A stretch of 64,000 bases of DNA from an uncultured virus (IMG/VR IMGVR_UViG_3300028886_002149) (taxonomy: Duplodnaviria > Heunggongvirae > Uroviricota > Caudoviricetes), in the IMG/VR virus record IMGVR_UViG_3300028886_002149; one strand, given 5' to 3'. The notes under the pieces are model-generated. The model did not search any database and was not told the DNA's origin. It saw only the letters and a program-made list of their open reading frames with translations. The translations under genes and the position numbers were made by a program. Below are positions 1 through 64,000 of the stretch, in pieces (position 1 is the first letter of the stretch; every line of letters begins with the position of its first letter).

Positions 1-81
1 AAGAAAAATGTGGTCATCGATTTAGATGCTATTGAAGAATATTTGGAAAAACAGTGTATGGAAGAAAACGGAGGTATCTGA
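1..81 (+). CDS. Partial (3' end) excisionase-like DUF6462-type protein
   Basis: Frame 1 reads KKNVVIDLDAIEEYLEKQCMEENGGI*, resembling the C-termini (IVLVNTE.++EY+E) of the paralogues at 83-340 and 58243-58470; not in ORF track. Confidence 0.55.
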   Translation, partial: KKNVVIDLDAIEEYLEKQCMEENGGI

Positions 82-82
82 A

Positions 83-340
83 ATGTATAGCAGAGGAAAA
101 TCAATTAATCCCGAGAAACAGGAAAAGTTGGATAACATGGCGAAGCAGTTTGCTGCTGGTGGAAAGAAGAAATGGGTGCGCTATGACGAGGGTGCGCTTC
201 TCTATTCTATGGGAATTCATTCTTTTATGGAATTGGCGAAGGAAGCCAAGGCAGTCTACCACATCAAAAGGATTGTTTTGGTAAACACAGAGAAACTGGA
301 TGAGTACATCGAAGTGATGTATAGCGATGATCCGGAATAG
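83..340 (+). CDS. Excisionase-like small DNA-binding protein (DUF6462-type)
   Basis: KKKWVRYDEGALLYSMGIHSFMELAKEAKAVY; GGAGGT RBS before ATG 83; close paralogue two genes upstream of the integrase (58243). Confidence 0.7.
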   Translation: MYSRGKSINPEKQEKLDNMAKQFAAGGKKKWVRYDEGALLYSMGIHSFMELAKEAKAVYHIKRIVLVNTEKLDEYIEVMYSDDPE

Positions 341-353
341 GAGGGCATAGATC

Positions 354-1136
354 ATGTGTAAGATTATTGCGATTGCGAATCAAAAAGGTGGTGTCGGAAA
401 AACAACGACAACGGTTAATCTCGGTATCGGCTTAGCATCTGAAGGGAATAGGGTTTTATTGATCGATGGAGATCCTCAGGGCTCTCTGACGATCAGTCTT
501 GGTTACAGAGAACCGGACAGACTCGATCATACTCTGGCATCTTTACTTTCCGAAGTCATGGAAGAGCAGAAACCATCGGTTAGTGAGACGATCATCCATC
601 ATGAGGAAGGTGTGGATCTCATTCCGGCAAATATCGAGTTGTCAGCTCTTGAAATCAATCTTGTAAATGTTATGAGCAGAGAAGTGATGCTTCGTAGTTT
701 AGTTGAAATCATTAAGTCTGAGTATGACTACATTATCATCGATTGCATGCCCTCGCTTGGGATGCTTACGATAAATGCTCTGGCTTGTGCAGACAGCGTG
801 CTGATTCCGGTTCAGGCGGCCTATCTTCCGGTAAAAGGATTAGAACAGTTGATTAAGACCATTGGACGTGTTCAGAGGAGACTCAATAAGAAACTCCGGG
901 TTGAAGGAATTCTCCTCACAATGGTTGATGCCAGGACAAATTATGCCAAGGATATTTCTAAGCTTGTTGTTGATACTTACTCAGATCAGATTGGAGTGTT
1001 TGAAACATTGATCCCTTTGTCTGTCAGAGCTGCAGAAATCAGTGCGGAAGGTTCCAGTATTTATCAGTACGATCCGAAAGGCAAAGCCGCCTCCGCGTAC
1101 AGGACACTCACAGAGGAGGTGATCAGTCATGGCTAA
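354..1136 (+). CDS. parA: ParA/Soj family ATPase
   Basis: Deviant Walker [27 protein letters not shown]. Confidence 0.95.
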
Positions 1137-2040
1137 GAGAGTGGGTCAGAAAATCAAGATGACATCCATCGATGAATTGTTGGGGGTTCCCACAGTTGCA
1201 GGATGTGATGAGATTGAAGTTGCAAAGATTCGTCCGTTTAAGGATCATCCATTCAAGGTCTTGGATGATGACAAGATGCATGAGCTTGTGGAAAGTATCA
1301 TGCTTAACGGAGTGTTGGTTCCGGTCACTGTAAGGCCGATTGAAGACGGAGAGTATGAAATGATCTCCGGTCACCGACGGTTATTTGCGGTAAAAGAAAT
1401 TGGTCTGGAAAAGATCCCGGCCATTGTGAAAGATTATGACGATGATGAAGCTGTCCTGGCTATGGTAGACTCTAATTTGCAGAGAGAAGAGATCCTGCCG
1501 AGTGAAAAGGCATTTGCTTATAAAATGCGATATGATGCGATGCGCAGGAAGGCCGGGCGTCCCTCAAAAAATAATTCCTCCCAATTCGGGAGAAATTTTC
1601 AGACGGACATAGTACTTGCTGAGCAGGTTGGTGAAAGCCGTGGACAGTTGCATAGGTATCTTCGTTTGGTGGAACTTATTCCTTCCATTCTGGATCTTGT
1701 CGATAGGAAGGCTCTGGCACTTGCTACAGCAGTGGAAGTTTCTTTTCTGGATCACCAAGTCCAGGCAATGCTTTATGATTATATGCTCGAAAATGATATC
1801 TGTAAGACATTTCAGATTTTTGCGGTGAGAGATTATCTTAAAGAGCATGAAACAATCTCTAAGATGGAACTGATGCGGATTCTAAATGAGAACGCCCCCA
1901 AGGATGAGAGCAACAGATTTCAACAGCTCACGATCACCAAGAAAAAACTGCAGGAATACTTCCCAACATTTTATACCAAGGCACAGATGGAGAAGGTGTT
2001 GTTTTCACTCTTGGAAGAGTGGAAGAAACAGAATTTGTGA
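1129..2040 (+). CDS. parB: ParB/Spo0J family partition protein
   Basis: HPFKV, ISGHRR, DSNLQRE motifs; overlaps parA stop. Confidence 0.92.
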
Positions 2041-2157
2041 GCCAAGTAATACTAATAATCGTGATATTGAACATGCCATATTTTATTTTGAAAACAGAAG
2101 AGTGGTTCAAGTGGATCGCATTGTCGTATGCAGAGCGAGTTTAACATGTTCTAAGCG

Positions 2158-2208
2158 GATTCCCATGGTTATCTGAGATATTTGGATGGCCATGGGTATC
2201 TTTGCTTT
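2158..2208 (+). terminator. Intrinsic terminator after parB
   Basis: CCCATGGTTATCTGA-GATAT-TTGGATGGCCATGGG stem (with G-U pairs) followed by a T-rich tract. Confidence 0.6.
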
Positions 2209-2262
2209 GTTCAAAATGCACAAAACGAACGTGCGATTTATACAACTGATTAGCAATAATTA

Positions 2263-2291
2263 TTGATAATTTTCGCCTAAGCGTGTACAAT
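2263..2291 (+). promoter_or_regulatory. SigA-type promoter
   Basis: TTGATA-17 bp-TACAAT upstream of gene at 2340. Confidence 0.6.
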
Positions 2292-2339
2292 GAAATCAAG
2301 TGTTATTGTAAGCTCTTTGATGGTTATATAACGAGGTAA

Positions 2340-2534
2340 ATGATGGTAGAAGGCTATGTAACAGTAAAAGAAATTGCTGAAAAATGGAGTTTGAAGGTAA
2401 GAACAGTACAAATTATGTGTGCCAATGGCAGAATTGAGGGCGCAGTAAAATTTGGACGTGACTGGGCAATACCAGCCGATGCCAAAAAACCAACAGATAA
2501 GAGGGTTGTGTCTGGGATTTATGTAAAAAAATGA
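2340..2534 (+). CDS. Small excisionase/MerR-like HTH DNA-binding protein
   Basis: VTVKEIAEKW...RTVQIMCANGRIEGAVKFGRDWAIP. Confidence 0.8.
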   Translation: MMVEGYVTVKEIAEKWSLKVRTVQIMCANGRIEGAVKFGRDWAIPADAKKPTDKRVVSGIYVKK

Positions 2535-2538
2535 ACTG

Positions 2539-2573
2539 ATAGACAGATTTTGTCCACGCCGTTTTGGTAGAGT
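2539..2573 (+). promoter_or_regulatory. Candidate WYL-regulator operator plus -10 (copy 1)
   Basis: ATAGACAGATTTTGTCCA quasi-palindrome, then TAGAGT 11 bp after TGTCCA; 17/18 identical copy at 7669. Confidence 0.65.
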
Positions 2574-2604
2574 ATGGAAAAATGTTTTAAAGAAGGGAGC
2601 ACGC

Positions 2605-3396
2605 ATGAACGAATTACAAATTGTTAGCCTTGAAAAAACAGAAATATCCCTATGGGATTTTGAAAGTATAAAGACAGAGCTCGCTCAGGCATTATCTGTC
2701 TATAAGAATATGGTCTATACAGATGAGTCGATAAAGTCCGCAAAGGATGACAAGGCTGTATTGGCTAAAGTAAAAAAACTGATAGAGGATCAGCGTAAGG
2801 CATATAAGGCAAAATGCCTTGCTCCTTATGATGCCATAGAGCCACAGGTTAAGGAAATCGTGGGGATGATTGAGGAACAGAGAGTCCTTATCGATGATGT
2901 TGTAAAGGATTATACCGAGAGGCAGAAACGCGAGAAGGAAGAAGAGGTAAAAAAATATTACGATAAGAAAGCCTTTGTTCTGGGAGATGTAGCGCAGCCC
3001 TTATTCAGTAAGATATTGGATCCCAAATGGCTGAATGCATCCACGTCCAAATCCAAATATGAAGAGGGTATACAGGAAGCCATAGTTAAAGCCAAAAGTG
3101 ATTTAGATGCTATACGCGCTATTAACTCACCATTTGTTGACACCCTGATAGAAAAATATGTGGAAACACTGTCTTTGGACGATGCGAAAGCAAAGCACGA
3201 GGAACTGGTTATGGCTGCGAGTAAGGCTGGTTTAAATCAGGCAAGCACTACTTCGGAAATGGCAGAGAAATCGGTGGCACCAGTTGTATCAAACGATACT
3301 GATGGAGTCGTGGTAAAGATCCATGCCAACCAGAGTCAGATGAATCAGATTTGCGATTTTATGAAAGCTATCGGAGTGACATACGAAATACAGTAG
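2605..3396 (+). CDS. DUF1351-like coiled-coil protein
   Basis: W.FE.+K.EL...L..YK..VYT+E.IK.AK.D.A.L.K pattern and KWLNAS motif. Confidence 0.7.
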   Translation: MNELQIVSLEKTEISLWDFESIKTELAQALSVYKNMVYTDESIKSAKDDKAVLAKVKKLIEDQRKAYKAKCLAPYDAIEPQVKEIVGMIEEQRVLIDDVVKDYTERQKREKEEEVKKYYDKKAFVLGDVAQPLFSKILDPKWLNASTSKSKYEEGIQEAIVKAKSDLDAIRAINSPFVDTLIEKYVETLSLDDAKAKHEELVMAASKAGLNQASTTSEMAEKSVAPVVSNDTDGVVVKIHANQSQMNQICDFMKAIGVTYEIQ

Positions 3397-3406
3397 GTGA
3401 CAGAGC

Positions 3407-6256
3407 GTGTTTGATTATGGTAATGCGAATGATGATCAGAAGCAGGCAATTAATACGACGGAGGGGCCGGTACTTATAATCGCGGGACCCGGAACGGGAA
3501 AAACCTTCACAATCGTAAAGAGACTGGCTTACTTGATCATAGAAAAAGATGTAAAGCCGTCAGAGGTAATGGTTGTAACCTTTACGGAAAAAGCCGCAAA
3601 GGAGTTGGTTACAAGAATATCAAATGAGTTTGTCCGGCTTCAGATAAATATAAACATAAATGAAATCTATATCGGAACATTTCATTCTGTTTGTTTAAGG
3701 CTGTTGAAAGAGTATTCGGGGGCAGAAGATACAAAGAAAAGCAGCAGGATGATAGATGCATTTGAGCAGACCTATCTTGTCTGCAAGAACATTGACAATT
3801 TTAACAGTTTAGGAGGATTTAAGAAACATTTTCCGGCAACAATGGGTGCCTGGAAGCAATCCTTGGAAATCTGCAGATATGTTAATCAACTGATGGAAGA
3901 AATGGTTGATATAGAAGCTATGGAATGCGACCAGGATGAAGACGTTCGGTTACTAGCAAGGCTTGTTAAAAAGTATCAGGAATTACTCGAAAGAAATGGC
4001 GCTATGGATTTTTCTGCCATTCAGACTGAAACATATGCACTATTTGCCTCACACGCTGACCTTCAAAAAGATATTCAGCAGAAGATCCACTACATAATGG
4101 TGGATGAATATCAGGATACAAATTACATTCAGGAACAGTTGGTCTTTTTGTTCGCAGGTGAGAGAAAGAATATTTGTGTAGTCGGAGACGATGATCAGGG
4201 AATGTATCGCTTCAGAGGTGCAACAATACGTAATATTCTTGAATTCCCTCAAAAGTTCGGAGAAAAGGGCTGCACAATAATTCATTTAAACAAGAATTAC
4301 AGATCTGAGCCGGGAATTATAGATTTTTACAATAAATGGATGACTGACGTTGAAGGAGTAAATCTCTTTAACTGGGACAAGTACAGGTATGATAAACAGA
4401 TAGTATCATCCAAATCAGACGGGAATGAAAAAGATTCCGTATATAAATGCGGTGGCGACTCGTTGGATGCGGAAAAAGAGGATCTGTTACATTTGGTTAG
4501 GGGGTTGATCAGTAGAGGCAACATCTCGAATTACAACCAGATAGCGTTTCTATTCAGATCTGTAAAAAGCAATGAAGCGGTAGAGGTAGGAAGGTATCTT
4601 GAAGAAAATGGAATACCTGTCTATTCACCGAGGTCAGACATGTTTTTTGAAAGAACTGAGGTAAAACAGCTGCTGGGGTGTTTGATCAGTTGCTTTACGA
4701 CCTACATTCAAGATCTTAAGAAAAATATGTTCCTTTATAAGATCTCGGATGGTTTACGGCAGTATTATATCGGATGCGTTAAAGAGGCGATTACTTTAAT
4801 GAAATCCGATATCGGCTTGCATAATTACATAGAAAAGAAAATGTTTGAAATACAATCCCTTTCAGCTGATTCAGAAGAGGGATTATTGGATATCTTTTAT
4901 AGAATCATTGCCTTTGAACCTTTTAAAGGATATCTGTCATCGGAATTGAAAGATAATGTGCTGAAGACAAGGGCGGCAAGGAATCTTTCGGAAATCTCCA
5001 GAATGCTATCGAAATTCAGCTTTTTACATGAAATGCATTTGATAACTCAGGACAATAAGATTTCGATGCCGGAGGAATTGTTTAATGTTTATTTGAAATA
5101 TCTCTTTATTGACGGCATTGGCGAATATGAAGATGAATCCGAGTATGCTCCAAGTGGATGTGTTTCTTTTATGACAATACATCAATCAAAAGGACTCGAA
5201 TTTCCCGTGGTCGTGACGGGATCCCTTGGAAACGCACCAAGAAGAAATAGTGATCCTTTGTTGATGACGGTAGAGAATAGGTTCTTTAGAAGAAAACCGT
5301 TTGAACCGCTTGCGAACATAAAGTATTTCGATTTTTGGCGATTGTACTATGTGGCATTTTCCAGAGCACAAAATATGTTGGTGCTGGCAACCAAGAAGGA
5401 TGACAGTAAGTATTTTGGAAGTCGTCTGGAAACACTTCCACATTTTAAATGTTATGAAGAAGATGAAATCTTTGAGACTGTTAAAGATGTAAATTATAAG
5501 CATGTGTATTCCTTTACATCGCATATCTCTGTGTATGACGGGTGTCCTAAGCAGTATAAGTTTTACAAAGAATATGGGTTTGCACAAAACCAGATGTTCC
5601 ATACATCTGTAGGATCGTTGGTACACGCCACGCTTGAAGACATGAATAAGTGTATTATCGGAGGCAACATAGAAAAAGTTACTGAAGACGCGATAAAAGA
5701 ATGGTTTTTGCTTAATTATAGGGAAATGCAGGAACAGACAGGGTATTACCTTACGGGTGACCAACAGGACAATGCTTTGTCGCAGGTAATCAGATATTAC
5801 CATCATCGCAAGGATGAGCTGGGCAGGGTATGGAAGGCAGAGGAGGAAATCAATCTTATCCTTCCGGAATATATCCTTCAAGGCATTATAGATTTGGTAG
5901 AAGGTGATGGGGATACAGTTGAAATAGTAGACTATAAGACCGGTCCCAAACCGGATTATGAGAATCATCCGGAGCGGGTAGAACACTATAAAAAGCAGCT
6001 TGAAATATATGCATATCTGATAGAGAAACGCTATTCAAAAACTGTTAGCAGAATGCATTTGTATTACACAAGTACACTTGAAGGTAATCCTATTATCTCA
6101 TTCGATTGGAGTCGTGAAGCAATTGACTCAACTATCGAAGAGATAACTGAAACAGTTCGACATATTGAGAATAAGGACTTTGAGAATGACGTTCAGAACA
6201 ATTATGCATGTAGATTTTGTGATATGAAGCATGTTTGCGGAAAGGTCACAGCGTAG
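3407..6256 (+). CDS. UvrD/PcrA-type SF1 helicase fused to C-terminal RecB/AddB/Cas4-type nuclease with 4 Cys (putative Fe-S)
   Basis: AGPGTGKT, VDEYQD, VGDDDQ, NYRS, TIHQSKGLEF, YVAFSRA; nuclease GIIDLV..IVDYKTG..QLEIYA; Cys in GCPKQY and CRFCDMKHVC. Confidence 0.9.
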   Translation: MFDYGNANDDQKQAINTTEGPVLIIAGPGTGKTFTIVKRLAYLIIEKDVKPSEVMVVTFTEKAAKELVTRISNEFVRLQINININEIYIGTFHSVCLRLLKEYSGAEDTKKSSRMIDAFEQTYLVCKNIDNFNSLGGFKKHFPATMGAWKQSLEICRYVNQLMEEMVDIEAMECDQDEDVRLLARLVKKYQELLERNGAMDFSAIQTETYALFASHADLQKDIQQKIHYIMVDEYQDTNYIQEQLVFLFAGERKNICVVGDDDQGMYRFRGATIRNILEFPQKFGEKGCTIIHLNKNYRSEPGIIDFYNKWMTDVEGVNLFNWDKYRYDKQIVSSKSDGNEKDSVYKCGGDSLDAEKEDLLHLVRGLISRGNISNYNQIAFLFRSVKSNEAVEVGRYLEENGIPVYSPRSDMFFERTEVKQLLGCLISCFTTYIQDLKKNMFLYKISDGLRQYYIGCVKEAITLMKSDIGLHNYIEKKMFEIQSLSADSEEGLLDIFYRIIAFEPFKGYLSSELKDNVLKTRAARNLSEISRMLSKFSFLHEMHLITQDNKISMPEELFNVYLKYLFIDGIGEYEDESEYAPSGCVSFMTIHQSKGLEFPVVVTGSLGNAPRRNSDPLLMTVENRFFRRKPFEPLANIKYFDFWRLYYVAFSRAQNMLVLATKKDDSKYFGSRLETLPHFKCYEEDEIFETVKDVNYKHVYSFTSHISVYDGCPKQYKFYKEYGFAQNQMFHTSVGSLVHATLEDMNKCIIGGNIEKVTEDAIKEWFLLNYREMQEQTGYYLTGDQQDNALSQVIRYYHHRKDELGRVWKAEEEINLILPEYILQGIIDLVEGDGDTVEIVDYKTGPKPDYENHPERVEHYKKQLEIYAYLIEKRYSKTVSRMHLYYTSTLEGNPIISFDWSREAIDSTIEEITETVRHIENKDFENDVQNNYACRFCDMKHVCGKVTA

Positions 6257-6266
6257 GAGGTTTGTT

Positions 6267-7655
6267 ATGCCTATTTGTATTAATTGCGGCAATGAAGCAG
6301 AGAGTTGTCTTTGCACCAAATGTAAAGAGACGGTAAATATCGAAGAATTATGCGAACGAATAGCCGCATATAGACCTGGACTTGGTGAGAACGCTTTGTG
6401 GGATTCTATTTCTGCAAACTTGTCCAGCCCGTACAATTTTAAGAATATTATTTTTGCGATTACAGATAGTATTCCGTCTCCGCGTAAAGAATACAGAAGA
6501 ATCCTGGGGATGGTTGGAGATTCGACTGCTATCGCTAAGAATAGCAGACCTTGGTTATACGAAGCATATGATGCGTGCAAGAAAGCTGAAGGCTTATCTG
6601 AATATGAGCTTAATCGGATTAAGGGGCTGGTGCTGGATGCTTTGTATAAAGACTATATGTTTTTAGAAGCGGATGAATTAGCGGCGGACATTATGGGGTC
6701 AGATAACCTGCCTAAACAGGTGTATTTTACAGTGGCAGATTTCTACACCAAAACGAGAAGATATGATGAAGCAGATGAAATATTGTCCGAGGCAGAGAAA
6801 CTATTTGGAAATGATCAAGCCGCAGTAGCAGAAATAAAAAAACTGGCAGATGACAATAATAAGCAGCGTGAAAAAGCGGAATCAGGCAAGCAAGAGTATA
6901 TGCCTAATCCGAAAGAAGACAGGGACGCTATAAGAAAGAAGTATGTTGATTTCCTGGCAACACTTGGCATTGAAGCAGAAGTTCCTGCGGGTGGATCGAG
7001 ATCGAGCAGGGGACCTAAGGCAATACCAAGAGACCAATACCCGGAACCGATAGAAACAAGGGACGCAGGATTTGATTCATTTGTTGCCTTTGATTTGGAA
7101 ACTACAGGGCGCAGTTCAAAGATTGACAGCATAATAGAGTTTGGTGCCATAAAGGTAGTAAATGGACAGGTTGTAGATTCCGGGGAGTTCGTCTTCCAAG
7201 AGTTTGTAAAACCCTATAAGAGAAAACTGTCCGATGAGATCCAAAATCTAACGGGGATAACTGCTGAGGATGTAAAGACCGCCAGAGAAATGTGGGAGGT
7301 TACGCCTGATTTCTTGAAATTTGTAGGTGATAGCATTCTTGTTGGTTTCAACTGCATGGCGTTTGACAGCAGATTCATGGTACGCGCAGGCAGATACAGT
7401 AATATCATCATCGAAAACAAATATTTCGATGTTATGCGTTATGCCGATCAGTTTAAGGAGATGCTTGGGATTGATAGTAAGAAAATCTCCCTGGAGGAAC
7501 TGTCAGAAAAATTAGATATTCAAAATCCCGAAGCTCATAGGGCATTGGCGGATGCAATTACAACAGCACGGGTATTTCTTAAACTGAAAGAAATGGATGA
7601 TGGTGCGGCAAGCTCATCATTGGATGATATGTTGTCGGGATTTGAAGATTTTTGA
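6267..7655 (+). CDS. DEDDh 3'-5' exonuclease (PolC/DnaQ-like) with N-terminal Cys4 zinc finger and helical repeat region
   Basis: FDLETTG, GFNCMAFD, HRALADA; N-terminal CINC-x8-CTKC; GGAGG RBS before ATG 6267. Confidence 0.85.
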   Translation: MPICINCGNEAESCLCTKCKETVNIEELCERIAAYRPGLGENALWDSISANLSSPYNFKNIIFAITDSIPSPRKEYRRILGMVGDSTAIAKNSRPWLYEAYDACKKAEGLSEYELNRIKGLVLDALYKDYMFLEADELAADIMGSDNLPKQVYFTVADFYTKTRRYDEADEILSEAEKLFGNDQAAVAEIKKLADDNNKQREKAESGKQEYMPNPKEDRDAIRKKYVDFLATLGIEAEVPAGGSRSSRGPKAIPRDQYPEPIETRDAGFDSFVAFDLETTGRSSKIDSIIEFGAIKVVNGQVVDSGEFVFQEFVKPYKRKLSDEIQNLTGITAEDVKTAREMWEVTPDFLKFVGDSILVGFNCMAFDSRFMVRAGRYSNIIIENKYFDVMRYADQFKEMLGIDSKKISLEELSEKLDIQNPEAHRALADAITTARVFLKLKEMDDGAASSSLDDMLSGFEDF

Positions 7656-7668
7656 AAATTTTTCTCGA

Positions 7669-7703
7669 ATAGACAGATTCTGTCCAACAGATTTTTATAA
7701 ACT
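7669..7703 (+). promoter_or_regulatory. Candidate WYL-regulator operator plus -10 (copy 2)
   Basis: ATAGACAGATTCTGTCCA, then TAAACT 11 bp after TGTCCA; directly upstream of HEPN-WYL genes. Confidence 0.65.
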
Positions 7704-7721
7704 GTAAGGGAATTAGGAACG

Positions 7722-8291
7722 ATGGAAGAGAACGGTTTTGAAATTTCACCAGTGAATCCGGGGTGGATACATAGGAAGAAGGATGAGAAGTACCTTGACA
7801 AGGAATTTATGCGGATTTTCGTTTTCTTTGTGATAAACACTCCGTGTACTGAATCCAGTTCCAGCGGAATAGATATCAGGGATTACGGATGGGATAAAAA
7901 TCTTTGGAGGAACAATGACCTGAAAAACAAGCTGTTTTCGGTGGCGGGTCTGATTAGGGATGATTCTTTCGTGGTTGCAAAGAAAACCGCAGAAATGAAA
8001 AAGGCTTGCGAAAAGGGAAAGACCAAGAAGAATTTTCACAATGACAGATCCAAAGAAAAAGTAGTGATATATAAATCAAAGGACAACGAATTTCTAAGCA
8101 TATGCAACCATATACGGAACGCTCTGGCACACGGAAGGTTCAGTATATATGATGGTGAGCGTGGGGATGTATATGTCATGGAAGATGGGATTAAGCGCAA
8201 CGGGAAATTTCAGGTCAGATCCAGAATGGTATTGAAGAAATCAACGCTGGTGTCATGGATTGATATTCTTGAAAAAGGACGGTTAGATTAG
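7722..8291 (+). CDS. Putative HEPN-domain ribonuclease
   Basis: HIRNALAHGRF = R-x4-H HEPN signature in a small protein. Confidence 0.6.
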   Translation: MEENGFEISPVNPGWIHRKKDEKYLDKEFMRIFVFFVINTPCTESSSSGIDIRDYGWDKNLWRNNDLKNKLFSVAGLIRDDSFVVAKKTAEMKKACEKGKTKKNFHNDRSKEKVVIYKSKDNEFLSICNHIRNALAHGRFSIYDGERGDVYVMEDGIKRNGKFQVRSRMVLKKSTLVSWIDILEKGRLD

Positions 8292-8292
8292 T

Positions 8293-9240
8293 TTGGATAA
8301 GAAAGTTGAGAGAATAATAAACTTGTATAACCGATTATCTGAAGGGGAAGTTCTAATTAAAGCGGACGAGGCCTCCAGATTCGATGTAAACGAGCGCTCA
8401 ATTCAGAGAGACTTGGAAGACATAAGGGCGTATTTTGCAAACGATCCGGAATCCAACAGGGAACTTATATATGATCGTATCCAGAAAGGTTACGTGCTGG
8501 TACAGAATCAGAAGAAGAGTCTTACAAATAGCGAGATTCTGACAGTATGCAAGATTCTTTTAGAGAGCAGATCGCTTGTAAAGGAAGAGATGTACCCCAT
8601 CATCGACAAACTACTGCAATGCTGCGTTCCTTATGGAAATTATAAGAAGGTATTTGACCTGATCAATAATGAAAAATTCCATTATCTGGAGCCGCATCAT
8701 GGAAAAGCGTTTGTTGATGTCATGTGGGATATTGGAACAGCGGTAAATGAACACAGATTAATGCGGATTAGGTATCAAAAACTCAAGGAACCAGATAAGG
8801 TTATGAGAATGATACAACCGGTAGGGCTGATGTTCTCCGAGTATTATTTTTACCTTTGTGCATTTATATCTGTAAGTGAAGAAACGCCGGATGTTCCCAA
8901 AAGACCTTTTCCGACGATTTACAGGATTGATCGGATTGCTGAATACGAAATATTGGATGAACACTTTCATGTTCCGTATGCTGAAAGATTTGAAGAGGGG
9001 GAATTTAGAAAAAGGATCCAGTTTATGTTCGGTGGCGAACTGAGGAAAATTAAGTTCCTATACAAGGGCTTAAGCATCGAAGCAGTTCTGGACAGATTTC
9101 CTACAGCTGAGATACTTTCTCATGACGAAAAAGGATGGCTGATTAAAGCTGAGGTATATGGGGATGGCGTAGATATCTGGCTAAGAGGTCAGGGGGACAT
9201 TATTGAGGTGATTGATGGGGGGAAGCGGAATGATAATTGA
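8293..9240 (+). CDS. WYL-domain transcriptional regulator (wHTH-WYL-WCX)
   Basis: N-terminal HTH RSIQRDL, P.GLMFSEYYFYL, YRIDRI. Confidence 0.9.
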   Translation: MDKKVERIINLYNRLSEGEVLIKADEASRFDVNERSIQRDLEDIRAYFANDPESNRELIYDRIQKGYVLVQNQKKSLTNSEILTVCKILLESRSLVKEEMYPIIDKLLQCCVPYGNYKKVFDLINNEKFHYLEPHHGKAFVDVMWDIGTAVNEHRLMRIRYQKLKEPDKVMRMIQPVGLMFSEYYFYLCAFISVSEETPDVPKRPFPTIYRIDRIAEYEILDEHFHVPYAERFEEGEFRKRIQFMFGGELRKIKFLYKGLSIEAVLDRFPTAEILSHDEKGWLIKAEVYGDGVDIWLRGQGDIIEVIDGGKRNDN

Positions 9241-9415
9241 TGTTGACAGCCTAAAAGAAGATATGAAACAGGAGTGTTATGGAGCATATTTTGGCGGAGG
9301 GTTTGGGGGCGCATTAATAGAATCTTTTGACTTGGACAGAGCATCGCCCGAGGAATTGGTTGAAATGGCTCAAAACAAGGGCATTGATTTAAGTAAATAT
9401 GAAATTAAAGAGTAA
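9230..9415 (+). CDS. Small hypothetical protein
   Basis: Overlaps WYL stop; GAYFGGGFGGA motif. Confidence 0.6.
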   Translation: MIIDVDSLKEDMKQECYGAYFGGGFGGALIESFDLDRASPEELVEMAQNKGIDLSKYEIKE

Positions 9416-9459
9416 TAAAGGATTGCTATAATTCAGAATGAAAAGGAGGAAGAGTTTTT

Positions 9460-12090
9460 ATGGCAAAGCTGAGTGATTTGAAGAAGGTTGAGTTGCTTGA
9501 GGAAAAAGTCATCAGCAATGACAAGGATGGTGTTAAGACGGTACTTGCTGAACAGAGTCCTATTGAGTTTACAGCAAAGGCATTGGGACTTGCCTGCCGT
9601 TTTTCTGGAGCGGAGATGGTAGAAACCTTGATTGATGGTGGAGCTACCTTTGTTTTTGAATTTTCGCCAGCGTTGAAACGCAAATATGATTGTAAGGTTG
9701 CAATAAGTAACAACAATGATATGCCAGTTGATTTTGCTTGGTATCTTTTCCCGGAATATGAAGTGAAAGGGTACTCTAATAAGGTAATAGATGATTCCGA
9801 ACGAGTTAAGGTTTTAGAGGTTTTGCATCAGAAAAATATGGGTAATTTCCAGGAAATCCTGTATTATTCAATTCTATATAACGATTCAGCTATATATGAT
9901 GAGTTGCAGAAACTGGGTGTAAAAGAACTGTCTGATTATAGAACGGATATGATAGCTGGCAGGGTTCCTATGAACAGGCTTGATGTGTTCGCGGGGCATG
10001 ACAGATGGATATTCCGTAGACTTCTTCAAGAGAAAGATGATGCGTATATTAGCGTTATGCTGGAGCGGTTTATGTCATGCATGAACGTTGAATCCATTAC
10101 GTTTTTCCCTTCTGATTATTATGCTCCTGATTGGGAAAAGCATTCCGGAAAAGAGGTGTTTATTTCCAAATTCTGTTCAGAAAAGTTGTTTGATTTCTTT
10201 GTGAAGAAAACAAACATGGTGGAAAAAGTAAAAAAATGGGATTTGATGTTTGCGATTGTAGAGCAGAATAATCCCTCAGCTATGCAATATGCATTAAATG
10301 AGAACTGGCTAAGTAAACCTAAGGATATTGATACACTTTTCAAGCATATCCAGGAACAAAAGAATGTAAAACCCGAATTGGTAGGATATGTGCTTGAACG
10401 ACAGAATGAAAAAGGCCCTGAGGCTACAAAGAAGGAAACCGCTGACAAAGCACTTTCTTTAGATGATAAGCCGTTATCAGCAGCCGAATTGAAAAAAATA
10501 TGGAGTACAAAAAAGCTTGATGACGGCACGCTGATAATTACGTCATATAAGGGCGAGGATAAGGATGTTGTAATTCCGTCAGCGTTTGGTAAAGTAGAAG
10601 TTACTGCCATTGATCCTGAAACATTTAACCCAGGGGCAGCTAGGCTTAATGAGGTTCAACAGAAAATCCGTAGTGAGATTTCTTCGGTTGTTATTCCGGG
10701 AACAATTAGGGAGATTCCCAAGGAGTTGTTTAAGGCTTCATATCCCTATGGTGAAAGGATTGCATTAAAGAGAATTGTTCTCGAGGAAGGAATCACGAAG
10801 ATATGTGATAAAGCTTTTGAGGGATGTAAGGGACTTGAAGAAATAGTCATTCCCGATAGCGTTAAGGAGATTGGAGCGTATGCATTCTGGGATTGCGAGA
10901 ATTTAAAAAATATCCGTATTCCAAGTCATATCACTGTTCTTTCAAGGGGTATTTTCAATAATACTGGTTTTGAGAGTTTTGATGTTGAGGATCGTTTTAC
11001 ATCTATTGAAGAAAGTGTATTCAGTGGATGCAAATTCTTAAAAAACGTAAAATTACCAAGTGCAATGACAGAGATTCCTCAGAGTATGTTTGAAGGATGT
11101 GAGTCGTTAGAGTCGATTGATTTTCCTTCGAGTGCTACAGCAATAGGAAAATATGCATTTGCGAGAAGCGGTTTGACAAAGTGCTGTATTCCTGACCGCA
11201 TAAAAACTATAGGGGATGGAGCATTTTCGGGGTGCAGGGCTTTGGAAAGTATCACAGTTGCGAAAGATGCAGTGATTGGAGAATCGGCTTTTTCTGATTG
11301 TGATGCATTGGCAGATTCAAATGGAATTATTGCGGTCGGAGGAGTCCTGTACGGTCTTCTTAATCCAGATGGATACTGGAAATTGCCACCTGAATTACAG
11401 ATTAAACCGATTGTCCTGGGAGAAGATATTGTAAGTGTATCTGTGCCGATTGATTCTCTTCCACAGATAGTTTGCAGAGAGTATTCGGGAGAAGGTAGCA
11501 CAGTTGATTTGGAAACTATGTCTGTGGGAGATAGCATAGAGTTTGGCAGATTCCCTGTTGATGAAGACTATACTATGCAGCCTTTGAAGTGGAGAGTTTT
11601 GGCAAAAGAAGACGGAAAAGCACTACTTATGACAGAGAAAGATATCATCAGTCTTGATGACGAAGTTAAACAAAAAGGTGTATGGGCTGATAGCTTTGTC
11701 AGAAAAATGCTTAATGATGGTTTTATTAATGTTGCATTTACTGAACGTGAAAAAGAGCAGATATTAACTACCACAATAAGTACACCTAAGAATAAGGAGT
11801 GTAAGTCTGATGGAGGCCCAGATACGAAGGATAGAGTTTTCCTGCTTAGCGTAGATGAAGTGGAAAAGTATTTTCCGAACCAAGAAGACAGAAAATCTGA
11901 GCCTACGGAGTATGCGCATAAACAGCGTCCAACCAGAAGAGACAGTGGATTCTGGCAGCTTCGTACACCAGGTAAGGATAATTGGGGATCTGTAGCTGTT
12001 TCAGATTACTTTGGTGATTACTGTGCAATGACAGGCAATCACGTTGGGTTCAGTTATGTGAGACCTGCTATTTGGATAAAGAATATCTAA
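9460..12090 (+). CDS. BspA-type leucine-rich-repeat protein with C-terminal DUF6273-like domain, no signal peptide
   Basis: Repeated IG..AF..C..L..I.IP; C-terminal WRVLAK...DRVFLLSVDE...WQLRTPG...VRPAIWI. Confidence 0.85.
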   Translation: MAKLSDLKKVELLEEKVISNDKDGVKTVLAEQSPIEFTAKALGLACRFSGAEMVETLIDGGATFVFEFSPALKRKYDCKVAISNNNDMPVDFAWYLFPEYEVKGYSNKVIDDSERVKVLEVLHQKNMGNFQEILYYSILYNDSAIYDELQKLGVKELSDYRTDMIAGRVPMNRLDVFAGHDRWIFRRLLQEKDDAYISVMLERFMSCMNVESITFFPSDYYAPDWEKHSGKEVFISKFCSEKLFDFFVKKTNMVEKVKKWDLMFAIVEQNNPSAMQYALNENWLSKPKDIDTLFKHIQEQKNVKPELVGYVLERQNEKGPEATKKETADKALSLDDKPLSAAELKKIWSTKKLDDGTLIITSYKGEDKDVVIPSAFGKVEVTAIDPETFNPGAARLNEVQQKIRSEISSVVIPGTIREIPKELFKASYPYGERIALKRIVLEEGITKICDKAFEGCKGLEEIVIPDSVKEIGAYAFWDCENLKNIRIPSHITVLSRGIFNNTGFESFDVEDRFTSIEESVFSGCKFLKNVKLPSAMTEIPQSMFEGCESLESIDFPSSATAIGKYAFARSGLTKCCIPDRIKTIGDGAFSGCRALESITVAKDAVIGESAFSDCDALADSNGIIAVGGVLYGLLNPDGYWKLPPELQIKPIVLGEDIVSVSVPIDSLPQIVCREYSGEGSTVDLETMSVGDSIEFGRFPVDEDYTMQPLKWRVLAKEDGKALLMTEKDIISLDDEVKQKGVWADSFVRKMLNDGFINVAFTEREKEQILTTTISTPKNKECKSDGGPDTKDRVFLLSVDEVEKYFPNQEDRKSEPTEYAHKQRPTRRDSGFWQLRTPGKDNWGSVAVSDYFGDYCAMTGNHVGFSYVRPAIWIKNI

Positions 12091-12107
12091 AACGTTTATT
12101 ATTTGAT

Positions 12108-12144
12108 GCTCACGGACGGTTTTAGCCGTTCGTGAGTGTTATTT
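12108..12144 (+). terminator. Stem-loop/terminator between LRR genes
   Basis: GCTCACGGACGG-TTTTAG-CCGTTCGTGAGT then GTTATTT. Confidence 0.65.
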
Positions 12145-12224
12145 GAATGTTGAAATACACCGGAGGGGAGTGTATCTAAGGAAAACTATATGATATAGCT
12201 CTTGATTATCAAGGAGGTAGAATC

Positions 12225-13847
12225 GTGAAAGAGAAGGATTTTGTTATTGAGGATGATATTTTAGTTGAGTATTCAGGAAAAGGCGGAGACATTATTATTC
12301 CTGACGGTGTAAGAAAAATAGGAAAAGGGTGGCAATGGGATACGCACTTTAGAGATGTAGAAAATATAGATTCAATAACTATACCTGAAAGTGTAGAGGA
12401 GATCGTAGACGGAGCATTTAGATTTACCAAAACATTGAAGAGAATAGAGATACCCAAAAGCGTGAAAGTAATTGGACGTAGTGCGTTCTGGAGATGCGAT
12501 AGTCTGGAAGAGGTATATATTTACGGAGATAGCATCAAGGCATATGGCAAGGTGTTTGAAGACTGCTCTTCGCTAAAAAGAATAGTTGCCCCCTATTTGC
12601 CTCTTAATACTTTTTCTGAACCCGAAGTAAAGCCATTAATGCTTATGGGATATATTGAGGATCCGGGAAGATATGAAGGAGAGCAATCTAAGCAGTATCT
12701 AAAGTATTTGATTAGCCAAAGGAAAAAACTCATACCGATATTGTTGAAAACAGATTGTGTTAAGGGCATTAAAATTTTAGCTGATAACAAGAAAATTGAT
12801 GCGGATAATTTCGATGAAGAGTATTTTCAGCCTGCATCAGCTGCTAATGCGCTACAGAGTATTGCATTTTTGCTTGAATGGAAGAACCAAAACATGTCGT
12901 ACGATGATAAATTGCAGATAAGCGATAAGGAGCCTGAGATTAAACCCTTATCTCTTACCGAACTTAAAAAACTATGGGCATTTGAGGAAAAAGGAGATTC
13001 GATTGTAATAACGGATTATAAGGGAGATGATGAGGCTGTCATTATTCCTGATACCATCGGGGATAAGAAAGTAATAGGCCTTGGTGAGTTTGTTTTTTCG
13101 CCGGAAAAACCAAAGAGAACGGCAAAAAGAAAGCCATATTTTAATTCATCAATAAAGAGTGTTATTGTCCCCGACGGTGTAACTGAAATCGGAAACGGTG
13201 CTTTCTTAAACTGTGGAGGATTAAAGGAAATAAAATTGCCGAAGACCAGCATGAGCATCGGAAAAGAGGCATTTCGTGGATGTGAAAATCTTGCAAATGC
13301 TGATGGGCTGATCATAATTAATGATGTTCTGTATGGATTTTCAAAACAAACAATCAAAGAGAATGTTATAATTCCGGATTGCGTTACTGTTGTGGGAGAC
13401 AGGGCATTCTTTGAATGCTTTTCAATAAAAAAAGTTGTATTATCCAAGAGCGTTCAAAGCATTGGTGTCTCATCATTTGGCGAATGCCTGGCTCTTCAAG
13501 AGATAGAAATTCCGTCTTCTGTATGTGAAATTGGTGCAGGTGCATTTTTTCATTGTAAGGAGCTGAGCAAAGTAGAAATACCGGATGCTGTAAAGAGAAT
13601 AGAAGATACTACGTTTATGAAATGTATCCAGCTCAAAAGGGTGATCATTCCAAAGAACGTATCACAGATAGGTGTATGGGCATTTAACCAGTGTAATCGT
13701 CTTGAAGAGATTGTGATTGAATGCGTTGATGCAGAAATCGGACAGTGGGCATTCGATAATTGTGCAAAATTGACCGTATCTGTTGTGAAGGGGTCTGCTA
13801 CCAAAGAACGTGTAAAAGAGGCAGGGGTTTCTTTTAAAGAAGTATAG
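12225..13847 (+). CDS. BspA-type leucine-rich-repeat protein, no signal peptide
   Basis: Many IP..V..IG..AF..C..L repeats; AGGAGG RBS, GTG start. Confidence 0.88.
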   Translation: MKEKDFVIEDDILVEYSGKGGDIIIPDGVRKIGKGWQWDTHFRDVENIDSITIPESVEEIVDGAFRFTKTLKRIEIPKSVKVIGRSAFWRCDSLEEVYIYGDSIKAYGKVFEDCSSLKRIVAPYLPLNTFSEPEVKPLMLMGYIEDPGRYEGEQSKQYLKYLISQRKKLIPILLKTDCVKGIKILADNKKIDADNFDEEYFQPASAANALQSIAFLLEWKNQNMSYDDKLQISDKEPEIKPLSLTELKKLWAFEEKGDSIVITDYKGDDEAVIIPDTIGDKKVIGLGEFVFSPEKPKRTAKRKPYFNSSIKSVIVPDGVTEIGNGAFLNCGGLKEIKLPKTSMSIGKEAFRGCENLANADGLIIINDVLYGFSKQTIKENVIIPDCVTVVGDRAFFECFSIKKVVLSKSVQSIGVSSFGECLALQEIEIPSSVCEIGAGAFFHCKELSKVEIPDAVKRIEDTTFMKCIQLKRVIIPKNVSQIGVWAFNQCNRLEEIVIECVDAEIGQWAFDNCAKLTVSVVKGSATKERVKEAGVSFKEV

Positions 13848-13898
13848 TGAGCGTATTGCGATGATTGAAATGGAAAAATTGTGAAAGGAGGGGCCGAC

Positions 13899-15323
13899 AT
13901 GTCTGAAGTAAAAGATAAAATCGATAAGTTAGCAATTGATGTGTTGGCTCTTTCCAGAAATACGCTTATTGTTGACCTGAGATTTATGAACAGAGCTATA
14001 AGTATGTTAAAACCGGTTAAATTGGAAGGGTTTAACAATGTAGCTGTTGATGGTGAAAGTATAGGATATGATCCTATATTTGTTCTTGAATCATACAAGT
14101 CAAATAAGAATCTTTCTACACGGCAATACCTACATATGGTTTTCCATTGTGTATTTCAGCATTTTTATGTTAGCACGCTTGTCAATCAGGATGCATGGAA
14201 TTTAGCTTGCGATATAGCAGTAGAGAACTCGATTAACGAATTAGGATTACAATGTGTAGATATAGGAAAAACGCTGGAACAACAGAGAGAAATTGTAAAA
14301 ATTAAACAAAAAGTAAAGTATATGACAGCCGAGGCGTTATATAGATACTTTTGCGATCTGAATTTATCTTCCGAAGAAATGTGGAAGATCAGACAGTTGT
14401 TTTTTCAAGATGATCATGCAGTTTGGTTTGAGCGAGAATTGAGATTATCGTTATCTACGGTATCCGTGTCCGGTAAACTTGCCGGTGCGAATGAAACGGA
14501 AGATGGCAAGAATAGAAAAGAAGGGCTGAGAAACGGAGAAAATAGTTCCGGGAATGTCGGGATAAGAGGTAATTTGCGCGATGAATGGAAGAAAATATCA
14601 AGCCAAATGCAGATGGATCTTGAAACGTTTTCTAAGCTTCGCGGTGATTCAGCAGGTTCATTGATTCAAAACCTAAACGCAATAAACAGAGAAAAATATG
14701 ACTATTCTACATTCTTAAAAAAGTTTGCCGTGTTAGGTGAAGCCATGAAAATCAATGACGACGAATTTGATTATATTTTTTATACCTACGGTTTGAGGAT
14801 GTATGAAAAGATGCCATTGATAGAGCCTTTGGAATACAAGGAAGTGAAAAGAATTAAAGAATTTGTCATTGCGATCGATACATCAGGTTCTACCAGCGGA
14901 GAGTTAGTTCAGGCATTTGTTCAGAAAACATATAATATACTAAAGCAGCAGGAGACTTTTTTTACAAGAATAAATCTTCATATTGTACAATGTGATGCTG
15001 ATATTCAAGAGATAGTAAAAATAACGAATCAAGATGAATTTGATGAATATTTAAAATGTATGGAAATCCATGGCCTGGGTGGGACTGATTTCAGACCGGT
15101 GTTTTCATATGTTGATAAACTCATTGAGAATCACGAGTTTAATAATCTAAAGGGTTTGATATATTTTACAGATGGATTTGGTGTGTTTCCTCAAAAACAA
15201 CCTGATTATCAAGTGGCATTTATTTATGTTGATGAAGGATATGAGTATCCGGAAGTTCCTGTATGGGCTATTAAGCTAGTTCTAAATCGTGAAGAGATAG
15301 AGGAGTCAACCGATGAATATTAA
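13899..15323 (+). CDS. DUF2201-like metallopeptidase-fold + vWA domain protein
   Basis: HMVFH-x4-H, WNLACD; MIDAS DTSGS, GGTDF, FTDG. Confidence 0.85.
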   Translation: MSEVKDKIDKLAIDVLALSRNTLIVDLRFMNRAISMLKPVKLEGFNNVAVDGESIGYDPIFVLESYKSNKNLSTRQYLHMVFHCVFQHFYVSTLVNQDAWNLACDIAVENSINELGLQCVDIGKTLEQQREIVKIKQKVKYMTAEALYRYFCDLNLSSEEMWKIRQLFFQDDHAVWFERELRLSLSTVSVSGKLAGANETEDGKNRKEGLRNGENSSGNVGIRGNLRDEWKKISSQMQMDLETFSKLRGDSAGSLIQNLNAINREKYDYSTFLKKFAVLGEAMKINDDEFDYIFYTYGLRMYEKMPLIEPLEYKEVKRIKEFVIAIDTSGSTSGELVQAFVQKTYNILKQQETFFTRINLHIVQCDADIQEIVKITNQDEFDEYLKCMEIHGLGGTDFRPVFSYVDKLIENHEFNNLKGLIYFTDGFGVFPQKQPDYQVAFIYVDEGYEYPEVPVWAIKLVLNREEIEESTDEY

Positions 15324-16824
15324 AGAAGCAAAAACACAAATTAAAAATGCTATGATTGCATATTTCACTAAGAATGAAATCGGTGAATATATTGTGCCTA
15401 TTGAAAAACAGCGCCCTGTTTTTCTTATGGGTCCTCCCGGAATAGGTAAAACTGCAATTATGGAACAAATAGCTTCAGAAATGAACGTCGGCCTTCTGTC
15501 ATATTCTATGACTCATCATACTCGTCAGAGTGCTTTGGGGTTGCCGTTTATTGAGCATAAAACATACAAAGGTATTGAATATGATATTTCGGAGTATACC
15601 ATGAGCGAGATAGTGGCTTCCATATATGAGCTTATGGAAAAATCAGGGGTTGAAGAGGGAATACTCTTTTTGGATGAGATTAATTGCGTTTCTGAAACTC
15701 TTGCTCCTGTTATGTTACAGTTTCTGCAATACAAAGTATTCGGGAGGCATAAAATACCGGATGGATGGATTGTTGTTACTGCGGGAAATCCTCCGGAGTA
15801 TAATAATTCAGTCAGAGAATTTGATATTGTAACGTGGGATCGATTAAAGAGAGTTGATGTCGAACCTGATTATGATGTGTGGAAAGAATATGCATTTACT
15901 AAAGGAGTACACGCATCGGTTCTTACATATCTGGATATAAAAAAAGCAGATTTTTATAAGGTTGAATCCACTGTAGACGGGAAAATTTTTGTCACAGCCA
16001 GAGGCTGGGATGATTTGAGTCAGATGATTCAATTATATGAAATTAATGGAATTAATGTTGATGAAAACCTAATATGTCAATATATACAGAGTCCGAGAAT
16101 AGCAAAGGATTTTGCAGTATATTACGAACTGTATTTGAAATATAAAAGCGATTATAAGATTGAACGAATATTGGAGGGAAAACAAGACAAAAGTATTATA
16201 AGTAGAGCAAAAAAGGCTAAATTTGATGAGAGATTATCACTCTTAGGAATGATACTCGATTCTTTGTATTACACTGTAAAAGATGTAATTGAAACTTATA
16301 TGGGATTAACCGAACTTGCCTCCATTATAAAAAATTACAGACTGCTCACCAGTCCAAAGGAAAAGAGCCCAAACGAGTATTTATCAGAGATTGCAAAACG
16401 TTTGATTAATGAAGCAGAGGCAGCCAAAATATCAGGAAATCTTTCCAGGGAGGCTTTGTTGAGATTAAAACATAATATTTCAATCATTAACGAAGATATA
16501 GTGAGTGTCGGTAATGAATTGAATTATGATAAGGCATTTAAGATAATCAAAAATGATTATGATGGACGTGTCACGCAGCTCAAGAAGAATGCCAACTGCT
16601 GCGGAGATAGGATTGCCAATGCATTTAAGTTTCTGGAGACGGCATTTGGTGAGGGTCAAGAAATGCTGATAGTAGTAACAGAAATGACATCAAATAATTA
16701 TTTTGCAAAATTCATTAGTCAGTATGGATGTGATGCATATTTCAAACACAATAAGAATTTGTTGTTTTATGAAAGACAACGGGAAATTGATCAGGCGTTA
16801 GAAGACCTAAAGCTTGAGGAATAA
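15313..16824 (+). CDS. MoxR-like AAA+ ATPase
   Basis: GPPGIGKT, LFLDEIN, TAGNP, TARGW; overlaps vWA gene. Confidence 0.88.
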   Translation: MNIKEAKTQIKNAMIAYFTKNEIGEYIVPIEKQRPVFLMGPPGIGKTAIMEQIASEMNVGLLSYSMTHHTRQSALGLPFIEHKTYKGIEYDISEYTMSEIVASIYELMEKSGVEEGILFLDEINCVSETLAPVMLQFLQYKVFGRHKIPDGWIVVTAGNPPEYNNSVREFDIVTWDRLKRVDVEPDYDVWKEYAFTKGVHASVLTYLDIKKADFYKVESTVDGKIFVTARGWDDLSQMIQLYEINGINVDENLICQYIQSPRIAKDFAVYYELYLKYKSDYKIERILEGKQDKSIISRAKKAKFDERLSLLGMILDSLYYTVKDVIETYMGLTELASIIKNYRLLTSPKEKSPNEYLSEIAKRLINEAEAAKISGNLSREALLRLKHNISIINEDIVSVGNELNYDKAFKIIKNDYDGRVTQLKKNANCCGDRIANAFKFLETAFGEGQEMLIVVTEMTSNNYFAKFISQYGCDAYFKHNKNLLFYERQREIDQALEDLKLEE

Positions 16825-16841
16825 TTCCAAAACGGATATTT

Positions 16842-16879
16842 GACCTTCAGAAAGGAAGTATTTCTGGAGGTCTTTTATT
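16842..16879 (+). terminator. Intrinsic terminator ending cargo island 1
   Basis: GACCTTCAGAAA-7-TTTCTGGAGGTC-TTTTATT. Confidence 0.8.
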
Positions 16880-16960
16880 ATGCAGATTAGTTTTGCAGCA
16901 ATGTATCTCGACAATGAATATTGACTCCTAACCGACTGATAAAATGGGATAATTGTTATC

Positions 16961-17018
16961 TTGACATGTAGTCAATGACTACATTATAATATAAGTAGAA
17001 CTATACGCACTGACTACA
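16961..17018 (+). promoter_or_regulatory. Promoter with palindromic operator
   Basis: TTGACA-18-TATAAT with perfect ATGTAGTCA-A-TGACTACAT palindrome (16966-16984) and a second TGACTACA half-site at 17011. Confidence 0.75.
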
Positions 17019-17031
17019 CTGGGAGGTGTTT

Positions 17032-17307
17032 ATGAAGAAGGATATATATAACCTCGAAGGTATCGAGATTGAGGTTGAAGCGTATGATAAAGCTGATAAG
17101 GCTGCTGATCGCCGCCGTGTTGCTTATTGTTTCAAAATGATTAGGGAAAAGTCAGGTATGTCCAGAACTGATTTTTCTGCGTGGTTGGGAATACCTTATC
17201 GCACCATGCAGGAATGGGAACTTGGCCGCAGAGCAATGCCGGAATATGTTCTTCGCTTGATTGCCTATAAGGTGATGAATGAACTACGCGAAGGGAGGAT
17301 TGGTTGA
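17032..17307 (+). CDS. XRE-family HTH protein
   Basis: IREKSGMSRTDFS..LGIPYRTMQEWELGRR. Confidence 0.85.
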   Translation: MKKDIYNLEGIEIEVEAYDKADKAADRRRVAYCFKMIREKSGMSRTDFSAWLGIPYRTMQEWELGRRAMPEYVLRLIAYKVMNELREGRIG

Positions 17308-17308
17308 T

Positions 17309-17593
17309 ATGTTTATACTGAGAAAACTGTTTAAGATTATGCTGCTTCCGGTAGTCTTTGTTTTGTTCTTTATCAAATGGCTGTTGGCAACATCGTTGAA
17401 ACTTACTGAATCAATCGTGGGTCTTCTTACTATGATTGTAGGTGCAGGTATTATATATTATCTTGTCTGCAAGAGATGGTCGGACGTTTTTCTTATGTCA
17501 CTAATCTTTGCTGCAATCATGGTTCTCTTGCTGGCTATTATTACAGTACAGGACTGGTGTGATATATTGATTGAGAAAATAGGAGCACTTTGA
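17309..17593 (+). CDS. Small membrane protein
   Basis: Three hydrophobic segments; GGAGG upstream. Confidence 0.7.
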   Translation: MFILRKLFKIMLLPVVFVLFFIKWLLATSLKLTESIVGLLTMIVGAGIIYYLVCKRWSDVFLMSLIFAAIMVLLLAIITVQDWCDILIEKIGAL

Positions 17594-17630
17594 TTGGGTG
17601 AAGGTACAGAATTTGATTTAAAGAACAAAT

Positions 17631-17680
17631 AGTACCAAAATAGTACCTTTTCAGTACGAAAGAAGTACCTTTACAGTATT
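17631..17680 (+). repeat. Five AGTAC/AGTAT direct repeats at exact 11-bp period
   Basis: Starts at 17631, 17642, 17653, 17664, 17675. Confidence 0.8.
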
Positions 17681-17792
17681 TTTTTTCGAAAATAAGTGTG
17701 TTATATTTACAATGGACAAAGCAAACGGGAAAACAAAAAACACCCGAGCCGCCGAGTCCATTTTCTTTTGCAAAAGAATACCGGCAACGATG

Positions 17793-17846
17793 AGCGTCAG
17801 ATCATGACTTCGAAAGAGGTTGTGAGCCTGGCGCTTTTTTAATGCC
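17793..17846 (+). terminator. Leader terminator/attenuator hairpin of the transfer operon
   Basis: AGCGTCAG.TCATGACTTC-GAAA-GAGGTTGTGA..CTGGCGCT-TTTTT; GNRA loop, several G-U pairs. Confidence 0.7.
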
Positions 17847-17909
17847 ATCAACCAAGGCCGAGGGTGACGATCCGGAGCCGACACAAAAAGCGAAAGGATA
17901 AAACACACT

Positions 17910-18989
17910 ATGGATTATGAAACATTCAAAGAGAAGTTCGTAGAGGACTTAAAGGATAAGCTTTACGAACAGGGCGCCGAGGTAAACGTCTCCGTCCACA
18001 ACGTAAACAAGCTCAACGAGAGCTACGAGGCTGTAACAGTTACGCCTGAGGGCAGCAACATCGGAGTAAACATTCCGATTGATAAGTTCTACGATGCGAT
18101 CGAGAGCGGCAAGACCTACGATGAAGTCGTAGACAAGGCTGTGGATGTTGTAACCAATGGCATTTCTCAGAGACCAGACTTCGATATCGATTCCTTATCT
18201 GATTATTCTCAGATGAAAGAAAAGCTTGCGATGGAAGTTGTTTCTGCAGAAGCCAATAAGGAGATGCTTGAAACCGTACCTCATCAGAATATGGAAGATA
18301 TGGCGGTTGTTTACCGCTTCGTCTTAAGTTCCGATGACGAGGGCAGAGCATCCATCCTGGTTACAAACCAGCTGCTTGAAAACATGGGCGTTACTCCTGA
18401 ACAGCTTCACGCTGATGCGATGGAGAATGCGCCTCAGATCAAGCCTGTCGAGAGCAAGGGCATGAGCGAAGTCATGGCCGAGATGATGGGTGTTGAGCAG
18501 GCTGAAATGATGGGGCTTTTCCCGGTGGCTCCTGAAGATGAAAAGATCTTCGTTGCAACGGTACCCGACAAGGTACACGGTGCCGGAGTTCTTGCTTATC
18601 AGAACTTCATGGACCAGGCAGCCGAGAGAGCAGGCGGAGACTTCTACATCTTACCTTCGAGCATCCACGAGGTCCTCATCGTTCCTGATAACGGAGAGAT
18701 GGGACTTAAGGATCTTGAGGCTATGGTAAGAGAGGTCAATGCAACTCAGGTCGCTCCTGCGGATAAGCTCACCGACAGCGTTTACCACTATGACAGTCAG
18801 GCAAAGATTTTCGAGCTTGGAGAAAAGTTCGTAGCACGCCAGGCTGAAAAGGAAGCGGAACACGCTGAGGAGAAGGGTGAGAAATCCGTTCTTGGTGATC
18901 TCAAAGCCAAGAAGGAGGAAGTCGCTAAGGCTCCCAAGAAGGAACCCATTGACAAGGGCGCGAAAACCAAGGGTGGCGAAGCACTCTAA
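17910..18989 (+). CDS. DUF5688-like ICE protein
   Basis: VNKLN, HGAGVL, FYILPSSIHEVLIVP, MVREVN, LTDSVYHYD. Confidence 0.75.
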   Translation: MDYETFKEKFVEDLKDKLYEQGAEVNVSVHNVNKLNESYEAVTVTPEGSNIGVNIPIDKFYDAIESGKTYDEVVDKAVDVVTNGISQRPDFDIDSLSDYSQMKEKLAMEVVSAEANKEMLETVPHQNMEDMAVVYRFVLSSDDEGRASILVTNQLLENMGVTPEQLHADAMENAPQIKPVESKGMSEVMAEMMGVEQAEMMGLFPVAPEDEKIFVATVPDKVHGAGVLAYQNFMDQAAERAGGDFYILPSSIHEVLIVPDNGEMGLKDLEAMVREVNATQVAPADKLTDSVYHYDSQAKIFELGEKFVARQAEKEAEHAEEKGEKSVLGDLKAKKEEVAKAPKKEPIDKGAKTKGGEAL

Positions 18990-19019
18990 GTAAACACAAA
19001 TCAAACGTTTGAGGCTGGA

Positions 19020-19066
19020 AGCGTCAGGCTGTGGGAAGCTCCCCGGCTTGGCGCTATTCTCATGCC
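19020..19066 (+). terminator. Intra-operon hairpin sharing stem base and tail with the 17793 hairpin
   Basis: AGCGTCAGGCTG...CGGCTTGGCGCT-ATTCTCATGCC. Confidence 0.55.
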
Positions 19067-19080
19067 GGAAAGGAACAGAT

Positions 19081-19287
19081 ATGTCAGATAAATGTTATAC
19101 GCCGGTCATTGCCGGATATGGTCCCAGCTATTCTTCGGTTATCGGAAAGAAGATCCCGAACGCGCATCCTTGCAACTGTAAGCATGAGTGCCCTTACGGA
19201 AAGGACAGAGCATTCTGTTTTCCCTGCTACGCCAAGATCATGAGCGAGCATAGGGCAGCCAGAAAACAAGCGACTGAGGGAGTGTGA
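19081..19287 (+). CDS. Small Cys-rich protein
   Basis: CNCKHECPY...CFPC; AAAGGA RBS before ATG 19081. Confidence 0.65.
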   Translation: MSDKCYTPVIAGYGPSYSSVIGKKIPNAHPCNCKHECPYGKDRAFCFPCYAKIMSEHRAARKQATEGV

Positions 19288-19291
19288 TGCC

Positions 19292-20161
19292 ATGCAGTTC
19301 GACTACTTTTATCCGGAGGAGTCGGAAAACTATGTATTCTACAGAACACCAAAGGTTCTTTGTACGGATAAAAGATTCCGGGGACTTTCTTCGGATGCAA
19401 AGCTTTTGTATGGAATCCTTTTGGATCGTATCCAGTTGTCCAAGAAAAACAGATGGATCGATGATGAAGGACATGTCTACGTCTATATGACTATCGACAG
19501 TATTGAGCAGGCTCTTGGGCGCTGCCATCAGAAATCCTGCAAGGTCCTGAAGGAACTTGTGAATTTCGGCCTTGTAGAGCAGAAGAAGCAGGGACTTGGG
19601 AAACCAACAAAGCTTTATGTGCATAACTTTGGCCGAGTATGGGATTCAAACCTACAGAAGTATGAAACACATACCCACGGAAGTATGCAGGACATACCTG
19701 CGGAAGTATGCGACTCATACTCTAATAATACTGAGATAAATAATACTGAAATAAGTGATAACAATCCTATCCTATCCGGAAGGGATGAGGATAAGGATGA
19801 GAGAAGTGCCTACCGTGAATACCTTTTGTCACAGCTTGATATGGCGATTCTCTACGAGCGGTATCCCTATGACAGAGAGACTTTGGATTCGATCCTGGAC
19901 ATGATGATGGATGTGATCTGTTCCAAAAGAAAGACGATCCGTATTGCAGGAGATGACAAGCCTGTCAGTGTAGTCAAATCTCAGTTTCTGAAGCTCAATT
20001 CCATGCACATAGAGTATGTCATGGATTGCCTGAAGAATAACCCTGCAAAGGTCAGAAACATCAAGCAGTATCTGCTTGCAACACTTTATAATGCTCCGCT
20101 TACCATGCAGAGCTATTACCAGGCCTGGGTCAACAACGATATGGCTGAAGGCAGAATCTAA
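19292..20161 (+). CDS. repA: RepA_N-family replication initiator with DUF6017-like C-terminus
   Basis: FYRTPKVL, AKLLYG.LLDR..LS.KN.W.D..G, QGLGKP, RNIKQYLLATLYNA. Confidence 0.88.
   Translation: MQFDYFYPEESENYVFYRTPKVLCTDKRFRGLSSDAKLLYGILLDRIQLSKKNRWIDDEGHVYVYMTIDSIEQALGRCHQKSCKVLKELVNFGLVEQKKQGLGKPTKLYVHNFGRVWDSNLQKYETHTHGSMQDIPAEVCDSYSNNTEINNTEISDNNPILSGRDEDKDERSAYREYLLSQLDMAILYERYPYDRETLDSILDMMMDVICSKRKTIRIAGDDKPVSVVKSQFLKLNSMHIEYVMDCLKNNPAKVRNIKQYLLATLYNAPLTMQSYYQAWVNNDMAEGRI
19636..19760 (+). repeat. Iterons/probable replication origin inside repA
   Basis: AGTATG-N5-CA(T/A)AC four times at exact 23-bp period (19636, 19659, 19682, 19705), then two AATAATACTGA(G/A)ATA AT-rich repeats. 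Confidence 0.8.
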
Positions 20162-20175
20162 GGAGGAAGAACAAA

Positions 20176-20586
20176 TTGAATAGACTTAAAGTAACCATCG
20201 AATTGGATCCGGTAAATGACGGAGCGGTTTTTGCTGAGAGCAGTTTTAAGAAGAAGGAGGAAGGCGCTCTGATCATCGGAACCAATGGCGAGAAGAGGAT
20301 CGCCGGTGTGATCGAAACCCAGAAGATCCTGGATAGCCTGACTGCTGTAGGTCACGGCGAGTACATGGGTAAGACTGATTATCTCATGATGATCAACGGA
20401 AACAAGGTGTTAAAGATCGGTACCGGTGAATGCTTTATCGGCTCCGCTCTCATCATGAAGTATGACGGTAAAGGCTTAGGCTTTTTGTCCGGTGATGAGT
20501 TTGATGAGGCAGCCAAGGAGTTTGAGAGCAGGCTGATCACTATTGTTGGCGACGGGCAGGAATTCTCTGCCTATGAACTTTTATAG
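20176..20586 (+). CDS. Hypothetical protein
   Basis: AGGAGG RBS, TTG start, in operon. Confidence 0.65.
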   Translation: MNRLKVTIELDPVNDGAVFAESSFKKKEEGALIIGTNGEKRIAGVIETQKILDSLTAVGHGEYMGKTDYLMMINGNKVLKIGTGECFIGSALIMKYDGKGLGFLSGDEFDEAAKEFESRLITIVGDGQEFSAYELL

Positions 20587-20596
20587 GAGGTGTGAC

Positions 20597-20932
20597 ATGA
20601 GCAGAACAATTCCCAGAGCATATGTAACGGCTGCATGGCCGAAAAACCGCGTAGATGCAGAAGATCTGGCGCGGAAATATTGTGGCGAGCTGGTGAAGGC
20701 AGGGTATCTTCCTTTATGCCCGGTGCTCGCTTTCTCCGGAATCATCAGTGAGGACGATCCTGATGCTGAAAAGAAACGCAGGGAGATGTCGGAGGATCTT
20801 TTAAAACGTGCGAGATTTCTCGTTGTCTGTGGCAGAAAGATCAATGATGATGTCAGGGCTGACATTTCTGTTGCCAAGCATTCCAAAGTCATTCCTACAA
20901 CGCTGGAGGGCGTTTTGGAGTGCGGTGAATAG
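20597..20932 (+). CDS. DUF4406/nucleoside deoxyribosyltransferase-like small protein
   Basis: AY+.A.W...ARKYC...GYLPLCP...L.VCG. Confidence 0.55.
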   Translation: MSRTIPRAYVTAAWPKNRVDAEDLARKYCGELVKAGYLPLCPVLAFSGIISEDDPDAEKKRREMSEDLLKRARFLVVCGRKINDDVRADISVAKHSKVIPTTLEGVLECGE

Positions 20933-20972
20933 TGAAATGATAGTGAAACAATAATGGAAAGGAAGTGAGGAC

Positions 20973-21476
20973 TTGAACGAGGAAGTATCTGATAAAACGG
21001 TGCGCCTGGCTATTACGACAACGAAAGTAACCGTGCGGATGCTCATCAGAGGGCTGGTTGCGTGGAAGCGGAATCATGACAGAAAGAAGGATGTAAACCG
21101 CATGGCCAAAGATACCACTCCTCATGGCAAGCAGAGCGTGAAGGAGCTTGTTGGTCAGGGCCAGGGTGTATCCAGCATGGAGATCGGTGATTCCGGTATC
21201 AGAGATTTCAAAAAGATCGCCAATAAGTACGGCGTGGATTTTGCAATCGTTAAGGATAAGGAAGTCGATCCGCCAAAGTACACGGTCTTCTTTAAGGCCA
21301 GAGATGCGGATGCGATCACACAGATCCTGAAGGAATATGCTGCAAAACAGACCAAGCGTAAAAAGGCGGCTGAGAAGGAACGCCCGAGCATCCTGCAGAA
21401 GCTGAAAAAGTTCAAAGAGAAAGTGGCTTCCATGCCTCGAAAAGATAAGGAAAAACGGAAGGAGATGGAACGATGA
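20973..21476 (+). CDS. pcfB: PcfB family conjugation protein
   Basis: HGKQSVKEL, KYGVDFA, VFFKARDADA. Confidence 0.85.
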   Translation: MNEEVSDKTVRLAITTTKVTVRMLIRGLVAWKRNHDRKKDVNRMAKDTTPHGKQSVKELVGQGQGVSSMEIGDSGIRDFKKIANKYGVDFAIVKDKEVDPPKYTVFFKARDADAITQILKEYAAKQTKRKKAAEKERPSILQKLKKFKEKVASMPRKDKEKRKEMER

Positions 21477-23239
21477 AACAAAAGAAGAATCTAAAAAAGC
21501 TCATCATCCTGAATATTCCTTATATCGTGATCGGGCTGGTGGCAACCAATGTAGGCGAAGCCTTCCGTATCGCGAGTGGCACAAACGCGTCGGAGAAGGT
21601 GCAGAGTGTTGTCCTGGACGGATGCTTTGGCACTGCATTTTCAAATCCCATGCCGAGCTTTCATCCCGCAGATCTTTTGGTGGGACTTGCAATCGGTGGG
21701 ATCTTACGACTGGCGGTTTATATCAAAAGCAAGAATGCAAAGAAGTTCCGGCATAATCAGGAATACGGCTCTGCCAGATGGGGGACGCATGCGGACATAG
21801 AACCATATATGGATCCTGTGTTTGCAAACAATGTGATCCTGTCACAGACAGAGAGGCTGACGATGAATAATCGTCCGGCGAATCCGAAGTATGCCAGGAA
21901 CAAGAACACGCTGGTTGTCGGCGGCTCAGGTTCAGGTAAGACGCGCTTTTTCATAAAACCGAACCTGTTGCAGCTCCACAGTTCATACGTACTTACCGAT
22001 CCCAAAGGTACAGTGTTACCTGAGGTCGGAAACGCTCTTTTGAAGAATGGATACAGGATCAAGATCTTCAATACCATCAATTTCAAAAAGAGCATGCATT
22101 ACAATCCATTCGCATATGTACATGACGAGAAGGATATCCTGAAGCTCGTAACCACGCTGATCGCTAACACCAAGGGTGAGGGAAAAGGCGGGGATGAGTT
22201 CTGGGAGAAAGCAGAGAAACTGTTATATTCCGCGCTCATTGGTTACATCCATTATGAAGCACCGGAGGAAGAGCAGAACTTCTCAACCCTGCTTGAAATG
22301 ATCAATGCGATGGAAGTCAGGGAAGATGATGAAGAGTTCAAAAATCCCGTAGATCTCATGTTTGAAGAGCTGGCAGAAAGGGACCCGGATCACTTTGCGG
22401 TAAGGCAATATGCCAAGTACAAATTAAGTGCCGGCAAGACAGCCAAGTCCATACTTGTGAGCTGCGGTGCAAGGCTTGCTCCCTTTGATATAAAGGAGCT
22501 CCGTGAGATCACGGCATACGATGAACTTGAACTTGATACCCTGGGAGATAAGAAGACAGCGCTATTCCTTATCATGTCTGATACGGATGCGACCTTCAAT
22601 TTCCTGATCAGTATGGTGTACACACAATTATTCAATCTGTTATGCGAAAAAGCGGATGATGTGTACGGTGGGAGACTTCCGGTACATGTGAGGTGCCTGA
22701 TCGATGAGGCGGCCAACATCGGACAGATCCCAAATCTTGAGAAGCTTATGGCTACCATCCGTAGCCGTGAGATATCTGCAGCACTTGTGTTGCAGGCAAA
22801 ATCGCAGTTAAAAGCGATTTACAAAGACAATGCAGATACCATCATCGGTAACTGCGACTCCCAGATCTTTCTGGGAGGCTCTGAACAGACGACTCTTAAG
22901 GACCTCAACACGACTCTTGGTAAAGAGACAATCGATATGTATAACACGGGGGAGACCAGAGGAACGAGTCAGAGCTACAACATGAACTACCAAAAGTTAG
23001 GTCATGATCTTATGAGTATTGATGAACTGGCGGTCATGGACGGAGGTAAATGTATTGTCCAGGTCAGAGGCGTAAGACCTTTTCTATCGAGTAAGTATGA
23101 CTTAACGCAGCATCCAAATTATCCGCTCACAGCAGATGCGGATAAAAGGAACCTCTTCGACATCGAAAAGTTCCTGAATCACAACTTAATATTGAAACCT
23201 GATGACAAATACGAAGTCATCGAAATCACCGAAGAATAA
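21473..23239 (+). CDS. virD4: VirD4/TraG type IV coupling protein
   Basis: YGSARW, GGSGSGKT, TDPKG, LIDEAANIG. Confidence 0.95.
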   Translation: MKQKKNLKKLIILNIPYIVIGLVATNVGEAFRIASGTNASEKVQSVVLDGCFGTAFSNPMPSFHPADLLVGLAIGGILRLAVYIKSKNAKKFRHNQEYGSARWGTHADIEPYMDPVFANNVILSQTERLTMNNRPANPKYARNKNTLVVGGSGSGKTRFFIKPNLLQLHSSYVLTDPKGTVLPEVGNALLKNGYRIKIFNTINFKKSMHYNPFAYVHDEKDILKLVTTLIANTKGEGKGGDEFWEKAEKLLYSALIGYIHYEAPEEEQNFSTLLEMINAMEVREDDEEFKNPVDLMFEELAERDPDHFAVRQYAKYKLSAGKTAKSILVSCGARLAPFDIKELREITAYDELELDTLGDKKTALFLIMSDTDATFNFLISMVYTQLFNLLCEKADDVYGGRLPVHVRCLIDEAANIGQIPNLEKLMATIRSREISAALVLQAKSQLKAIYKDNADTIIGNCDSQIFLGGSEQTTLKDLNTTLGKETIDMYNTGETRGTSQSYNMNYQKLGHDLMSIDELAVMDGGKCIVQVRGVRPFLSSKYDLTQHPNYPLTADADKRNLFDIEKFLNHNLILKPDDKYEVIEITEE

Positions 23240-23291
23240 GGCTCTTCTGATCAGCGATAAAGGCTGAGAGGACAGGGCCTTTTCTTATGCC
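23239..23291 (+). terminator. Intra-operon terminator-like hairpin after virD4
   Basis: AGGCTCT...TCAGC-loop-GCTGA...AGGGCCT-TTTCTTATGCC. Confidence 0.55.
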
Positions 23292-23410
23292 CAAATCTCC
23301 GGAGGCGGGCAGATATACGGCCGTATCGCAAAAGTCAGTCGACGGGCTTTTGCAAAGAACACGTAAACCAACAAACACAAACAAAAAACATTTTATGGAG
23401 GATTAACATT

Positions 23411-23623
23411 ATGGCATTTTTTCAGAGCGCAGTAGGCGTACTTCAGACACTCGTAGTTGCACTTGGTGCAGGTCTTGGCATTTGGGGAGCTATCAACCTC
23501 ATGGAAGGTTACGGTAACGATAACCCCGGCGCGAAGTCCCAGGGCATGAAGCAGCTCATGGCCGGTGGCGGTGTTGCACTCATCGGTATCACTCTTGTGC
23601 CTCTTCTTTCCGGACTTTTCTGA
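23411..23623 (+). CDS. Maff2 family (VirB2-like) membrane protein
   Basis: GAGLGIWGAINLMEGYGNDNPGAKSQGMKQLMAGGG. Confidence 0.92.
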   Translation: MAFFQSAVGVLQTLVVALGAGLGIWGAINLMEGYGNDNPGAKSQGMKQLMAGGGVALIGITLVPLLSGLF

Positions 23624-23693
23624 TCGGAACGGAGGATGAAGCGGAGCCGGGGTAGAATCCTCGGCTCCTGTTAGGCAGAACAGGAGGTAACAA

Positions 23694-24560
23694 GTGGACA
23701 GCATACTTCAGTCAATAGAGGACTGGTTCCGAGGTCTGCTTGTTTCAGGCATTATGGACAATCTGACAAACACCTTCGATTCGGTAAACAATCAGGTGGG
23801 GCAGATTGCCACAGAGGTAGGACAGACTCCTGCCAACTTTTCACCGGCGGTATATAACATGATCCGTACTCTTTCGGAGAACGTGATCATGCCGATCGCC
23901 GGACTGATACTTACTTTTATCGCCTGTTACGAGCTGATCCAGCTGGTCGTCGGCCATAACAATTTGGCAAACTTTGAAACTTGGATCTTCTGGAAGTGGA
24001 TCTTCAAAACTTTTGTAGCAGTAACCTTGATAACCAACACGATGAACATCACCATGGCGGTATTTGATGTGGCGCAGCATGTGGTTTCCCAGGCGGGAGG
24101 ACTGATCAGCGGAAGCACAGCAGTTGATGCCAGCACCCTTGCAACGATGCAGAGTGCATTGGAAGCCATGGATATCGGGCCACTATTATCCATCTATCTG
24201 CAATCGCTGATTGTGCAGTTTCTAATGTATATTCTGTCGGCACTGATCTTTGTCATCGTATATGCACGAATGATCGAGATTTACCTGATGGTTTCTCTTG
24301 CACCTATCCCTTTTGCAACTTTTGGCAACAGAGAGCAGAGCATGATCGGGCAGAATTATTTAAGGTCACTGTTTGCACTGGGCTTCCAGGGATTTTTAAT
24401 CATGGTGTGTGTAGGAATCTATGCAGTGCTTATCCAGACGGTAGCATTCTCTTCCGATATTATCGGATCCCTTTGGGGAGTCATGGGCTACACGATACTT
24501 CTGGCATTCACGCTCTTTAAGACAGGAGCAATCGCAAAGAGTATTCTCCACGCGCACTAA
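23694..24560 (+). CDS. VirB6/TrbL-like conjugal transfer membrane protein
   Basis: Multi-TM; RMIEIY...APIPFAT...GQNYLRSLFALGFQG. Confidence 0.88.
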   Translation: MDSILQSIEDWFRGLLVSGIMDNLTNTFDSVNNQVGQIATEVGQTPANFSPAVYNMIRTLSENVIMPIAGLILTFIACYELIQLVVGHNNLANFETWIFWKWIFKTFVAVTLITNTMNITMAVFDVAQHVVSQAGGLISGSTAVDASTLATMQSALEAMDIGPLLSIYLQSLIVQFLMYILSALIFVIVYARMIEIYLMVSLAPIPFATFGNREQSMIGQNYLRSLFALGFQGFLIMVCVGIYAVLIQTVAFSSDIIGSLWGVMGYTILLAFTLFKTGAIAKSILHAH

Positions 24561-24578
24561 AAGAAAGGAACTAACAAT

Positions 24579-25067
24579 ATGGCAGCATCATATATCTCGG
24601 TGCCTCGTGATCTTACGAAGGTAAAGAGCAAGGTGATGTTCAATCTGACAAAAAGACAGCTGATCTGCTTTAGCGTGGCGGCACTCATCGGGGTGCCGTC
24701 ATTCTTTTTGATAAAGCAGATTGCTTCTACAAGTACGGCAGCCATAGGAATGATGGTCATCATGATGCCCTTCTTTTTCCTGGCAATGTACGAAAAGAAC
24801 GGACAGCACCTTGAGGTTATCTTAAGGCATTTGATCGAGGCAACCTTTGTAAGGCCGAAGGAGAGACCTTATAAGACAAACAATAATTATGCGGCGCTTG
24901 AAAGATACGCGCAGGCAAATGACGAGATCATAAACATCATCATGTACAACCTGGCTATGGAGCCGGAGAGAAACAGACACAGGAAGGAGGAACCTGACTT
25001 TGATCAGTATTTTCAGGAAAAAAGAGAAAAGAGAATTAAAGCTTCCCGCAAATCTGACCGCAGCTGA
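24579..25067 (+). CDS. prgI: PrgI family protein (VirB3-like)
   Basis: VPRDLTKVKSKVMFNLTKRQLICF, YEKNG. Confidence 0.88.
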   Translation: MAASYISVPRDLTKVKSKVMFNLTKRQLICFSVAALIGVPSFFLIKQIASTSTAAIGMMVIMMPFFFLAMYEKNGQHLEVILRHLIEATFVRPKERPYKTNNNYAALERYAQANDEIINIIMYNLAMEPERNRHRKEEPDFDQYFQEKREKRIKASRKSDRS

Positions 25068-27438
25068 GAAGAAAGAGGTAAGACGCATCATCGAGCAGGC
25101 GAGTGGGGATGACGGCATTCCCAGAACAGCACAGCAGTCGATCCCTTTTGACAGAATGTTTCAGGATGGTATCTGCAGGATCGGAAGTGATTATTACACG
25201 AAGACGATCCAATTCCAGGATATCAACTATCAGCTTGCATTGCAGGAGGATAAGACAGAGATTTTCGAGGAATGGTGTGCATTCCTTAACTTTTTTGACA
25301 GCTCGGTACACTTCGAACTGAGTTTTATGAACATGGCAACGGATGTGGATGACTTCCGTACCGGCATCGCGATTCCGCATAGAAAGGATGAGTTCAACGG
25401 AGTCAGAGATGAATACAGTTCCATGCTCTTTCATCAGATGGAAGCAGGAAACAACGGTCTCACTAAGACAAAGTTTTTGACCTTCGGAATTCATGCGGAT
25501 TCCATCAAGGCGGCAAAGCCCAGGATCATCCATATCGAGACGGACATCTTGAATAACTTCAAGAGACTTGGAGTTCAGGCGAGAGTCCTTAACGGTAAAG
25601 AAAGACTGGCGCTTATGCATCAGCAGTTCCATATGGGAGACAGGGAGAAGTTCAATTTCGATTGGAAGTATCTTCTCGGGTCCGGTCTTTCCGTAAAAGA
25701 TTTTATCGCACCTAGCAGCTTTTCGTTTCCTACGGGAAAGAGATTTACGATGGGAAGTCTTTATGGGGCAATGAGCTTTTTGTCCATCGATGCATCGGAC
25801 ATTTCCGACAGGATGCTGGCAGATTTCCTCAACATGGAGTCCAGCCAGATCGTGACCATGCACATTCAGTCGGTGGATCAGAATGAAGCGATCAAAACCG
25901 TAAAGCATACGATCACAGAACTTGATCGAAGCAAGATTGAGGAGCAGAAGAAGGCGGTCCGTGCCGGATACGATATGGATATCATCCCTTCGGATCTTGC
26001 GACTTTTGGTAAGGATGCCAAAGCACTCCTTAAAGAGTTGCAGAGCCAGAACGAGAGAATGTTTTTGCTTACATTTCTCATCATGAATACCGGGCGCACG
26101 GAGCAGGAGCTTGAAAACAATGTGTTCCAGGCAAAGTCCATCGCACAGAAGCACAACTGCAATCTGGTAAGACTTGACTTCCAGCAGGAGCAGGGGCTTA
26201 TGAGCTCACTTCCTTTGGCAAATAACCTTATCGAGATCCAGCGCGGAATGACGACTTCAAGTACGGCGATCTTTGTTCCCTTTACCACTCAGGAATTATT
26301 CCAGTCAGGGGACGAGGCTTTGTATTACGGGCTTAACGCTCTTTCCAACAACCTTATCATGGTGGACAGAAAGATGCTGAAAAACCCGAACGGATTGATC
26401 CTCGGTACTCCCGGTTCCGGTAAATCTTTTGCTGCAAAGAGGGAGATCGCAAACGCATTCCTGGTTACGGACGATGATGTGATCATATCGGATCCTGAGG
26501 CAGAGTATTCACCACTGGTTGAAAGGTTCGGCGGTCAGGTCATTAAGATCGCACCTACCAGCACTCAGTACATCAATCCGATGGATATCAACATGAACTA
26601 CTCGGATGATGATAACCCCATCGCTTTGAAGGCAGATTTCATTTTGTCTTTGTGCGAGCTTATTGTGGGTGGCAAGGAGGGCCTGCAGCCGGTTGAGAAG
26701 ACGGTCATCGACCGTTGTATCCATCAGATCTATCAGAAGTATTTTGAAGATCCGAGACCGGAAAAGATGCCTCTTCTCGAAGATCTTTACAATGCATTAC
26801 TTAAGCAGGATGAGCCCGAAGCCAAACATGTGGCGACTGCGCTTGAAATTTACGTATCTGGTTCACTGAATGTGTTTAACCACAGGACCAACGTGGACAT
26901 TACAAATCGCCTTGTATGTTACGACATCAAGGAACTCGGTAAGCAACTTAAAAAGATCGGAATGCTTGTAGTGCAGGATCAGGTGTGGGGCAGAGTCACT
27001 GAGAACCGTGCCCAGGGAAAGAGCACACGCTACTACATGGATGAGATGCACCTTCTTCTTCGTGAAGATCAGACAGCGGCCTATACGGTTGAGATCTGGA
27101 AGCGCTTCAGAAAGTGGGGCGGTATTCCTACCGGTATCACGCAGAACGTTAAAGACCTTCTGGCATCGAAGGAAGTCGAGAATATCTTTGAGAACTCAGA
27201 CTTCATCTACATGTTAAACCAGGCGGTCGGCGACAGACAGATCCTTGCAAAGCAGCTCAATATCAGTCCTCATCAGCTTTCGTATGTTACTCACAGCGGA
27301 GCAGGTGAAGGACTAATTTTTTACGGCAATGTAATACTTCCCTTTGTAGACAGATTCCCTACGGATATCGAGCTCTACCGCATCATGACCACGAAGCTTT
27401 CCGAGATCACTGAGGCGAAGGAAGAAGTAAAAGCGTGA
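25000..27438 (+). CDS. virB4: VirB4-like conjugation ATPase
   Basis: TAQQSIP, GTPGSGKS, DPEAEY, YMDEMH, RKWGG. Confidence 0.95.
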   Translation: MISIFRKKEKRELKLPANLTAAEKKEVRRIIEQASGDDGIPRTAQQSIPFDRMFQDGICRIGSDYYTKTIQFQDINYQLALQEDKTEIFEEWCAFLNFFDSSVHFELSFMNMATDVDDFRTGIAIPHRKDEFNGVRDEYSSMLFHQMEAGNNGLTKTKFLTFGIHADSIKAAKPRIIHIETDILNNFKRLGVQARVLNGKERLALMHQQFHMGDREKFNFDWKYLLGSGLSVKDFIAPSSFSFPTGKRFTMGSLYGAMSFLSIDASDISDRMLADFLNMESSQIVTMHIQSVDQNEAIKTVKHTITELDRSKIEEQKKAVRAGYDMDIIPSDLATFGKDAKALLKELQSQNERMFLLTFLIMNTGRTEQELENNVFQAKSIAQKHNCNLVRLDFQQEQGLMSSLPLANNLIEIQRGMTTSSTAIFVPFTTQELFQSGDEALYYGLNALSNNLIMVDRKMLKNPNGLILGTPGSGKSFAAKREIANAFLVTDDDVIISDPEAEYSPLVERFGGQVIKIAPTSTQYINPMDINMNYSDDDNPIALKADFILSLCELIVGGKEGLQPVEKTVIDRCIHQIYQKYFEDPRPEKMPLLEDLYNALLKQDEPEAKHVATALEIYVSGSLNVFNHRTNVDITNRLVCYDIKELGKQLKKIGMLVVQDQVWGRVTENRAQGKSTRYYMDEMHLLLREDQTAAYTVEIWKRFRKWGGIPTGITQNVKDLLASKEVENIFENSDFIYMLNQAVGDRQILAKQLNISPHQLSYVTHSGAGEGLIFYGNVILPFVDRFPTDIELYRIMTTKLSEITEAKEEVKA

Positions 27439-27452
27439 AAGGACATGGATAA

Positions 27453-29240
27453 ATGAATGAAGGGATTTACACCAGGGATAAGAGCGCCAAACGGCGCGTA
27501 GAACCTGAAAACCAGACAAAGAATAGGTCGCATGCCGGGAAGCTCAAGAACGAGACTTCCCGCGCAGAGGCCATGCGTAAAAAGCTTCGTACCGGAAAAG
27601 CAGATACTTCCGAAACAAAGCTGGAGATCAGAAAGACAGCGAAAATCCATAAGCAGGGTAGAAAGGCTGCGAGAAAGAACGCTGTAGTCTCCGGCGAGAT
27701 CAGACATCAGCTGAATGAAGCCAATGAAGATCAGAATGCCGGCGGTGATGCAATAAATGCAGGAAGCCAGGTGGTTGAGAATGGAATATACAGTATCAAA
27801 AAGAAAGGTGGAAAATCAGCAGATGCCAATGGTTACAGCTTAAAGCTGCACAGATCAAGGCATGGTGAGACACAGGGAGGAACCGGCACAAAAAATGCGA
27901 CAGTTGCCGAAGGGGATGCTGCAAAACACCAAGCACAAAAGAATCTCATGAAAAAGGAGATCCAGAAGCAGGCCTTTAAGGAACGTGCCAGAGAAACGGC
28001 AAATGCATCCGGCGGATTCATGAAGAGGTTTGTCGATAAAGCGGAGGATATGGCCGGCAGGCTTGCTGAAGCGGTTGCTGAATTCATAGAGGAGCATCCT
28101 CTTGGATTTTTAATCGCCGGGGTTGTTCTGCTCGTCGTCATACTACTTTCAAGTATGCTCAGTTCCTGTTCTATGATGGCAGGTGGTGGAAGTAACTCGA
28201 TCATAGCTACAAGCTTTACAGCACAGGATGCGGATATCCTCGCGGTTGAAGCAGATTACCAGGGCTTGGAAACGGATCTACAGCGGAAGATCGATAACAT
28301 CGAAACGGATTATCCCGGATACGATGAATACAACTATTCGCTCAGCGAGATTTCTCATAATCCGTTTGAACTGGCGGCACTGCTTACGGTTATATATGAG
28401 GATTATACCGAGAGTGAAGCTCAAGCGATGCTGCAGACCATTTTTGATTATCAGTACACGTTGACTGTTCAGCGAGTGGTTGAGACCAGGACGAGGACGG
28501 AGACCCGGTGGCACTGGGTGACATACTACCGGGATGAGGAAAGAACCGGATACCGCATGGTAAACGGTCATCTTGAAGAGTATACCTACACCGTATCGGT
28601 TCCGTACCAGGAGTATGAATCCTACGAGGTGGAGGTCGAGTACGAGTATTACATTCTGAACACAACTCTTACCAACAATGGTATTCAGGCAGCTGTAAAT
28701 GCTCTCGGATTAACTGATGAGCAGCTGAGGCGCTATGCGATACTTCTTGAAATGCGAGGAAATAAGCCGGATATCTTTGGCGATAACCCTTATGCAAATC
28801 CGGGCGTATCGGCAGAATATCAGGACTATGATGTTCCGGCGGAATATCTCACGGATCAGCAGTTTGCAAATATGCTGAATGAAGCAGAAAGGTACCTTGG
28901 ATATCCGTATGTCTGGGGAGGAAGCAGTCCGTCTACAAGCTTTGATTGTTCGGGCTTTGTAAGCTATGTGATCAATAATTGCGGGAATGGATGGAATTAC
29001 GGAAGACTCACCGCAAACGGATGGAAGAATGCAACAGCCAGGGTAAATGCGAGTGACGTAAAACCCGGTGACCTGATCTTCTTCCAGGGAACTTATGACA
29101 CATCCGGTGCGAGCCATGTGGGGATTGTAGTTGATCCGGCAAATAAGATCATGATCCATTGCGGCAACCCAATCCAGTATGCAAGCTATGACAGTAACTA
29201 TTGGAGACAGCATTTTTACTGCTACGGCAGAATTCAATAA
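27453..29240 (+). CDS. NlpC/P60 cell-wall hydrolase of the conjugation system
   Basis: TM segment; YVWGG, FDCSG, HVGI, IHCG. Confidence 0.9.
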   Translation: MNEGIYTRDKSAKRRVEPENQTKNRSHAGKLKNETSRAEAMRKKLRTGKADTSETKLEIRKTAKIHKQGRKAARKNAVVSGEIRHQLNEANEDQNAGGDAINAGSQVVENGIYSIKKKGGKSADANGYSLKLHRSRHGETQGGTGTKNATVAEGDAAKHQAQKNLMKKEIQKQAFKERARETANASGGFMKRFVDKAEDMAGRLAEAVAEFIEEHPLGFLIAGVVLLVVILLSSMLSSCSMMAGGGSNSIIATSFTAQDADILAVEADYQGLETDLQRKIDNIETDYPGYDEYNYSLSEISHNPFELAALLTVIYEDYTESEAQAMLQTIFDYQYTLTVQRVVETRTRTETRWHWVTYYRDEERTGYRMVNGHLEEYTYTVSVPYQEYESYEVEVEYEYYILNTTLTNNGIQAAVNALGLTDEQLRRYAILLEMRGNKPDIFGDNPYANPGVSAEYQDYDVPAEYLTDQQFANMLNEAERYLGYPYVWGGSSPSTSFDCSGFVSYVINNCGNGWNYGRLTANGWKNATARVNASDVKPGDLIFFQGTYDTSGASHVGIVVDPANKIMIHCGNPIQYASYDSNYWRQHFYCYGRIQ

Positions 29241-29249
29241 GGAGGCATT

Positions 29250-29567
29250 ATGTACGAAAAACTTGATAAGCTCCGCGCTGAAGTAAAGCGTTGGGAGCAG
29301 AAGATCGAAGATGATAAAGCAAAGCTCAGGCAGGCCCAGGATAAGTTGAAAGAGGCAGAAAACAGTCAGATTCTTTCTGATGTTGGTGCACTTAATCTTT
29401 CTCCTGAACAGCTGGCAGAGTTTTTGAAACTGGCTACAAGCGGAAAGCTTGGAGCAGGAACTGCAGATAGGGCTTTTGTCGAAAAATCCGACAGAAGTAC
29501 CTACGGTGCTAAAGATGCAATTGAAAACGAAGACGAAACGGAGGATTTCGAAGATGAAGAGAATTAA
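29250..29567 (+). CDS. DUF4315-like ICE protein
   Basis: Coiled coil ending EAEN..I...V.ALNLSPEQLAEFL; canonical position. Confidence 0.75.
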   Translation: MYEKLDKLRAEVKRWEQKIEDDKAKLRQAQDKLKEAENSQILSDVGALNLSPEQLAEFLKLATSGKLGAGTADRAFVEKSDRSTYGAKDAIENEDETEDFEDEEN

Positions 29568-30426
29568 AAACAAAATACAGATCAGAATGATCTCGGCTGC
29601 AGCAATTGTTGCAGCTTTTTTATTTGGGACGACTCCCATCATGGCACATGCCGGTGGATATGAGTGCACCTGTGAGCATAAGTGCACAGAGGATTGCATC
29701 AATCCCGACTGTGAGCTTTGCAAGATCGACTACACACTTTGCTGTGGAGACGATGTTACCGAGGAAACAGTATCGGAGCCTGAGGTGACGCCTGAACCTG
29801 CTCCTTCAGAGGAACCTGAGGAAGAGTGGGGACCGCTTACTCCTGATGGCAATATGACACTTGTGGATGATTATGGTGCTCCAAGCCAGGCTGGAAAGCA
29901 GTTTATAACCGTTGTTACCAAGTCCGGTAATTACTTTTATATCATCATCGACCGCGATGATAACGGCACAGAAACTGTTCACTTCCTGAATATGGTTGAT
30001 GAGGCGGATCTCTTAGCCCTTATGGATGAGGACGCGGTAAATGATTATATCGCCCAGAAGGAGGCAAAGGAGACAGAACCTACGGTTACTGAGGAACCTG
30101 CTCCCACAGAGGAACCTGAGCCTGCTGAGGAGCCTGAGGAACCCGTGAAAAAGAAGAGCTCCGGTGCGTTAGTTATCGTGCTGATCCTGGCTCTTGGCGG
30201 TGCAGGCGGGTATTTCTATTTCACAAAGGTGAAGAATAAGAAGCCTACAGCAACTACCGTGGAAGATCCTGATGCTGATTATAACGAGGATGAGGAAGAT
30301 TATCTGCTTGATGGTCTTGCAGATGAAGTGGACGACATCATGAGTGAGGATGAAAAAGCGGAAGATCCTGAGATTATCGATCTTGATGATGAGGATCGTA
30401 ACGATGAAGAGGAGGATGAGGAATAA
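29554..30426 (+). CDS. DUF4366-like exported/membrane ICE protein
   Basis: Signal peptide, LTPDGNMTLVDD, KQFITV.TK.GNYFY+IIDR, C-terminal TM and acidic tail. Confidence 0.82.
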   Translation: MKRIKNKIQIRMISAAAIVAAFLFGTTPIMAHAGGYECTCEHKCTEDCINPDCELCKIDYTLCCGDDVTEETVSEPEVTPEPAPSEEPEEEWGPLTPDGNMTLVDDYGAPSQAGKQFITVVTKSGNYFYIIIDRDDNGTETVHFLNMVDEADLLALMDEDAVNDYIAQKEAKETEPTVTEEPAPTEEPEPAEEPEEPVKKKSSGALVIVLILALGGAGGYFYFTKVKNKKPTATTVEDPDADYNEDEEDYLLDGLADEVDDIMSEDEKAEDPEIIDLDDEDRNDEEEDEE

Positions 30427-30572
30427 TGGCACGAAGATCACGTTTTGAAGGATACGTAAATGCAGTGAAGGGGCAGGCTGAAAAGCCTGCTCTTTCCGTT
30501 AAAGACAAGCTTTCCCAGATGAAGGCGAAAGCAAAGGAAGCAAACAAGAAATCTGAGAAGGAGGACAAGTAA
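30426..30572 (+). CDS. 48-aa basic protein (not in ORF track)
   Basis: MARRSRFEGYVNAVKGQAEKPALSVKDKLSQMKAKAKEANKKSEKEDK; TAATG coupling, fills the gap exactly. Confidence 0.6.
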   Translation: MARRSRFEGYVNAVKGQAEKPALSVKDKLSQMKAKAKEANKKSEKEDK

Positions 30573-30573
30573 C

Positions 30574-31809
30574 ATGGCTGAATACGATAAGAGCACATTT
30601 GATCCTAAGGCTGCAGCGGAAGCTCGTAAGGCCGAGATGGAAGAAATGACTACCAAACTGGAACAAGGTGTAAAGGATATCTTTACCACTGCCGGATACA
30701 AAGATTATCTGAACTTCTGCGCGAAGCTTCCCAGATATTCCGTGAACAATCAGATCCTGATCATGCTGCAGAGACCTGACGCTACCATGTGTCAGTCGTT
30801 CACCGGCTGGAAGGAGATGGGACGTTTTGTAAAGAAGGGCGAGAAGGGAATCCGCATCTTGGCTCCGTCTCCCTACAAGATGCAGAAAGAGCAGGATAAG
30901 ACAGACCCTTCCGGGAAGCCCATCCTGGATAAGGACGGTGAGCCTGTAAAGGAAACTGTTGAGATCACGGTAAATGCTTTCAAACCTGTCAGCACTTTTG
31001 ATGTGAGTCAGACCGAGGGAGAACCTATCCCCACCATCGGTACTGCAGAACTTACCGGATCCGTGGAGGGCTACAACGCACTCTTTGAAGCAATCAAAGA
31101 AGTGGTTCCTGTTCCTATCACCTTTGAGGATATTCCTTCCGGTGCAAAGGGATACTTCCATCTGGAAGAGAACCGTATTGCGATCCAAGAGGGCATGAGT
31201 GAAGCCCAGACTGTGAAGACTGCAATCCATGAAGCAGCACATCAGGCACTTCATTCCAAGGACGCAATGGATGCATCCGGCGAAAAGAAATCCAAGAATC
31301 AGAAAGAGACGGAAGCTGAATCTGTCGCTTACGTTGTCTGCCAGCATTATGGCATCGATACTTCGGATTATTCTTTCGCGTATGTTGCAACCTGGTCTGC
31401 GGATAAGGAAGTACCGGAGCTTAAGGCATCCCTTGATACCATCCGCAAAACTGCATCCGACATCATCGTAAAGATCGATGAGAAGCTGCAGGCACGCGAC
31501 AGCGTTAAGGAAGTAGAAGAGTTCATCGCGGCTCACGGTGACGAGCTCCCTTTCGGTAATCCGGAGGCCGACCAGCCGGTAGGCTTCATCAAGATCGAAC
31601 CTCGGGTAGATTTCGGTTCCTATCAGACTGACAAAAAAATCGAGATCACTATGGAACAGCCGGAGGTTGAAAAGCCTGAGAAAGCTCAGAAAGAGAAAAG
31701 TGCTAAGAAGACTTCGGTTAAAGAAAAACTGAAGGCTGAAAAAGCAAAGTCACAGAAAACAAAATCACCCAAGAAGGATCCGAAGAAGGACCTTCAGGAA
31801 GCTATTTAA
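30574..31809 (+). CDS. ArdC-like ssDNA-binding/zincin antirestriction protein
   Basis: YSVNNQILI, W...GRFVKKGEKGI.ILAP, HEAAH, ETEAESVAY, YSFAYVATW. Confidence 0.8.
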   Translation: MAEYDKSTFDPKAAAEARKAEMEEMTTKLEQGVKDIFTTAGYKDYLNFCAKLPRYSVNNQILIMLQRPDATMCQSFTGWKEMGRFVKKGEKGIRILAPSPYKMQKEQDKTDPSGKPILDKDGEPVKETVEITVNAFKPVSTFDVSQTEGEPIPTIGTAELTGSVEGYNALFEAIKEVVPVPITFEDIPSGAKGYFHLEENRIAIQEGMSEAQTVKTAIHEAAHQALHSKDAMDASGEKKSKNQKETEAESVAYVVCQHYGIDTSDYSFAYVATWSADKEVPELKASLDTIRKTASDIIVKIDEKLQARDSVKEVEEFIAAHGDELPFGNPEADQPVGFIKIEPRVDFGSYQTDKKIEITMEQPEVEKPEKAQKEKSAKKTSVKEKLKAEKAKSQKTKSPKKDPKKDLQEAI

Positions 31810-31818
31810 GGAGGAGAA

Positions 31819-32067
31819 ATGAATATGCGTAAGAAATTGATCATTGGAATTGTAGCCGGAGTTGCTGTTGTTGGAGGAATCGTCACTGCGATCATCTGTC
31901 ACAAAAGGAAAAGAGATGCTTTCCGTGAGCTTGACCTGTACGACGATGAGGATGACGACTTCTGGGACGAGGATCTGGACGATGAAGATTGTGGGTCTGA
32001 TGAGAAATGCTGCGAATACGCAGAAAGGATTTTAAGAGAGCTTGAGGAGGGCACTTATGGCGAATAA
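31819..32067 (+). CDS. Small membrane-anchored acidic protein
   Basis: AGGAGG RBS, N-terminal TM, Asp-rich tail. Confidence 0.65.
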   Translation: MNMRKKLIIGIVAGVAVVGGIVTAIICHKRKRDAFRELDLYDDEDDDFWDEDLDDEDCGSDEKCCEYAERILRELEEGTYGE

Positions 32068-34144
32068 CCTTGTGATTGCTGAGAAGCCTTCGGTGGCTCA
32101 GTCAATCGCTAAAGTCCTTGGCTGTACTGACAAGCAGGATGGCTACCTCTCCGGAGGTGGCTATCTTGTTAGTTGGTGTGTCGGGCATCTGGTTGAGCTT
32201 GCCGAACCCGAAACCTATGACAGTAAATATGAAACCTGGAAGAAAGAAGACCTTCCTATCATCCCTGATGTGTTTCGGTATCAGGTAACTGCCGCTACGA
32301 GAAAGCAGTTTAAGGTTTTGAAGGATCTGCTACACCGGGATGATGTGGACTGTGTGACCAACGCCTGTGATGCCGGACGTGAAGGAGAACTCATCTTCCG
32401 TTTGGTCTATGACGAGGCGAAATGCAATAAGCCCATGAAGAGGCTCTGGATATCTTCGATGGAAGATGAAGCGATCCGTGACGGCTTTGCAGGCCTCAAA
32501 GATGGACAGGAATACGACAGACTTTATGAAGCGGCACTCTGCAGAGAACGTGCCGACTGGATCGTTGGTATCAATGCCACCAGGCTCTTTTCTTCACTAT
32601 ATGGCCAGACCTTAAATGTAGGCCGTGTGATGACTCCGACACTTGCGCTGACTGTTGCAAGAGAGGCTGAGATCAGAGCTTTCAGACCGGAAGATTTTTA
32701 TACCGTGATCCTGAAAACCTCGATCGGAGACCTGGGAAGTAAGCGTTTTTCTGACAGAGACGAAGCCAAGACTCTTCTTACGAAGTGCATGTTGGCAGGC
32801 AAGATTACGATCACAAAGGCGGAGAAAAAGGAAAAGCAGGAGAAGGCTCCGGCACTTTTTGATCTGACAACGCTGCAGCGTGAAGCAAATAAGAGACTAG
32901 GGTTTACGGCACAGCAAACGCTGGATTATACCCAGTCGCTATATGAGAAGAAGCTGGTATCTTACCCTCGAACCGACAGCCGGTACCTGACTGATGATAT
33001 GGAATCCACACTCCCGAACCTGATCGCTAAAGCAGAAAAAGTCAGCGGTCTGAAACCTACAGAAGTTCAGGATCATCACTGCGTTATCAACAGCAAGAAG
33101 GTCACAGATCACCATGCAATCATCCCAACGGCATCCGTCGATAAGGCAGATCTCTCAGAACTTCCGACCGGCGAAAGAGAGGTGCTCAGACTTATCGCTA
33201 CAAGGCTCTTAGAAGCCGTTTCCAGCCCCTGCATTTATGCTGAGGCAGTGTTAGAGGGGGAGCGCGAAAACGAGCGCTTTGGGGCAAAAGGAAAGGCTGT
33301 GATAGATGCCGGATGGAAAGGAGTAGCGAAGATCAGTGAGAAGAAAAAGGATAATCCGGATGATACTCCATTGGGCGACATTTCTTCTCTTCACGAAGGT
33401 GATGAGATAAAGATCATTCAGTCAGGGGTTAAGGCCGGAAAGACCACACCGCCGAAATCCTATACGGAGGATATGCTGCTCTCCGCAATGGAAAAGGCAG
33501 GAAGTGATGAGACTCCTGATGAAGCAGAACGAAAAGGACTCGGTACTCCGGCGACCCGTGCAGGCATCATAGAGAAGCTTGTGCGCATCGGCTTTATCGA
33601 GAGAAAAGGTGATAAGAAGACCAAGTATCTTGTTCCGACTCATAAGGGTGAGATGCTGATCACAGTCATTCCGGAAGCAATCCAGTCTGCATCTATGACT
33701 GCCGAATGGGAGCAAAAGCTCCTGGAGGTTGAAAAGGAATCCTACAGCGCAGATCAGTTCATGGATGAGATTGAAGACATGGTAAGAGACCTGGTTGATA
33801 CCTACGAGATCGTGCCGGACGCTGAGGTTTTGATGAAACCGGCATACGCGCCTCTTGGGAAATGTCCTCACTGCGGATCCGATGTCATCGAGAAATCGAA
33901 AGGTTTCTTTTGCGAGAACAAAGACTGTAAGTTCGCTCTCTGGAAGGATAACCGATTCTTTGATTCTCTCTCAAAGAAGCTGACCAAACAGGTGGCGGAA
34001 CAGCTCTTGTCCAGAGGCAGGGCGAAGCTTAAAAAGTGCAGATCCGTGAAAACGGGAAAGACATATGACACCACGGTTGTTCTGTCCGTATCAGATAATG
34101 GAACACCGCAATTTACGTTAGATTTTTCGAAAGGAGCAAAGTGA
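32057..34144 (+). CDS. topB: DNA topoisomerase III (ICE type)
   Basis: IAEKPS, DAGREGE, GRVMTPT, SYPRTDS, GLGTPATRA, C-terminal Zn ribbon. Confidence 0.95.
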   Translation: MANNLVIAEKPSVAQSIAKVLGCTDKQDGYLSGGGYLVSWCVGHLVELAEPETYDSKYETWKKEDLPIIPDVFRYQVTAATRKQFKVLKDLLHRDDVDCVTNACDAGREGELIFRLVYDEAKCNKPMKRLWISSMEDEAIRDGFAGLKDGQEYDRLYEAALCRERADWIVGINATRLFSSLYGQTLNVGRVMTPTLALTVAREAEIRAFRPEDFYTVILKTSIGDLGSKRFSDRDEAKTLLTKCMLAGKITITKAEKKEKQEKAPALFDLTTLQREANKRLGFTAQQTLDYTQSLYEKKLVSYPRTDSRYLTDDMESTLPNLIAKAEKVSGLKPTEVQDHHCVINSKKVTDHHAIIPTASVDKADLSELPTGEREVLRLIATRLLEAVSSPCIYAEAVLEGERENERFGAKGKAVIDAGWKGVAKISEKKKDNPDDTPLGDISSLHEGDEIKIIQSGVKAGKTTPPKSYTEDMLLSAMEKAGSDETPDEAERKGLGTPATRAGIIEKLVRIGFIERKGDKKTKYLVPTHKGEMLITVIPEAIQSASMTAEWEQKLLEVEKESYSADQFMDEIEDMVRDLVDTYEIVPDAEVLMKPAYAPLGKCPHCGSDVIEKSKGFFCENKDCKFALWKDNRFFDSLSKKLTKQVAEQLLSRGRAKLKKCRSVKTGKTYDTTVVLSVSDNGTPQFTLDFSKGAK

Positions 34145-34145
34145 T

Positions 34146-34505
34146 ATGGAGAAAAAGAAGAAGACGAAGATCCAGAAATGGGATGAGGTCGGCGGAGCAG
34201 TTGAGACTGAGATCGAAGAGGTTGCCGGTTCCTTTGACGAGACTCCCGGTGCCGGTCCTTCCATGAGCCGGAATCCCATGAGGGGCATCGAGGACATGGT
34301 GGAACAGAATGATAATTCCTTTGATGGAGTGATCAACAACCTGCCTGAACCCAAGCCCGTTTGCCAGGTAAGCGCTGCCGAAGTGATCGAAGAAGAGCAG
34401 AAACGTAAGTCTGTTTTGAAGAGGTTGCAGGAGCCGGTTCCTGTACCTGAAGGCGCAAAGCCTGTGCCCGGATGCGTTCTGTGCGGAGACCGTGAGAGGT
34501 TCTGA
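34146..34505 (+). CDS. DUF4316-like small ICE protein
   Basis: EDMVEQNDNSFDGVINN, RKSVLKRL. Confidence 0.65.
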   Translation: MEKKKKTKIQKWDEVGGAVETEIEEVAGSFDETPGAGPSMSRNPMRGIEDMVEQNDNSFDGVINNLPEPKPVCQVSAAEVIEEEQKRKSVLKRLQEPVPVPEGAKPVPGCVLCGDRERF

Positions 34506-34834
34506 TGGCACGTCAGGACGGAATGATCTATGTCCGCGTTACGAAGGATGAATGGAAACAGATCCATGAAAGAATGGCTGAGGCCGGTATGAAGAACATG
34601 AGCGCATTTATCAGAAAAATGGCTCTGAACGGATACCTGATCAAGCTGGATCTGACGGATGTGAAGGAGGTTTTGCGCCTCCTTCATATCAATTCCAACA
34701 ATCTGAATCAGTACGCGAAAAGAGCAAATGAAACCGGCAGCATTTACGAAGCAGATATCAAAGATCTGCAGAAAAGCCATCAGGAAATTTTACGACTGAT
34801 GGGTGAGATATTGGATCGTTTATCAAGCATTTAA
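34505..34834 (+). CDS. mobC: MobC relaxosome accessory protein
   Basis: SAFIRKMALNG, NNLNQYAKRAN. Confidence 0.9.
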   Translation: MARQDGMIYVRVTKDEWKQIHERMAEAGMKNMSAFIRKMALNGYLIKLDLTDVKEVLRLLHINSNNLNQYAKRANETGSIYEADIKDLQKSHQEILRLMGEILDRLSSI

Positions 34835-34844
34835 GGAGGAACTC

Positions 34845-36254
34845 ATGGCAGCTACAAGACTGATCCCTTTGCATGAGAACAAAGGAAAAACCGTCTCGCA
34901 GTGCTTAAAAGACAGAGTCGATTATGCGAAGAACGGAGAAAAAACTGAAGAGGGTGAATATGTAACTGCCTATGAATGCAATCCCCAAATTGTCGACCAG
35001 GAATTCTATTCCGCCCGGAATGAGTACGTGAAGGATCACCGGGTACCGACACACGATGTGATCGCATATCAGATCAGGCAGTCGTTCAAACCGGGGGAGA
35101 TAACTCCGGAAGAAGCCAATGCCATCGGCTATGAGCTTGCAATGAAATTCACCAAAGGTGAGTATGCTTTTATCGTCGCAACTCATACGGACAAGGCACA
35201 TATCCATAACCACATCATCTTTAATTCTACAAATCTTGCCTGTGACAGGAAGTTCAAAAACTTCTTTCTTTCATCGTTTGTTATCCAAAGGATCAGTGAC
35301 AGATTATGCTTGGAACATGGCCTATCAGTTATCAAACCGCGGGCCTATCGTGATAGAGAAAAGCGCACGGATTATCCAAGACGATCTGCTTACCGCGACG
35401 CGATCCGTGAAGCAATCGACCGAGGCCTTGCAAGGAATCCGAAAGATTTTGAAGAGCTACTTCGATTCCTGGAGGAAGAAGAGTATCAGATCAAGCAAGG
35501 TCAGAATCCGGCAATCAAGGGAAAGGAACAGAAGCGGTTTATTCGTTTCAAGTCTCTTGGAGAAGGTTATAGACCAGACGACCTTGAGAAGATCATCTCC
35601 GGTGAGATGGAGCGGGATCCTGAGTTCCGGAAGAAGAATGTGAAGCCCGAAAAGAGCATGGATATGCTCATCGATATCCAAGCAAAACTTGCCCAGGGCA
35701 AGGGAGCCGGATATGAAAGATGGGCGAAAGTCTTCAATGTGAAGCAGGTGGCCAAGGCTCTTTTATTCTTGGAAGAGCATGACATTCGAGATCTTGAAAC
35801 CTTAAATCAGAGAGCCAAGGAAGCTGCGGATCATTTCAATGAGCTGTCGGCCACAATCAAGTCGGCTGAGAAAAGAATGGCTGAGATATCGGTTCTTAGG
35901 ACGCATATTTTGAATTATGTGAAAACCAAGGACGTTTATGTTGCCTACAGAAAGTCAGGCTACAGCAAAGCCTTCTTTGAAGCTCACCGAGAAGAGATTA
36001 CTCTTCATAAAGCGGCGAAGCAGGCCTTTTCGGATCTGGGCGTGGAGAAGCTTCCGACGGTGAAGCAGCTGAACGAAGAGTTTGCAGAACTGTTGTCCAA
36101 GAAGAAGGAGGCATACCGGGAATACCGAAAGGCGAAGCAGGAGATGACGGACTTTGCCACGGCAAAATATGACATCGAGCGGTTCCTGAATCTTGAAAAA
36201 GAGGAGGAATCCCGCGAGAAGGAAAAAGCAAAAACAAAAGAAGAGGCACTGTAG
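34845..36254 (+). CDS. MOBP-type relaxase
   Basis: DYAKNGEKT, AYQIRQSF.PGE, HTDKAHIHNH. Confidence 0.93.
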   Translation: MAATRLIPLHENKGKTVSQCLKDRVDYAKNGEKTEEGEYVTAYECNPQIVDQEFYSARNEYVKDHRVPTHDVIAYQIRQSFKPGEITPEEANAIGYELAMKFTKGEYAFIVATHTDKAHIHNHIIFNSTNLACDRKFKNFFLSSFVIQRISDRLCLEHGLSVIKPRAYRDREKRTDYPRRSAYRDAIREAIDRGLARNPKDFEELLRFLEEEEYQIKQGQNPAIKGKEQKRFIRFKSLGEGYRPDDLEKIISGEMERDPEFRKKNVKPEKSMDMLIDIQAKLAQGKGAGYERWAKVFNVKQVAKALLFLEEHDIRDLETLNQRAKEAADHFNELSATIKSAEKRMAEISVLRTHILNYVKTKDVYVAYRKSGYSKAFFEAHREEITLHKAAKQAFSDLGVEKLPTVKQLNEEFAELLSKKKEAYREYRKAKQEMTDFATAKYDIERFLNLEKEEESREKEKAKTKEEAL

Positions 36255-36259
36255 TACAT

Positions 36260-36310
36260 GGGGCATTTCATCAGAAATCTATCTGGTGGGATGCCCCTCT
36301 TTTTTTATTT
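36260..36310 (+). terminator. Terminator of the transfer operon
   Basis: GGGGCATTTCATCAGA-6-TCTGGTGGGATGCCCC then T tract. Confidence 0.8.
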
Positions 36311-36450
36311 CTCGCTCCGGCGAGATGCACTCAGCACCGCGAAGCGGGGCGTAGATCAGCAGATGCAAATCTGATGTTTGAAGGGATTGGGAGCAACTCC
36401 CAACAAGCCGAGCGGAGCGAGTTGTCTGGACACAGACATTGCTTGCGAAT
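36311..36450. other. Candidate oriT region
   Basis: Non-coding, GC-rich, beside relaxase; inverted repeats CTCGCTCCG/CGGAGCGAG, TTGGGAG-CAA-CTCCCAA, TGTCT.GACA; nic site not identified. Confidence 0.4.
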
Positions 36451-36729
36451 TTGTGAAAAACCTTGTTGAAGACCGTTTTTTTGGACAGCTAATGTGAATA
36501 ATGGAAGGTGGGAGGTTGTAGGAGATTGATGAAAATAGACATAATGCGTGATGAAGAAATGAATTGTCACACAAATTTTAAATCGAAAATACGAAATTAG
36601 CTTTTGAAAACTCCATCTTTTACTTTCTAAAGATATATCGTGACTTTTGGCATCGCTCATGGTATACTTTTCACTGGGTACGTATTTTTTGTTTTGCGCG
36701 TTTGTGCGCAACTTAGTGAAAGGAAAAAT

Positions 36730-36945
36730 ATGGCGATATCTTATAACGGCTTATGGAAAATGCTAATCGATAAAAACATGTACAAGAAGGATCTTGCAGC
36801 GGAACTAAATATTAGTTCTGCAACTATGGCCAAAATGGGCAAAGGTGAAAATGTTTCTCTTGATGTCCTTCAAAAGATTTGCGAATACATGGATTGTAAT
36901 ATCGGCGACATCATGAGCTTTGAGAAAGACGATAAGAACCAATAG
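36730..36945 (+). CDS. Cro/C1-type HTH regulator heading the defence operon
   Basis: ISYNGLWKMLID, ATMAKMGKGENVSL, CNIGDI. Confidence 0.85.
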   Translation: MAISYNGLWKMLIDKNMYKKDLAAELNISSATMAKMGKGENVSLDVLQKICEYMDCNIGDIMSFEKDDKNQ

Positions 36946-36972
36946 CTTTACTTAACCTATTGATAGGAGTCG

Positions 36973-37764
36973 ATGCCCATGGCAAGCATACAAGATATTA
37001 GAAAGTTTATGAGCACCTGGAAACAGATGACATATAGAAAAGGGCTGGATTATTGCTACTCCATTAAAAATGATCGAGACATATTTGATTTATGTGTAGA
37101 GGTAATTCAGGAGCAGAAATTAGCGGATAAGTTTATGGATGGCAGCTCCGTTCAAAACATTCCGTATATAAAAGAAGATAAGACGAGAGTAATATTCACC
37201 AATATTTTTTGGAACTTGGCAAGTAATTACATTACTCCTGCGTATTATATCGCGTCTATAGTAAATGAATGTGTTAAGAAAGGTGTCGAGAGTAAATCAG
37301 AAATCGTAGGAACTGTAGGCAGGGGATTACGTGCATTTCCTTCATTTTTGAGAGAAATGGATTTGACGTATAAGGTATCAAGTCTTATTCCGGATGCAAC
37401 TGTAGTTAATGGCCCAGAACAAGATGTCGGGGAGCATACAGATATACTGATTCGGATTCATGGTGTTAATTATAGGATGTGGTCATATCAAAACTTTGAT
37501 AGAGGACTCACTAATACTGCTCAAAGGTTTTATGGGAAACGAGGAAATATTCCAGAAGGTATTCATGTTTTATGTCCAATAGATATTGGAAATGAAAGTG
37601 AAATTGAAAAGGTTGATGACTGGTGCTTCTATTCTGATCGATATGTACATTTTATTGTAGATATGATGGAAATAGAAAAACCAGATAGTTATTCGGATTT
37701 ACGCCGACTTGAAGAGTATGCTCTGAAAATATATCTAAAAAAGGCCAATATGGTTTTGCGGTGA
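36973..37764 (+). CDS. Hypothetical protein, possibly restriction-endonuclease-like
   Basis: GRGLRAFPSFLRE helix followed by QD-x4-D (QDVGEHTDIL); weak resemblance to PD-(D/E)XK type II REases. Confidence 0.4.
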   Translation: MPMASIQDIRKFMSTWKQMTYRKGLDYCYSIKNDRDIFDLCVEVIQEQKLADKFMDGSSVQNIPYIKEDKTRVIFTNIFWNLASNYITPAYYIASIVNECVKKGVESKSEIVGTVGRGLRAFPSFLREMDLTYKVSSLIPDATVVNGPEQDVGEHTDILIRIHGVNYRMWSYQNFDRGLTNTAQRFYGKRGNIPEGIHVLCPIDIGNESEIEKVDDWCFYSDRYVHFIVDMMEIEKPDSYSDLRRLEEYALKIYLKKANMVLR

Positions 37765-37769
37765 GAGCA

Positions 37770-38180
37770 ATGAAAAAGACAGAAGAGCAAATCAGTTATA
37801 ACATGAGACGAGTTAAAAGTAAAAACTCGCAGATTGAATTAATGCTCAGGAAAGAGTTATGGAATCGTGGATTGCGTTATCAAAAAAATGTTACCGGGAT
37901 AATGGGAAAACCAGACATAGTCTTCAAAGGAAAGAAGGTGGCAGTTTTTTGTGACAGCGAATTTTTCCATGGATATGACTGGGAAAACAGAAAAAATGAT
38001 ATCAAGTCTAATAGAGTTTTTTGGATTAATAAGATTGAAAGGAATATCCAGAGAGATAAGGAAGTCACGGAAACCTTGGAACAGCAGGGATGGGTGGTTT
38101 TACGGTTTTGGGGTAAGGAAATAAAAAAAGATTTGGTTAAGTGTGCTGATCAGATAGAATCGGTTCTTTTGCAAAGATAG
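37770..38180 (+). CDS. vsr: Very short patch repair endonuclease
   Basis: SYNMRRVKSK, GKPDIV, FCDSEFFHG, FW..KI.RN..RD, GW.VLRFW. Confidence 0.93.
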   Translation: MKKTEEQISYNMRRVKSKNSQIELMLRKELWNRGLRYQKNVTGIMGKPDIVFKGKKVAVFCDSEFFHGYDWENRKNDIKSNRVFWINKIERNIQRDKEVTETLEQQGWVVLRFWGKEIKKDLVKCADQIESVLLQR

Positions 38181-38212
38181 AAGAGTACATAGATGGTAGA
38201 GGGTGGTCAAAA

Positions 38213-41200
38213 ATGTCGGAAGCAAGCAAATTCTTTATTGAAAAAATAGATATTGAAGAAGACATGGGTGTCTCTGCCATCAGGGATACAGATGGCTTTA
38301 CAAAGCGTATTTTCAAAAAATGTCCTCTGATAGGGGATTATGTTATTGGAGAAAAGAACTTAGATACTCTTTACGCTAATGTAAAAAAATATATTGATAT
38401 GCGAATGGATTCTGATAATGCCAGGGTGACGAAGAATTCGTTTAACGTTAATGTACATGAGCAGACGGCCTTAGCCGTTGTTAATTACGCTAAGGAGTGG
38501 AATAGCAATGAGGAAGGAAAATTTACTCGCTTTGTAGCGATGCAATTCGGATATAAAGACGACTATTGGCGAGTATGGAATATTATTACTGAATCGCTGG
38601 AAATTGCATTAAATGCTAATCACAAGTTTTTTATACGCAGAAATGATGACAGACAATTTTATGAGACAGTAATGTCTCACTCAATGGGACCGAAAGGAAG
38701 TTGGATTCCACTTATTGATTTGCTGTTTTCCTTTTACAAAGAGAACTTGGATTGGAAATATGTTCCGAATGATCCTCTTTTTGTACGTTTCGTATATGCG
38801 CTTCAGCGTCATTTCAACAATGAGTCTGCGGATGAGGATAACTTCTTGATTGCTTCAAGAAGCTATAGCTTAAAAGTTGGAATAAGGAGACTTGTTCAGG
38901 AGAGACCGGGATATTGCGTAAAGCTGTTTGAAGATATAGTCAGAAGGCTTGACGAACTATTACAAAATAAAGCTGAGCCTAGCAAAAGGTATGTCTATGC
39001 CATTTTAGATCAATGGTATAAGAGTATGCTTAGCAATGTGAATTCGGTTTCGGAAACACCATCTTCCAGAGAGAATCGACGTAGAAATACGGAAGTCGCT
39101 TTAAGTTATTCGGAAGTGGCTGTTAAGTATACCCTAATTGATGATGAGGTCTATATCAATATACCGGCTATCAGACTGTTAGGCGAGGAGACAGGAGAAG
39201 CAAGAGCGCTACTTTATTTAGGAGATTCGCTTGTTGATGAAATATCGTTAGAGATTGTCGGTAATGAGCTGGGAGAGACCATTTGTGGGATTAGTTATAA
39301 GCTTCCGTTAGAAAAAGTGACATCAGAAGATGTTAAATTGCGTGTTTCAATCATGCGTGGGAACGACTTGATTTATGACTCTGCAAAAAAAATGTGGCGA
39401 TCTGTAATTCTGTTTCTTTACGGGAATGAAGTAAACATAAACAGGATTAATTATTCGGATTATCAACTATTTGCAATTAATAAAAGCGAAATATCAGGAA
39501 GTAATATTGAGTTTAATGAGACAGAATCTTCAAATTTGTTAGATGTATATTTTGACGAAGGATATAAACTTAAGTACTGTGGCAAGACCTTGGTTATGGA
39601 TGCATCTGCTGTTAAGGGGATCAGTGTGTCTGAGCCACAGTGCGTCGATGGAGTAACTTTTGAGATAGACGGCGAGGAGATGCTTGTGGCTTCGGAACAG
39701 CCCGAATTATGTCTATATTTGGAAGATGAAACTGACATTAAGAAATACAGTGTTGCAATAAACGGTAAGGCAGTGGTTGGCACGGACTACTGGAATAAAG
39801 AGGCTAAAAGATATGAGTTTTGTTCCAATGTTACTTCCGAAGAAACGGTTCGGTTTGTGGTAAAAGATCTTTCCTCGGGGAAGAGTATTTTTGATAACGC
39901 ATATTTGTTTGTTGATGGATTTAATTACGCTTTTAACCAAGATTGTTTTGTGACTACCCAAGAATTGGAACAAGGCGAAATAAGGATATCGCTTGCAGAG
40001 GGCGAAGTATCTGAGAGGTTAAATGGGAATGATGCTCATAAGAGGGAATTGGCAGGAGGCATTTTAATTTTCGACATTCCCTTTATTAATTGCTGTATAC
40101 AGAACCTTGATCAGGTTTATTTCGACAGGTATATACGTTATGAAGAGTTGGATGCGAATACAATCCTGCATATAGAAAATAATACAGGAAAAAGAATAGG
40201 CGTATCTATAGGAGATTATTATTTGGAATCGTTCGATAGAGATTTGTTATTGAACGATGTCAAGGAATTATTTAATCCTTATGAAGAAACAATAGTTGAC
40301 TTAAATATTGAGATTGATTCCGTCCATAGAACTATTTTCCAAATCGTATATGCAAACATGTTTGTTGATGCTCCGGTTATGGGAGTAAATGAGAATGTAT
40401 TTTGGTGGGATGGCGGATTAACATATGTTGGCGATTCTGCCGCAAAACTTTCTATTAGCCTGGAGAACGAAAACAAATATTATGAATTTCCACTTGTTTT
40501 GGGTGAACGTTCCATTAATGTGTTTGCAGATGATGAATTTGAAGACGGAGATTATGAATGGGCAATTCTAGAGGATGAGTCTATCATTTGCAGAGGAGTT
40601 CTCTTCTTGGGAGATGAAAGGAAGGCGCGCTTTAAGGACAAAGTAATAAGAATAAGCCGAATAGCCGGTGAGATTGATGATAGAACAAGCGAAGTAAACA
40701 TTAAGGATGTCTATATTGATCAGATTAAGTTCGTGGAAACAACATATGTTGAAACAGAGGAGGACATATTTGATGTTTATACAGGGTGTATGTACTGGAA
40801 TAGGTATGACGGAAAAAAATACTATTCATTTAAGTACACGGACAAAAAGTATAAGGTGAATCCTGTAAAAATCATATATATCAGCAAAAAATATTTAAGA
40901 ATAGTTAATGTAGACGACGAAGGCATTTACTGCTTTAATAACAGATTTTCGGCTAACCCGGGAATAGAAATAACAGACTATGAGCCAACCAGAAATTCCA
41001 AGGATTACAATGATATTTTGTTTTATCTGTATTCTGTGGAAAGCCTGAAAAAGGAAAGTACCTCTGAACATGCAATAGGGAGTGTTAAAGAGGTGGATGT
41101 ACCAAAAACGACAGATGTTCCCAAGACCGGTCGTGTAATTGTTGTTCATAACCAGACAATCAAAAAGGAGGTAAGTATTCCGGAAGAGGGTCTGTTTGAC

Positions 41201-43033
41201 GGAGTAAAAGACGTATCACAAAATACAGTGATTGAGGCCGATGCATCAGAGCGTATTCTGGTTAACGCCGGACCTGGTACAGGAAAGACCTGGACGCTAA
41301 TTGAAAAAATCGTATATATGGTAAAGAATCTGGAGATTGAAGCAGAAACGATTCAGGTCCTTTGCTTTTCTCGTGCTGCAGTTGAAGTAATTAGAAATAG
41401 AATTGATCAGGAAATAGAAAGAGATAATGATAATCTTGATATTAAGAGGATAGATGTTAGAACCTTTGACTCGTTTGCGACGCAGTTGCTTTATTGGGTC
41501 AGAGAGAGTGATTATGATTTAATCCCTGAAAACTACCAGTTGGAGTCGTTGAATTATGATGAAAGAATACAGAAATTCATAGAAGTAGTAAAAGCAGAAC
41601 CGGATTTGATTTCCGAATGTAAGCATTTGGTAGTGGATGAAGTTCAGGATCTTGTGTTAACAAGAGCCGAGATGGTGTTAACACTTATAAAAAGCCTCCC
41701 TGATGAATGTGGTGTTACATTGCTGGGGGATGCATGTCAGGCAATTTATGATTACCAGTTGGGTGACGGAACGAAATCACTTGAGTTTTACAGAGAAGTA
41801 AAGAAGTTCGGAACTTTTAGTTTTTACTCTTTTTCTGAAAACCATCGTCAGACGTCTGAATTAATGGCATATTCGGATGGATACAGAAAGCATATATTGG
41901 ATGAGGACATAGAAGGCTGTCAGGATTATCTTGAGTCATTAACAGACTTAATTCCTGCTTGCAAAATAAAGAATTTGGAGCAGATAAACAAAGCAGCATT
42001 GGATTTTTATTTTGATGAAGGAAGTATAGCGATTTTGACTAGAAATAATGCTCAAGCGCTAAGCCTTTCAGGCGCATTAAGGGAACATGGTGTTGAGCAT
42101 TGTATGCAGAGACGATTAAATGATTTGTCTCTTTGTTCGTGGATAGCTTTGGTCTTAAATAATCTTGGGAAGAAAACATATAGTTATACAGAGTTTGCGG
42201 ATGCGTTAGAGGAAGTAAACGCTGAGGGAATAGATGAGATTTGGGATTTTGTAAGTGATGGTTCACCGGATAGAAGAATAGATACAAAGGCTATTCTTAC
42301 AAAAATAAAAGAAGCAGGAACTTGTCGCTATTTATATGTTAATGCAAAACAAAGTAGGCTTACGGTTTCAACTATTCATAGGAGTAAAGGTAGAGAGTAC
42401 GATTCTGTGATAATTCTGGATGAATTGTTACAGGATGAGACGAAAGACCTGGAAGAACATCGTGTTAAGTATGTAGCGCTTAGCAGAGCACGAAGCAGCG
42501 TGTTTAGATCTTCTATGAAGAAACTGTTTTTTAGAACTTTGGAAGATCGTAGATGCTTTAGCGTCGGGACGGTATTTAAGAATAATAACAAGTATTTAAA
42601 GAACTTTGAAGTTGGACTAAAAGATGACCTGAATGTTGACTATTTTGCTTCTGCAGATGCATTGCAAGAATGGATACGTGAGAATGCTGATGAACTGGTA
42701 GGAAAAGAGGTATATCTATCCAGACAGGAGCAAATAGTAGATGGCTGTGTTATTTATGATGTTGTTCTTGAGGAGGACAATACAATAGTAGGCCAGACGA
42801 GCAGAGATTTTTCTTGGGATTTGAGTCAAGCAATTAGACAAATTAAGGGATTGTCAAACAGAGTTGAACTTTATGATTATTTATATCCGGCTGAGTTTCA
42901 TGGGATATATATAACAGATATCGCGTCAGAGATAGCCCTGATGAGGGGAAATGAACAGGGCATAGAAGATTTCGGAGGCTTAGCGACCTGGAATACCTTA
43001 CAAATCGAAGGATATGCTAAGGCATCATACTAA
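38213..43033 (+). CDS. 1606-aa protein: about 1000-aa uncharacterised N-terminus + UvrD-like SF1 helicase
   Basis: NAGPGTGKT, VVDEVQD, LGDACQAIY, NHRQ, STIHRSKGREYD, YVALSRA in the C-terminal part. Confidence 0.8.
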   Translation: MSEASKFFIEKIDIEEDMGVSAIRDTDGFTKRIFKKCPLIGDYVIGEKNLDTLYANVKKYIDMRMDSDNARVTKNSFNVNVHEQTALAVVNYAKEWNSNEEGKFTRFVAMQFGYKDDYWRVWNIITESLEIALNANHKFFIRRNDDRQFYETVMSHSMGPKGSWIPLIDLLFSFYKENLDWKYVPNDPLFVRFVYALQRHFNNESADEDNFLIASRSYSLKVGIRRLVQERPGYCVKLFEDIVRRLDELLQNKAEPSKRYVYAILDQWYKSMLSNVNSVSETPSSRENRRRNTEVALSYSEVAVKYTLIDDEVYINIPAIRLLGEETGEARALLYLGDSLVDEISLEIVGNELGETICGISYKLPLEKVTSEDVKLRVSIMRGNDLIYDSAKKMWRSVILFLYGNEVNINRINYSDYQLFAINKSEISGSNIEFNETESSNLLDVYFDEGYKLKYCGKTLVMDASAVKGISVSEPQCVDGVTFEIDGEEMLVASEQPELCLYLEDETDIKKYSVAINGKAVVGTDYWNKEAKRYEFCSNVTSEETVRFVVKDLSSGKSIFDNAYLFVDGFNYAFNQDCFVTTQELEQGEIRISLAEGEVSERLNGNDAHKRELAGGILIFDIPFINCCIQNLDQVYFDRYIRYEELDANTILHIENNTGKRIGVSIGDYYLESFDRDLLLNDVKELFNPYEETIVDLNIEIDSVHRTIFQIVYANMFVDAPVMGVNENVFWWDGGLTYVGDSAAKLSISLENENKYYEFPLVLGERSINVFADDEFEDGDYEWAILEDESIICRGVLFLGDERKARFKDKVIRISRIAGEIDDRTSEVNIKDVYIDQIKFVETTYVETEEDIFDVYTGCMYWNRYDGKKYYSFKYTDKKYKVNPVKIIYISKKYLRIVNVDDEGIYCFNNRFSANPGIEITDYEPTRNSKDYNDILFYLYSVESLKKESTSEHAIGSVKEVDVPKTTDVPKTGRVIVVHNQTIKKEVSIPEEGLFDGVKDVSQNTVIEADASERILVNAGPGTGKTWTLIEKIVYMVKNLEIEAETIQVLCFSRAAVEVIRNRIDQEIERDNDNLDIKRIDVRTFDSFATQLLYWVRESDYDLIPENYQLESLNYDERIQKFIEVVKAEPDLISECKHLVVDEVQDLVLTRAEMVLTLIKSLPDECGVTLLGDACQAIYDYQLGDGTKSLEFYREVKKFGTFSFYSFSENHRQTSELMAYSDGYRKHILDEDIEGCQDYLESLTDLIPACKIKNLEQINKAALDFYFDEGSIAILTRNNAQALSLSGALREHGVEHCMQRRLNDLSLCSWIALVLNNLGKKTYSYTEFADALEEVNAEGIDEIWDFVSDGSPDRRIDTKAILTKIKEAGTCRYLYVNAKQSRLTVSTIHRSKGREYDSVIILDELLQDETKDLEEHRVKYVALSRARSSVFRSSMKKLFFRTLEDRRCFSVGTVFKNNNKYLKNFEVGLKDDLNVDYFASADALQEWIRENADELVGKEVYLSRQEQIVDGCVIYDVVLEEDNTIVGQTSRDFSWDLSQAIRQIKGLSNRVELYDYLYPAEFHGIYITDIASEIALMRGNEQGIEDFGGLATWNTLQIEGYAKASY

Positions 43034-43045
43034 CGGAGGCCATAT

Positions 43046-46000
43046 ATGGGTAGGTACACAGAGTATTACAAAGCAAGAAGCAAAGTTGTTGAGATAGTGA
43101 GAGAGGATTTAGTGGGACCTGTCACCGAGGATGAGGTGATTAACGAGTTGCCTACTTCCTATTACATTATGGGGAAATTATACCCTAATACCAAGGAGAA
43201 TATTGAGCATGACGATATCGGTACAAGTGCAGATTTAGAAGCACTGGATATGGATAATGCTCTTTCTGCCACTAATGTGCGCGATCCGCGTTCAATGGGA
43301 GTTACATTTACTGTTTTACCGGGCATCGATTATGTAAATGTGAGAATTTCTTTTGCAGTATATAAACCATTTGGTTATGAAGATGCCAAGGAAAAACAGC
43401 TTGATATATCCAGATATCAGAATGAAATAGACGAAATGGATGAAAAAGAGAAATCAAGACTGCTGTTTTGGAAAAGGGAAAAGCACGATTTTGATATTAA
43501 ACTTTCTGCAACGGAAAGTTCTAATGAAGAGATCATAGAGGGAATTCATCTTAGAACTTTTGTACATTTGGTCCCTGAGAATGGAAATCATATTGTCACA
43601 ACTACGCTAACTAACGAAAGGACGGAGAACGAGAGTGAGAAGGAGAAAATAGCCGGAAGTACAATTATGCAACCGGAAATAGAAATTATAGCTGATGCAG
43701 CAGGCAAGGACACATTTACCGAAGTAGGAAGACAAATCGGAATCAAAAACAATGCCGAGCTTCTGGAATTGGATATGTTGTATTCGAAGGAAAGATGCTA
43801 TGCACAGGGTCATGGCTGCTCGGTTATTTGGGATCATGATGGGACGAGCCCCAAGTATATCAAGACTTCATTTATGCCTGAATATAACTTGTATCAAATG
43901 AAGCCGCTTGAAATAAAAGGTAATCCTGTATTTAATATGAAATACCTATATACCGCAGCGCATAAAGAAGTTGTGGAAAATCTCTACAAATTTGCGGATG
44001 AGTATTTGGCTTGGATTAATCTGCGCGACGAAGAAAGTGAAGAAGAATCATACAAGGCCTATAAAGAAGTGGCCAAAACGAATTTAGACAAATGCAGGCA
44101 TATAGAAGGGAGAATCAGATATGCAATCAGTCTTCTGGAGAAAGAAGACTCTGTTGCATGGAAAGCGTTTAGATATGCTAATGAGGCTATGTATCTGCAA
44201 AGATATAAAAGCATAGAAAAACAGAATGCGATGAATGGAACAGATGCAGAGATAGATGACGGAAAGATTAATTGGTATCCGTTTCAGCTTGCTTTCGTGA
44301 TCATGGAAATTCCATCATTTGTGGAACCTGAAGGAGATGACAGAACGATTGTTGATTTGCTTTGGTTCCCGACTGGTGGTGGTAAGACGGAAGCGTATTT
44401 GGGTATTTCTGCTTTTGAAATATTTTATAGAAGGCTATCTGATCCTGAGCATTGCAACGGTGTATCCGTAATTATGCGATACACTCTTAGATTGCTCACT
44501 ATTCAGCAGTTTGAAAGAGCTTCTATATTAATTTGTGCTTGTGAATTACTTAGGAAAAAATACGACATACCCGGAGATGAGATATCTATTGGTCTATGGG
44601 TAGGTAATAGTTTTACTCCTGGTAGCATTGATGATGCAGATAGCGCATTGCGAAAAATAATGGTTACAGGGGAAAGAGGAAAAGAGGATGCCGATCCATG
44701 TCAGATAAAGATTTGCCCTTGGTGTGGGAAAAAAATATATCCAAAGCAGTATAAGGTGAATAAGAGTATCGGCAGAATGGAAATCAAATGTGATAATCCA
44801 GAGTGTGATTACAATGGAATTCCTCTGCCGCTACGGATAATAGATGAAGAAATATATACATATAGACCTGCATTTTTAGTTGCTACGGTGGATAAATTTG
44901 CACAGATTACTATTCAAGAACGTACGTCGGCAATCTTTTCTGCGGATGGTAATTCTGCGCCACCTGAACTAATCATACAGGATGAGCTGCATTTGATATC
45001 CGGACCGTTAGGAACGATGACTGGCATATATGAAGCTGCAATTACATCAATTTGTGAGAATCTTGGAAAGCCCGTGAAAGTTGTTGCATCTACTGCAACT
45101 ATTAGGAATGCTTCTAAGCAGATTCAAGCTCTGTATGGAAGAGAATATAATCAGTTTCCGCCTCAGGGAATAACATACGATAATTCATTTTTTGCTGTCC
45201 GGTCTAATGAGGAGGAGCGTCCGGCAAGATTATATGCCGGAATTATGGGAACAGGAACGACATTTACTACGACATTGATTCGTGTTTATGCTGCTTGGCT
45301 GTTTGCGTCAAGATATTTGATTGACCTTGGCTATGAAAACGAAGTGGTTGATAATTCATGGACATTAACCGGTTATTTCAACAGTATACGAGAACTTGGC
45401 GCTACGCAAACACAGATTGTCGATGATATTCAAAGCAGATACAAGTATCTTAAAGCTAATAAGTTCAAAGAAAAATATAGTAATTTTTCCGGAAGTGATA
45501 GATATGAAAAGATTGTCGAACTAACTAGTCGAATGCCTAATGAAGAAATATCTGAGGTTATTCAGGAAAAGCTGAAAATTCCGTTTTCAAGAGAGAAAGA
45601 AAATGAGGTTTATGACTTTGTCTTGGCGTCAAACATGATATCTGTAGGTGTGGATGTTGGGCGACTTGGAACAATGGCAGTAGCAGGGCAACCAAAGACA
45701 AATGCGGAGTACATCCAGGCGACTAGCCGCGTAGGAAGAAATAATCCAGGATTAGTGTTTACCGTTTACAATGCTGTAAGATCACGAGACAGATCGCATT
45801 ATGAACAGTTTTCAAGGTATCATTTTGGCTTATACAGATATGTTGAGGCTACAAGCCTTACACCTTTTTCTGACCGCGCAAGAGACAGAGGTCTGCAGGC
45901 ACTATTTATTACATTGTGTCGTTATTTCTGCCCTGAGTTATTGGCTGATAACGCTGCCGGAAATTTCAAACGTGACCTAGACGGTGTAAAAAAGGCTGAG

Positions 46001-46237
46001 CAGATTATTTATCGATATGTTGAGATTGTTGATGAGAGAGAAAAAGAAAAACTGTTAAGTGAGATGATGGACATCGAGGATCAATGGGAGGCTCAGGCCA
46101 GTGCAATGCCTGAACTGTGGTACAGGAAGAGCAATAAACCATCTTTATTCCATCCAGATACTGACGAGGACAGTCGATTTAGGATAATGAATAGTATGCG
46201 TTCGGTTGAAGCTAGTTCAGGCATATATATTTTGTAG
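43046..46237 (+). CDS. drmA: DISARM DrmA-like SF2 helicase
   Basis: W.PFQLAF, LLWFPTGGGKTEAY, RYTLRLLT.QQF, QDELHLISGPLG, NMISVGVD, QATSRVGR, RDRSHYEQF. Confidence 0.9.
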   Translation: MGRYTEYYKARSKVVEIVREDLVGPVTEDEVINELPTSYYIMGKLYPNTKENIEHDDIGTSADLEALDMDNALSATNVRDPRSMGVTFTVLPGIDYVNVRISFAVYKPFGYEDAKEKQLDISRYQNEIDEMDEKEKSRLLFWKREKHDFDIKLSATESSNEEIIEGIHLRTFVHLVPENGNHIVTTTLTNERTENESEKEKIAGSTIMQPEIEIIADAAGKDTFTEVGRQIGIKNNAELLELDMLYSKERCYAQGHGCSVIWDHDGTSPKYIKTSFMPEYNLYQMKPLEIKGNPVFNMKYLYTAAHKEVVENLYKFADEYLAWINLRDEESEEESYKAYKEVAKTNLDKCRHIEGRIRYAISLLEKEDSVAWKAFRYANEAMYLQRYKSIEKQNAMNGTDAEIDDGKINWYPFQLAFVIMEIPSFVEPEGDDRTIVDLLWFPTGGGKTEAYLGISAFEIFYRRLSDPEHCNGVSVIMRYTLRLLTIQQFERASILICACELLRKKYDIPGDEISIGLWVGNSFTPGSIDDADSALRKIMVTGERGKEDADPCQIKICPWCGKKIYPKQYKVNKSIGRMEIKCDNPECDYNGIPLPLRIIDEEIYTYRPAFLVATVDKFAQITIQERTSAIFSADGNSAPPELIIQDELHLISGPLGTMTGIYEAAITSICENLGKPVKVVASTATIRNASKQIQALYGREYNQFPPQGITYDNSFFAVRSNEEERPARLYAGIMGTGTTFTTTLIRVYAAWLFASRYLIDLGYENEVVDNSWTLTGYFNSIRELGATQTQIVDDIQSRYKYLKANKFKEKYSNFSGSDRYEKIVELTSRMPNEEISEVIQEKLKIPFSREKENEVYDFVLASNMISVGVDVGRLGTMAVAGQPKTNAEYIQATSRVGRNNPGLVFTVYNAVRSRDRSHYEQFSRYHFGLYRYVEATSLTPFSDRARDRGLQALFITLCRYFCPELLADNAAGNFKRDLDGVKKAEQIIYRYVEIVDEREKEKLLSEMMDIEDQWEAQASAMPELWYRKSNKPSLFHPDTDEDSRFRIMNSMRSVEASSGIYIL

Positions 46238-46250
46238 GAGGGATTTTTAT

Positions 46251-48104
46251 ATGAATTTTGGAAAAAGTGGAGATGAAAAAGCAAAAAAAATCCCGATTGG
46301 TACGATAAGAAAGACACAGTTGATTTCAACTTTTGCTACAGGCGCGATAGCTGAAATGCCTGAATACACAGTTATTATGGCTGCATCAAACTACTGGTCG
46401 GGGAAAAAACTATATGAACCAAGTCTCCAAAGGTTGTTGGGTATGAACTATTTCATGGAACCAAAGTTTACCGAAAGCCAAAGTCCTTTGGGAAACTCTG
46501 ATATGCCTGCATTTCGTTTTCCACAAATGCATTTTTGCCCTAAGTGTGGAAAGTTGGATAATTATAAAAGCTTTGGAGATCCCAAAAATAAAAAGTGTGC
46601 AATATGCAATAGGGAAATCGTTCCTTCCAGATTTATTGCTGCATGTATAAACGGACACTTAGAGGATTTTCCGTTTGAGTGGTGGGTTCACTACGGAAAT
46701 GTGATGAGTTGTACAGATCCGACAAATCATCACAAATTATCAATTGAATTTAAAGACAACACAGGTGGATTGGCCAGCATTGTAATTAAGTGCAAGGAAT
46801 GTGGCAAAGAACGTTCTATGGAAGGCTGTATGAGTCCGAAAGCGCTGAACGGCTATAGGTGCAGAGGAAAAAGACCGTGGATAAGCATGAAAGAAGAAAG
46901 TAACGATCCGATACAATGCTCAGCACCGATGAGAGCATTGCAAAGAGGTGCTTCGAACGCCTATTACAGCATCACTCAAAGCGCCTTAACTATTCCGCCG
47001 TGGAGCCATAAAATCCAAGAGGAGATAGAGAGCAAATGGAGCGAAATTCAGACTGGATTTGAAGGAGGCATGGATGATAATTTCCTCATGCAATTAATTA
47101 ATATTTTCTTTAAAGACACCATAAGTGCAGGAAAGTATACTGCCTCTGATTATATGGGCGCAATAAAAAAGCGTAGAGGTCTTGAGCAGGACGACGACTC
47201 AGATTTTACAGAGCAGAAGATGTTCGAAGATGAGTATAGGGCATTGTGTGCCGGTTATGGAGATGATGAGTCAGAGGAAACAGAGCAATTTCGAGCAGAA
47301 ATAACAGACATTTCTCCTTTTCTACAGGACTATTTTGATGAAGTGGTTCTTGTAAAGAGACTGCGAGAGGTGATGGCATTTCGTGGATTTAGAAGACTAA
47401 CACCGTCTCTTCCGAATGAGAACGAGGATGCTTTTAAAGGAGTTGATCCAAGCAGAGAGATTATGCCACCTTGGGATAAGCCCCTAAAGTGGTTACCTGC
47501 GATTGAAATGCGCGGTGAAGGAATTTTTGTTGTTCTAAATAAAGACAAGTTGGAAACGTGGGAAAGAGAGAACGCCGGAAGATACGAAGAAATGAAAAAG
47601 AGACTTGGTAGTCTCAATATTGGAAAGGGTATGTTTTCACCGCGATATGTGTTGCTACATACATTGTCTCATCTTCTGATCAGACAGTTAACGATAGATT
47701 GCGGATATCAGGAGGCAGCACTTAAAGAAAGGATTTATAGTACTTATCCGGAAAACGGTAATACTGAGATGGCAGGTATTTTGATTTATACATCTTCTTC
47801 CGATTCTGATGGTAGCCTCGGCGGATTGGTAAGGCAGGGAGAAAGTGATTTGCTTGAAGAAACCATGAGAAACCTTCTTGAGGAGGCATCCTGGTGCTCA
47901 TCGGATCCGTTATGCATAGAATCAAAGTCACAAGGTTTTAATTCTTTGAATTATGCAGCGTGCCATGCGTGCACATTATTACCCGAAACCAGTTGCGAAG
48001 CCAGAAATTGTTTGCTGGATAGGGCTGCCGTTGTAGGAAAACCGGATGATAGAAATATAGGATATTTCGGAGAACTGTTGCTTGGAGGAATAGATAATGT
48101 CTAA
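46251..48104 (+). CDS. drmB: DISARM DrmB-like DUF1998 protein
   Basis: LLHTLSHLLI, ERIY, CSSDPLC, AACHAC.LLPETSCE..N.LLDR. Confidence 0.9.
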   Translation: MNFGKSGDEKAKKIPIGTIRKTQLISTFATGAIAEMPEYTVIMAASNYWSGKKLYEPSLQRLLGMNYFMEPKFTESQSPLGNSDMPAFRFPQMHFCPKCGKLDNYKSFGDPKNKKCAICNREIVPSRFIAACINGHLEDFPFEWWVHYGNVMSCTDPTNHHKLSIEFKDNTGGLASIVIKCKECGKERSMEGCMSPKALNGYRCRGKRPWISMKEESNDPIQCSAPMRALQRGASNAYYSITQSALTIPPWSHKIQEEIESKWSEIQTGFEGGMDDNFLMQLINIFFKDTISAGKYTASDYMGAIKKRRGLEQDDDSDFTEQKMFEDEYRALCAGYGDDESEETEQFRAEITDISPFLQDYFDEVVLVKRLREVMAFRGFRRLTPSLPNENEDAFKGVDPSREIMPPWDKPLKWLPAIEMRGEGIFVVLNKDKLETWERENAGRYEEMKKRLGSLNIGKGMFSPRYVLLHTLSHLLIRQLTIDCGYQEAALKERIYSTYPENGNTEMAGILIYTSSSDSDGSLGGLVRQGESDLLEETMRNLLEEASWCSSDPLCIESKSQGFNSLNYAACHACTLLPETSCEARNCLLDRAAVVGKPDDRNIGYFGELLLGGIDNV

Positions 48105-49833
48105 GATGATTCCGCCGGTTATTGGCGATGAGGAAGCACGAAAAAGTCCAGCTGAAGCAAGTGTGTTTGGCTACTTAAAAGGTATGACGTGGGGCAATGC
48201 AATCGCTTTATATTCATTACCGCTGAAAGAACATATTCGAAATAGTTTCGGCGAAATAGACTTTGTTGTAATTTGTGATGAGGGCGTGCTGTGCATTGAG
48301 GTAAAGGGTGGTACTGTGGAGAGACGTGAAGGGCAGTGGGGATATACACCTCAAAGAGGCCCTAAGAAAGGTGTTACTACTTGGAAACCGCAAGGACCAT
48401 ACACTCAAGCGCAGGGAAATATGAAATCATTGCGTCAGTATTTGGAGAAACACTTTAAGGCTGATGATGCGATACTACAATGTAAAATGGCTTGTTGCGT
48501 TATTACTCCCGACTGTATTATTAAGGCGGATGATGATACCGAGATTATTCCGGAAATCACTTTCAGTGCGGGAATGAAGGAAAGCGATTTGCCTAAAGTT
48601 TTTGAACGAAGCTTTAAGTACTGGTGCGTAGAAAAACATTACGCGGGACAGGAAGGACTAAACTCTAAAGCTAAAGAGCGATTGGCTACGTTTCTTAGAG
48701 GAGACTTCAATTTTGTCCCCGCTCTGTCTGTTATTTTGGATAGATCCGAGGAGCAATTATTATCCACAACAGAAGAGCAATATAGAATAATTGAAAGTAT
48801 GAGTATTAATGACCGCATGATGATTGAAGGCGGGGCAGGAACCGGTAAAACTATTTTGGCAACAGAGCAATGTAGAAAAGCTTCTATCAAAGGAGAGAAG
48901 GTTCTTTATCTGTGCTTTAACCACGCTATTGCGTCATATATAAGAGAAGTTTTTTCTTCGGAGGGAGAAAGCACGGATGTTTATACCTTTCACGAGATTC
49001 TAATGAAGTTATGCAATGAAAAGTATGTTGGTGACGAAAAGTCGGATTATTTTAAAAATGAGTTGCCAAACAAATTTCTAAAGAACATTGCGAGTTCGAT
49101 GAGTGAAGTAGCTAAATATGACCGTATCATCATTGATGAAGGTCAAGATTTGATGAATATGAATGCTTATTTGTGCATAAATGAGCTAATAAAAGGTGGA
49201 TGGGATAATGGTAGGTGGACAATCTATTATGATCCTCATCAAAACTTATTTGTTGACAATGATGAGTTTCAGGAAATATGGGAAACCCTGAAAAAGTCAT
49301 CGTTTGTTTTTCCTTTGACAATTAACTGCAGAAATACACGGCAAATAGCAGAAGGAAACTATGCGGTTACGCATGTGTATAAAGCAACAAATCCTCGTGC
49401 GGAGGGTGAGGAAATAGCATATAAAACATATAAAAGTAAAAGTGATGAACGAAATCAGCTGTTTGAAATGATTAGATGGCTTAGAAGTAATGGGATAAGC
49501 AAAAAAGATATTGTAATCTTGTCATATTACAGACTTGATAATCCGGAAAGTTGCCTGTTTGAGACAGATATCCCTGTAGACATTGGTAGAGTAAAGTTTA
49601 ACGTACTCTCTGATTTCGGAAGTTGTAAGGATATACGATATTACACAATTCAAGCATTTAAAGGACTTGAGGCTAGGGCTGTAATCATGATAGATGTGGA
49701 CAGCTTTTCAGATGACAGTAAGCGGTTTTTGAATTATGTCGGTATGTCCAGAGCGAAAACTTATTTAGCTATGTTTTACGATGCCGGTTTGTATCAGGAG
49801 AGACAGCAGCGTCTTCTTGAATCACTTATATAA
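48097..49833 (+). CDS. NERD nuclease + SF1 helicase fusion
   Basis: EIDFV..IEVKGG; GGAGTGKT, IIDEGQD, NCRNT, FKGLE, YVGMSRA. Confidence 0.88.
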   Translation: MSKMIPPVIGDEEARKSPAEASVFGYLKGMTWGNAIALYSLPLKEHIRNSFGEIDFVVICDEGVLCIEVKGGTVERREGQWGYTPQRGPKKGVTTWKPQGPYTQAQGNMKSLRQYLEKHFKADDAILQCKMACCVITPDCIIKADDDTEIIPEITFSAGMKESDLPKVFERSFKYWCVEKHYAGQEGLNSKAKERLATFLRGDFNFVPALSVILDRSEEQLLSTTEEQYRIIESMSINDRMMIEGGAGTGKTILATEQCRKASIKGEKVLYLCFNHAIASYIREVFSSEGESTDVYTFHEILMKLCNEKYVGDEKSDYFKNELPNKFLKNIASSMSEVAKYDRIIIDEGQDLMNMNAYLCINELIKGGWDNGRWTIYYDPHQNLFVDNDEFQEIWETLKKSSFVFPLTINCRNTRQIAEGNYAVTHVYKATNPRAEGEEIAYKTYKSKSDERNQLFEMIRWLRSNGISKKDIVILSYYRLDNPESCLFETDIPVDIGRVKFNVLSDFGSCKDIRYYTIQAFKGLEARAVIMIDVDSFSDDSKRFLNYVGMSRAKTYLAMFYDAGLYQERQQRLLESLI

Positions 49834-49859
49834 TTTCATAAAACAGAGGGTTGAATGAT

Positions 49860-50063
49860 ATGTTTTGCGGAGATTGCATTCTTGAACTTCTGAGGCAAAA
49901 TAACGGAGGTTCAACCAGAGGAGAACTAAGGCAGTGCCTTTTGGAAAGAGGATATGGTACAGAGGCTATTAGGCAAGCTTACATAAGGCTCGAACAATCC
50001 GGAAAAATAACCCTGATTGGTTCCGGAAAATCAAAAAATCAGATTGTAAAGTTGAAAGGATGA
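49860..50063 (+). CDS. Small winged-helix-like protein
   Basis: ILELL...STRGELR..L...GY....IRQA..RLEQSGKI; fills gap before MTase. Confidence 0.5.
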   Translation: MFCGDCILELLRQNNGGSTRGELRQCLLERGYGTEAIRQAYIRLEQSGKITLIGSGKSKNQIVKLKG

Positions 50064-50069
50064 AAAGAA

Positions 50070-51071
50070 ATGTATAAAGCTATTGATTTATTTGCCGGAA
50101 TCGGAGGCATTCGGATGGGATTCGACAATGCATTCGGGAAGGGTATTAGTACGGTTTTTGTGAGCGAGTGGGACGAATTTGCTCAGAAGACATATAAGGC
50201 GAATTATAAAGATAAATTCGAAATTGCCGGAGATATTACACAGATAAAAGAAGAGGATATTCCTTCTTTTGATATTTGTTTAGCCGGTTTCCCTTGCCAA
50301 GCCTTTTCACTTGCAGGAAAGCACGGTGGATTCAATGATGACTATCACGGAAGATGCAGGGGAACTTTGTTTCTGGATGTGGCCAGAATATGCGAATACC
50401 ATAAGCCGAAGGTTATTTTCTGCGAAAACGTTAAGGGACTTGTTATTCATGATAAAGGCAGAACATTTAAGGTAATTACGGAAACGTTTGAGAGTTTGGG
50501 ATATAAGGTGTTTTCCAAGGTCCTCAATTCAAAGGATTTCGGTGTCCCTCAGAACCGAGAGAGAATATATATCGTTTGCTTTAGAAATGATATAGCACCC
50601 GAGACATTTGAATTCCCTGAAGGAACCGATTCTACTAAGACAATCAGGGATATTTTGGATGATGCACCTGTTTCATCCAAGTACTATTTGTCTGATGTAT
50701 ATATGGACACATTGAGGAAACATAGAGCCCGTCATGAGTCTAAGGGTAACGGATTCGGATATGAAGTCAGAGATCTTGATGATATAGCTGGGGCGATAGT
50801 CTGTGGCGGTATGGGAAGAGAACGAAATCTTATTGTGGATCATCGAGAACATAGTATGGTGCCGGTAACTCACATCAAGGGCGAAATAAATAAAGAAGAT
50901 ATTCGCAAGATGACTCCGAGAGAATGGGCTCGTTTGCAAGGATTTCCGGATAGCTATAAGTTGGAACTGGCTGATACACATTTGTACAAGCAGTTTGGCA
51001 ATAGTGTAACTGTGAATGTGATAGAAGCAATAGCCAGAAAGATAAAGGAGGAATTGGATGCGAGCAAATAA
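50070..51071 (+). CDS. dcm: DNA (cytosine-5)-methyltransferase
   Basis: DLFAGIGG, GFPCQ, ENV, QNRERIY, KQFGNSV. Confidence 0.95.
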   Translation: MYKAIDLFAGIGGIRMGFDNAFGKGISTVFVSEWDEFAQKTYKANYKDKFEIAGDITQIKEEDIPSFDICLAGFPCQAFSLAGKHGGFNDDYHGRCRGTLFLDVARICEYHKPKVIFCENVKGLVIHDKGRTFKVITETFESLGYKVFSKVLNSKDFGVPQNRERIYIVCFRNDIAPETFEFPEGTDSTKTIRDILDDAPVSSKYYLSDVYMDTLRKHRARHESKGNGFGYEVRDLDDIAGAIVCGGMGRERNLIVDHREHSMVPVTHIKGEINKEDIRKMTPREWARLQGFPDSYKLELADTHLYKQFGNSVTVNVIEAIARKIKEELDASK

Positions 51072-52131
51072 GGGAGAATGGTCCGAATTATATGTGTTGT
51101 TAAGGTTATTAGCATATGGGCGGTTGTACTCAGCTGGTGAGAATACTGAAAAATTGGAAGACGTATACTTCCCAATTATGAGAGTCCTGAGAAATGAAGG
51201 GGATTCTCTTCGGTATGAATATAAATCAAAAGATGATAAAAGCATTGAATTGTTTATTAATTCAGATAAAATTACCTCCATTGAAAGATCCGTGTTAGCC
51301 AGATATGCAGATTTGATACTGGATGGTATTAGAAAAGGCGGTAAGAAAGGCGCGTTTGAAATCGAAGACAGTAAAGAAGCAATGAAAACGCTTCATACAA
51401 GTAAGATAAAAGCCCCTTCGACAGATAAGACAGATATTAAGATGGAAATCCACGATAATAAAACGGGATATTCATCTGTTGTAGGGTATTCAATAAAGTC
51501 GGATTTAGGGATGCCCCCAACTTTATTAAATGCTTCAAATGCCACTAATTTTGTCTATGACGTAGTGGGGGATATAAGCGATCAGGATATAGCCAGAATT
51601 AACGCTATTGAGACCGATAAAAAAATCATCGATCGAATGAGTGAGATTGATAAAATTGGAAAATTGAAATACCGGGCCATGAAAAATAGTGTGTTTGAAG
51701 GTAATGTAATGCTCATTGACAGTCTTATGGATGAGATTTTAGGAAATCTCTTGATGATATCTTTTCAGACTGGAAACCTTCAATGTTCGGAATTGATAAC
51801 AGAGCTGGAGTGGAGAGATCCGTTAGGGTACGGACGAGAGGGTATATACAGGTACAAGTTTAAGAAGTTTTTGTGTGCTATAGCGCTGGGAATGCTTCCT
51901 TCAAAAGTATGGGACGGAAGAGATGAAGCTAATGGTGGCTATATAATTGTTAAAACCAATGGAGACATAGTTGCATACCACTTGTACAACAGAGATGCGT
52001 TTGAAACCTACTTGTTGAATAACACTTCATTTGAGCGTGCTTCAACAAGCCGTTATGGATATGCAGAGTTGTATCGTGACGAGGATGGAAAGGCATGCGT
52101 TGACTTGAATTTACAGATACGGTTTAAGTAG
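51058..52131 (+). CDS. HpaII-family type II restriction endonuclease
   Basis: NKGEWSELY start, KTDI, SIKS.LG..PTLLNAS..TNF, LNLQIRF end; overlaps MTase. Confidence 0.8.
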   Translation: MRANKGEWSELYVLLRLLAYGRLYSAGENTEKLEDVYFPIMRVLRNEGDSLRYEYKSKDDKSIELFINSDKITSIERSVLARYADLILDGIRKGGKKGAFEIEDSKEAMKTLHTSKIKAPSTDKTDIKMEIHDNKTGYSSVVGYSIKSDLGMPPTLLNASNATNFVYDVVGDISDQDIARINAIETDKKIIDRMSEIDKIGKLKYRAMKNSVFEGNVMLIDSLMDEILGNLLMISFQTGNLQCSELITELEWRDPLGYGREGIYRYKFKKFLCAIALGMLPSKVWDGRDEANGGYIIVKTNGDIVAYHLYNRDAFETYLLNNTSFERASTSRYGYAELYRDEDGKACVDLNLQIRFK

Positions 52132-52161
52132 CGATTTGAAAGAAATAGATTGGTTGGAGGC

Positions 52162-53178
52162 ATGATGTCAAAAAGGAAGATGGTGCAAAGCAATCTTGTA
52201 AAAAACTCTATTGCAGCTTACTTTGCAGCTATTGAAATTCATAATAAACCTAATATCGCCTACCGGTATGAAACCGTAACTTTGCTTATTCAAAATGCAT
52301 GGGAGCTGGTTCTTAAAGCGTATATCCGAAAGAACATTAAGCATAGAAGCATTTATGAAAATGGCAACCATACTATAAGTTTTGATAAAGCTATAGGGTT
52401 TGTTGCAGAGGACATTAATGGAAAAAAGCCGAATAGTTTTGAGGCAGTAAAAAGAAATCTTGAGGAGATTGAAATCTATAGAAATGGAATAACGCACTTT
52501 TATTGTGATGAGTTGGAACCATATATTTTTATGCTTGTGGCTCGATCAGCGTTGAATTATGTGGATTTCATAAAGACATACTTTGGAAAAGACATTATGG
52601 CAGAGGACGGACTGTTTATTATGCCATTAGGCTTTAAACTTCCGTTCCTTCCACAAGATTTTTTATCGGGCAATTTTGCTAAATATGCGAGTTCCCCGGA
52701 AAGCATGGAGTTCATAAAAAGTATCGTTAAATCTATTAAGGATCTCAAAGATGCTGGTATTGAGGATTCCATCGTGCTTGGATTTGATATATATCTTGAA
52801 AGTGTTAAAAAGGCCACGAATAGTGATTTACTTGCAGCCATTACGTCCATTGAAGAGGCTGACACAACGTTTGGAAAGATTACAAATGCAAGATTTACAG
52901 ATGATCCGAATGCTAAAGCCTATAACATGACGGATGATGAGTTTAGAAAGATATATAAATACTCATTTTATGACTTGCGTGATTGGTGCCGCGAACATAT
53001 CGCAGGATTTAAGCAATCTAAGGATTTTTACAGGATAAAAAAGAGTATAGAAGAAGATCCTAATTGCGCGTATGAACGAAAGCTTGATAATCAGAGTGCA
53101 AAATCGCCTACAAAAACATTTTATACCGAGCGTGCATTAGAAAGAATGAAAGAACTGTATCCAGTTCAGGAAGAATAG
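52162..53178 (+). CDS. DUF3644-like protein with HEPN-type motif
   Basis: AAIEIHNKP...YR.E, NAWEL.LKA, YRNGITH (R-x4-H). Confidence 0.7.
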   Translation: MMSKRKMVQSNLVKNSIAAYFAAIEIHNKPNIAYRYETVTLLIQNAWELVLKAYIRKNIKHRSIYENGNHTISFDKAIGFVAEDINGKKPNSFEAVKRNLEEIEIYRNGITHFYCDELEPYIFMLVARSALNYVDFIKTYFGKDIMAEDGLFIMPLGFKLPFLPQDFLSGNFAKYASSPESMEFIKSIVKSIKDLKDAGIEDSIVLGFDIYLESVKKATNSDLLAAITSIEEADTTFGKITNARFTDDPNAKAYNMTDDEFRKIYKYSFYDLRDWCREHIAGFKQSKDFYRIKKSIEEDPNCAYERKLDNQSAKSPTKTFYTERALERMKELYPVQEE

Positions 53179-53181
53179 CTT

Positions 53182-53307
53182 ATGGAAGGAAAATACCCAG
53201 TTATAACCCTTTGTGGAAGCAAATTAGTTGAAAAGAATGGCAGAAATGGAAGATTTGTCGGATGTAGCGGATTTCCGAGATGTAGATATACGAAATCTAT
53301 AAGGTAG
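53182..53307 (+). pseudogene. 41-codon remnant with a topoisomerase-type Zn-ribbon tail
   Basis: [41 protein letters not shown]; only 3 of 4 Cys. Confidence 0.55.
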
Positions 53308-53318
53308 AAGGGACGAAT

Positions 53319-54533
53319 ATGGCAGAGATCATAAACATCAACACATCAGATAAAGAGGTTACAGCCCAAAGTACTGATATCACTTCTGTAACAGAGACTT
53401 TGGTTCTGGATGCCAGAAACACTGAGATATCAAAAGCTAATTCTCTTTCTGTGCCTATTGCAGAGCTGTCAACTCTTGGAGCAGGTGTATCATCGCTGAT
53501 ACCTGCATTTAATACAGTAACCCAGACGGTGACGATGAACACTCAAGGGTTGTATCAGCTAGCAAACGCAAGTGTGGGGGACACGCTGAAGATTGCCAAG
53601 AATGGGAACTTCTGGGGGGCATTTAAAACCGCTGAGGGTGGATCTAAATTTGCACAGCTGACAGCAGCGGATCCGATATCTGGTACAAGTAAAATGGTAA
53701 TGAATGCGAATCCGGCAACAATGATGATGGCTGTAGCTCTTTTCTCTATTGAGAAGGAACTTGGTGATATAGCTGAGATGCAAAAACAGATCATTTCATT
53801 CCTGCAGATTGAAAAGGAAGCGGAGATTGAGGCTGATGTCATAACGCTCAGTGAGATCATTACGAAATATAAACATAACTGGGATAACGAACGGTATATT
53901 GCAAGTAATCATAAGATGATATGCGATATCCAGCGAACGGCCCGTAAGAATATGATTGCGTTTCAGAAACAGGTTGCGGAAGCGCTGAAAGCCAAGCAGC
54001 TGATTGTGATGGGCGGTAAGGTGAATTCTACGCTTAATGAAATGCTGAAGAAGTTTAAGTATTACCGGCTTGCATTATATACGTTTTCGCTTGCTTCATT
54101 AGCTGAAATTATGCTTAGCGGAAACTTTAAGGCAGAGAACATTCAGGCGGCTATTGATGAGATACGAAAGAATACAGATGAATACCGGTCGTTGTTTGGA
54201 GAGTGCTCCGTACATCTTGAAAAACTATCAAAGGGTTCGATAGAGACAAATCTGCTGAAAGGCGTAGGCGCTGCTAGCAATGCAATGGGAAAACTGATCG
54301 GAAGTATTCCTAAGGTGAAGGACGGTCAGGTAGATGAGTTCCTGATAGAAAAAGGTGAAAAGATTAAAAGTGGCGCTCAGGGAATCAGCCAGGATGTGAT
54401 CAAATCCTTTGCGGAGGTAAGCAATCCAAATACAGGCGGATTCTTACGTAAATTAGAGGATATGGATAAGATCTATAATCATACTACAGGAATCTGTTTT
54501 GACAAAGATAATCTGTATCTGATCGCTGGATAA
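53319..54533 (+). CDS. Hypothetical protein
   Basis: 404-aa ORF, helical C-terminal half, no motif recognised. Confidence 0.75.
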   Translation: MAEIININTSDKEVTAQSTDITSVTETLVLDARNTEISKANSLSVPIAELSTLGAGVSSLIPAFNTVTQTVTMNTQGLYQLANASVGDTLKIAKNGNFWGAFKTAEGGSKFAQLTAADPISGTSKMVMNANPATMMMAVALFSIEKELGDIAEMQKQIISFLQIEKEAEIEADVITLSEIITKYKHNWDNERYIASNHKMICDIQRTARKNMIAFQKQVAEALKAKQLIVMGGKVNSTLNEMLKKFKYYRLALYTFSLASLAEIMLSGNFKAENIQAAIDEIRKNTDEYRSLFGECSVHLEKLSKGSIETNLLKGVGAASNAMGKLIGSIPKVKDGQVDEFLIEKGEKIKSGAQGISQDVIKSFAEVSNPNTGGFLRKLEDMDKIYNHTTGICFDKDNLYLIAG

Positions 54534-54553
54534 GATGAAGGAGCTCTGAATCA

Positions 54554-54793
54554 ATGATGGGATATAAGTATCGCGAAGTAATATGTCCATATTGTGATCA
54601 TAAGTTCATGTGGGAAGAAAGTGTTCAAGACGGTTGCCAATGGATTGAATATACAAATAAAAAGACCTATGAGATATGCTTATCTGCGAAATGTCCGTCG
54701 TGTTCCTCAAGAATGATTGTTTCAAAAGATTCTGTTTTTGGAATTAAGACTGATAACGAAGATTACACGGAATCAGCATGCAGAGGATTATAA
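54554..54793 (+). CDS. Small Zn-ribbon protein
   Basis: CPYC...CPSC; GGAG RBS. Confidence 0.6.
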   Translation: MMGYKYREVICPYCDHKFMWEESVQDGCQWIEYTNKKTYEICLSAKCPSCSSRMIVSKDSVFGIKTDNEDYTESACRGL

Positions 54794-54794
54794 A

Positions 54795-54821
54795 AGAGCT
54801 CACCTTCATCGGGTGAGCTCT
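54795..54821. terminator. Hairpin between convergent genes
   Basis: AGAGCTCACC-7-GGTGAGCTCT perfect 10-bp stem. Confidence 0.75.
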
Positions 54822-55143
54822 ATACATTTACCATGGCCGGGAGAACGGCTTTATCATCAATGTAGCAGTCGCATGTGATCTTCCGGGAATTGTTTCCGTA
54901 CATCTCGATGATTTCCGGGAGATTGTCATTGACGGCATCAAAGGTCAGGTCATGGTCCTTACACCAGGAGATTGCCTTCTCCAGGGCTTCACCGGCTCTG
55001 CATGTCCAGAGGATGAGTTTATTGCCTGACTTTTGCTGAGCGCGGAGGTATTCAATTAACGGTCTATTTGGTTCGCCGAGTTCGGGCCAGTTGCTGTAGC
55101 AAAGGGTTCCGTCAAAATCTACGGCGATGATTGTGTAATCCAT
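54820..55143 (-). CDS. Minimal HAD-superfamily phosphatase
   Basis: AVDFDGTL, ILWTCR, K, YIDDK. Confidence 0.85.
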   Translation of the reverse strand: MDYTIIAVDFDGTLCYSNWPELGEPNRPLIEYLRAQQKSGNKLILWTCRAGEALEKAISWCKDHDLTFDAVNDNLPEIIEMYGNNSRKITCDCYIDDKAVLPAMVNV

Positions 55144-55157
55144 GAAATCATCTCCAT

Positions 55158-55406
55158 TCAATTCTTCTGACACTTTTGGTGGATGGTGAGATTGGTTACT
55201 TCATAAAGAGGGAAAACGTCCGGTATCAGACGGTTAAAATATGCTGAGATCCGATAGGCCATCTCTAAAGAGAGGTTTTGATCTCCATTTTCAATCTTGC
55301 TGATGGATCTTCTGCTGATCTCAAGGTCTGCGGCCATCTTGTCCTGGCTGATACCATACTCTTTGCGAAGAGTATAAACATTGTTGGAATAAATCAGTTC
55401 TTTCAA
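55158..55406 (-). CDS. XRE-family HTH regulator
   Basis: LRKEYGISQ..MA..L.ISRRSISKIENG. Confidence 0.85.
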   Translation of the reverse strand: MKELIYSNNVYTLRKEYGISQDKMAADLEISRRSISKIENGDQNLSLEMAYRISAYFNRLIPDVFPLYEVTNLTIHQKCQKN

Positions 55407-55487
55407 AACGGTTTCCTCCTTATTCTGATACTTTTAGATTCTCTGACAAGTACCATCATAATACGGAGGTTGTCCCAAAAAACGGAC

Positions 55488-56195
55488 TTAATCCACGGCA
55501 AGCTTGCCAAAAATTTTGAAGGTGCTGTATTCGCTTACCGGTTTCGGTGCATATTCGGGATTTAGTGATACAAGGAACGTTCCTGTTTTATTCACTACAT
55601 ATTTTTTAAAGAAGGTCATTCCATCCAGGAAGAAGAGCCCAATGTCGCCGGGATTCAGGCATTCGGTCTGTTCGATCCAGACAAGTTCTTCGTCATGGAA
55701 TTGAGGTTCCATGCTATTGCCATCAAGGTACACTCCAAAATCAGCTTTCTTAGGAACTGGTTTTCTGATCTCAACGGTCTCAAAGTTCTCATCATCCAGG
55801 AAGTTGCCGTCTCCTGCAGATGCAGGGACCAAAGCTATCTTCATAAGCCGTGGTGTGATGTCGATGATCTCGGCGGTTTTCCTTTCATATTCTCCGGATT
55901 TCTCCAGAAGGCTTATATATTCAAGAACCTTCTTTCTTCCTTCATCATTGAGATTTCTGAAAGGATCCAAGGGATTTTCTCCGATGAATTCCGTATAAAT
56001 ATCGTTGATCTCCAGAATCTCGCAGACTGCCAGCAGGGATTCTGCCGTAGGCATGCTGTTTCCCTTTTCCCAGGCACTGATTGCTGCATTTGTAACGCTT
56101 ACATTCTTTTCAGCCAGCTTCTCCGCCAGCTCGATCTGGGACAGCTTCTTATTCTTCCGGTGATTCGCAATCACTTCACCTATCTTGTATTTCAT
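55488..56195 (-). CDS. CI/LexA-like repressor (XRE HTH + S24 autopeptidase)
   Basis: HTH; ASAG cleavage site; GNSMEP serine; FKK lysine; SLNP.Y. Confidence 0.9.
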   Translation of the reverse strand: MKYKIGEVIANHRKNKKLSQIELAEKLAEKNVSVTNAAISAWEKGNSMPTAESLLAVCEILEINDIYTEFIGENPLDPFRNLNDEGRKKVLEYISLLEKSGEYERKTAEIIDITPRLMKIALVPASAGDGNFLDDENFETVEIRKPVPKKADFGVYLDGNSMEPQFHDEELVWIEQTECLNPGDIGLFFLDGMTFFKKYVVNKTGTFLVSLNPEYAPKPVSEYSTFKIFGKLAVD

Positions 56196-56698
56196 GTCTT
56201 TTCTCCTTTTGCCCCGAAGGGATCTTGGGATCAATCAGTGTAAATAGAATATACCACACGTATGTTCTGAATTCAAGCCATATTTGAAAAGTGTGATATA
56301 TAATCCCGTTGAAATTCACCTTGGTTTGAATTATATTTAAGCATGTGAGGCGGGAAAACTTTCCTGGCCAAGAAATGGATCAGCGGTAAAGAGGGTAACG
56401 CAGTCGTCACTAACCTCGGTGTACTCGGAAAACGGCTGCATGTTTTGGGGAATTTTATGGAGGAAATGAACATGCCTATGATTGTTTACACGCGTAGGAG
56501 GATATGATCAATCTTCTTTCTGCGCAGGAAGAAAAACTGAATAAAGAGGTTTTCAGTGAGCTGCCCAGACCTCGGGGTATTATAGTCAGCTCGCTTTGCC
56601 AATCGACTAATCAACGTTTGGCAGTAATCTGTAAAGGTGACTTTCCCTTTCCTTTTCAGACTTCAGATCAAAACATTGAATCGGAGGTGAAGAGCCAA

Positions 56699-56905
56699 TT
56701 GCAGGCGATTGATTTCTACTGTAAGAAGTGCAAGAAGTCCATGCGGATTTCCTATGCGCTTACCGGAGACAAAGAGGCTCCGGCCATGAACGGCATCATG
56801 ATAAAATGCCATACTCACAAGTGTACCAGAGTAGTGACCCTTAAGAATTTCACAGAGGGGCAGATCCTCGAGAGAACGGATGCTCTCGGAAAGTGCTACT
56901 TATAA
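56699..56905 (+). CDS. Small Cys-rich protein
   Basis: GGAGGTG RBS before TTG 56699 (in frame with ORF 56504); CKKC...CHTHKC. Confidence 0.5.
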   Translation: MQAIDFYCKKCKKSMRISYALTGDKEAPAMNGIMIKCHTHKCTRVVTLKNFTEGQILERTDALGKCYL

Positions 56906-56997
56906 GAACCAAGACTTAGTATGAAGACAGGCGTGCATGTCACGCATAACGACAATTAAATGAGGGCTTCATGATATGGGGGCATGACCCACCGCGG

Positions 56998-57050
56998 ACG
57001 CATGAAAAGATAACCGGTAAAACGGAGTCTTTTCGTGCGTTTTGTTTATT
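56998..57050 (+). terminator. Terminator/attenuator hairpin upstream of XRE gene
   Basis: ACGCATGAAAAGA...TCTTTTCGTGCGT 13-bp stem then TTTGTTTATT. Confidence 0.65.
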
Positions 57051-57107
57051 GTAACGGACACAACAGTACATCTCTTTTTTTCCGGTTCGCCCGGAAAGAA
57101 GGAGAAA

Positions 57108-57437
57108 ATGAACATATCTATTAAGGAAGAAACATTAGGACAGAGGATCAGAGCACAGAGGATTAGACTTGGGATGACCCAGGAAGAACTGGCGAAGGCT
57201 ACTTTTATCCCTAAGCCTACCATATCGAATTATGAGAATGACCGGATAGATATCAAGAGTAGTGTGATAGCCGAGCTGGCAAAGGTTCTTGAGACAGATC
57301 CGAACTACCTGATAATGGGGAAAAAAGCTACGGAATCCGATAACAGGTTTGTGGATGAGGCGGCAGATCTGCTTTCGAAGATCACAGATCCGAAGGTACA
57401 GGAGCTGCTGCTGAAACAGATACGAGCCTTGGTGTAG
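57108..57437 (+). CDS. XRE-family HTH regulator
   Basis: LGQRIR..R..LGMTQEELA, TISNYEND. Confidence 0.88.
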   Translation: MNISIKEETLGQRIRAQRIRLGMTQEELAKATFIPKPTISNYENDRIDIKSSVIAELAKVLETDPNYLIMGKKATESDNRFVDEAADLLSKITDPKVQELLLKQIRALV

Positions 57438-57491
57438 GCTAATATTCTTCCGACTGAAAAGCAGATATTCTTCCGATTTGGACATTAGATG

Positions 57492-57519
57492 AAAAGGATC
57501 TCGCTGGAGGTCCTTTTTT
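57492..57519 (+). terminator. Intrinsic terminator
   Basis: AAAAGGATCTC-GCTG-GAGGTCCTTTTTT. Confidence 0.7.
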
Positions 57520-57671
57520 CGTGCGAATCTTTTATGTATGGCCCCGCCATACTTTTGTATGATGTTCGCTATCTTACTTTTGACGTGGTATTCCGTAGAA
57601 TGACATATGTAAGCAAGAGGTGACGCAAGCCGGCAAGCCTAACCTCCAAGAAATGTTATGGAGGTGCGAAC

Positions 57672-58235
57672 ATGTGCATTACAGAAGAAAAACTGGTGGA
57701 AGCCTACGGTAATTCAAATCCGCATGAACGCTTCCTGCTGATTTACAAGAACTACAGCGTATTTCCCCAGTTGGTAGACTGCTATGAAACAGGGCTCTTT
57801 AATCGGATCCTTTTCGAAGTGGAATACAACAGGCGGAAGAAGAATGACGACGATCTGGGTGTTAGAGTTCAGACAAGTCATCGCAGCGATCCTACAGCTG
57901 CAAAGGCCATCGAGCATATCATGATCCGGGATGCCATCGAGGAATGTAACTTCTCCGGGAACATCCTGAAGGAAACGGATACTCCGGAAAAGCACAAACA
58001 TGATATTCTCATGATCCATATGATGAGACGGGAATTTGAAGTCTTTGACTCAGCTCTCAAGGCTCTTCCGACGAAGGAACATGACATCGTATTTACCTTT
58101 ATCAATAAGGAACGCAAGATGCTGGAGATTGCGGAGGACAGAGACCTGGCTTATCAGACAGTGAAGAATCTGATCGGTGATATCAAGAAGTTATTGGAAA
58201 GCAGAACAGTCCCTTATTTCAGGGAAACATTATAA
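57672..58235 (+). CDS. Sigma-region-4/RinA-ArpU-like transcriptional activator
   Basis: GVRVQTS..SDPTA..AI; C-terminal L..LP..E..I...EIAE...AYQTVKN HTH. Confidence 0.6.
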   Translation: MCITEEKLVEAYGNSNPHERFLLIYKNYSVFPQLVDCYETGLFNRILFEVEYNRRKKNDDDLGVRVQTSHRSDPTAAKAIEHIMIRDAIEECNFSGNILKETDTPEKHKHDILMIHMMRREFEVFDSALKALPTKEHDIVFTFINKERKMLEIAEDRDLAYQTVKNLIGDIKKLLESRTVPYFRETL

Positions 58236-58242
58236 GGAGTGA

Positions 58243-58470
58243 ATGACTATGGGATACAAGAGAAAAGAAACGGATAATATGGAGAATCTTCTTACGAACG
58301 GAAAGAAGAAGTTCGTAAAGTATGATGAAGGAGCAGCGATGTTTTCCATGGGGATTCATTCCTTCATGGATCTGGCTAAGGAGGCAAAGGCAGTTTACCG
58401 CATCAGACGGATCGTCTTGGTAAATACCGAGATCATCGAAGAGTATCTTGAAAACTTCAGAGATATGTAA
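58243..58470 (+). CDS. Excisionase-like protein (DUF6462-type)
   Basis: KKKFVKYDEGA..FSMGIHSF; upstream of the integrase. Confidence 0.72.
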   Translation: MTMGYKRKETDNMENLLTNGKKKFVKYDEGAAMFSMGIHSFMDLAKEAKAVYRIRRIVLVNTEIIEEYLENFRDM

Positions 58471-58574
58471 CGAAGAAGGACGTAACGAAAATTAAAGGAA
58501 TGACTCTCAAAAAAACATTGAATTTATGTGGGACACAAACTATAATGTGTATATAGGTTTTGAAAGGAGCAGTT

Positions 58575-58745
58575 ATGGCGAAAGTAGGACGTCCCCCGGT
58601 AGAGAATAAGAAGTATATTAAGGTAGGCTTCCGAGTTACCGAGGCAGAACGTGATAGACTTCTCGCGTACTGCAAGAAGATGAATCTTACCCAAGCAGAG
58701 GTCTTTCAGCAGGCACTTGAGCTGCTGTACAAGACCAAGCCATAA
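58575..58745 (+). CDS. Small ribbon-helix-helix-like protein
   Basis: KVGRPP, VGFRVTEAE, LTQAEVF; own TATAAT and AAAGGAG RBS. Confidence 0.65.
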   Translation: MAKVGRPPVENKKYIKVGFRVTEAERDRLLAYCKKMNLTQAEVFQQALELLYKTKP

Positions 58746-58782
58746 GAGAGTTGTTCCTTCTTTAATGTAAGGAGGAACGCAG

Positions 58783-60012
58783 ATGGCACAAAGCAGAAAG
58801 GACTCCCGTGGCTATGCGCTCAGGACGGGAGAGAGCCAAAGAGCAGACGGAAGATATTCATACTCTTATACGGATCACAATAGTAAGAGGCACACCGTCT
58901 ATGGCAAGGATCTGGTCGAACTGAGGAAGAAGGAGCAGAAGATCAGACGCGATCTGGAGGATGGACTGGATCCCCAGAGAGCAGAGCGTATTACAGTCAA
59001 CGATGTATTTGATTCGTACATCAAACAGAAATACGACCTGAAACCGACGACCAGGGTGAATTACATTTACACCTATGATCACTTCGTCAGGGAGACCTTC
59101 GGAAGAAGGAAGCTGTCAAAGGTTCGTTATACGGATGTGAAGGAGTTTTACTATTCACTTATCGTTGAGCAGGGTTTATCGCCCGCCACAGTTGATAACG
59201 TACATACGCAGCTTCATCCGGCATTTACGATGGCAGTACGTAACGGACTCATTCGTACCAATCCGGCATCCGGAGTCCTCGGTGAGATCAAGAAGAGTCA
59301 TGTGTGGGTAAAGACCAAGCGTAAAGCGTTGACGGTACCGGAGCAGAAGGCATTCATGAATTATCTGTATGCCAATCATCAGTACCAGGGGTGGAAGCCT
59401 ATCATCACAGTCTTGATCGGAAGCGGAATGAGAATCGGTGAATGCCTGGGCCTGAGATGGCAGGACCTTGACTTTGAGAATCGTATCATTGACATCAATC
59501 ACAATCTGGTGCACCGTAGAGTAGATGAGGAAGGTGGATGCCTTCATATCAATACTCCAAAGACGGAGGCCGGTTGTCGTAAGATTCCGATGATCAGTGA
59601 GGTATACGAGGCATTTCTCGAAGAATATCAGCTCCAGCAGATTACGGGGTTTTGCACACAGGAGATCGATGGATATTCAGGATTCGTATTTACAAGCTCG
59701 GGAGGAACGGTTACGATACCTTCTGAAGTGAATCGTGCGATTCATAACATCACGGCAGAGTATAACGAAGAAGAAACTGCCAGAGCGAAGAAAGAAAAGA
59801 GAGAGCCTTTTCTCCTTCCGGACTTCTCCGCTCACCATCTCAGACATACTTTCTGTACCAGGCTTTGTGAGAACGAAACGAACCTCAAAGTCATTCAGAC
59901 GGTGATGGGACACAAAGACATCCAGACGACGATGGATATCTACGCAGACTGCACCGAGGAGAAGAAGCAGGAAGTGATCAAGAAGATGGAAGATAAGATT
60001 TTTGTGATTTAA
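58783..60012 (+). CDS. int: Tyrosine integrase (Tn916-like N-terminal arm-binding domain)
   Basis: GESQRADGRY; GMRIGE, TPKT, HHLRH, MGH, DIY catalytic set. Confidence 0.95.
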   Translation: MAQSRKDSRGYALRTGESQRADGRYSYSYTDHNSKRHTVYGKDLVELRKKEQKIRRDLEDGLDPQRAERITVNDVFDSYIKQKYDLKPTTRVNYIYTYDHFVRETFGRRKLSKVRYTDVKEFYYSLIVEQGLSPATVDNVHTQLHPAFTMAVRNGLIRTNPASGVLGEIKKSHVWVKTKRKALTVPEQKAFMNYLYANHQYQGWKPIITVLIGSGMRIGECLGLRWQDLDFENRIIDINHNLVHRRVDEEGGCLHINTPKTEAGCRKIPMISEVYEAFLEEYQLQQITGFCTQEIDGYSGFVFTSSGGTVTIPSEVNRAIHNITAEYNEEETARAKKEKREPFLLPDFSAHHLRHTFCTRLCENETNLKVIQTVMGHKDIQTTMDIYADCTEEKKQEVIKKMEDKIFVI

Positions 60013-60239
60013 AAGTGCCTGTTAAAGCAGTGCCTTTTCTCACAAATTAAACTTTACGTCTTAATCCACCGACTGACCGAAAAATGAAAAGTGATGCATC
60101 CAGTACCACACGCTAAGACATTATCACGGAACAGGACGGCAATCCTCGAAGACGCCGAAAAGCATTTGGACGGAGCTAAGGGGATAAAGACGGAATAGGA
60201 CGTAAGAACTGACCAATCCAATCCCGACGTTGAAGTCAC

Positions 60240-60610
60240 TCGGCTGAAAAAGTCAGTATTATCAAGGGTTTGAGGGGTGTAGGAACAGGGTGGTACGACA
60301 AAAATACAACAAATAATCCACTCAGATGACCCGAAATGAGCCAAATACGGCCATTCGGAAACCAAAGAACCAACAGAATAATGTAAGGCTTAAGGGCACT
60401 TTCTAAGAATGAAAATTCGAAGGAAGTGCTCTTTTTTTGTCTCTGTTGTGGTGTTTTGGCGGCTTTCCGGTAGTACGACAATTGAAATCATGTGTCGGAG
60501 GGGAGTTTGGTCAAAATTGGTCAGATTTTGAGGTTGGAAAGGAGGAGAAACCGCGTATGTATGGGACAGCGATAGTGCATGTGTTGTTGCGTCACAACAA
60601 AAATCACATG
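60240..60610. other. Probable attachment-site junction
   Basis: Non-coding region after int with (T/C)AC(G/A)ACA repeats at 60294, 60305, 60474, 60593 and inverted at 60445; core not identified. Confidence 0.4.
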
Positions 60611-60653
60611 AGCCTGCGGAAAAATAAATCGCCATAGGAGGAGAATTATCGCA

Positions 60654-60911
60654 ATGGATTACAGAGAGAGCAGGTTTCCCGAAAACCTCGTAAATGTGAG
60701 AGTGCAGGCCAATACGTCATACCAGATCAAACGGGTGATAGAGCTTGTACAGAGTGAGAAAGGATTAGAGCTGATGAGTTGCTCGAAGATCATGCCGAAC
60801 TCAGGAACCGGTCCAAGGCTCCGACAGTTCGCAACTTTCAAGGATCTGAAATACGAAAAGAAACAGCAGCAGAGAAAAAACAAGCAAAGAAACTTCAGAA
60901 GGAAATTCTGA
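60654..60911 (+). CDS. Hypothetical protein
   Basis: AGGAGG RBS; leads the par operon. Confidence 0.6.
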   Translation: MDYRESRFPENLVNVRVQANTSYQIKRVIELVQSEKGLELMSCSKIMPNSGTGPRLRQFATFKDLKYEKKQQQRKNKQRNFRRKF

Positions 60912-60924
60912 AAAGGAGGCGCTC

Positions 60925-61704
60925 ATGTGTAAAGTGATTGCAATAGCAAATCAGAAAGGTGGGGTCGGAAAGACAACCACCACAGGAAATTTGGGAATCG
61001 GACTTGCAGGAGCAGGCAAGCGTGTACTTTTGATCGACGCAGATGCTCAGGGTTCGCTGACTGCAAGTCTTGGCTATGAGGAGCCGGATGCAATGGAATA
61101 TACCATCGCTACGGTTATGGGAAAGATCATTAACGAAGAAGATGTGAATCCAGAAGAAGGGATCCTGCATCATGCAGAGGGCGTTGATCTGATGCCCAGC
61201 AATATCGAACTATCCGGTTTGGAAGTATCGCTTGTGAATGTTATGAGCAGGGAACTTGTTCTGAAGGAGTTCATCAGCCTGGTCAGTGACAAGTACGATT
61301 ACATCCTGATCGACTGTATGCCATCTCTCGGAATGGTTACGGTAAATGCTCTTGCAGCAGCTGACAGCGTTCTGATACCCGTACAGGCGGCGTATTTGCC
61401 GGCAAAAGGGTTGGAACAGTTGATCAAGACAGTGCGCAAGGTGAGGCGTCAGATCAATCCGAAACTGGATATTGAGGGCATATTACTGACCATGGTGGAT
61501 GGCAGGACGAATTATGCAAAGGAGATCATGCAGCTTCTGGAAGAAGGGTATGGAGGACAGATCCATTTCTTCAAGAATATCATTCCTCTTTCTGTCCGAG
61601 CATCTGAGATATCTGCGATAGGTGTAAGCATCTATGAGCATGACCCGAAGGGAAAGGTTGCAGATGCATATAAGTCTCTGACGAAGGAGGTGCTTGCAGG
61701 ATGA
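60925..61704 (+). CDS. parA: ParA/Soj family ATPase (second copy)
   Basis: [10 protein letters not shown]; closely similar to 354-1136. Confidence 0.95.
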   Translation: MCKVIAIANQKGGVGKTTTTGNLGIGLAGAGKRVLLIDADAQGSLTASLGYEEPDAMEYTIATVMGKIINEEDVNPEEGILHHAEGVDLMPSNIELSGLEVSLVNVMSRELVLKEFISLVSDKYDYILIDCMPSLGMVTVNALAAADSVLIPVQAAYLPAKGLEQLIKTVRKVRRQINPKLDIEGILLTMVDGRTNYAKEIMQLLEEGYGGQIHFFKNIIPLSVRASEISAIGVSIYEHDPKGKVADAYKSLTKEVLAG

Positions 61705-62564
61705 GCAGGAGCATATCAGGAAAGATCAAGATCAACTCCTTCGCAGATATCGTCGGCGGTGATGATACTGCTGTCACGGAAGTGCCTCTGGCAGATCTCC
61801 ACGAATTTAAGAATCATCCCTTTCGCGTGCTTGACGACGAGAAGATGGACGAGACAGTGGAGAGTATTAAAAAGTATGGCGTTCTGATGCCGGGGATTGT
61901 TCGTCCCCTTGCTGAAGGCGGATATGAGATCATCGCCGGCCACAGGCGAAAACGTGCCTGCGAGCTGGCAGGACTTGAAACGATGCCGGTTCTCATTAAA
62001 AACTATTCCGATGAGGAAGCCACCGTAACAATGGTGGATACGAATATCCAGCGTGAAGACATTCTTCCAAGCGAGAAGGCTCACGCTTATCGGATGAAAT
62101 TTGATGTGATGAAGCATCAGGGTTCCGGAGGCGGAAGTACCTTTGAGAGCATCGGAGAGGCCGCAGGAGAAAGTGGAAAGACGGTGCAGAGATATATTCT
62201 TCTGTCACGTCTGACGGATGTTTTGCTCGGCTTTGTGGATGAAAAGAAGCTGCCGATCCGCTCCGGTGTTGAAATATCTTATCTGACCGGAAAAGAGCAG
62301 GGTCTGTTAGAAGATATCATCAATAATACCGGTGTCATTATCTCACCTGCTCAGGCTGAGAAGATCAGAGGATATTCACAGAACAAGGAACTAACCAAGG
62401 CTCTTTTGATAGAGCTGTTGTCGGATGAAAAGCCCAAACCCAGGAAAGTGACTTTTAAGGGCGACAGGCTTTCAAAATACTTCCCCGATGATATGTCGGC
62501 GGAAGAAATAGAAGAAGAGATCATCAGAATTCTTGATGAATGGAAGGATAAAGGAGGTCAGTAA
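61701..62564 (+). CDS. parB: ParB family protein (second copy)
   Basis: HPFRV, IAGHRR, DTNIQRE. Confidence 0.92.
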   Translation: MSRSISGKIKINSFADIVGGDDTAVTEVPLADLHEFKNHPFRVLDDEKMDETVESIKKYGVLMPGIVRPLAEGGYEIIAGHRRKRACELAGLETMPVLIKNYSDEEATVTMVDTNIQREDILPSEKAHAYRMKFDVMKHQGSGGGSTFESIGEAAGESGKTVQRYILLSRLTDVLLGFVDEKKLPIRSGVEISYLTGKEQGLLEDIINNTGVIISPAQAEKIRGYSQNKELTKALLIELLSDEKPKPRKVTFKGDRLSKYFPDDMSAEEIEEEIIRILDEWKDKGGQ

Positions 62565-62566
62565 CC

Positions 62567-63841
62567 ATGGGGATACGTTCCAGCGGTTGTGCTGCCGTAG
62601 ATGCAATGGACAGAATAAGAATAACGGGGAATGTGATTCCTCAAAGCTGGTATGGGGAGATACTGCGCGATAATGGCAAGCCGTATCTGCTCGCTGTCAT
62701 ATTGCTCGCGGATATCGTGTACTGGTATCGCCCTGTTGAGGAAAGGGACGAGTCATCAGGCTTTGTGATCGGTCTGAGAAAGAGATTCAGAGGTGATCTT
62801 CTTCAGAAGACCTATGATGAGTATGCGAAGCTCTACGGCGAATCAAAACGCACGATAAAGGCGGCACTTGACCGTTTGGAAGAACTTGGTCTGATCAGAA
62901 AAATCTTCCGTGATATCAAACTGAAAAACGGAACGAAGATTCCCAATGTCATGTATATTGAGATCTTCCCGGAAAGGATAGAAAAGATTTCTCATTACGA
63001 TATCGACCCTTCAACTTCTGGACCGACGGTCCAGAAGTCGGAGGATGATGAAGCAGATGTCCCTGAAATAGAGGCATATGAGTCCTCCCAAACCGCGTCT
63101 TTTGCGGGTTCTGCAGGGGGTGGTACAAAATTTTGTAGGACCTCCTACGAAAAAATGTATGACCCCCTACAGAATAATGTAACACGTCCTACGGAGGAAT
63201 GTACCCATGTCATACAAAACGATGCAGGATATCCTACGCCGGATGTGGGGACAAATACAGAGAATACTTCAGAGACTATCTCAGAGATCACAACAAAGAA
63301 TACAACACAGATTACACGCAGAGAGAACAGTCCTGTCTTGTCTGCGCAGGATGTGGATAACTTGGACGATGATGAATGGCTGGAGCAGGTGAATTACTCA
63401 AGACCGATAAAGGTCAAAATGGAGCAACCAGAGGACAGACGGACTGACAGGGATATCTATATCGAGTTTTTAAGAGATCAGGTGCAATATGACCGTATTC
63501 ATCAGGAGGATACTTATGGTGACAAGATTAACATCGTTGATGGGATCATAAACATCATAGCGGATATCGCAACTACGGATCCACCGGATGGGTATGAACG
63601 GGTGAACGGAAGGCAGTATCCGCATGAGGTTGTTAAGAGCAGACTCTTGAAAATGGATTACGAGACGATCACTCATGTACTGGAAAGGTTCAAGGAAAAC
63701 AAAACAGAGATCAGAAACATGAGGAGTTATCTTCTGACAGCCCTTTATAATGCCAGGGATGAAAAAGACATCCAGTTCCAGAACTTTTTCAATCACAGCT
63801 ATTACGGCACGGACTGGACAGGGCAGCGAAGGGAGGATTGA
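62567..63841 (+). CDS. Phage/ICE-type replication initiator with DUF6017-like C-terminus
   Basis: GNVIPQSW, LADIVYWYRP wHTH N-terminus; RNMRSYLLTALYNA. Confidence 0.75.
   Translation: MGIRSSGCAAVDAMDRIRITGNVIPQSWYGEILRDNGKPYLLAVILLADIVYWYRPVEERDESSGFVIGLRKRFRGDLLQKTYDEYAKLYGESKRTIKAALDRLEELGLIRKIFRDIKLKNGTKIPNVMYIEIFPERIEKISHYDIDPSTSGPTVQKSEDDEADVPEIEAYESSQTASFAGSAGGGTKFCRTSYEKMYDPLQNNVTRPTEECTHVIQNDAGYPTPDVGTNTENTSETISEITTKNTTQITRRENSPVLSAQDVDNLDDDEWLEQVNYSRPIKVKMEQPEDRRTDRDIYIEFLRDQVQYDRIHQEDTYGDKINIVDGIINIIADIATTDPPDGYERVNGRQYPHEVVKSRLLKMDYETITHVLERFKENKTEIRNMRSYLLTALYNARDEKDIQFQNFFNHSYYGTDWTGQRRED
63124..63316 (+). repeat. Iterons/probable origin inside second rep gene
   Basis: TAC-N7-TG(T/C)A-type units at 63124, 63146, 63168, 63190, 63213 and a degenerate one at 63235, then 12-bp CA(G/A/C)AGA-containing repeats. 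Confidence 0.65.
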
Positions 63842-63845
63842 TCAG

Positions 63846-64000
63846 ATGATATCGTTTGCGGAGAAGTATCCTGAACTCGTTGCGGAATGGGCTGAGGAGA
63901 ACGAGATAAGACCGGAGAACGTCTCATACGGCTCAAACAAAAAGATACTCTGGAACGGTAGATGCGGACATACATGGGAGGCGACGATCAAGAACAGAGG
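63846..64000 (+). CDS. Partial zinc-ribbon (DUF4379-like) protein
   Basis: MISFAEKYPELVAEW..N...PENVSYGSNKKILW...CGHTWEATIKNR; runs off window. Confidence 0.7.
   Translation, partial: MISFAEKYPELVAEWAEENEIRPENVSYGSNKKILWNGRCGHTWEATIKNR

What the first reader, a model, noticed from the sequence alone, without database searches (positions are those of the whole stretch)
36730..53178. Non-canonical DISARM-like system: giant UvrD protein-DrmA-DrmB-NERD helicase, without DrmC, nested in a Vsr/5mC MTase/HpaII-type R-M locus
Seen: a tightly coupled co-directional run of HTH, REase-like ORF, vsr, 1606-aa SF1 helicase, drmA, drmB, NERD-SF1 helicase, small wHTH, C5-MTase, HpaII-family REase and DUF3644. 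Established: DISARM core is drmA-drmB-drmC (PLD nuclease), with drmD/drmMI (class I) or drmE/drmMII (class II). Here I see no HKD/PLD gene and no SNF2 DrmD. A NERD nuclease-helicase occupies the drmC position and a huge UvrD-type protein sits upstream of drmA. Inference: a distinct three-helicase DISARM subtype that shares its 5mC self-mark with a type II REase, carried on an ICE.
Basis: partly seen in the sequence, partly recalled or inferred. Interest (0 to 1): 0.85.

Follow-up and report, generated by a model that had tools for sequence, protein, structure and literature searches.

The report
UvrD–DrmAB–NERD helicase DISARM variant
A gut-bacterium mobile element carries an anti-phage gene cluster of the DISARM family in which the usual nuclease is replaced by a nuclease-helicase and an extra giant helicase is added, a recurrent but untested layout that widens what counts as DISARM.

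Summary
All eleven genes lie where stated, co-directional and 0-32 nt apart or overlapping. DrmA and DrmB pass NCBI's curated DISARM cut-offs. No PLD/HKD or SNF2 gene was found in the window.

The layout recurs. Of 80 genome loci picked by likeness to the UvrD part, 75 have drmA directly downstream and 72 have drmB. A NERD-helicase follows drmB in 20 of 68 loci with room. In 20 DrmA loci from 401 sampled Bacillota genomes, a NERD-helicase is present in 11 and DrmC in 2. UvrD-linked DrmA proteins form their own clades.

The module upstream of UvrD is swappable:
- a fused 950-aa helical plus Ig-like array (here);
- separate Hsp70-like and coiled-coil genes;
- a Tiamat-like ATPase-helicase in actinomycetes. 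A 2026 preprint has noted this last neighbourhood.

A C5-methyltransferase, often with Vsr, is frequently nearby (40 of 80 loci), while the restriction enzyme beside it varies.

Verdict: a new variant of a known kind, not experimentally tested. Interest 0.6.

The parts
36260..36297 (+). Terminator-like hairpin after the ICE relaxase gene; marks the left edge of the cargo block
   Evidence: 16-pair stem plus T run. The contig of run X3 starts at 36434.
36640..36668 (+). Promoter-like site (GTGACT-17-TATACT with TG) ahead of the HTH gene
   Evidence: This is a consensus match only, and the region holds fewer such sites than its shuffles.
36731..36945 (+). Cro/C1-type HTH regulator and first gene of the array (ORF open from GTG 36640; ATG at 36731)
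   Evidence: PF13443 3.5e-21; sequence read. Homologues (43-71% identity) lead related arrays in L002, L007, L008, L011 and in 11 metagenome loci.
36973..37764 (+). ORF263, unnamed family; possible PD-(D/E)xK restriction-endonuclease-like protein tied to the HpaII-type R-M
37761..38180 (+). Vsr very-short-patch-repair endonuclease; start overlaps the ORF263 stop by 4 nt
   Evidence: TIGR00632 128 bits, cut-off 97.85; PF03852 3.6e-22. Vsr lies directly upstream of the giant gene in L005 and in 12 metagenome loci.
38213..41060 (+). Giant protein, N-terminal module (residues ~1-950): helical domain 1-290, chain of Ig-like beta-sandwiches ~300-800, beta-rich domain 810-945
41061..43033 (+). Giant protein, disordered linker (946-1000), UvrD/GajB-like SF1 helicase core (~1000-1440) and conserved C-terminal domain (1440-1606)
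   Evidence: PF00580, PF13245, PF13361; PADLOC GajB 2e-27. Walker A G1020-T1026, DEVQD 1142-1146 and HR.KG.E 1389-1395 are invariant in 20 homologues.
43046..46237 (+). DrmA, SF2 (YprA-like) helicase; 12 nt after the giant gene
   Evidence: NF038325 955.1 bits (cut-off 950); PADLOC DrmA 1.2e-233. GGGKT and DELH motifs read.
46251..48104 (+). DrmB (DUF1998/MZB); the ORF is open from TTG 46206, and the likely start is ATG 46251
   Evidence: NF038324 487.5 bits (cut-off 240); PF09369 5.4e-08. Cysteine clusters read. The L001 orthologue is 617 aa.
48097..49833 (+). NERD (PD-(D/E)xK) nuclease domain fused to an SF1 helicase; start overlaps the drmB stop by 8 nt
   Evidence: PF08378 8.2e-11; PADLOC RTasNERD-Hel 7.7e-43. 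E53, D55, E68, K70, Walker A 245-252 and DE.QD 347-351 are invariant in 23 DrmAB-linked homologues.
49851..50063 (+).
   Evidence: No hit. Sequence. In L001 the NERD-helicase and MTase genes are 24 nt apart.
50070..51071 (+). C5-cytosine DNA methyltransferase (type II / DrmMII-like)
   Evidence: PF00145 3.5e-99; PADLOC MTase_II 8.4e-119 and DrmMII 4.3e-83.
51058..52131 (+). HpaII-family type II restriction endonuclease; overlaps the MTase gene by 14 nt
   Evidence: PF09561 4.6e-110, covering 1-359 of 359 profile positions; PADLOC REase_II 2.6e-76.
52150..53178 (+). DUF3644 / PADLOC candidate PDC-S19; a neighbour, probably a separate unit
   Evidence: The pig-gut contig of run X6 follows the window from 36656 to 52252 and then diverges.
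53319..54793 (+). ORF404 and ORF79, unknown function; last + strand genes of the cargo, ending at a hairpin at 54795-54821
   Evidence: The X3 contig ends at 55116.

Best explanation
The block at about 36.7-52.1 kb is one composite defence unit carried as ICE cargo.

Its core is a DISARM-family module of a class not yet defined. It comprises an SF1 UvrD/GajB-like helicase, the split YprA-type helicase DrmA/DrmB, and a NERD-nuclease/SF1-helicase that takes the place of the PLD nuclease DrmC. In this window the UvrD-like helicase is fused to a 950-aa helical plus Ig-like module.

The core is embedded in a 5-methylcytosine module: an HTH regulator, a C5-methyltransferase and Vsr. In this lineage the module also serves an HpaII-type restriction enzyme and ORF263.

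Proposed working (inferred):
1. The methyltransferase marks host and ICE DNA, probably at CCGG. Vsr repairs the T:G mismatches that 5mC deamination creates.
2. The restriction enzyme cuts unmarked incoming duplex DNA.
3. DrmAB loads on single-stranded or 5'-tailed DNA of unmarked invaders, as shown for class 1 DrmAB.
4. The UvrD-like motor and the NERD-helicase then unwind and cut that DNA.
5. The N-terminal Ig-like array acts as a sensor or scaffold. In sister lineages the same position is filled by an Hsp70-like/coiled-coil pair or by a Tiamat-like ATPase-helicase.

Shown here: gene content, intact motifs, conserved order, and clades of DrmA that follow the partner genes. Inferred: every biochemical step, the methylation motif, and that the parts act as one system.
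For: DrmA and DrmB are bona fide (PADLOC).

Synteny of the UvrD-like gene with drmA-drmB:
- 75 of 80 genome loci have drmA downstream and 72 have drmB. They span Lachnospiraceae, Oscillospiraceae, Selenomonadales, Synergistes, many actinomycetes, Chloroflexota and Alcaligenaceae.
- Of 13 intact non-self metagenome loci with a full-length giant homologue, 13 have drmA. Twelve have drmB plus the NERD-helicase, and the thirteenth ends after drmA.

NERD-helicase and DrmC:
- A NERD-helicase lies 9-40 nt after drmB in 19 loci and 1121 nt after it in L001. That makes 20 of 68 loci with room.
- In 20 DrmA loci from 401 sampled Bacillota genomes, 11 hold a NERD-helicase and 2 hold DrmC.
- Nuclease and ATPase residues are invariant in 23 NERD-helicases and in 20 giant homologues.

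DrmA tree of 61 rows:
- Firmicutes UvrD-linked clade: 22 rows, SH-aLRT 98.
- Actinomycete UvrD-linked clade: 21 rows, SH-aLRT 100.
- DrmE-like-linked clade: 11 rows, SH-aLRT 96.

Methylation module: a C5-MTase is in 40 and Vsr in 29 of the 80 loci, although the flanks reach only about 5 kb past drmB. The neighbouring nuclease varies: HpaII, EcoRII, LlaJI, McrBC-like, AspBHI/Mrr-like, or none.

Window anatomy: tight spacing, and the scan found no strong intrinsic terminator-like site on the + strand inside the array.

Other samples: the block 36434-55116 is one contig with 89 differences in a bovine-gut run. The stretch 36656-52252 is one contig in a pig-gut run.

Literature (passages read): DrmC is dispensable and often missing, and DrmAB binds 5'-overhang ssDNA (PMC9142583). 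DISARM also blocks conjugation (10.1101/2021.12.28.474362).
Against: - No experiment exists for any member of this class.
- The NERD-helicase is missing from 48 of 68 loci with room. In five Bacillota loci it lies upstream of drmA, so it may be an exchangeable or independent unit. NERD-helicases are also listed in PADLOC with other systems (RT-associated, Nhi, AbiO).
- The 80 loci were chosen by likeness to the UvrD part and are the best 80 of 139 confirmed from a capped list of 600. They are not a census.
- Many of the metagenome loci are near-copies of one element.
- Relations between the DrmA clades are unresolved. L028, L061 and L111 sit on long branches.
- The methyltransferase scores higher with a type II MTase model than with DrmMII and has its own cognate REase. 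It may belong to the R-M pair alone.
- RNA-library contigs over the genes are short and could be DNA carry-over.
Confidence: 0.65

Rival explanations
1. This is a defence island of independent neighbours: an HpaII-type R-M with Vsr, a minimal DrmAB pair, a stand-alone NERD-helicase defence gene, an orphan GajB-like helicase and DUF3644. They would be packed together on ICE cargo without working as one system.
For: - The NERD-helicase is present in only 20 of 68 related loci, and its position varies.
- PADLOC places similar NERD-helicases and UvrD helicases in other systems.
- DUF3644 is dropped in the pig-gut variant.
- ORF263 and the REase occur without the cassette in L133.
- Restriction partners differ between loci.
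Against: - UvrD-drmA adjacency in 75 of 80 loci across phyla, with gaps of 12-673 nt.
- DrmA clades follow the partner class.
- No GajA was found among the 12 ORFs scanned.
- Overlapping or 6-32 nt junctions throughout.
- The HTH leader gene is conserved at the head of the related arrays.
Confidence: 0.2
2. This is an ordinary class 2 DISARM in which the giant protein is a diverged DrmE and DrmC has simply been lost. No new class would be needed.
For: - The giant gene sits in the drmE position, upstream of drmA.
- The DrmA best matches the short-form model NF038325.
- A C5-MTase is present.
- drmE is only 'on occasion' present, and drmC is dispensable (10.1101/2021.12.28.474362).
Against: - No PADLOC DrmE hit among those listed for the giant (best 25 of 37 shown) or for its first 1000 residues.
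- Profile-profile comparison of the DrmE-like family (A3) with the giant family (A1) gives probability 0.2%.
- The giant has a complete UvrD core, which DrmE-like proteins did not show.
- DrmE-like-linked DrmA proteins form a separate clade.
Confidence: 0.05
3. The helicases serve DNA repair or ICE maintenance rather than defence. They could be an MrfA-like repair system coupled to Vsr, or factors that process transferred single-stranded DNA.
For: - YprA-family helicases include repair enzymes (PMC12458937, section 3).
- Vsr is a repair nuclease.
- The genes lie beside relaxase and topoisomerase genes.
Against: - DrmA and DrmB pass the DISARM-specific curated models, not repair models.
- The block has foreign G+C, carries R-M genes, and differs between copies of the ICE backbone.
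- Relatives lie next to McrBC-like, EcoRII, LlaJI, Thoeris ThsA-like and other defence genes.
Confidence: 0.05

Closest known systems
DISARM class 2 (drmE-drmA-drmB-drmC-drmMII; Bacillus paralicheniformis system). Definition as summarised in 10.1101/2021.12.28.474362 (passages read); the original Ofir et al. paper is not held.
   Same: DrmA and DrmB pass curated models. A C5-cytosine methyltransferase is present. There is a large accessory gene directly upstream of drmA and a nuclease-bearing gene directly after drmB.
   Different: No PLD DrmC; a NERD-SF1 helicase is in its place. The upstream gene is a UvrD-type helicase with an Ig-like N-terminal module, unrelated to the DrmE-like family. 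Vsr and a cognate type II REase are built into the array.
'Type III-C' Tiamat-like neighbourhood (Tiamat-like ATPase with C-terminal helicase + cytosine MTase + GajB + DrmA + DrmB), bioRxiv 10.64898/2026.09.30.754977 (passages read)
   Same: A UvrD/GajB-like helicase directly upstream of drmA-drmB, with a C5-MTase nearby. I recovered this arrangement in the actinomycete loci L027-L080.
   Different: The window has no Tiamat-like GHL ATPase: no TmtA hit for residues 1-1000. Its UvrD protein instead carries a fused helical plus Ig-like module. A NERD-helicase follows drmB, and the DrmA belongs to a different clade.
Druantia type III (DruH sensor + DruE YprA-like helicase-nuclease), PMC13192584 (passages read)
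   Same: A ~950-1150-aa protein or module with an N-terminal helical region and several Ig-like domains sits directly upstream of a YprA-family helicase. Stand-alone homologues of the giant's module precede DruE-like helicases.
   Different: No detectable sequence relation to DruH. The helicase here is the split DrmA/DrmB type. The module is fused to a UvrD helicase.
[quoted passage not shown]
   Same: A UvrD-family SF1 helicase serves as accessory motor of a multi-gene defence system. In ARMADA II it accompanies a YprA-like helicase.
   Different: No GajA. There is no RelE-like domain, no BrxHII/PglX partners, and the position is upstream rather than at the end of the operon.
HpaII-type type II restriction-modification with Vsr
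   Same: A full-length RE_HpaII family enzyme overlaps a C5-MTase gene, and Vsr is in the same array. The compact version is seen in L133.
   Different: In this window five genes (giant, drmA, drmB, NERD-helicase, ORF70) separate vsr from the MTase. The specificity (CCGG) is assumed from family membership only.

Membership tests
DISARM (core definition) | drmA: helicase-domain protein of the DrmA family | tested here: met
   NF038325 DISARM_DrmAS, 955.1 bits against a cut-off of 950. PADLOC DrmA 1.2e-233.
DISARM (core definition) | drmB: DUF1998/MZB protein encoded next to drmA | tested here: met
   NF038324, 487.5 bits against 240. PF09369. It lies 13 nt after drmA.
DISARM (core definition) | drmC: PLD (HKD) nuclease | tested here: not met
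   No PLD or DrmC hit among the ORFs scanned. No full HKD motif in six frames. DrmC model PDLC02586 found nothing in 5 genomes with related loci, but that search had no positive control.
DISARM class 2 | drmMII: C5-cytosine methyltransferase belonging to the system | tested here: inconclusive
   A C5-MTase is present (PF00145 3.5e-99). PADLOC DrmMII scores 4.3e-83, but a type II MTase model scores better at 8.4e-119, and a cognate REase overlaps the gene.
DISARM class 2 | drmE | tested here: not met
   No DrmE hit for the N-terminal 1000 residues or among the listed hits of the whole protein (only 25 of 37 shown). hhalign of the DrmE-like family against the giant family gives probability 0.2%.
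DISARM class 1 | drmD (SNF2 helicase) and drmMI (N6-adenine MTase) | tested here: not met
   No SNF2 or N6-MTase hit in the window ORFs scanned.
Tiamat-like Type III-C neighbourhood | Tiamat-like GHL ATPase with C-terminal helicase next to GajB-DrmA-DrmB | tested here: not met
   No TmtA hit for the window protein. The actinomycete relative L027 gives TmtA 2.9e-45.
Druantia type III | DruH (YjiT family) protein | tested here: inconclusive
   No DruH or YjiT hit. PDLC00050 finds nothing in G001 at E <= 1. hhalign probability 0.1-0.2%. The architecture and the gene position of stand-alone homologues are alike. The solved DruH structure 9tud could not be compared.
Druantia type III | DruE: single-chain YprA-like helicase with C-terminal nuclease | tested here: not met
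   The helicase here is split into DrmA and DrmB, and both pass the DISARM models.
Gabija | GajA (OLD-family ATPase-nuclease) beside GajB | tested here: not met
   No GajA hit among the 12 ORFs of the block.
Type II R-M, HpaII family | RE_HpaII endonuclease with adjacent C5-MTase | tested here: met
   PF09561 4.6e-110 over the whole profile. The genes overlap by 14 nt.
Type II R-M, HpaII family | CCGG recognition and C5 methylation of that site | not testable with these tools
   Needs a methylome or cleavage assay. CCGG is not avoided in the window: 238 observed against 203 expected.
Integrative conjugative element | Relaxase, coupling protein, T4SS ATPase and integrase on one element | tested here: met
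   PF03432 relaxase, PF02534 VirD4-like, TraG/VirB4-like P-loop, and PF00589 + PF02920 Tn916-type integrase. The element's ends were not mapped.

The most novel reading that the evidence does not exclude
There may be a third DISARM class built as sensor, then UvrD-like helicase, then DrmA/DrmB, with or without a NERD-helicase. The sensor would be a swappable cassette.

In this window the sensor is a DruH-like protein-recognition module (helical region plus Ig-like array) fused to the UvrD motor. The system would then be a natural chimera of Druantia-III-type sensing and DISARM-type DNA processing. Sister lineages would use an Hsp70-like/coiled-coil pair or a Tiamat-like GHL ATPase-helicase for the same job. 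The NERD-helicase, not a PLD enzyme, would be the usual nuclease of DrmAB systems in Bacillota.
Probability: 0.35. Interest if true: 0.8.

Novelty: new variant of a known kind. Interest (0 to 1): 0.6.

Why it matters
DISARM is still defined by the triplet drmA-drmB-drmC, yet DrmC is dispensable and how the invader's DNA is destroyed is unknown.

- **A candidate nuclease.** In the Bacillota genomes sampled here most DrmAB loci lack DrmC and carry a NERD-nuclease helicase instead. A UvrD-type helicase is a fixed partner in several phyla. Together they name concrete candidates for the missing nuclease and second motor.
- **A way to study sensing.** Three unrelated modules occupy the slot upstream of UvrD. 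One resembles the proposed phage sensor of Druantia III. This offers a natural experiment on how one DNA-processing core is coupled to different triggers.
- **Practical relevance.** The unit rides on an ICE found nearly unchanged in cattle and pig gut metagenomes from several studies. It is therefore relevant to gene flow and phage resistance in gut communities.
- **Annotation.** Annotation tools that require DrmC would miss or mislabel these systems.

Tried and rejected
- A genome-contig scan with DrmA alone gave 63 pattern matches and none confirmed. I repeated it with the giant-family alignment.
- The scan's earlier notes held nothing.
- No whole genome is held for the window, so genome-wide absence of DrmC could not be tested for the source organism. 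In five genomes with related loci the DrmC model found nothing, but its control also rang nowhere, so this is weak.
- **Giant N-terminus.**
  - No Pfam, PADLOC, NCBIfam or PHROGs family. The only hits were weak LmuA/LmuB DUF4297 matches (E 0.0013 and 0.0023), which I discount.
  - Fold searches gave only generic Ig/FnIII matches.
  - The helical domain 1-290 and the beta domain 810-945 were barely tested and were not folded alone.
- **DruH homology.**
  - HMM and profile-profile tests were negative, although the best hhalign path is collinear over 504 columns.
  - The profile of the module family found nothing in PDB sequences at E <= 0.1.
  - DruH entry 9tud is in the sequence file but never appeared in the structure searches. 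I cannot tell whether it is in that library.
- **Stand-alone module homologues.** L153 is not followed by a helicase, which is a counter-example. L150 is cut by its contig end.
- **Cargo ends.** No repeats of 12 nt or more are shared by the two cargo ends.
- **CCGG avoidance.** None seen.
- **RNA libraries.** Runs X17 and X20 gave short contigs over the giant, drmA, drmB, NERD-helicase and MTase genes. The tool warns these may be DNA, so I do not count them as expression.
- **Not run or not possible.**
  - Complex prediction was not run, because no single pair under 1000 residues had a good prior.
  - The original DISARM paper could not be read.
  - bioRxiv supplements of the Tiamat preprint are closed and may list the Type III-C loci.

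Full report
**1. What is in the window**

The + strand between 36.6 and 54.8 kb carries a dense, co-directional run of genes. Family scans (Pfam, PADLOC, NCBIfam) give the following:
- A Cro/C1-type HTH, 36731-36945.
- ORF263, 36973-37764, with no family.
- Vsr, 37761-38180.
- A 1606-aa protein, 38213-43033. Residues ~1000-1440 are a UvrD/GajB-type SF1 helicase, and the first 1000 residues match nothing.
- DrmA, 43046-46237: NF038325, 955.1 bits against a curated cut-off of 950.
- DrmB, 46251-48104: NF038324, 487.5 bits against 240.
- A NERD-nuclease/SF1-helicase fusion, 48097-49833.
- ORF70, 49851-50063, with no family.
- A C5-cytosine methyltransferase, 50070-51071.
- A full-length HpaII-family endonuclease, 51058-52131.
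- DUF3644/PDC-S19, 52150-53178.

Junctions from the HTH gene to DUF3644 run from a 14-nt overlap to a 32-nt gap.

None of the 45 window ORFs scanned with Pfam has a PLD or SNF2 domain. No full HKD motif exists in any frame.

The surroundings are an integrative conjugative element:
- ParA/ParB;
- a VirD4-like coupling protein and a VirB4-like ATPase;
- a TrbL-like protein, a cell-wall hydrolase and an ArdC-like protein;
- a topoisomerase;
- a relaxase ending at 36254;
- a Tn916-type integrase at 58783-60012.

The cargo is lower in G+C than the backbone. Only the 'wHTH' label of ORF70 remains unverified.

**2. Is the arrangement conserved?**

The giant protein has 103 relatives in the 5.8-billion-protein collection. 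Sixty-four of them cover at least 94% of its length at 33-99% identity.

A scan of one genome per species with an alignment of this family returned 139 confirmed relatives from a capped list of 600 pattern matches. The best 80 loci were kept. Annotating them with the window's proteins gave these counts:
- drmA follows the UvrD-type gene in 75 of 80 loci, with gaps of 12-673 nt.
- Two of the five exceptions are cut by contig ends and one ends 1.6 kb later. L025 and L026 truly lack drmA.
- drmB follows in 72 loci.
- A NERD-helicase follows drmB in 20 of the 68 loci that have at least 1.8 kb of room.

The hosts span Lachnospiraceae, Oscillospiraceae, Selenomonadales, Synergistes, dozens of actinomycetes, Chloroflexota, Acidimicrobiia and an Alcaligenaceae MAG. 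These loci were selected by the UvrD part, so they show linkage, not frequency.

A metagenome scan with the N-terminal module alone found 28 loci, one of which is the window's own contig. The other 27 break down as follows:
- 13 hold an intact full-length giant homologue. All 13 are followed by drmA. Twelve are also followed by drmB and the NERD-helicase, and the thirteenth contig ends after drmA.
- 3 frameshift-rich loci keep the same order.
- 2 are cut inside the giant gene.
- 9 hold only the N-terminal module.

Many of the 13 are near-copies of one element.

**3. An unbiased sample**

The DrmA model NF038325 was searched in 401 Bacillota genomes. One of these, G001, is the centre of the sample and so was not drawn at random. 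Twenty-one genomes matched at E <= 1e-20.

I fetched 19 regions and added L001, giving 20 DrmA loci:

| Arrangement | Loci | Count |
|---|---|---|
| UvrD, DrmA, DrmB (then NERD-helicase) | L001, L114, L115, L116 (L116 cut after drmA) | 4 |
| ~860-aa protein, NERD-helicase, DrmA, DrmB | L113, L120, L122, L124, L125 | 5 |
| ~875-aa protein, DrmA, DrmB | L117, L118, L119, L121 | 4 |
| Same, plus a NERD-helicase after drmB | L123 | 1 |
| Distant DrmAB-like pair followed by a NERD-helicase | L127, L129 | 2 |
| DrmMII, DrmD, type III R-M, DrmA, DrmB, DrmC | L111 | 1 |
| DrmE-like (weak), DrmAB-like, DrmC | L128 | 1 |
| Contig ends at drmA | L112 | 1 |
| Other partners | L126 | 1 |

A NERD-helicase is thus present in 11 of 20 loci and DrmC in 2 of 20.

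The label 'DrmE-like' for the ~860-875-aa proteins is tentative. Only L117 and L128 gave weak PADLOC DrmE hits (2.2e-6 and 9.7e-6). The rest align with them at 15-21% identity.

**4. DrmA phylogeny**

The maximum-likelihood tree has 61 DrmA rows. Thirty-one actinomycete rows were left out for size, L002 is a duplicate of L003, and rows under 900 aa were dropped. It shows:
- all Firmicutes/Synergistes UvrD-linked DrmA in one clade (22 rows, SH-aLRT 98);
- actinomycete UvrD-linked DrmA in another (21 rows, 100);
- DrmE-like-linked DrmA in a third (11 rows, 96).

L111, L028 and L061 sit on long, unplaced branches, and the order of the clades is unresolved.

The giant-fusion forms nest inside the clade whose other members have separate Hsp70-like genes. 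The fusion is therefore derived.

**5. The swappable upstream module**

Three versions occupy the position upstream of the UvrD core.
- **(A) The fused N-terminal module.** It occurs in the window, L001, L002/L003, L007 and the metagenome set.
- **(B) Three separate genes.** These are a ~430-aa coiled-coil protein, a ~488-aa Hsp70-like ATPase (PF00012, 1e-34 to 1e-40) and a ~735-981-aa UvrD protein. They occur in L008, L012, L014, L019, L021, L022, L028 and L114.
- **(C) Actinomycetes.** A ~1550-1640-aa protein with a Tiamat-like N-terminus (PADLOC TmtA 2.9e-45) and an SF2 helicase C-terminus is followed by a ~620-aa UvrD protein.

Version C is the 'Type III-C' neighbourhood described in a Tiamat preprint as Tiamat-like helicase + cytosine MTase + GajB + DrmA + DrmB (10.64898/2026.09.30.754977, passages).

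**6. The N-terminal module of the giant protein**

AlphaFold2 with a 46-row alignment (pLDDT 81.4, pTM 0.52) predicts:
- a helical domain, residues 1-290;
- a chain of Ig-like beta-sandwiches, ~300-800;
- a beta-rich domain, 810-945;
- a disordered linker.

Structure searches give only generic Ig/FnIII matches.

A full HMMER pass over 1.84 billion representatives finds the module in 310 proteins, 99 of them at E <= 1e-30. It occurs fused to UvrD, alone (~910-1040 aa), or behind other N-terminal domains. Of 16 representatives scanned:
- 7 carry tandem RNA-polymerase-alpha-CTD-like domains;
- 1 carries a BrxC/BrxD ATPase domain;
- 1 has a weak DUF4332 match;
- 7 have nothing.

I looked at six loci with stand-alone homologues.
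- In four, the module gene is directly followed by a YprA-like helicase with an MZB domain. This was Pfam-checked in L152, L154 and L155 and judged by ORF size in L157.
- L153 has no such helicase.
- L150 is cut by its contig end.

The L154 helicase is 29-31% identical to bona fide DruE and has no BLASTP match to the window's DrmA or DrmB. In two true Druantia III loci, DruH is likewise directly followed by DruE.

DruH is described as an N-terminal helical region plus three Ig-like domains and as the likely phage-protein sensor (PMC13192584, passages).

Sequence tests of a DruH relation are negative:
- no PADLOC or Pfam hit;
- hhalign probability 0.1-0.2%.

The solved DruH structure (9tud) never surfaced in the structure searches, and I cannot tell whether it is in that library. 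A DruH-like role is therefore a hypothesis based on architecture and gene position, not on shown homology.

**7. The methylation and restriction frame**

A C5-MTase lies within the fetched flanks in 40 of 80 loci and Vsr in 29. The flanks reach only about 5 kb past drmB.

The nuclease next to the MTase differs from locus to locus:

| Neighbouring nuclease | Loci |
|---|---|
| HpaII family | window, L001, L135 |
| EcoRII | L012, L019, L146 |
| LlaJI | L021 |
| McrB/McrC-like pair | L002, L007 |
| AspBHI/Mrr-like | L077 |
| None (MTase and Vsr directly after the NERD-helicase) | L008, L009, L011, L013 |

Vsr sits directly upstream of the giant gene in the window, in L005 and in 12 metagenome loci.

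A Lachnospiraceae-family genome without the cassette has a compact locus of Vsr, C5-MTase (80% identical), HpaII-REase (45%) and an ORF263-like gene (36%).

**8. Occurrence in other samples**

Near-identical DNA is held by runs of 14 studies, mostly cattle and pig gut.
- One bovine-gut contig covers 36434-55116 with 89 differences.
- One pig-gut contig covers 36656-52252 with 169 differences and then diverges.

The unit from the HTH gene to the REase therefore travels together, and DUF3644 does not always come with it. Short contigs in two RNA libraries lie on several of the genes, but they may be DNA.

**9. Literature**

Definition of DISARM as read in 10.1101/2021.12.28.474362 (passages):
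- a core of drmA, drmB and drmC;
- class 1 adds drmD and drmMI;
- class 2 adds drmMII and, on occasion, drmE.

The other sources say the following:
- DrmC is dispensable and often missing (PMC9142583, passages).
- Its held supplements list at least 3,487 'DISARM-like helicase' rows without subclasses. They contain no 'NERD', 'UvrD' or 'Hsp70' (one file was cut when stored).
- The McrBC survey's 'DISARM-like' cassette has SNF2 and PglX partners, that is, the later ARMADA (PMC11090510, passages).

Searches for a third DISARM class returned nothing relevant. Searches combining DISARM/DrmA/DrmB with NERD or UvrD, and NERD with DUF1998, returned only the papers above.

I therefore find no description of the NERD-helicase as a DISARM partner, of the Hsp70-like version, or of the fused Ig-like version. 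The closed supplements of the Tiamat preprint and the original DISARM paper (not held) could bear on this.

**10. Verdict**

This is a recurrent DISARM-family variant with a UvrD-type partner and, often, a NERD-helicase in place of DrmC. It is embedded in a 5mC module and carried by an ICE.
- The shared methyl mark and the joint action of the parts are inferred.
- Part of the picture, the GajB-DrmAB-C5-MTase neighbourhood, is already in a preprint.
- I rate it a new variant of a known kind, with interest 0.6.
- The bolder reading, that swappable sensors are coupled to a UvrD-DrmAB core and that one of them is DruH-like, is worth testing.

Noticed in passing
window 38213-41060; proteins P0168-P0309; loci L150-L157, L160: The ~950-aa helical plus Ig-like module is a widespread unnamed family: 310 representatives. 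It occurs alone, behind tandem RNAP-alpha-CTD-like domains, or behind a BrxC/BrxD ATPase. Stand-alone copies often sit directly upstream of DruE-like helicases next to type I R-M or GmrSD genes.
   Followed up: partly
L008, L012, L014, L019, L021, L022, L028, L114-L116: A conserved gene pair lies upstream of the DrmA-linked UvrD gene: a ~430-aa coiled-coil protein and a ~488-aa Hsp70-like ATPase. In L114-L116 a further ~1015-aa protein of no known family precedes them.
   Followed up: partly
window 3407-9240: A second candidate defence cluster in low-G+C DNA: a UvrD + PD-(D/E)xK (AddA-like) 949-aa protein, a 474-aa protein with a DEDDh exonuclease domain (PADLOC PDC-S48 9.7e-16), a 189-aa ORF and a WYL-domain regulator.
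   Followed up: no
window 9460-16824 and L001 68-8535: BspA-type LRR proteins, a DUF2201 (VWA-like/metallopeptidase) protein and a MoxR-like AAA ATPase recur in the window. They also lie directly upstream of the giant gene in L001, where no T4SS genes intervene. The same cargo genes are arranged differently in the two elements.
   Followed up: no
window 60925-63841: A second ParA/ParB/DUF6017 set begins right after the Tn916-type integrase. This suggests two conjugative elements in tandem.
   Followed up: no
L146 11306-12214: The giant gene of this human-gut metagenome locus is interrupted by an rve-family transposase gene (an IS insertion) between residues ~433 and 442. drmA, drmB and the NERD-helicase stay intact.
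   Followed up: no
L002/L007 5360-9952; L138 4924-9958: A C5-MTase is followed by a McrB-like AAA protein (PADLOC PDC-M26A 3.8e-58) and a DUF2357 + PD-(D/E)xK McrC-like protein, then Vsr and the giant gene. A type IV-like nuclease pair next to a methyltransferase is an odd combination.
   Followed up: no
P0165: A 210-aa metagenome protein joins the first quarter of ORF263 (94% identical) to an RE_HpaII domain. It could be an assembly chimera or a recombinant between the two R-M-linked genes.
   Followed up: no
window 30574-31809: An ArdC-like anti-restriction protein (ArdC N-terminal domain plus metallopeptidase) lies on the same ICE that carries the restriction and DISARM-like cargo.
   Followed up: no
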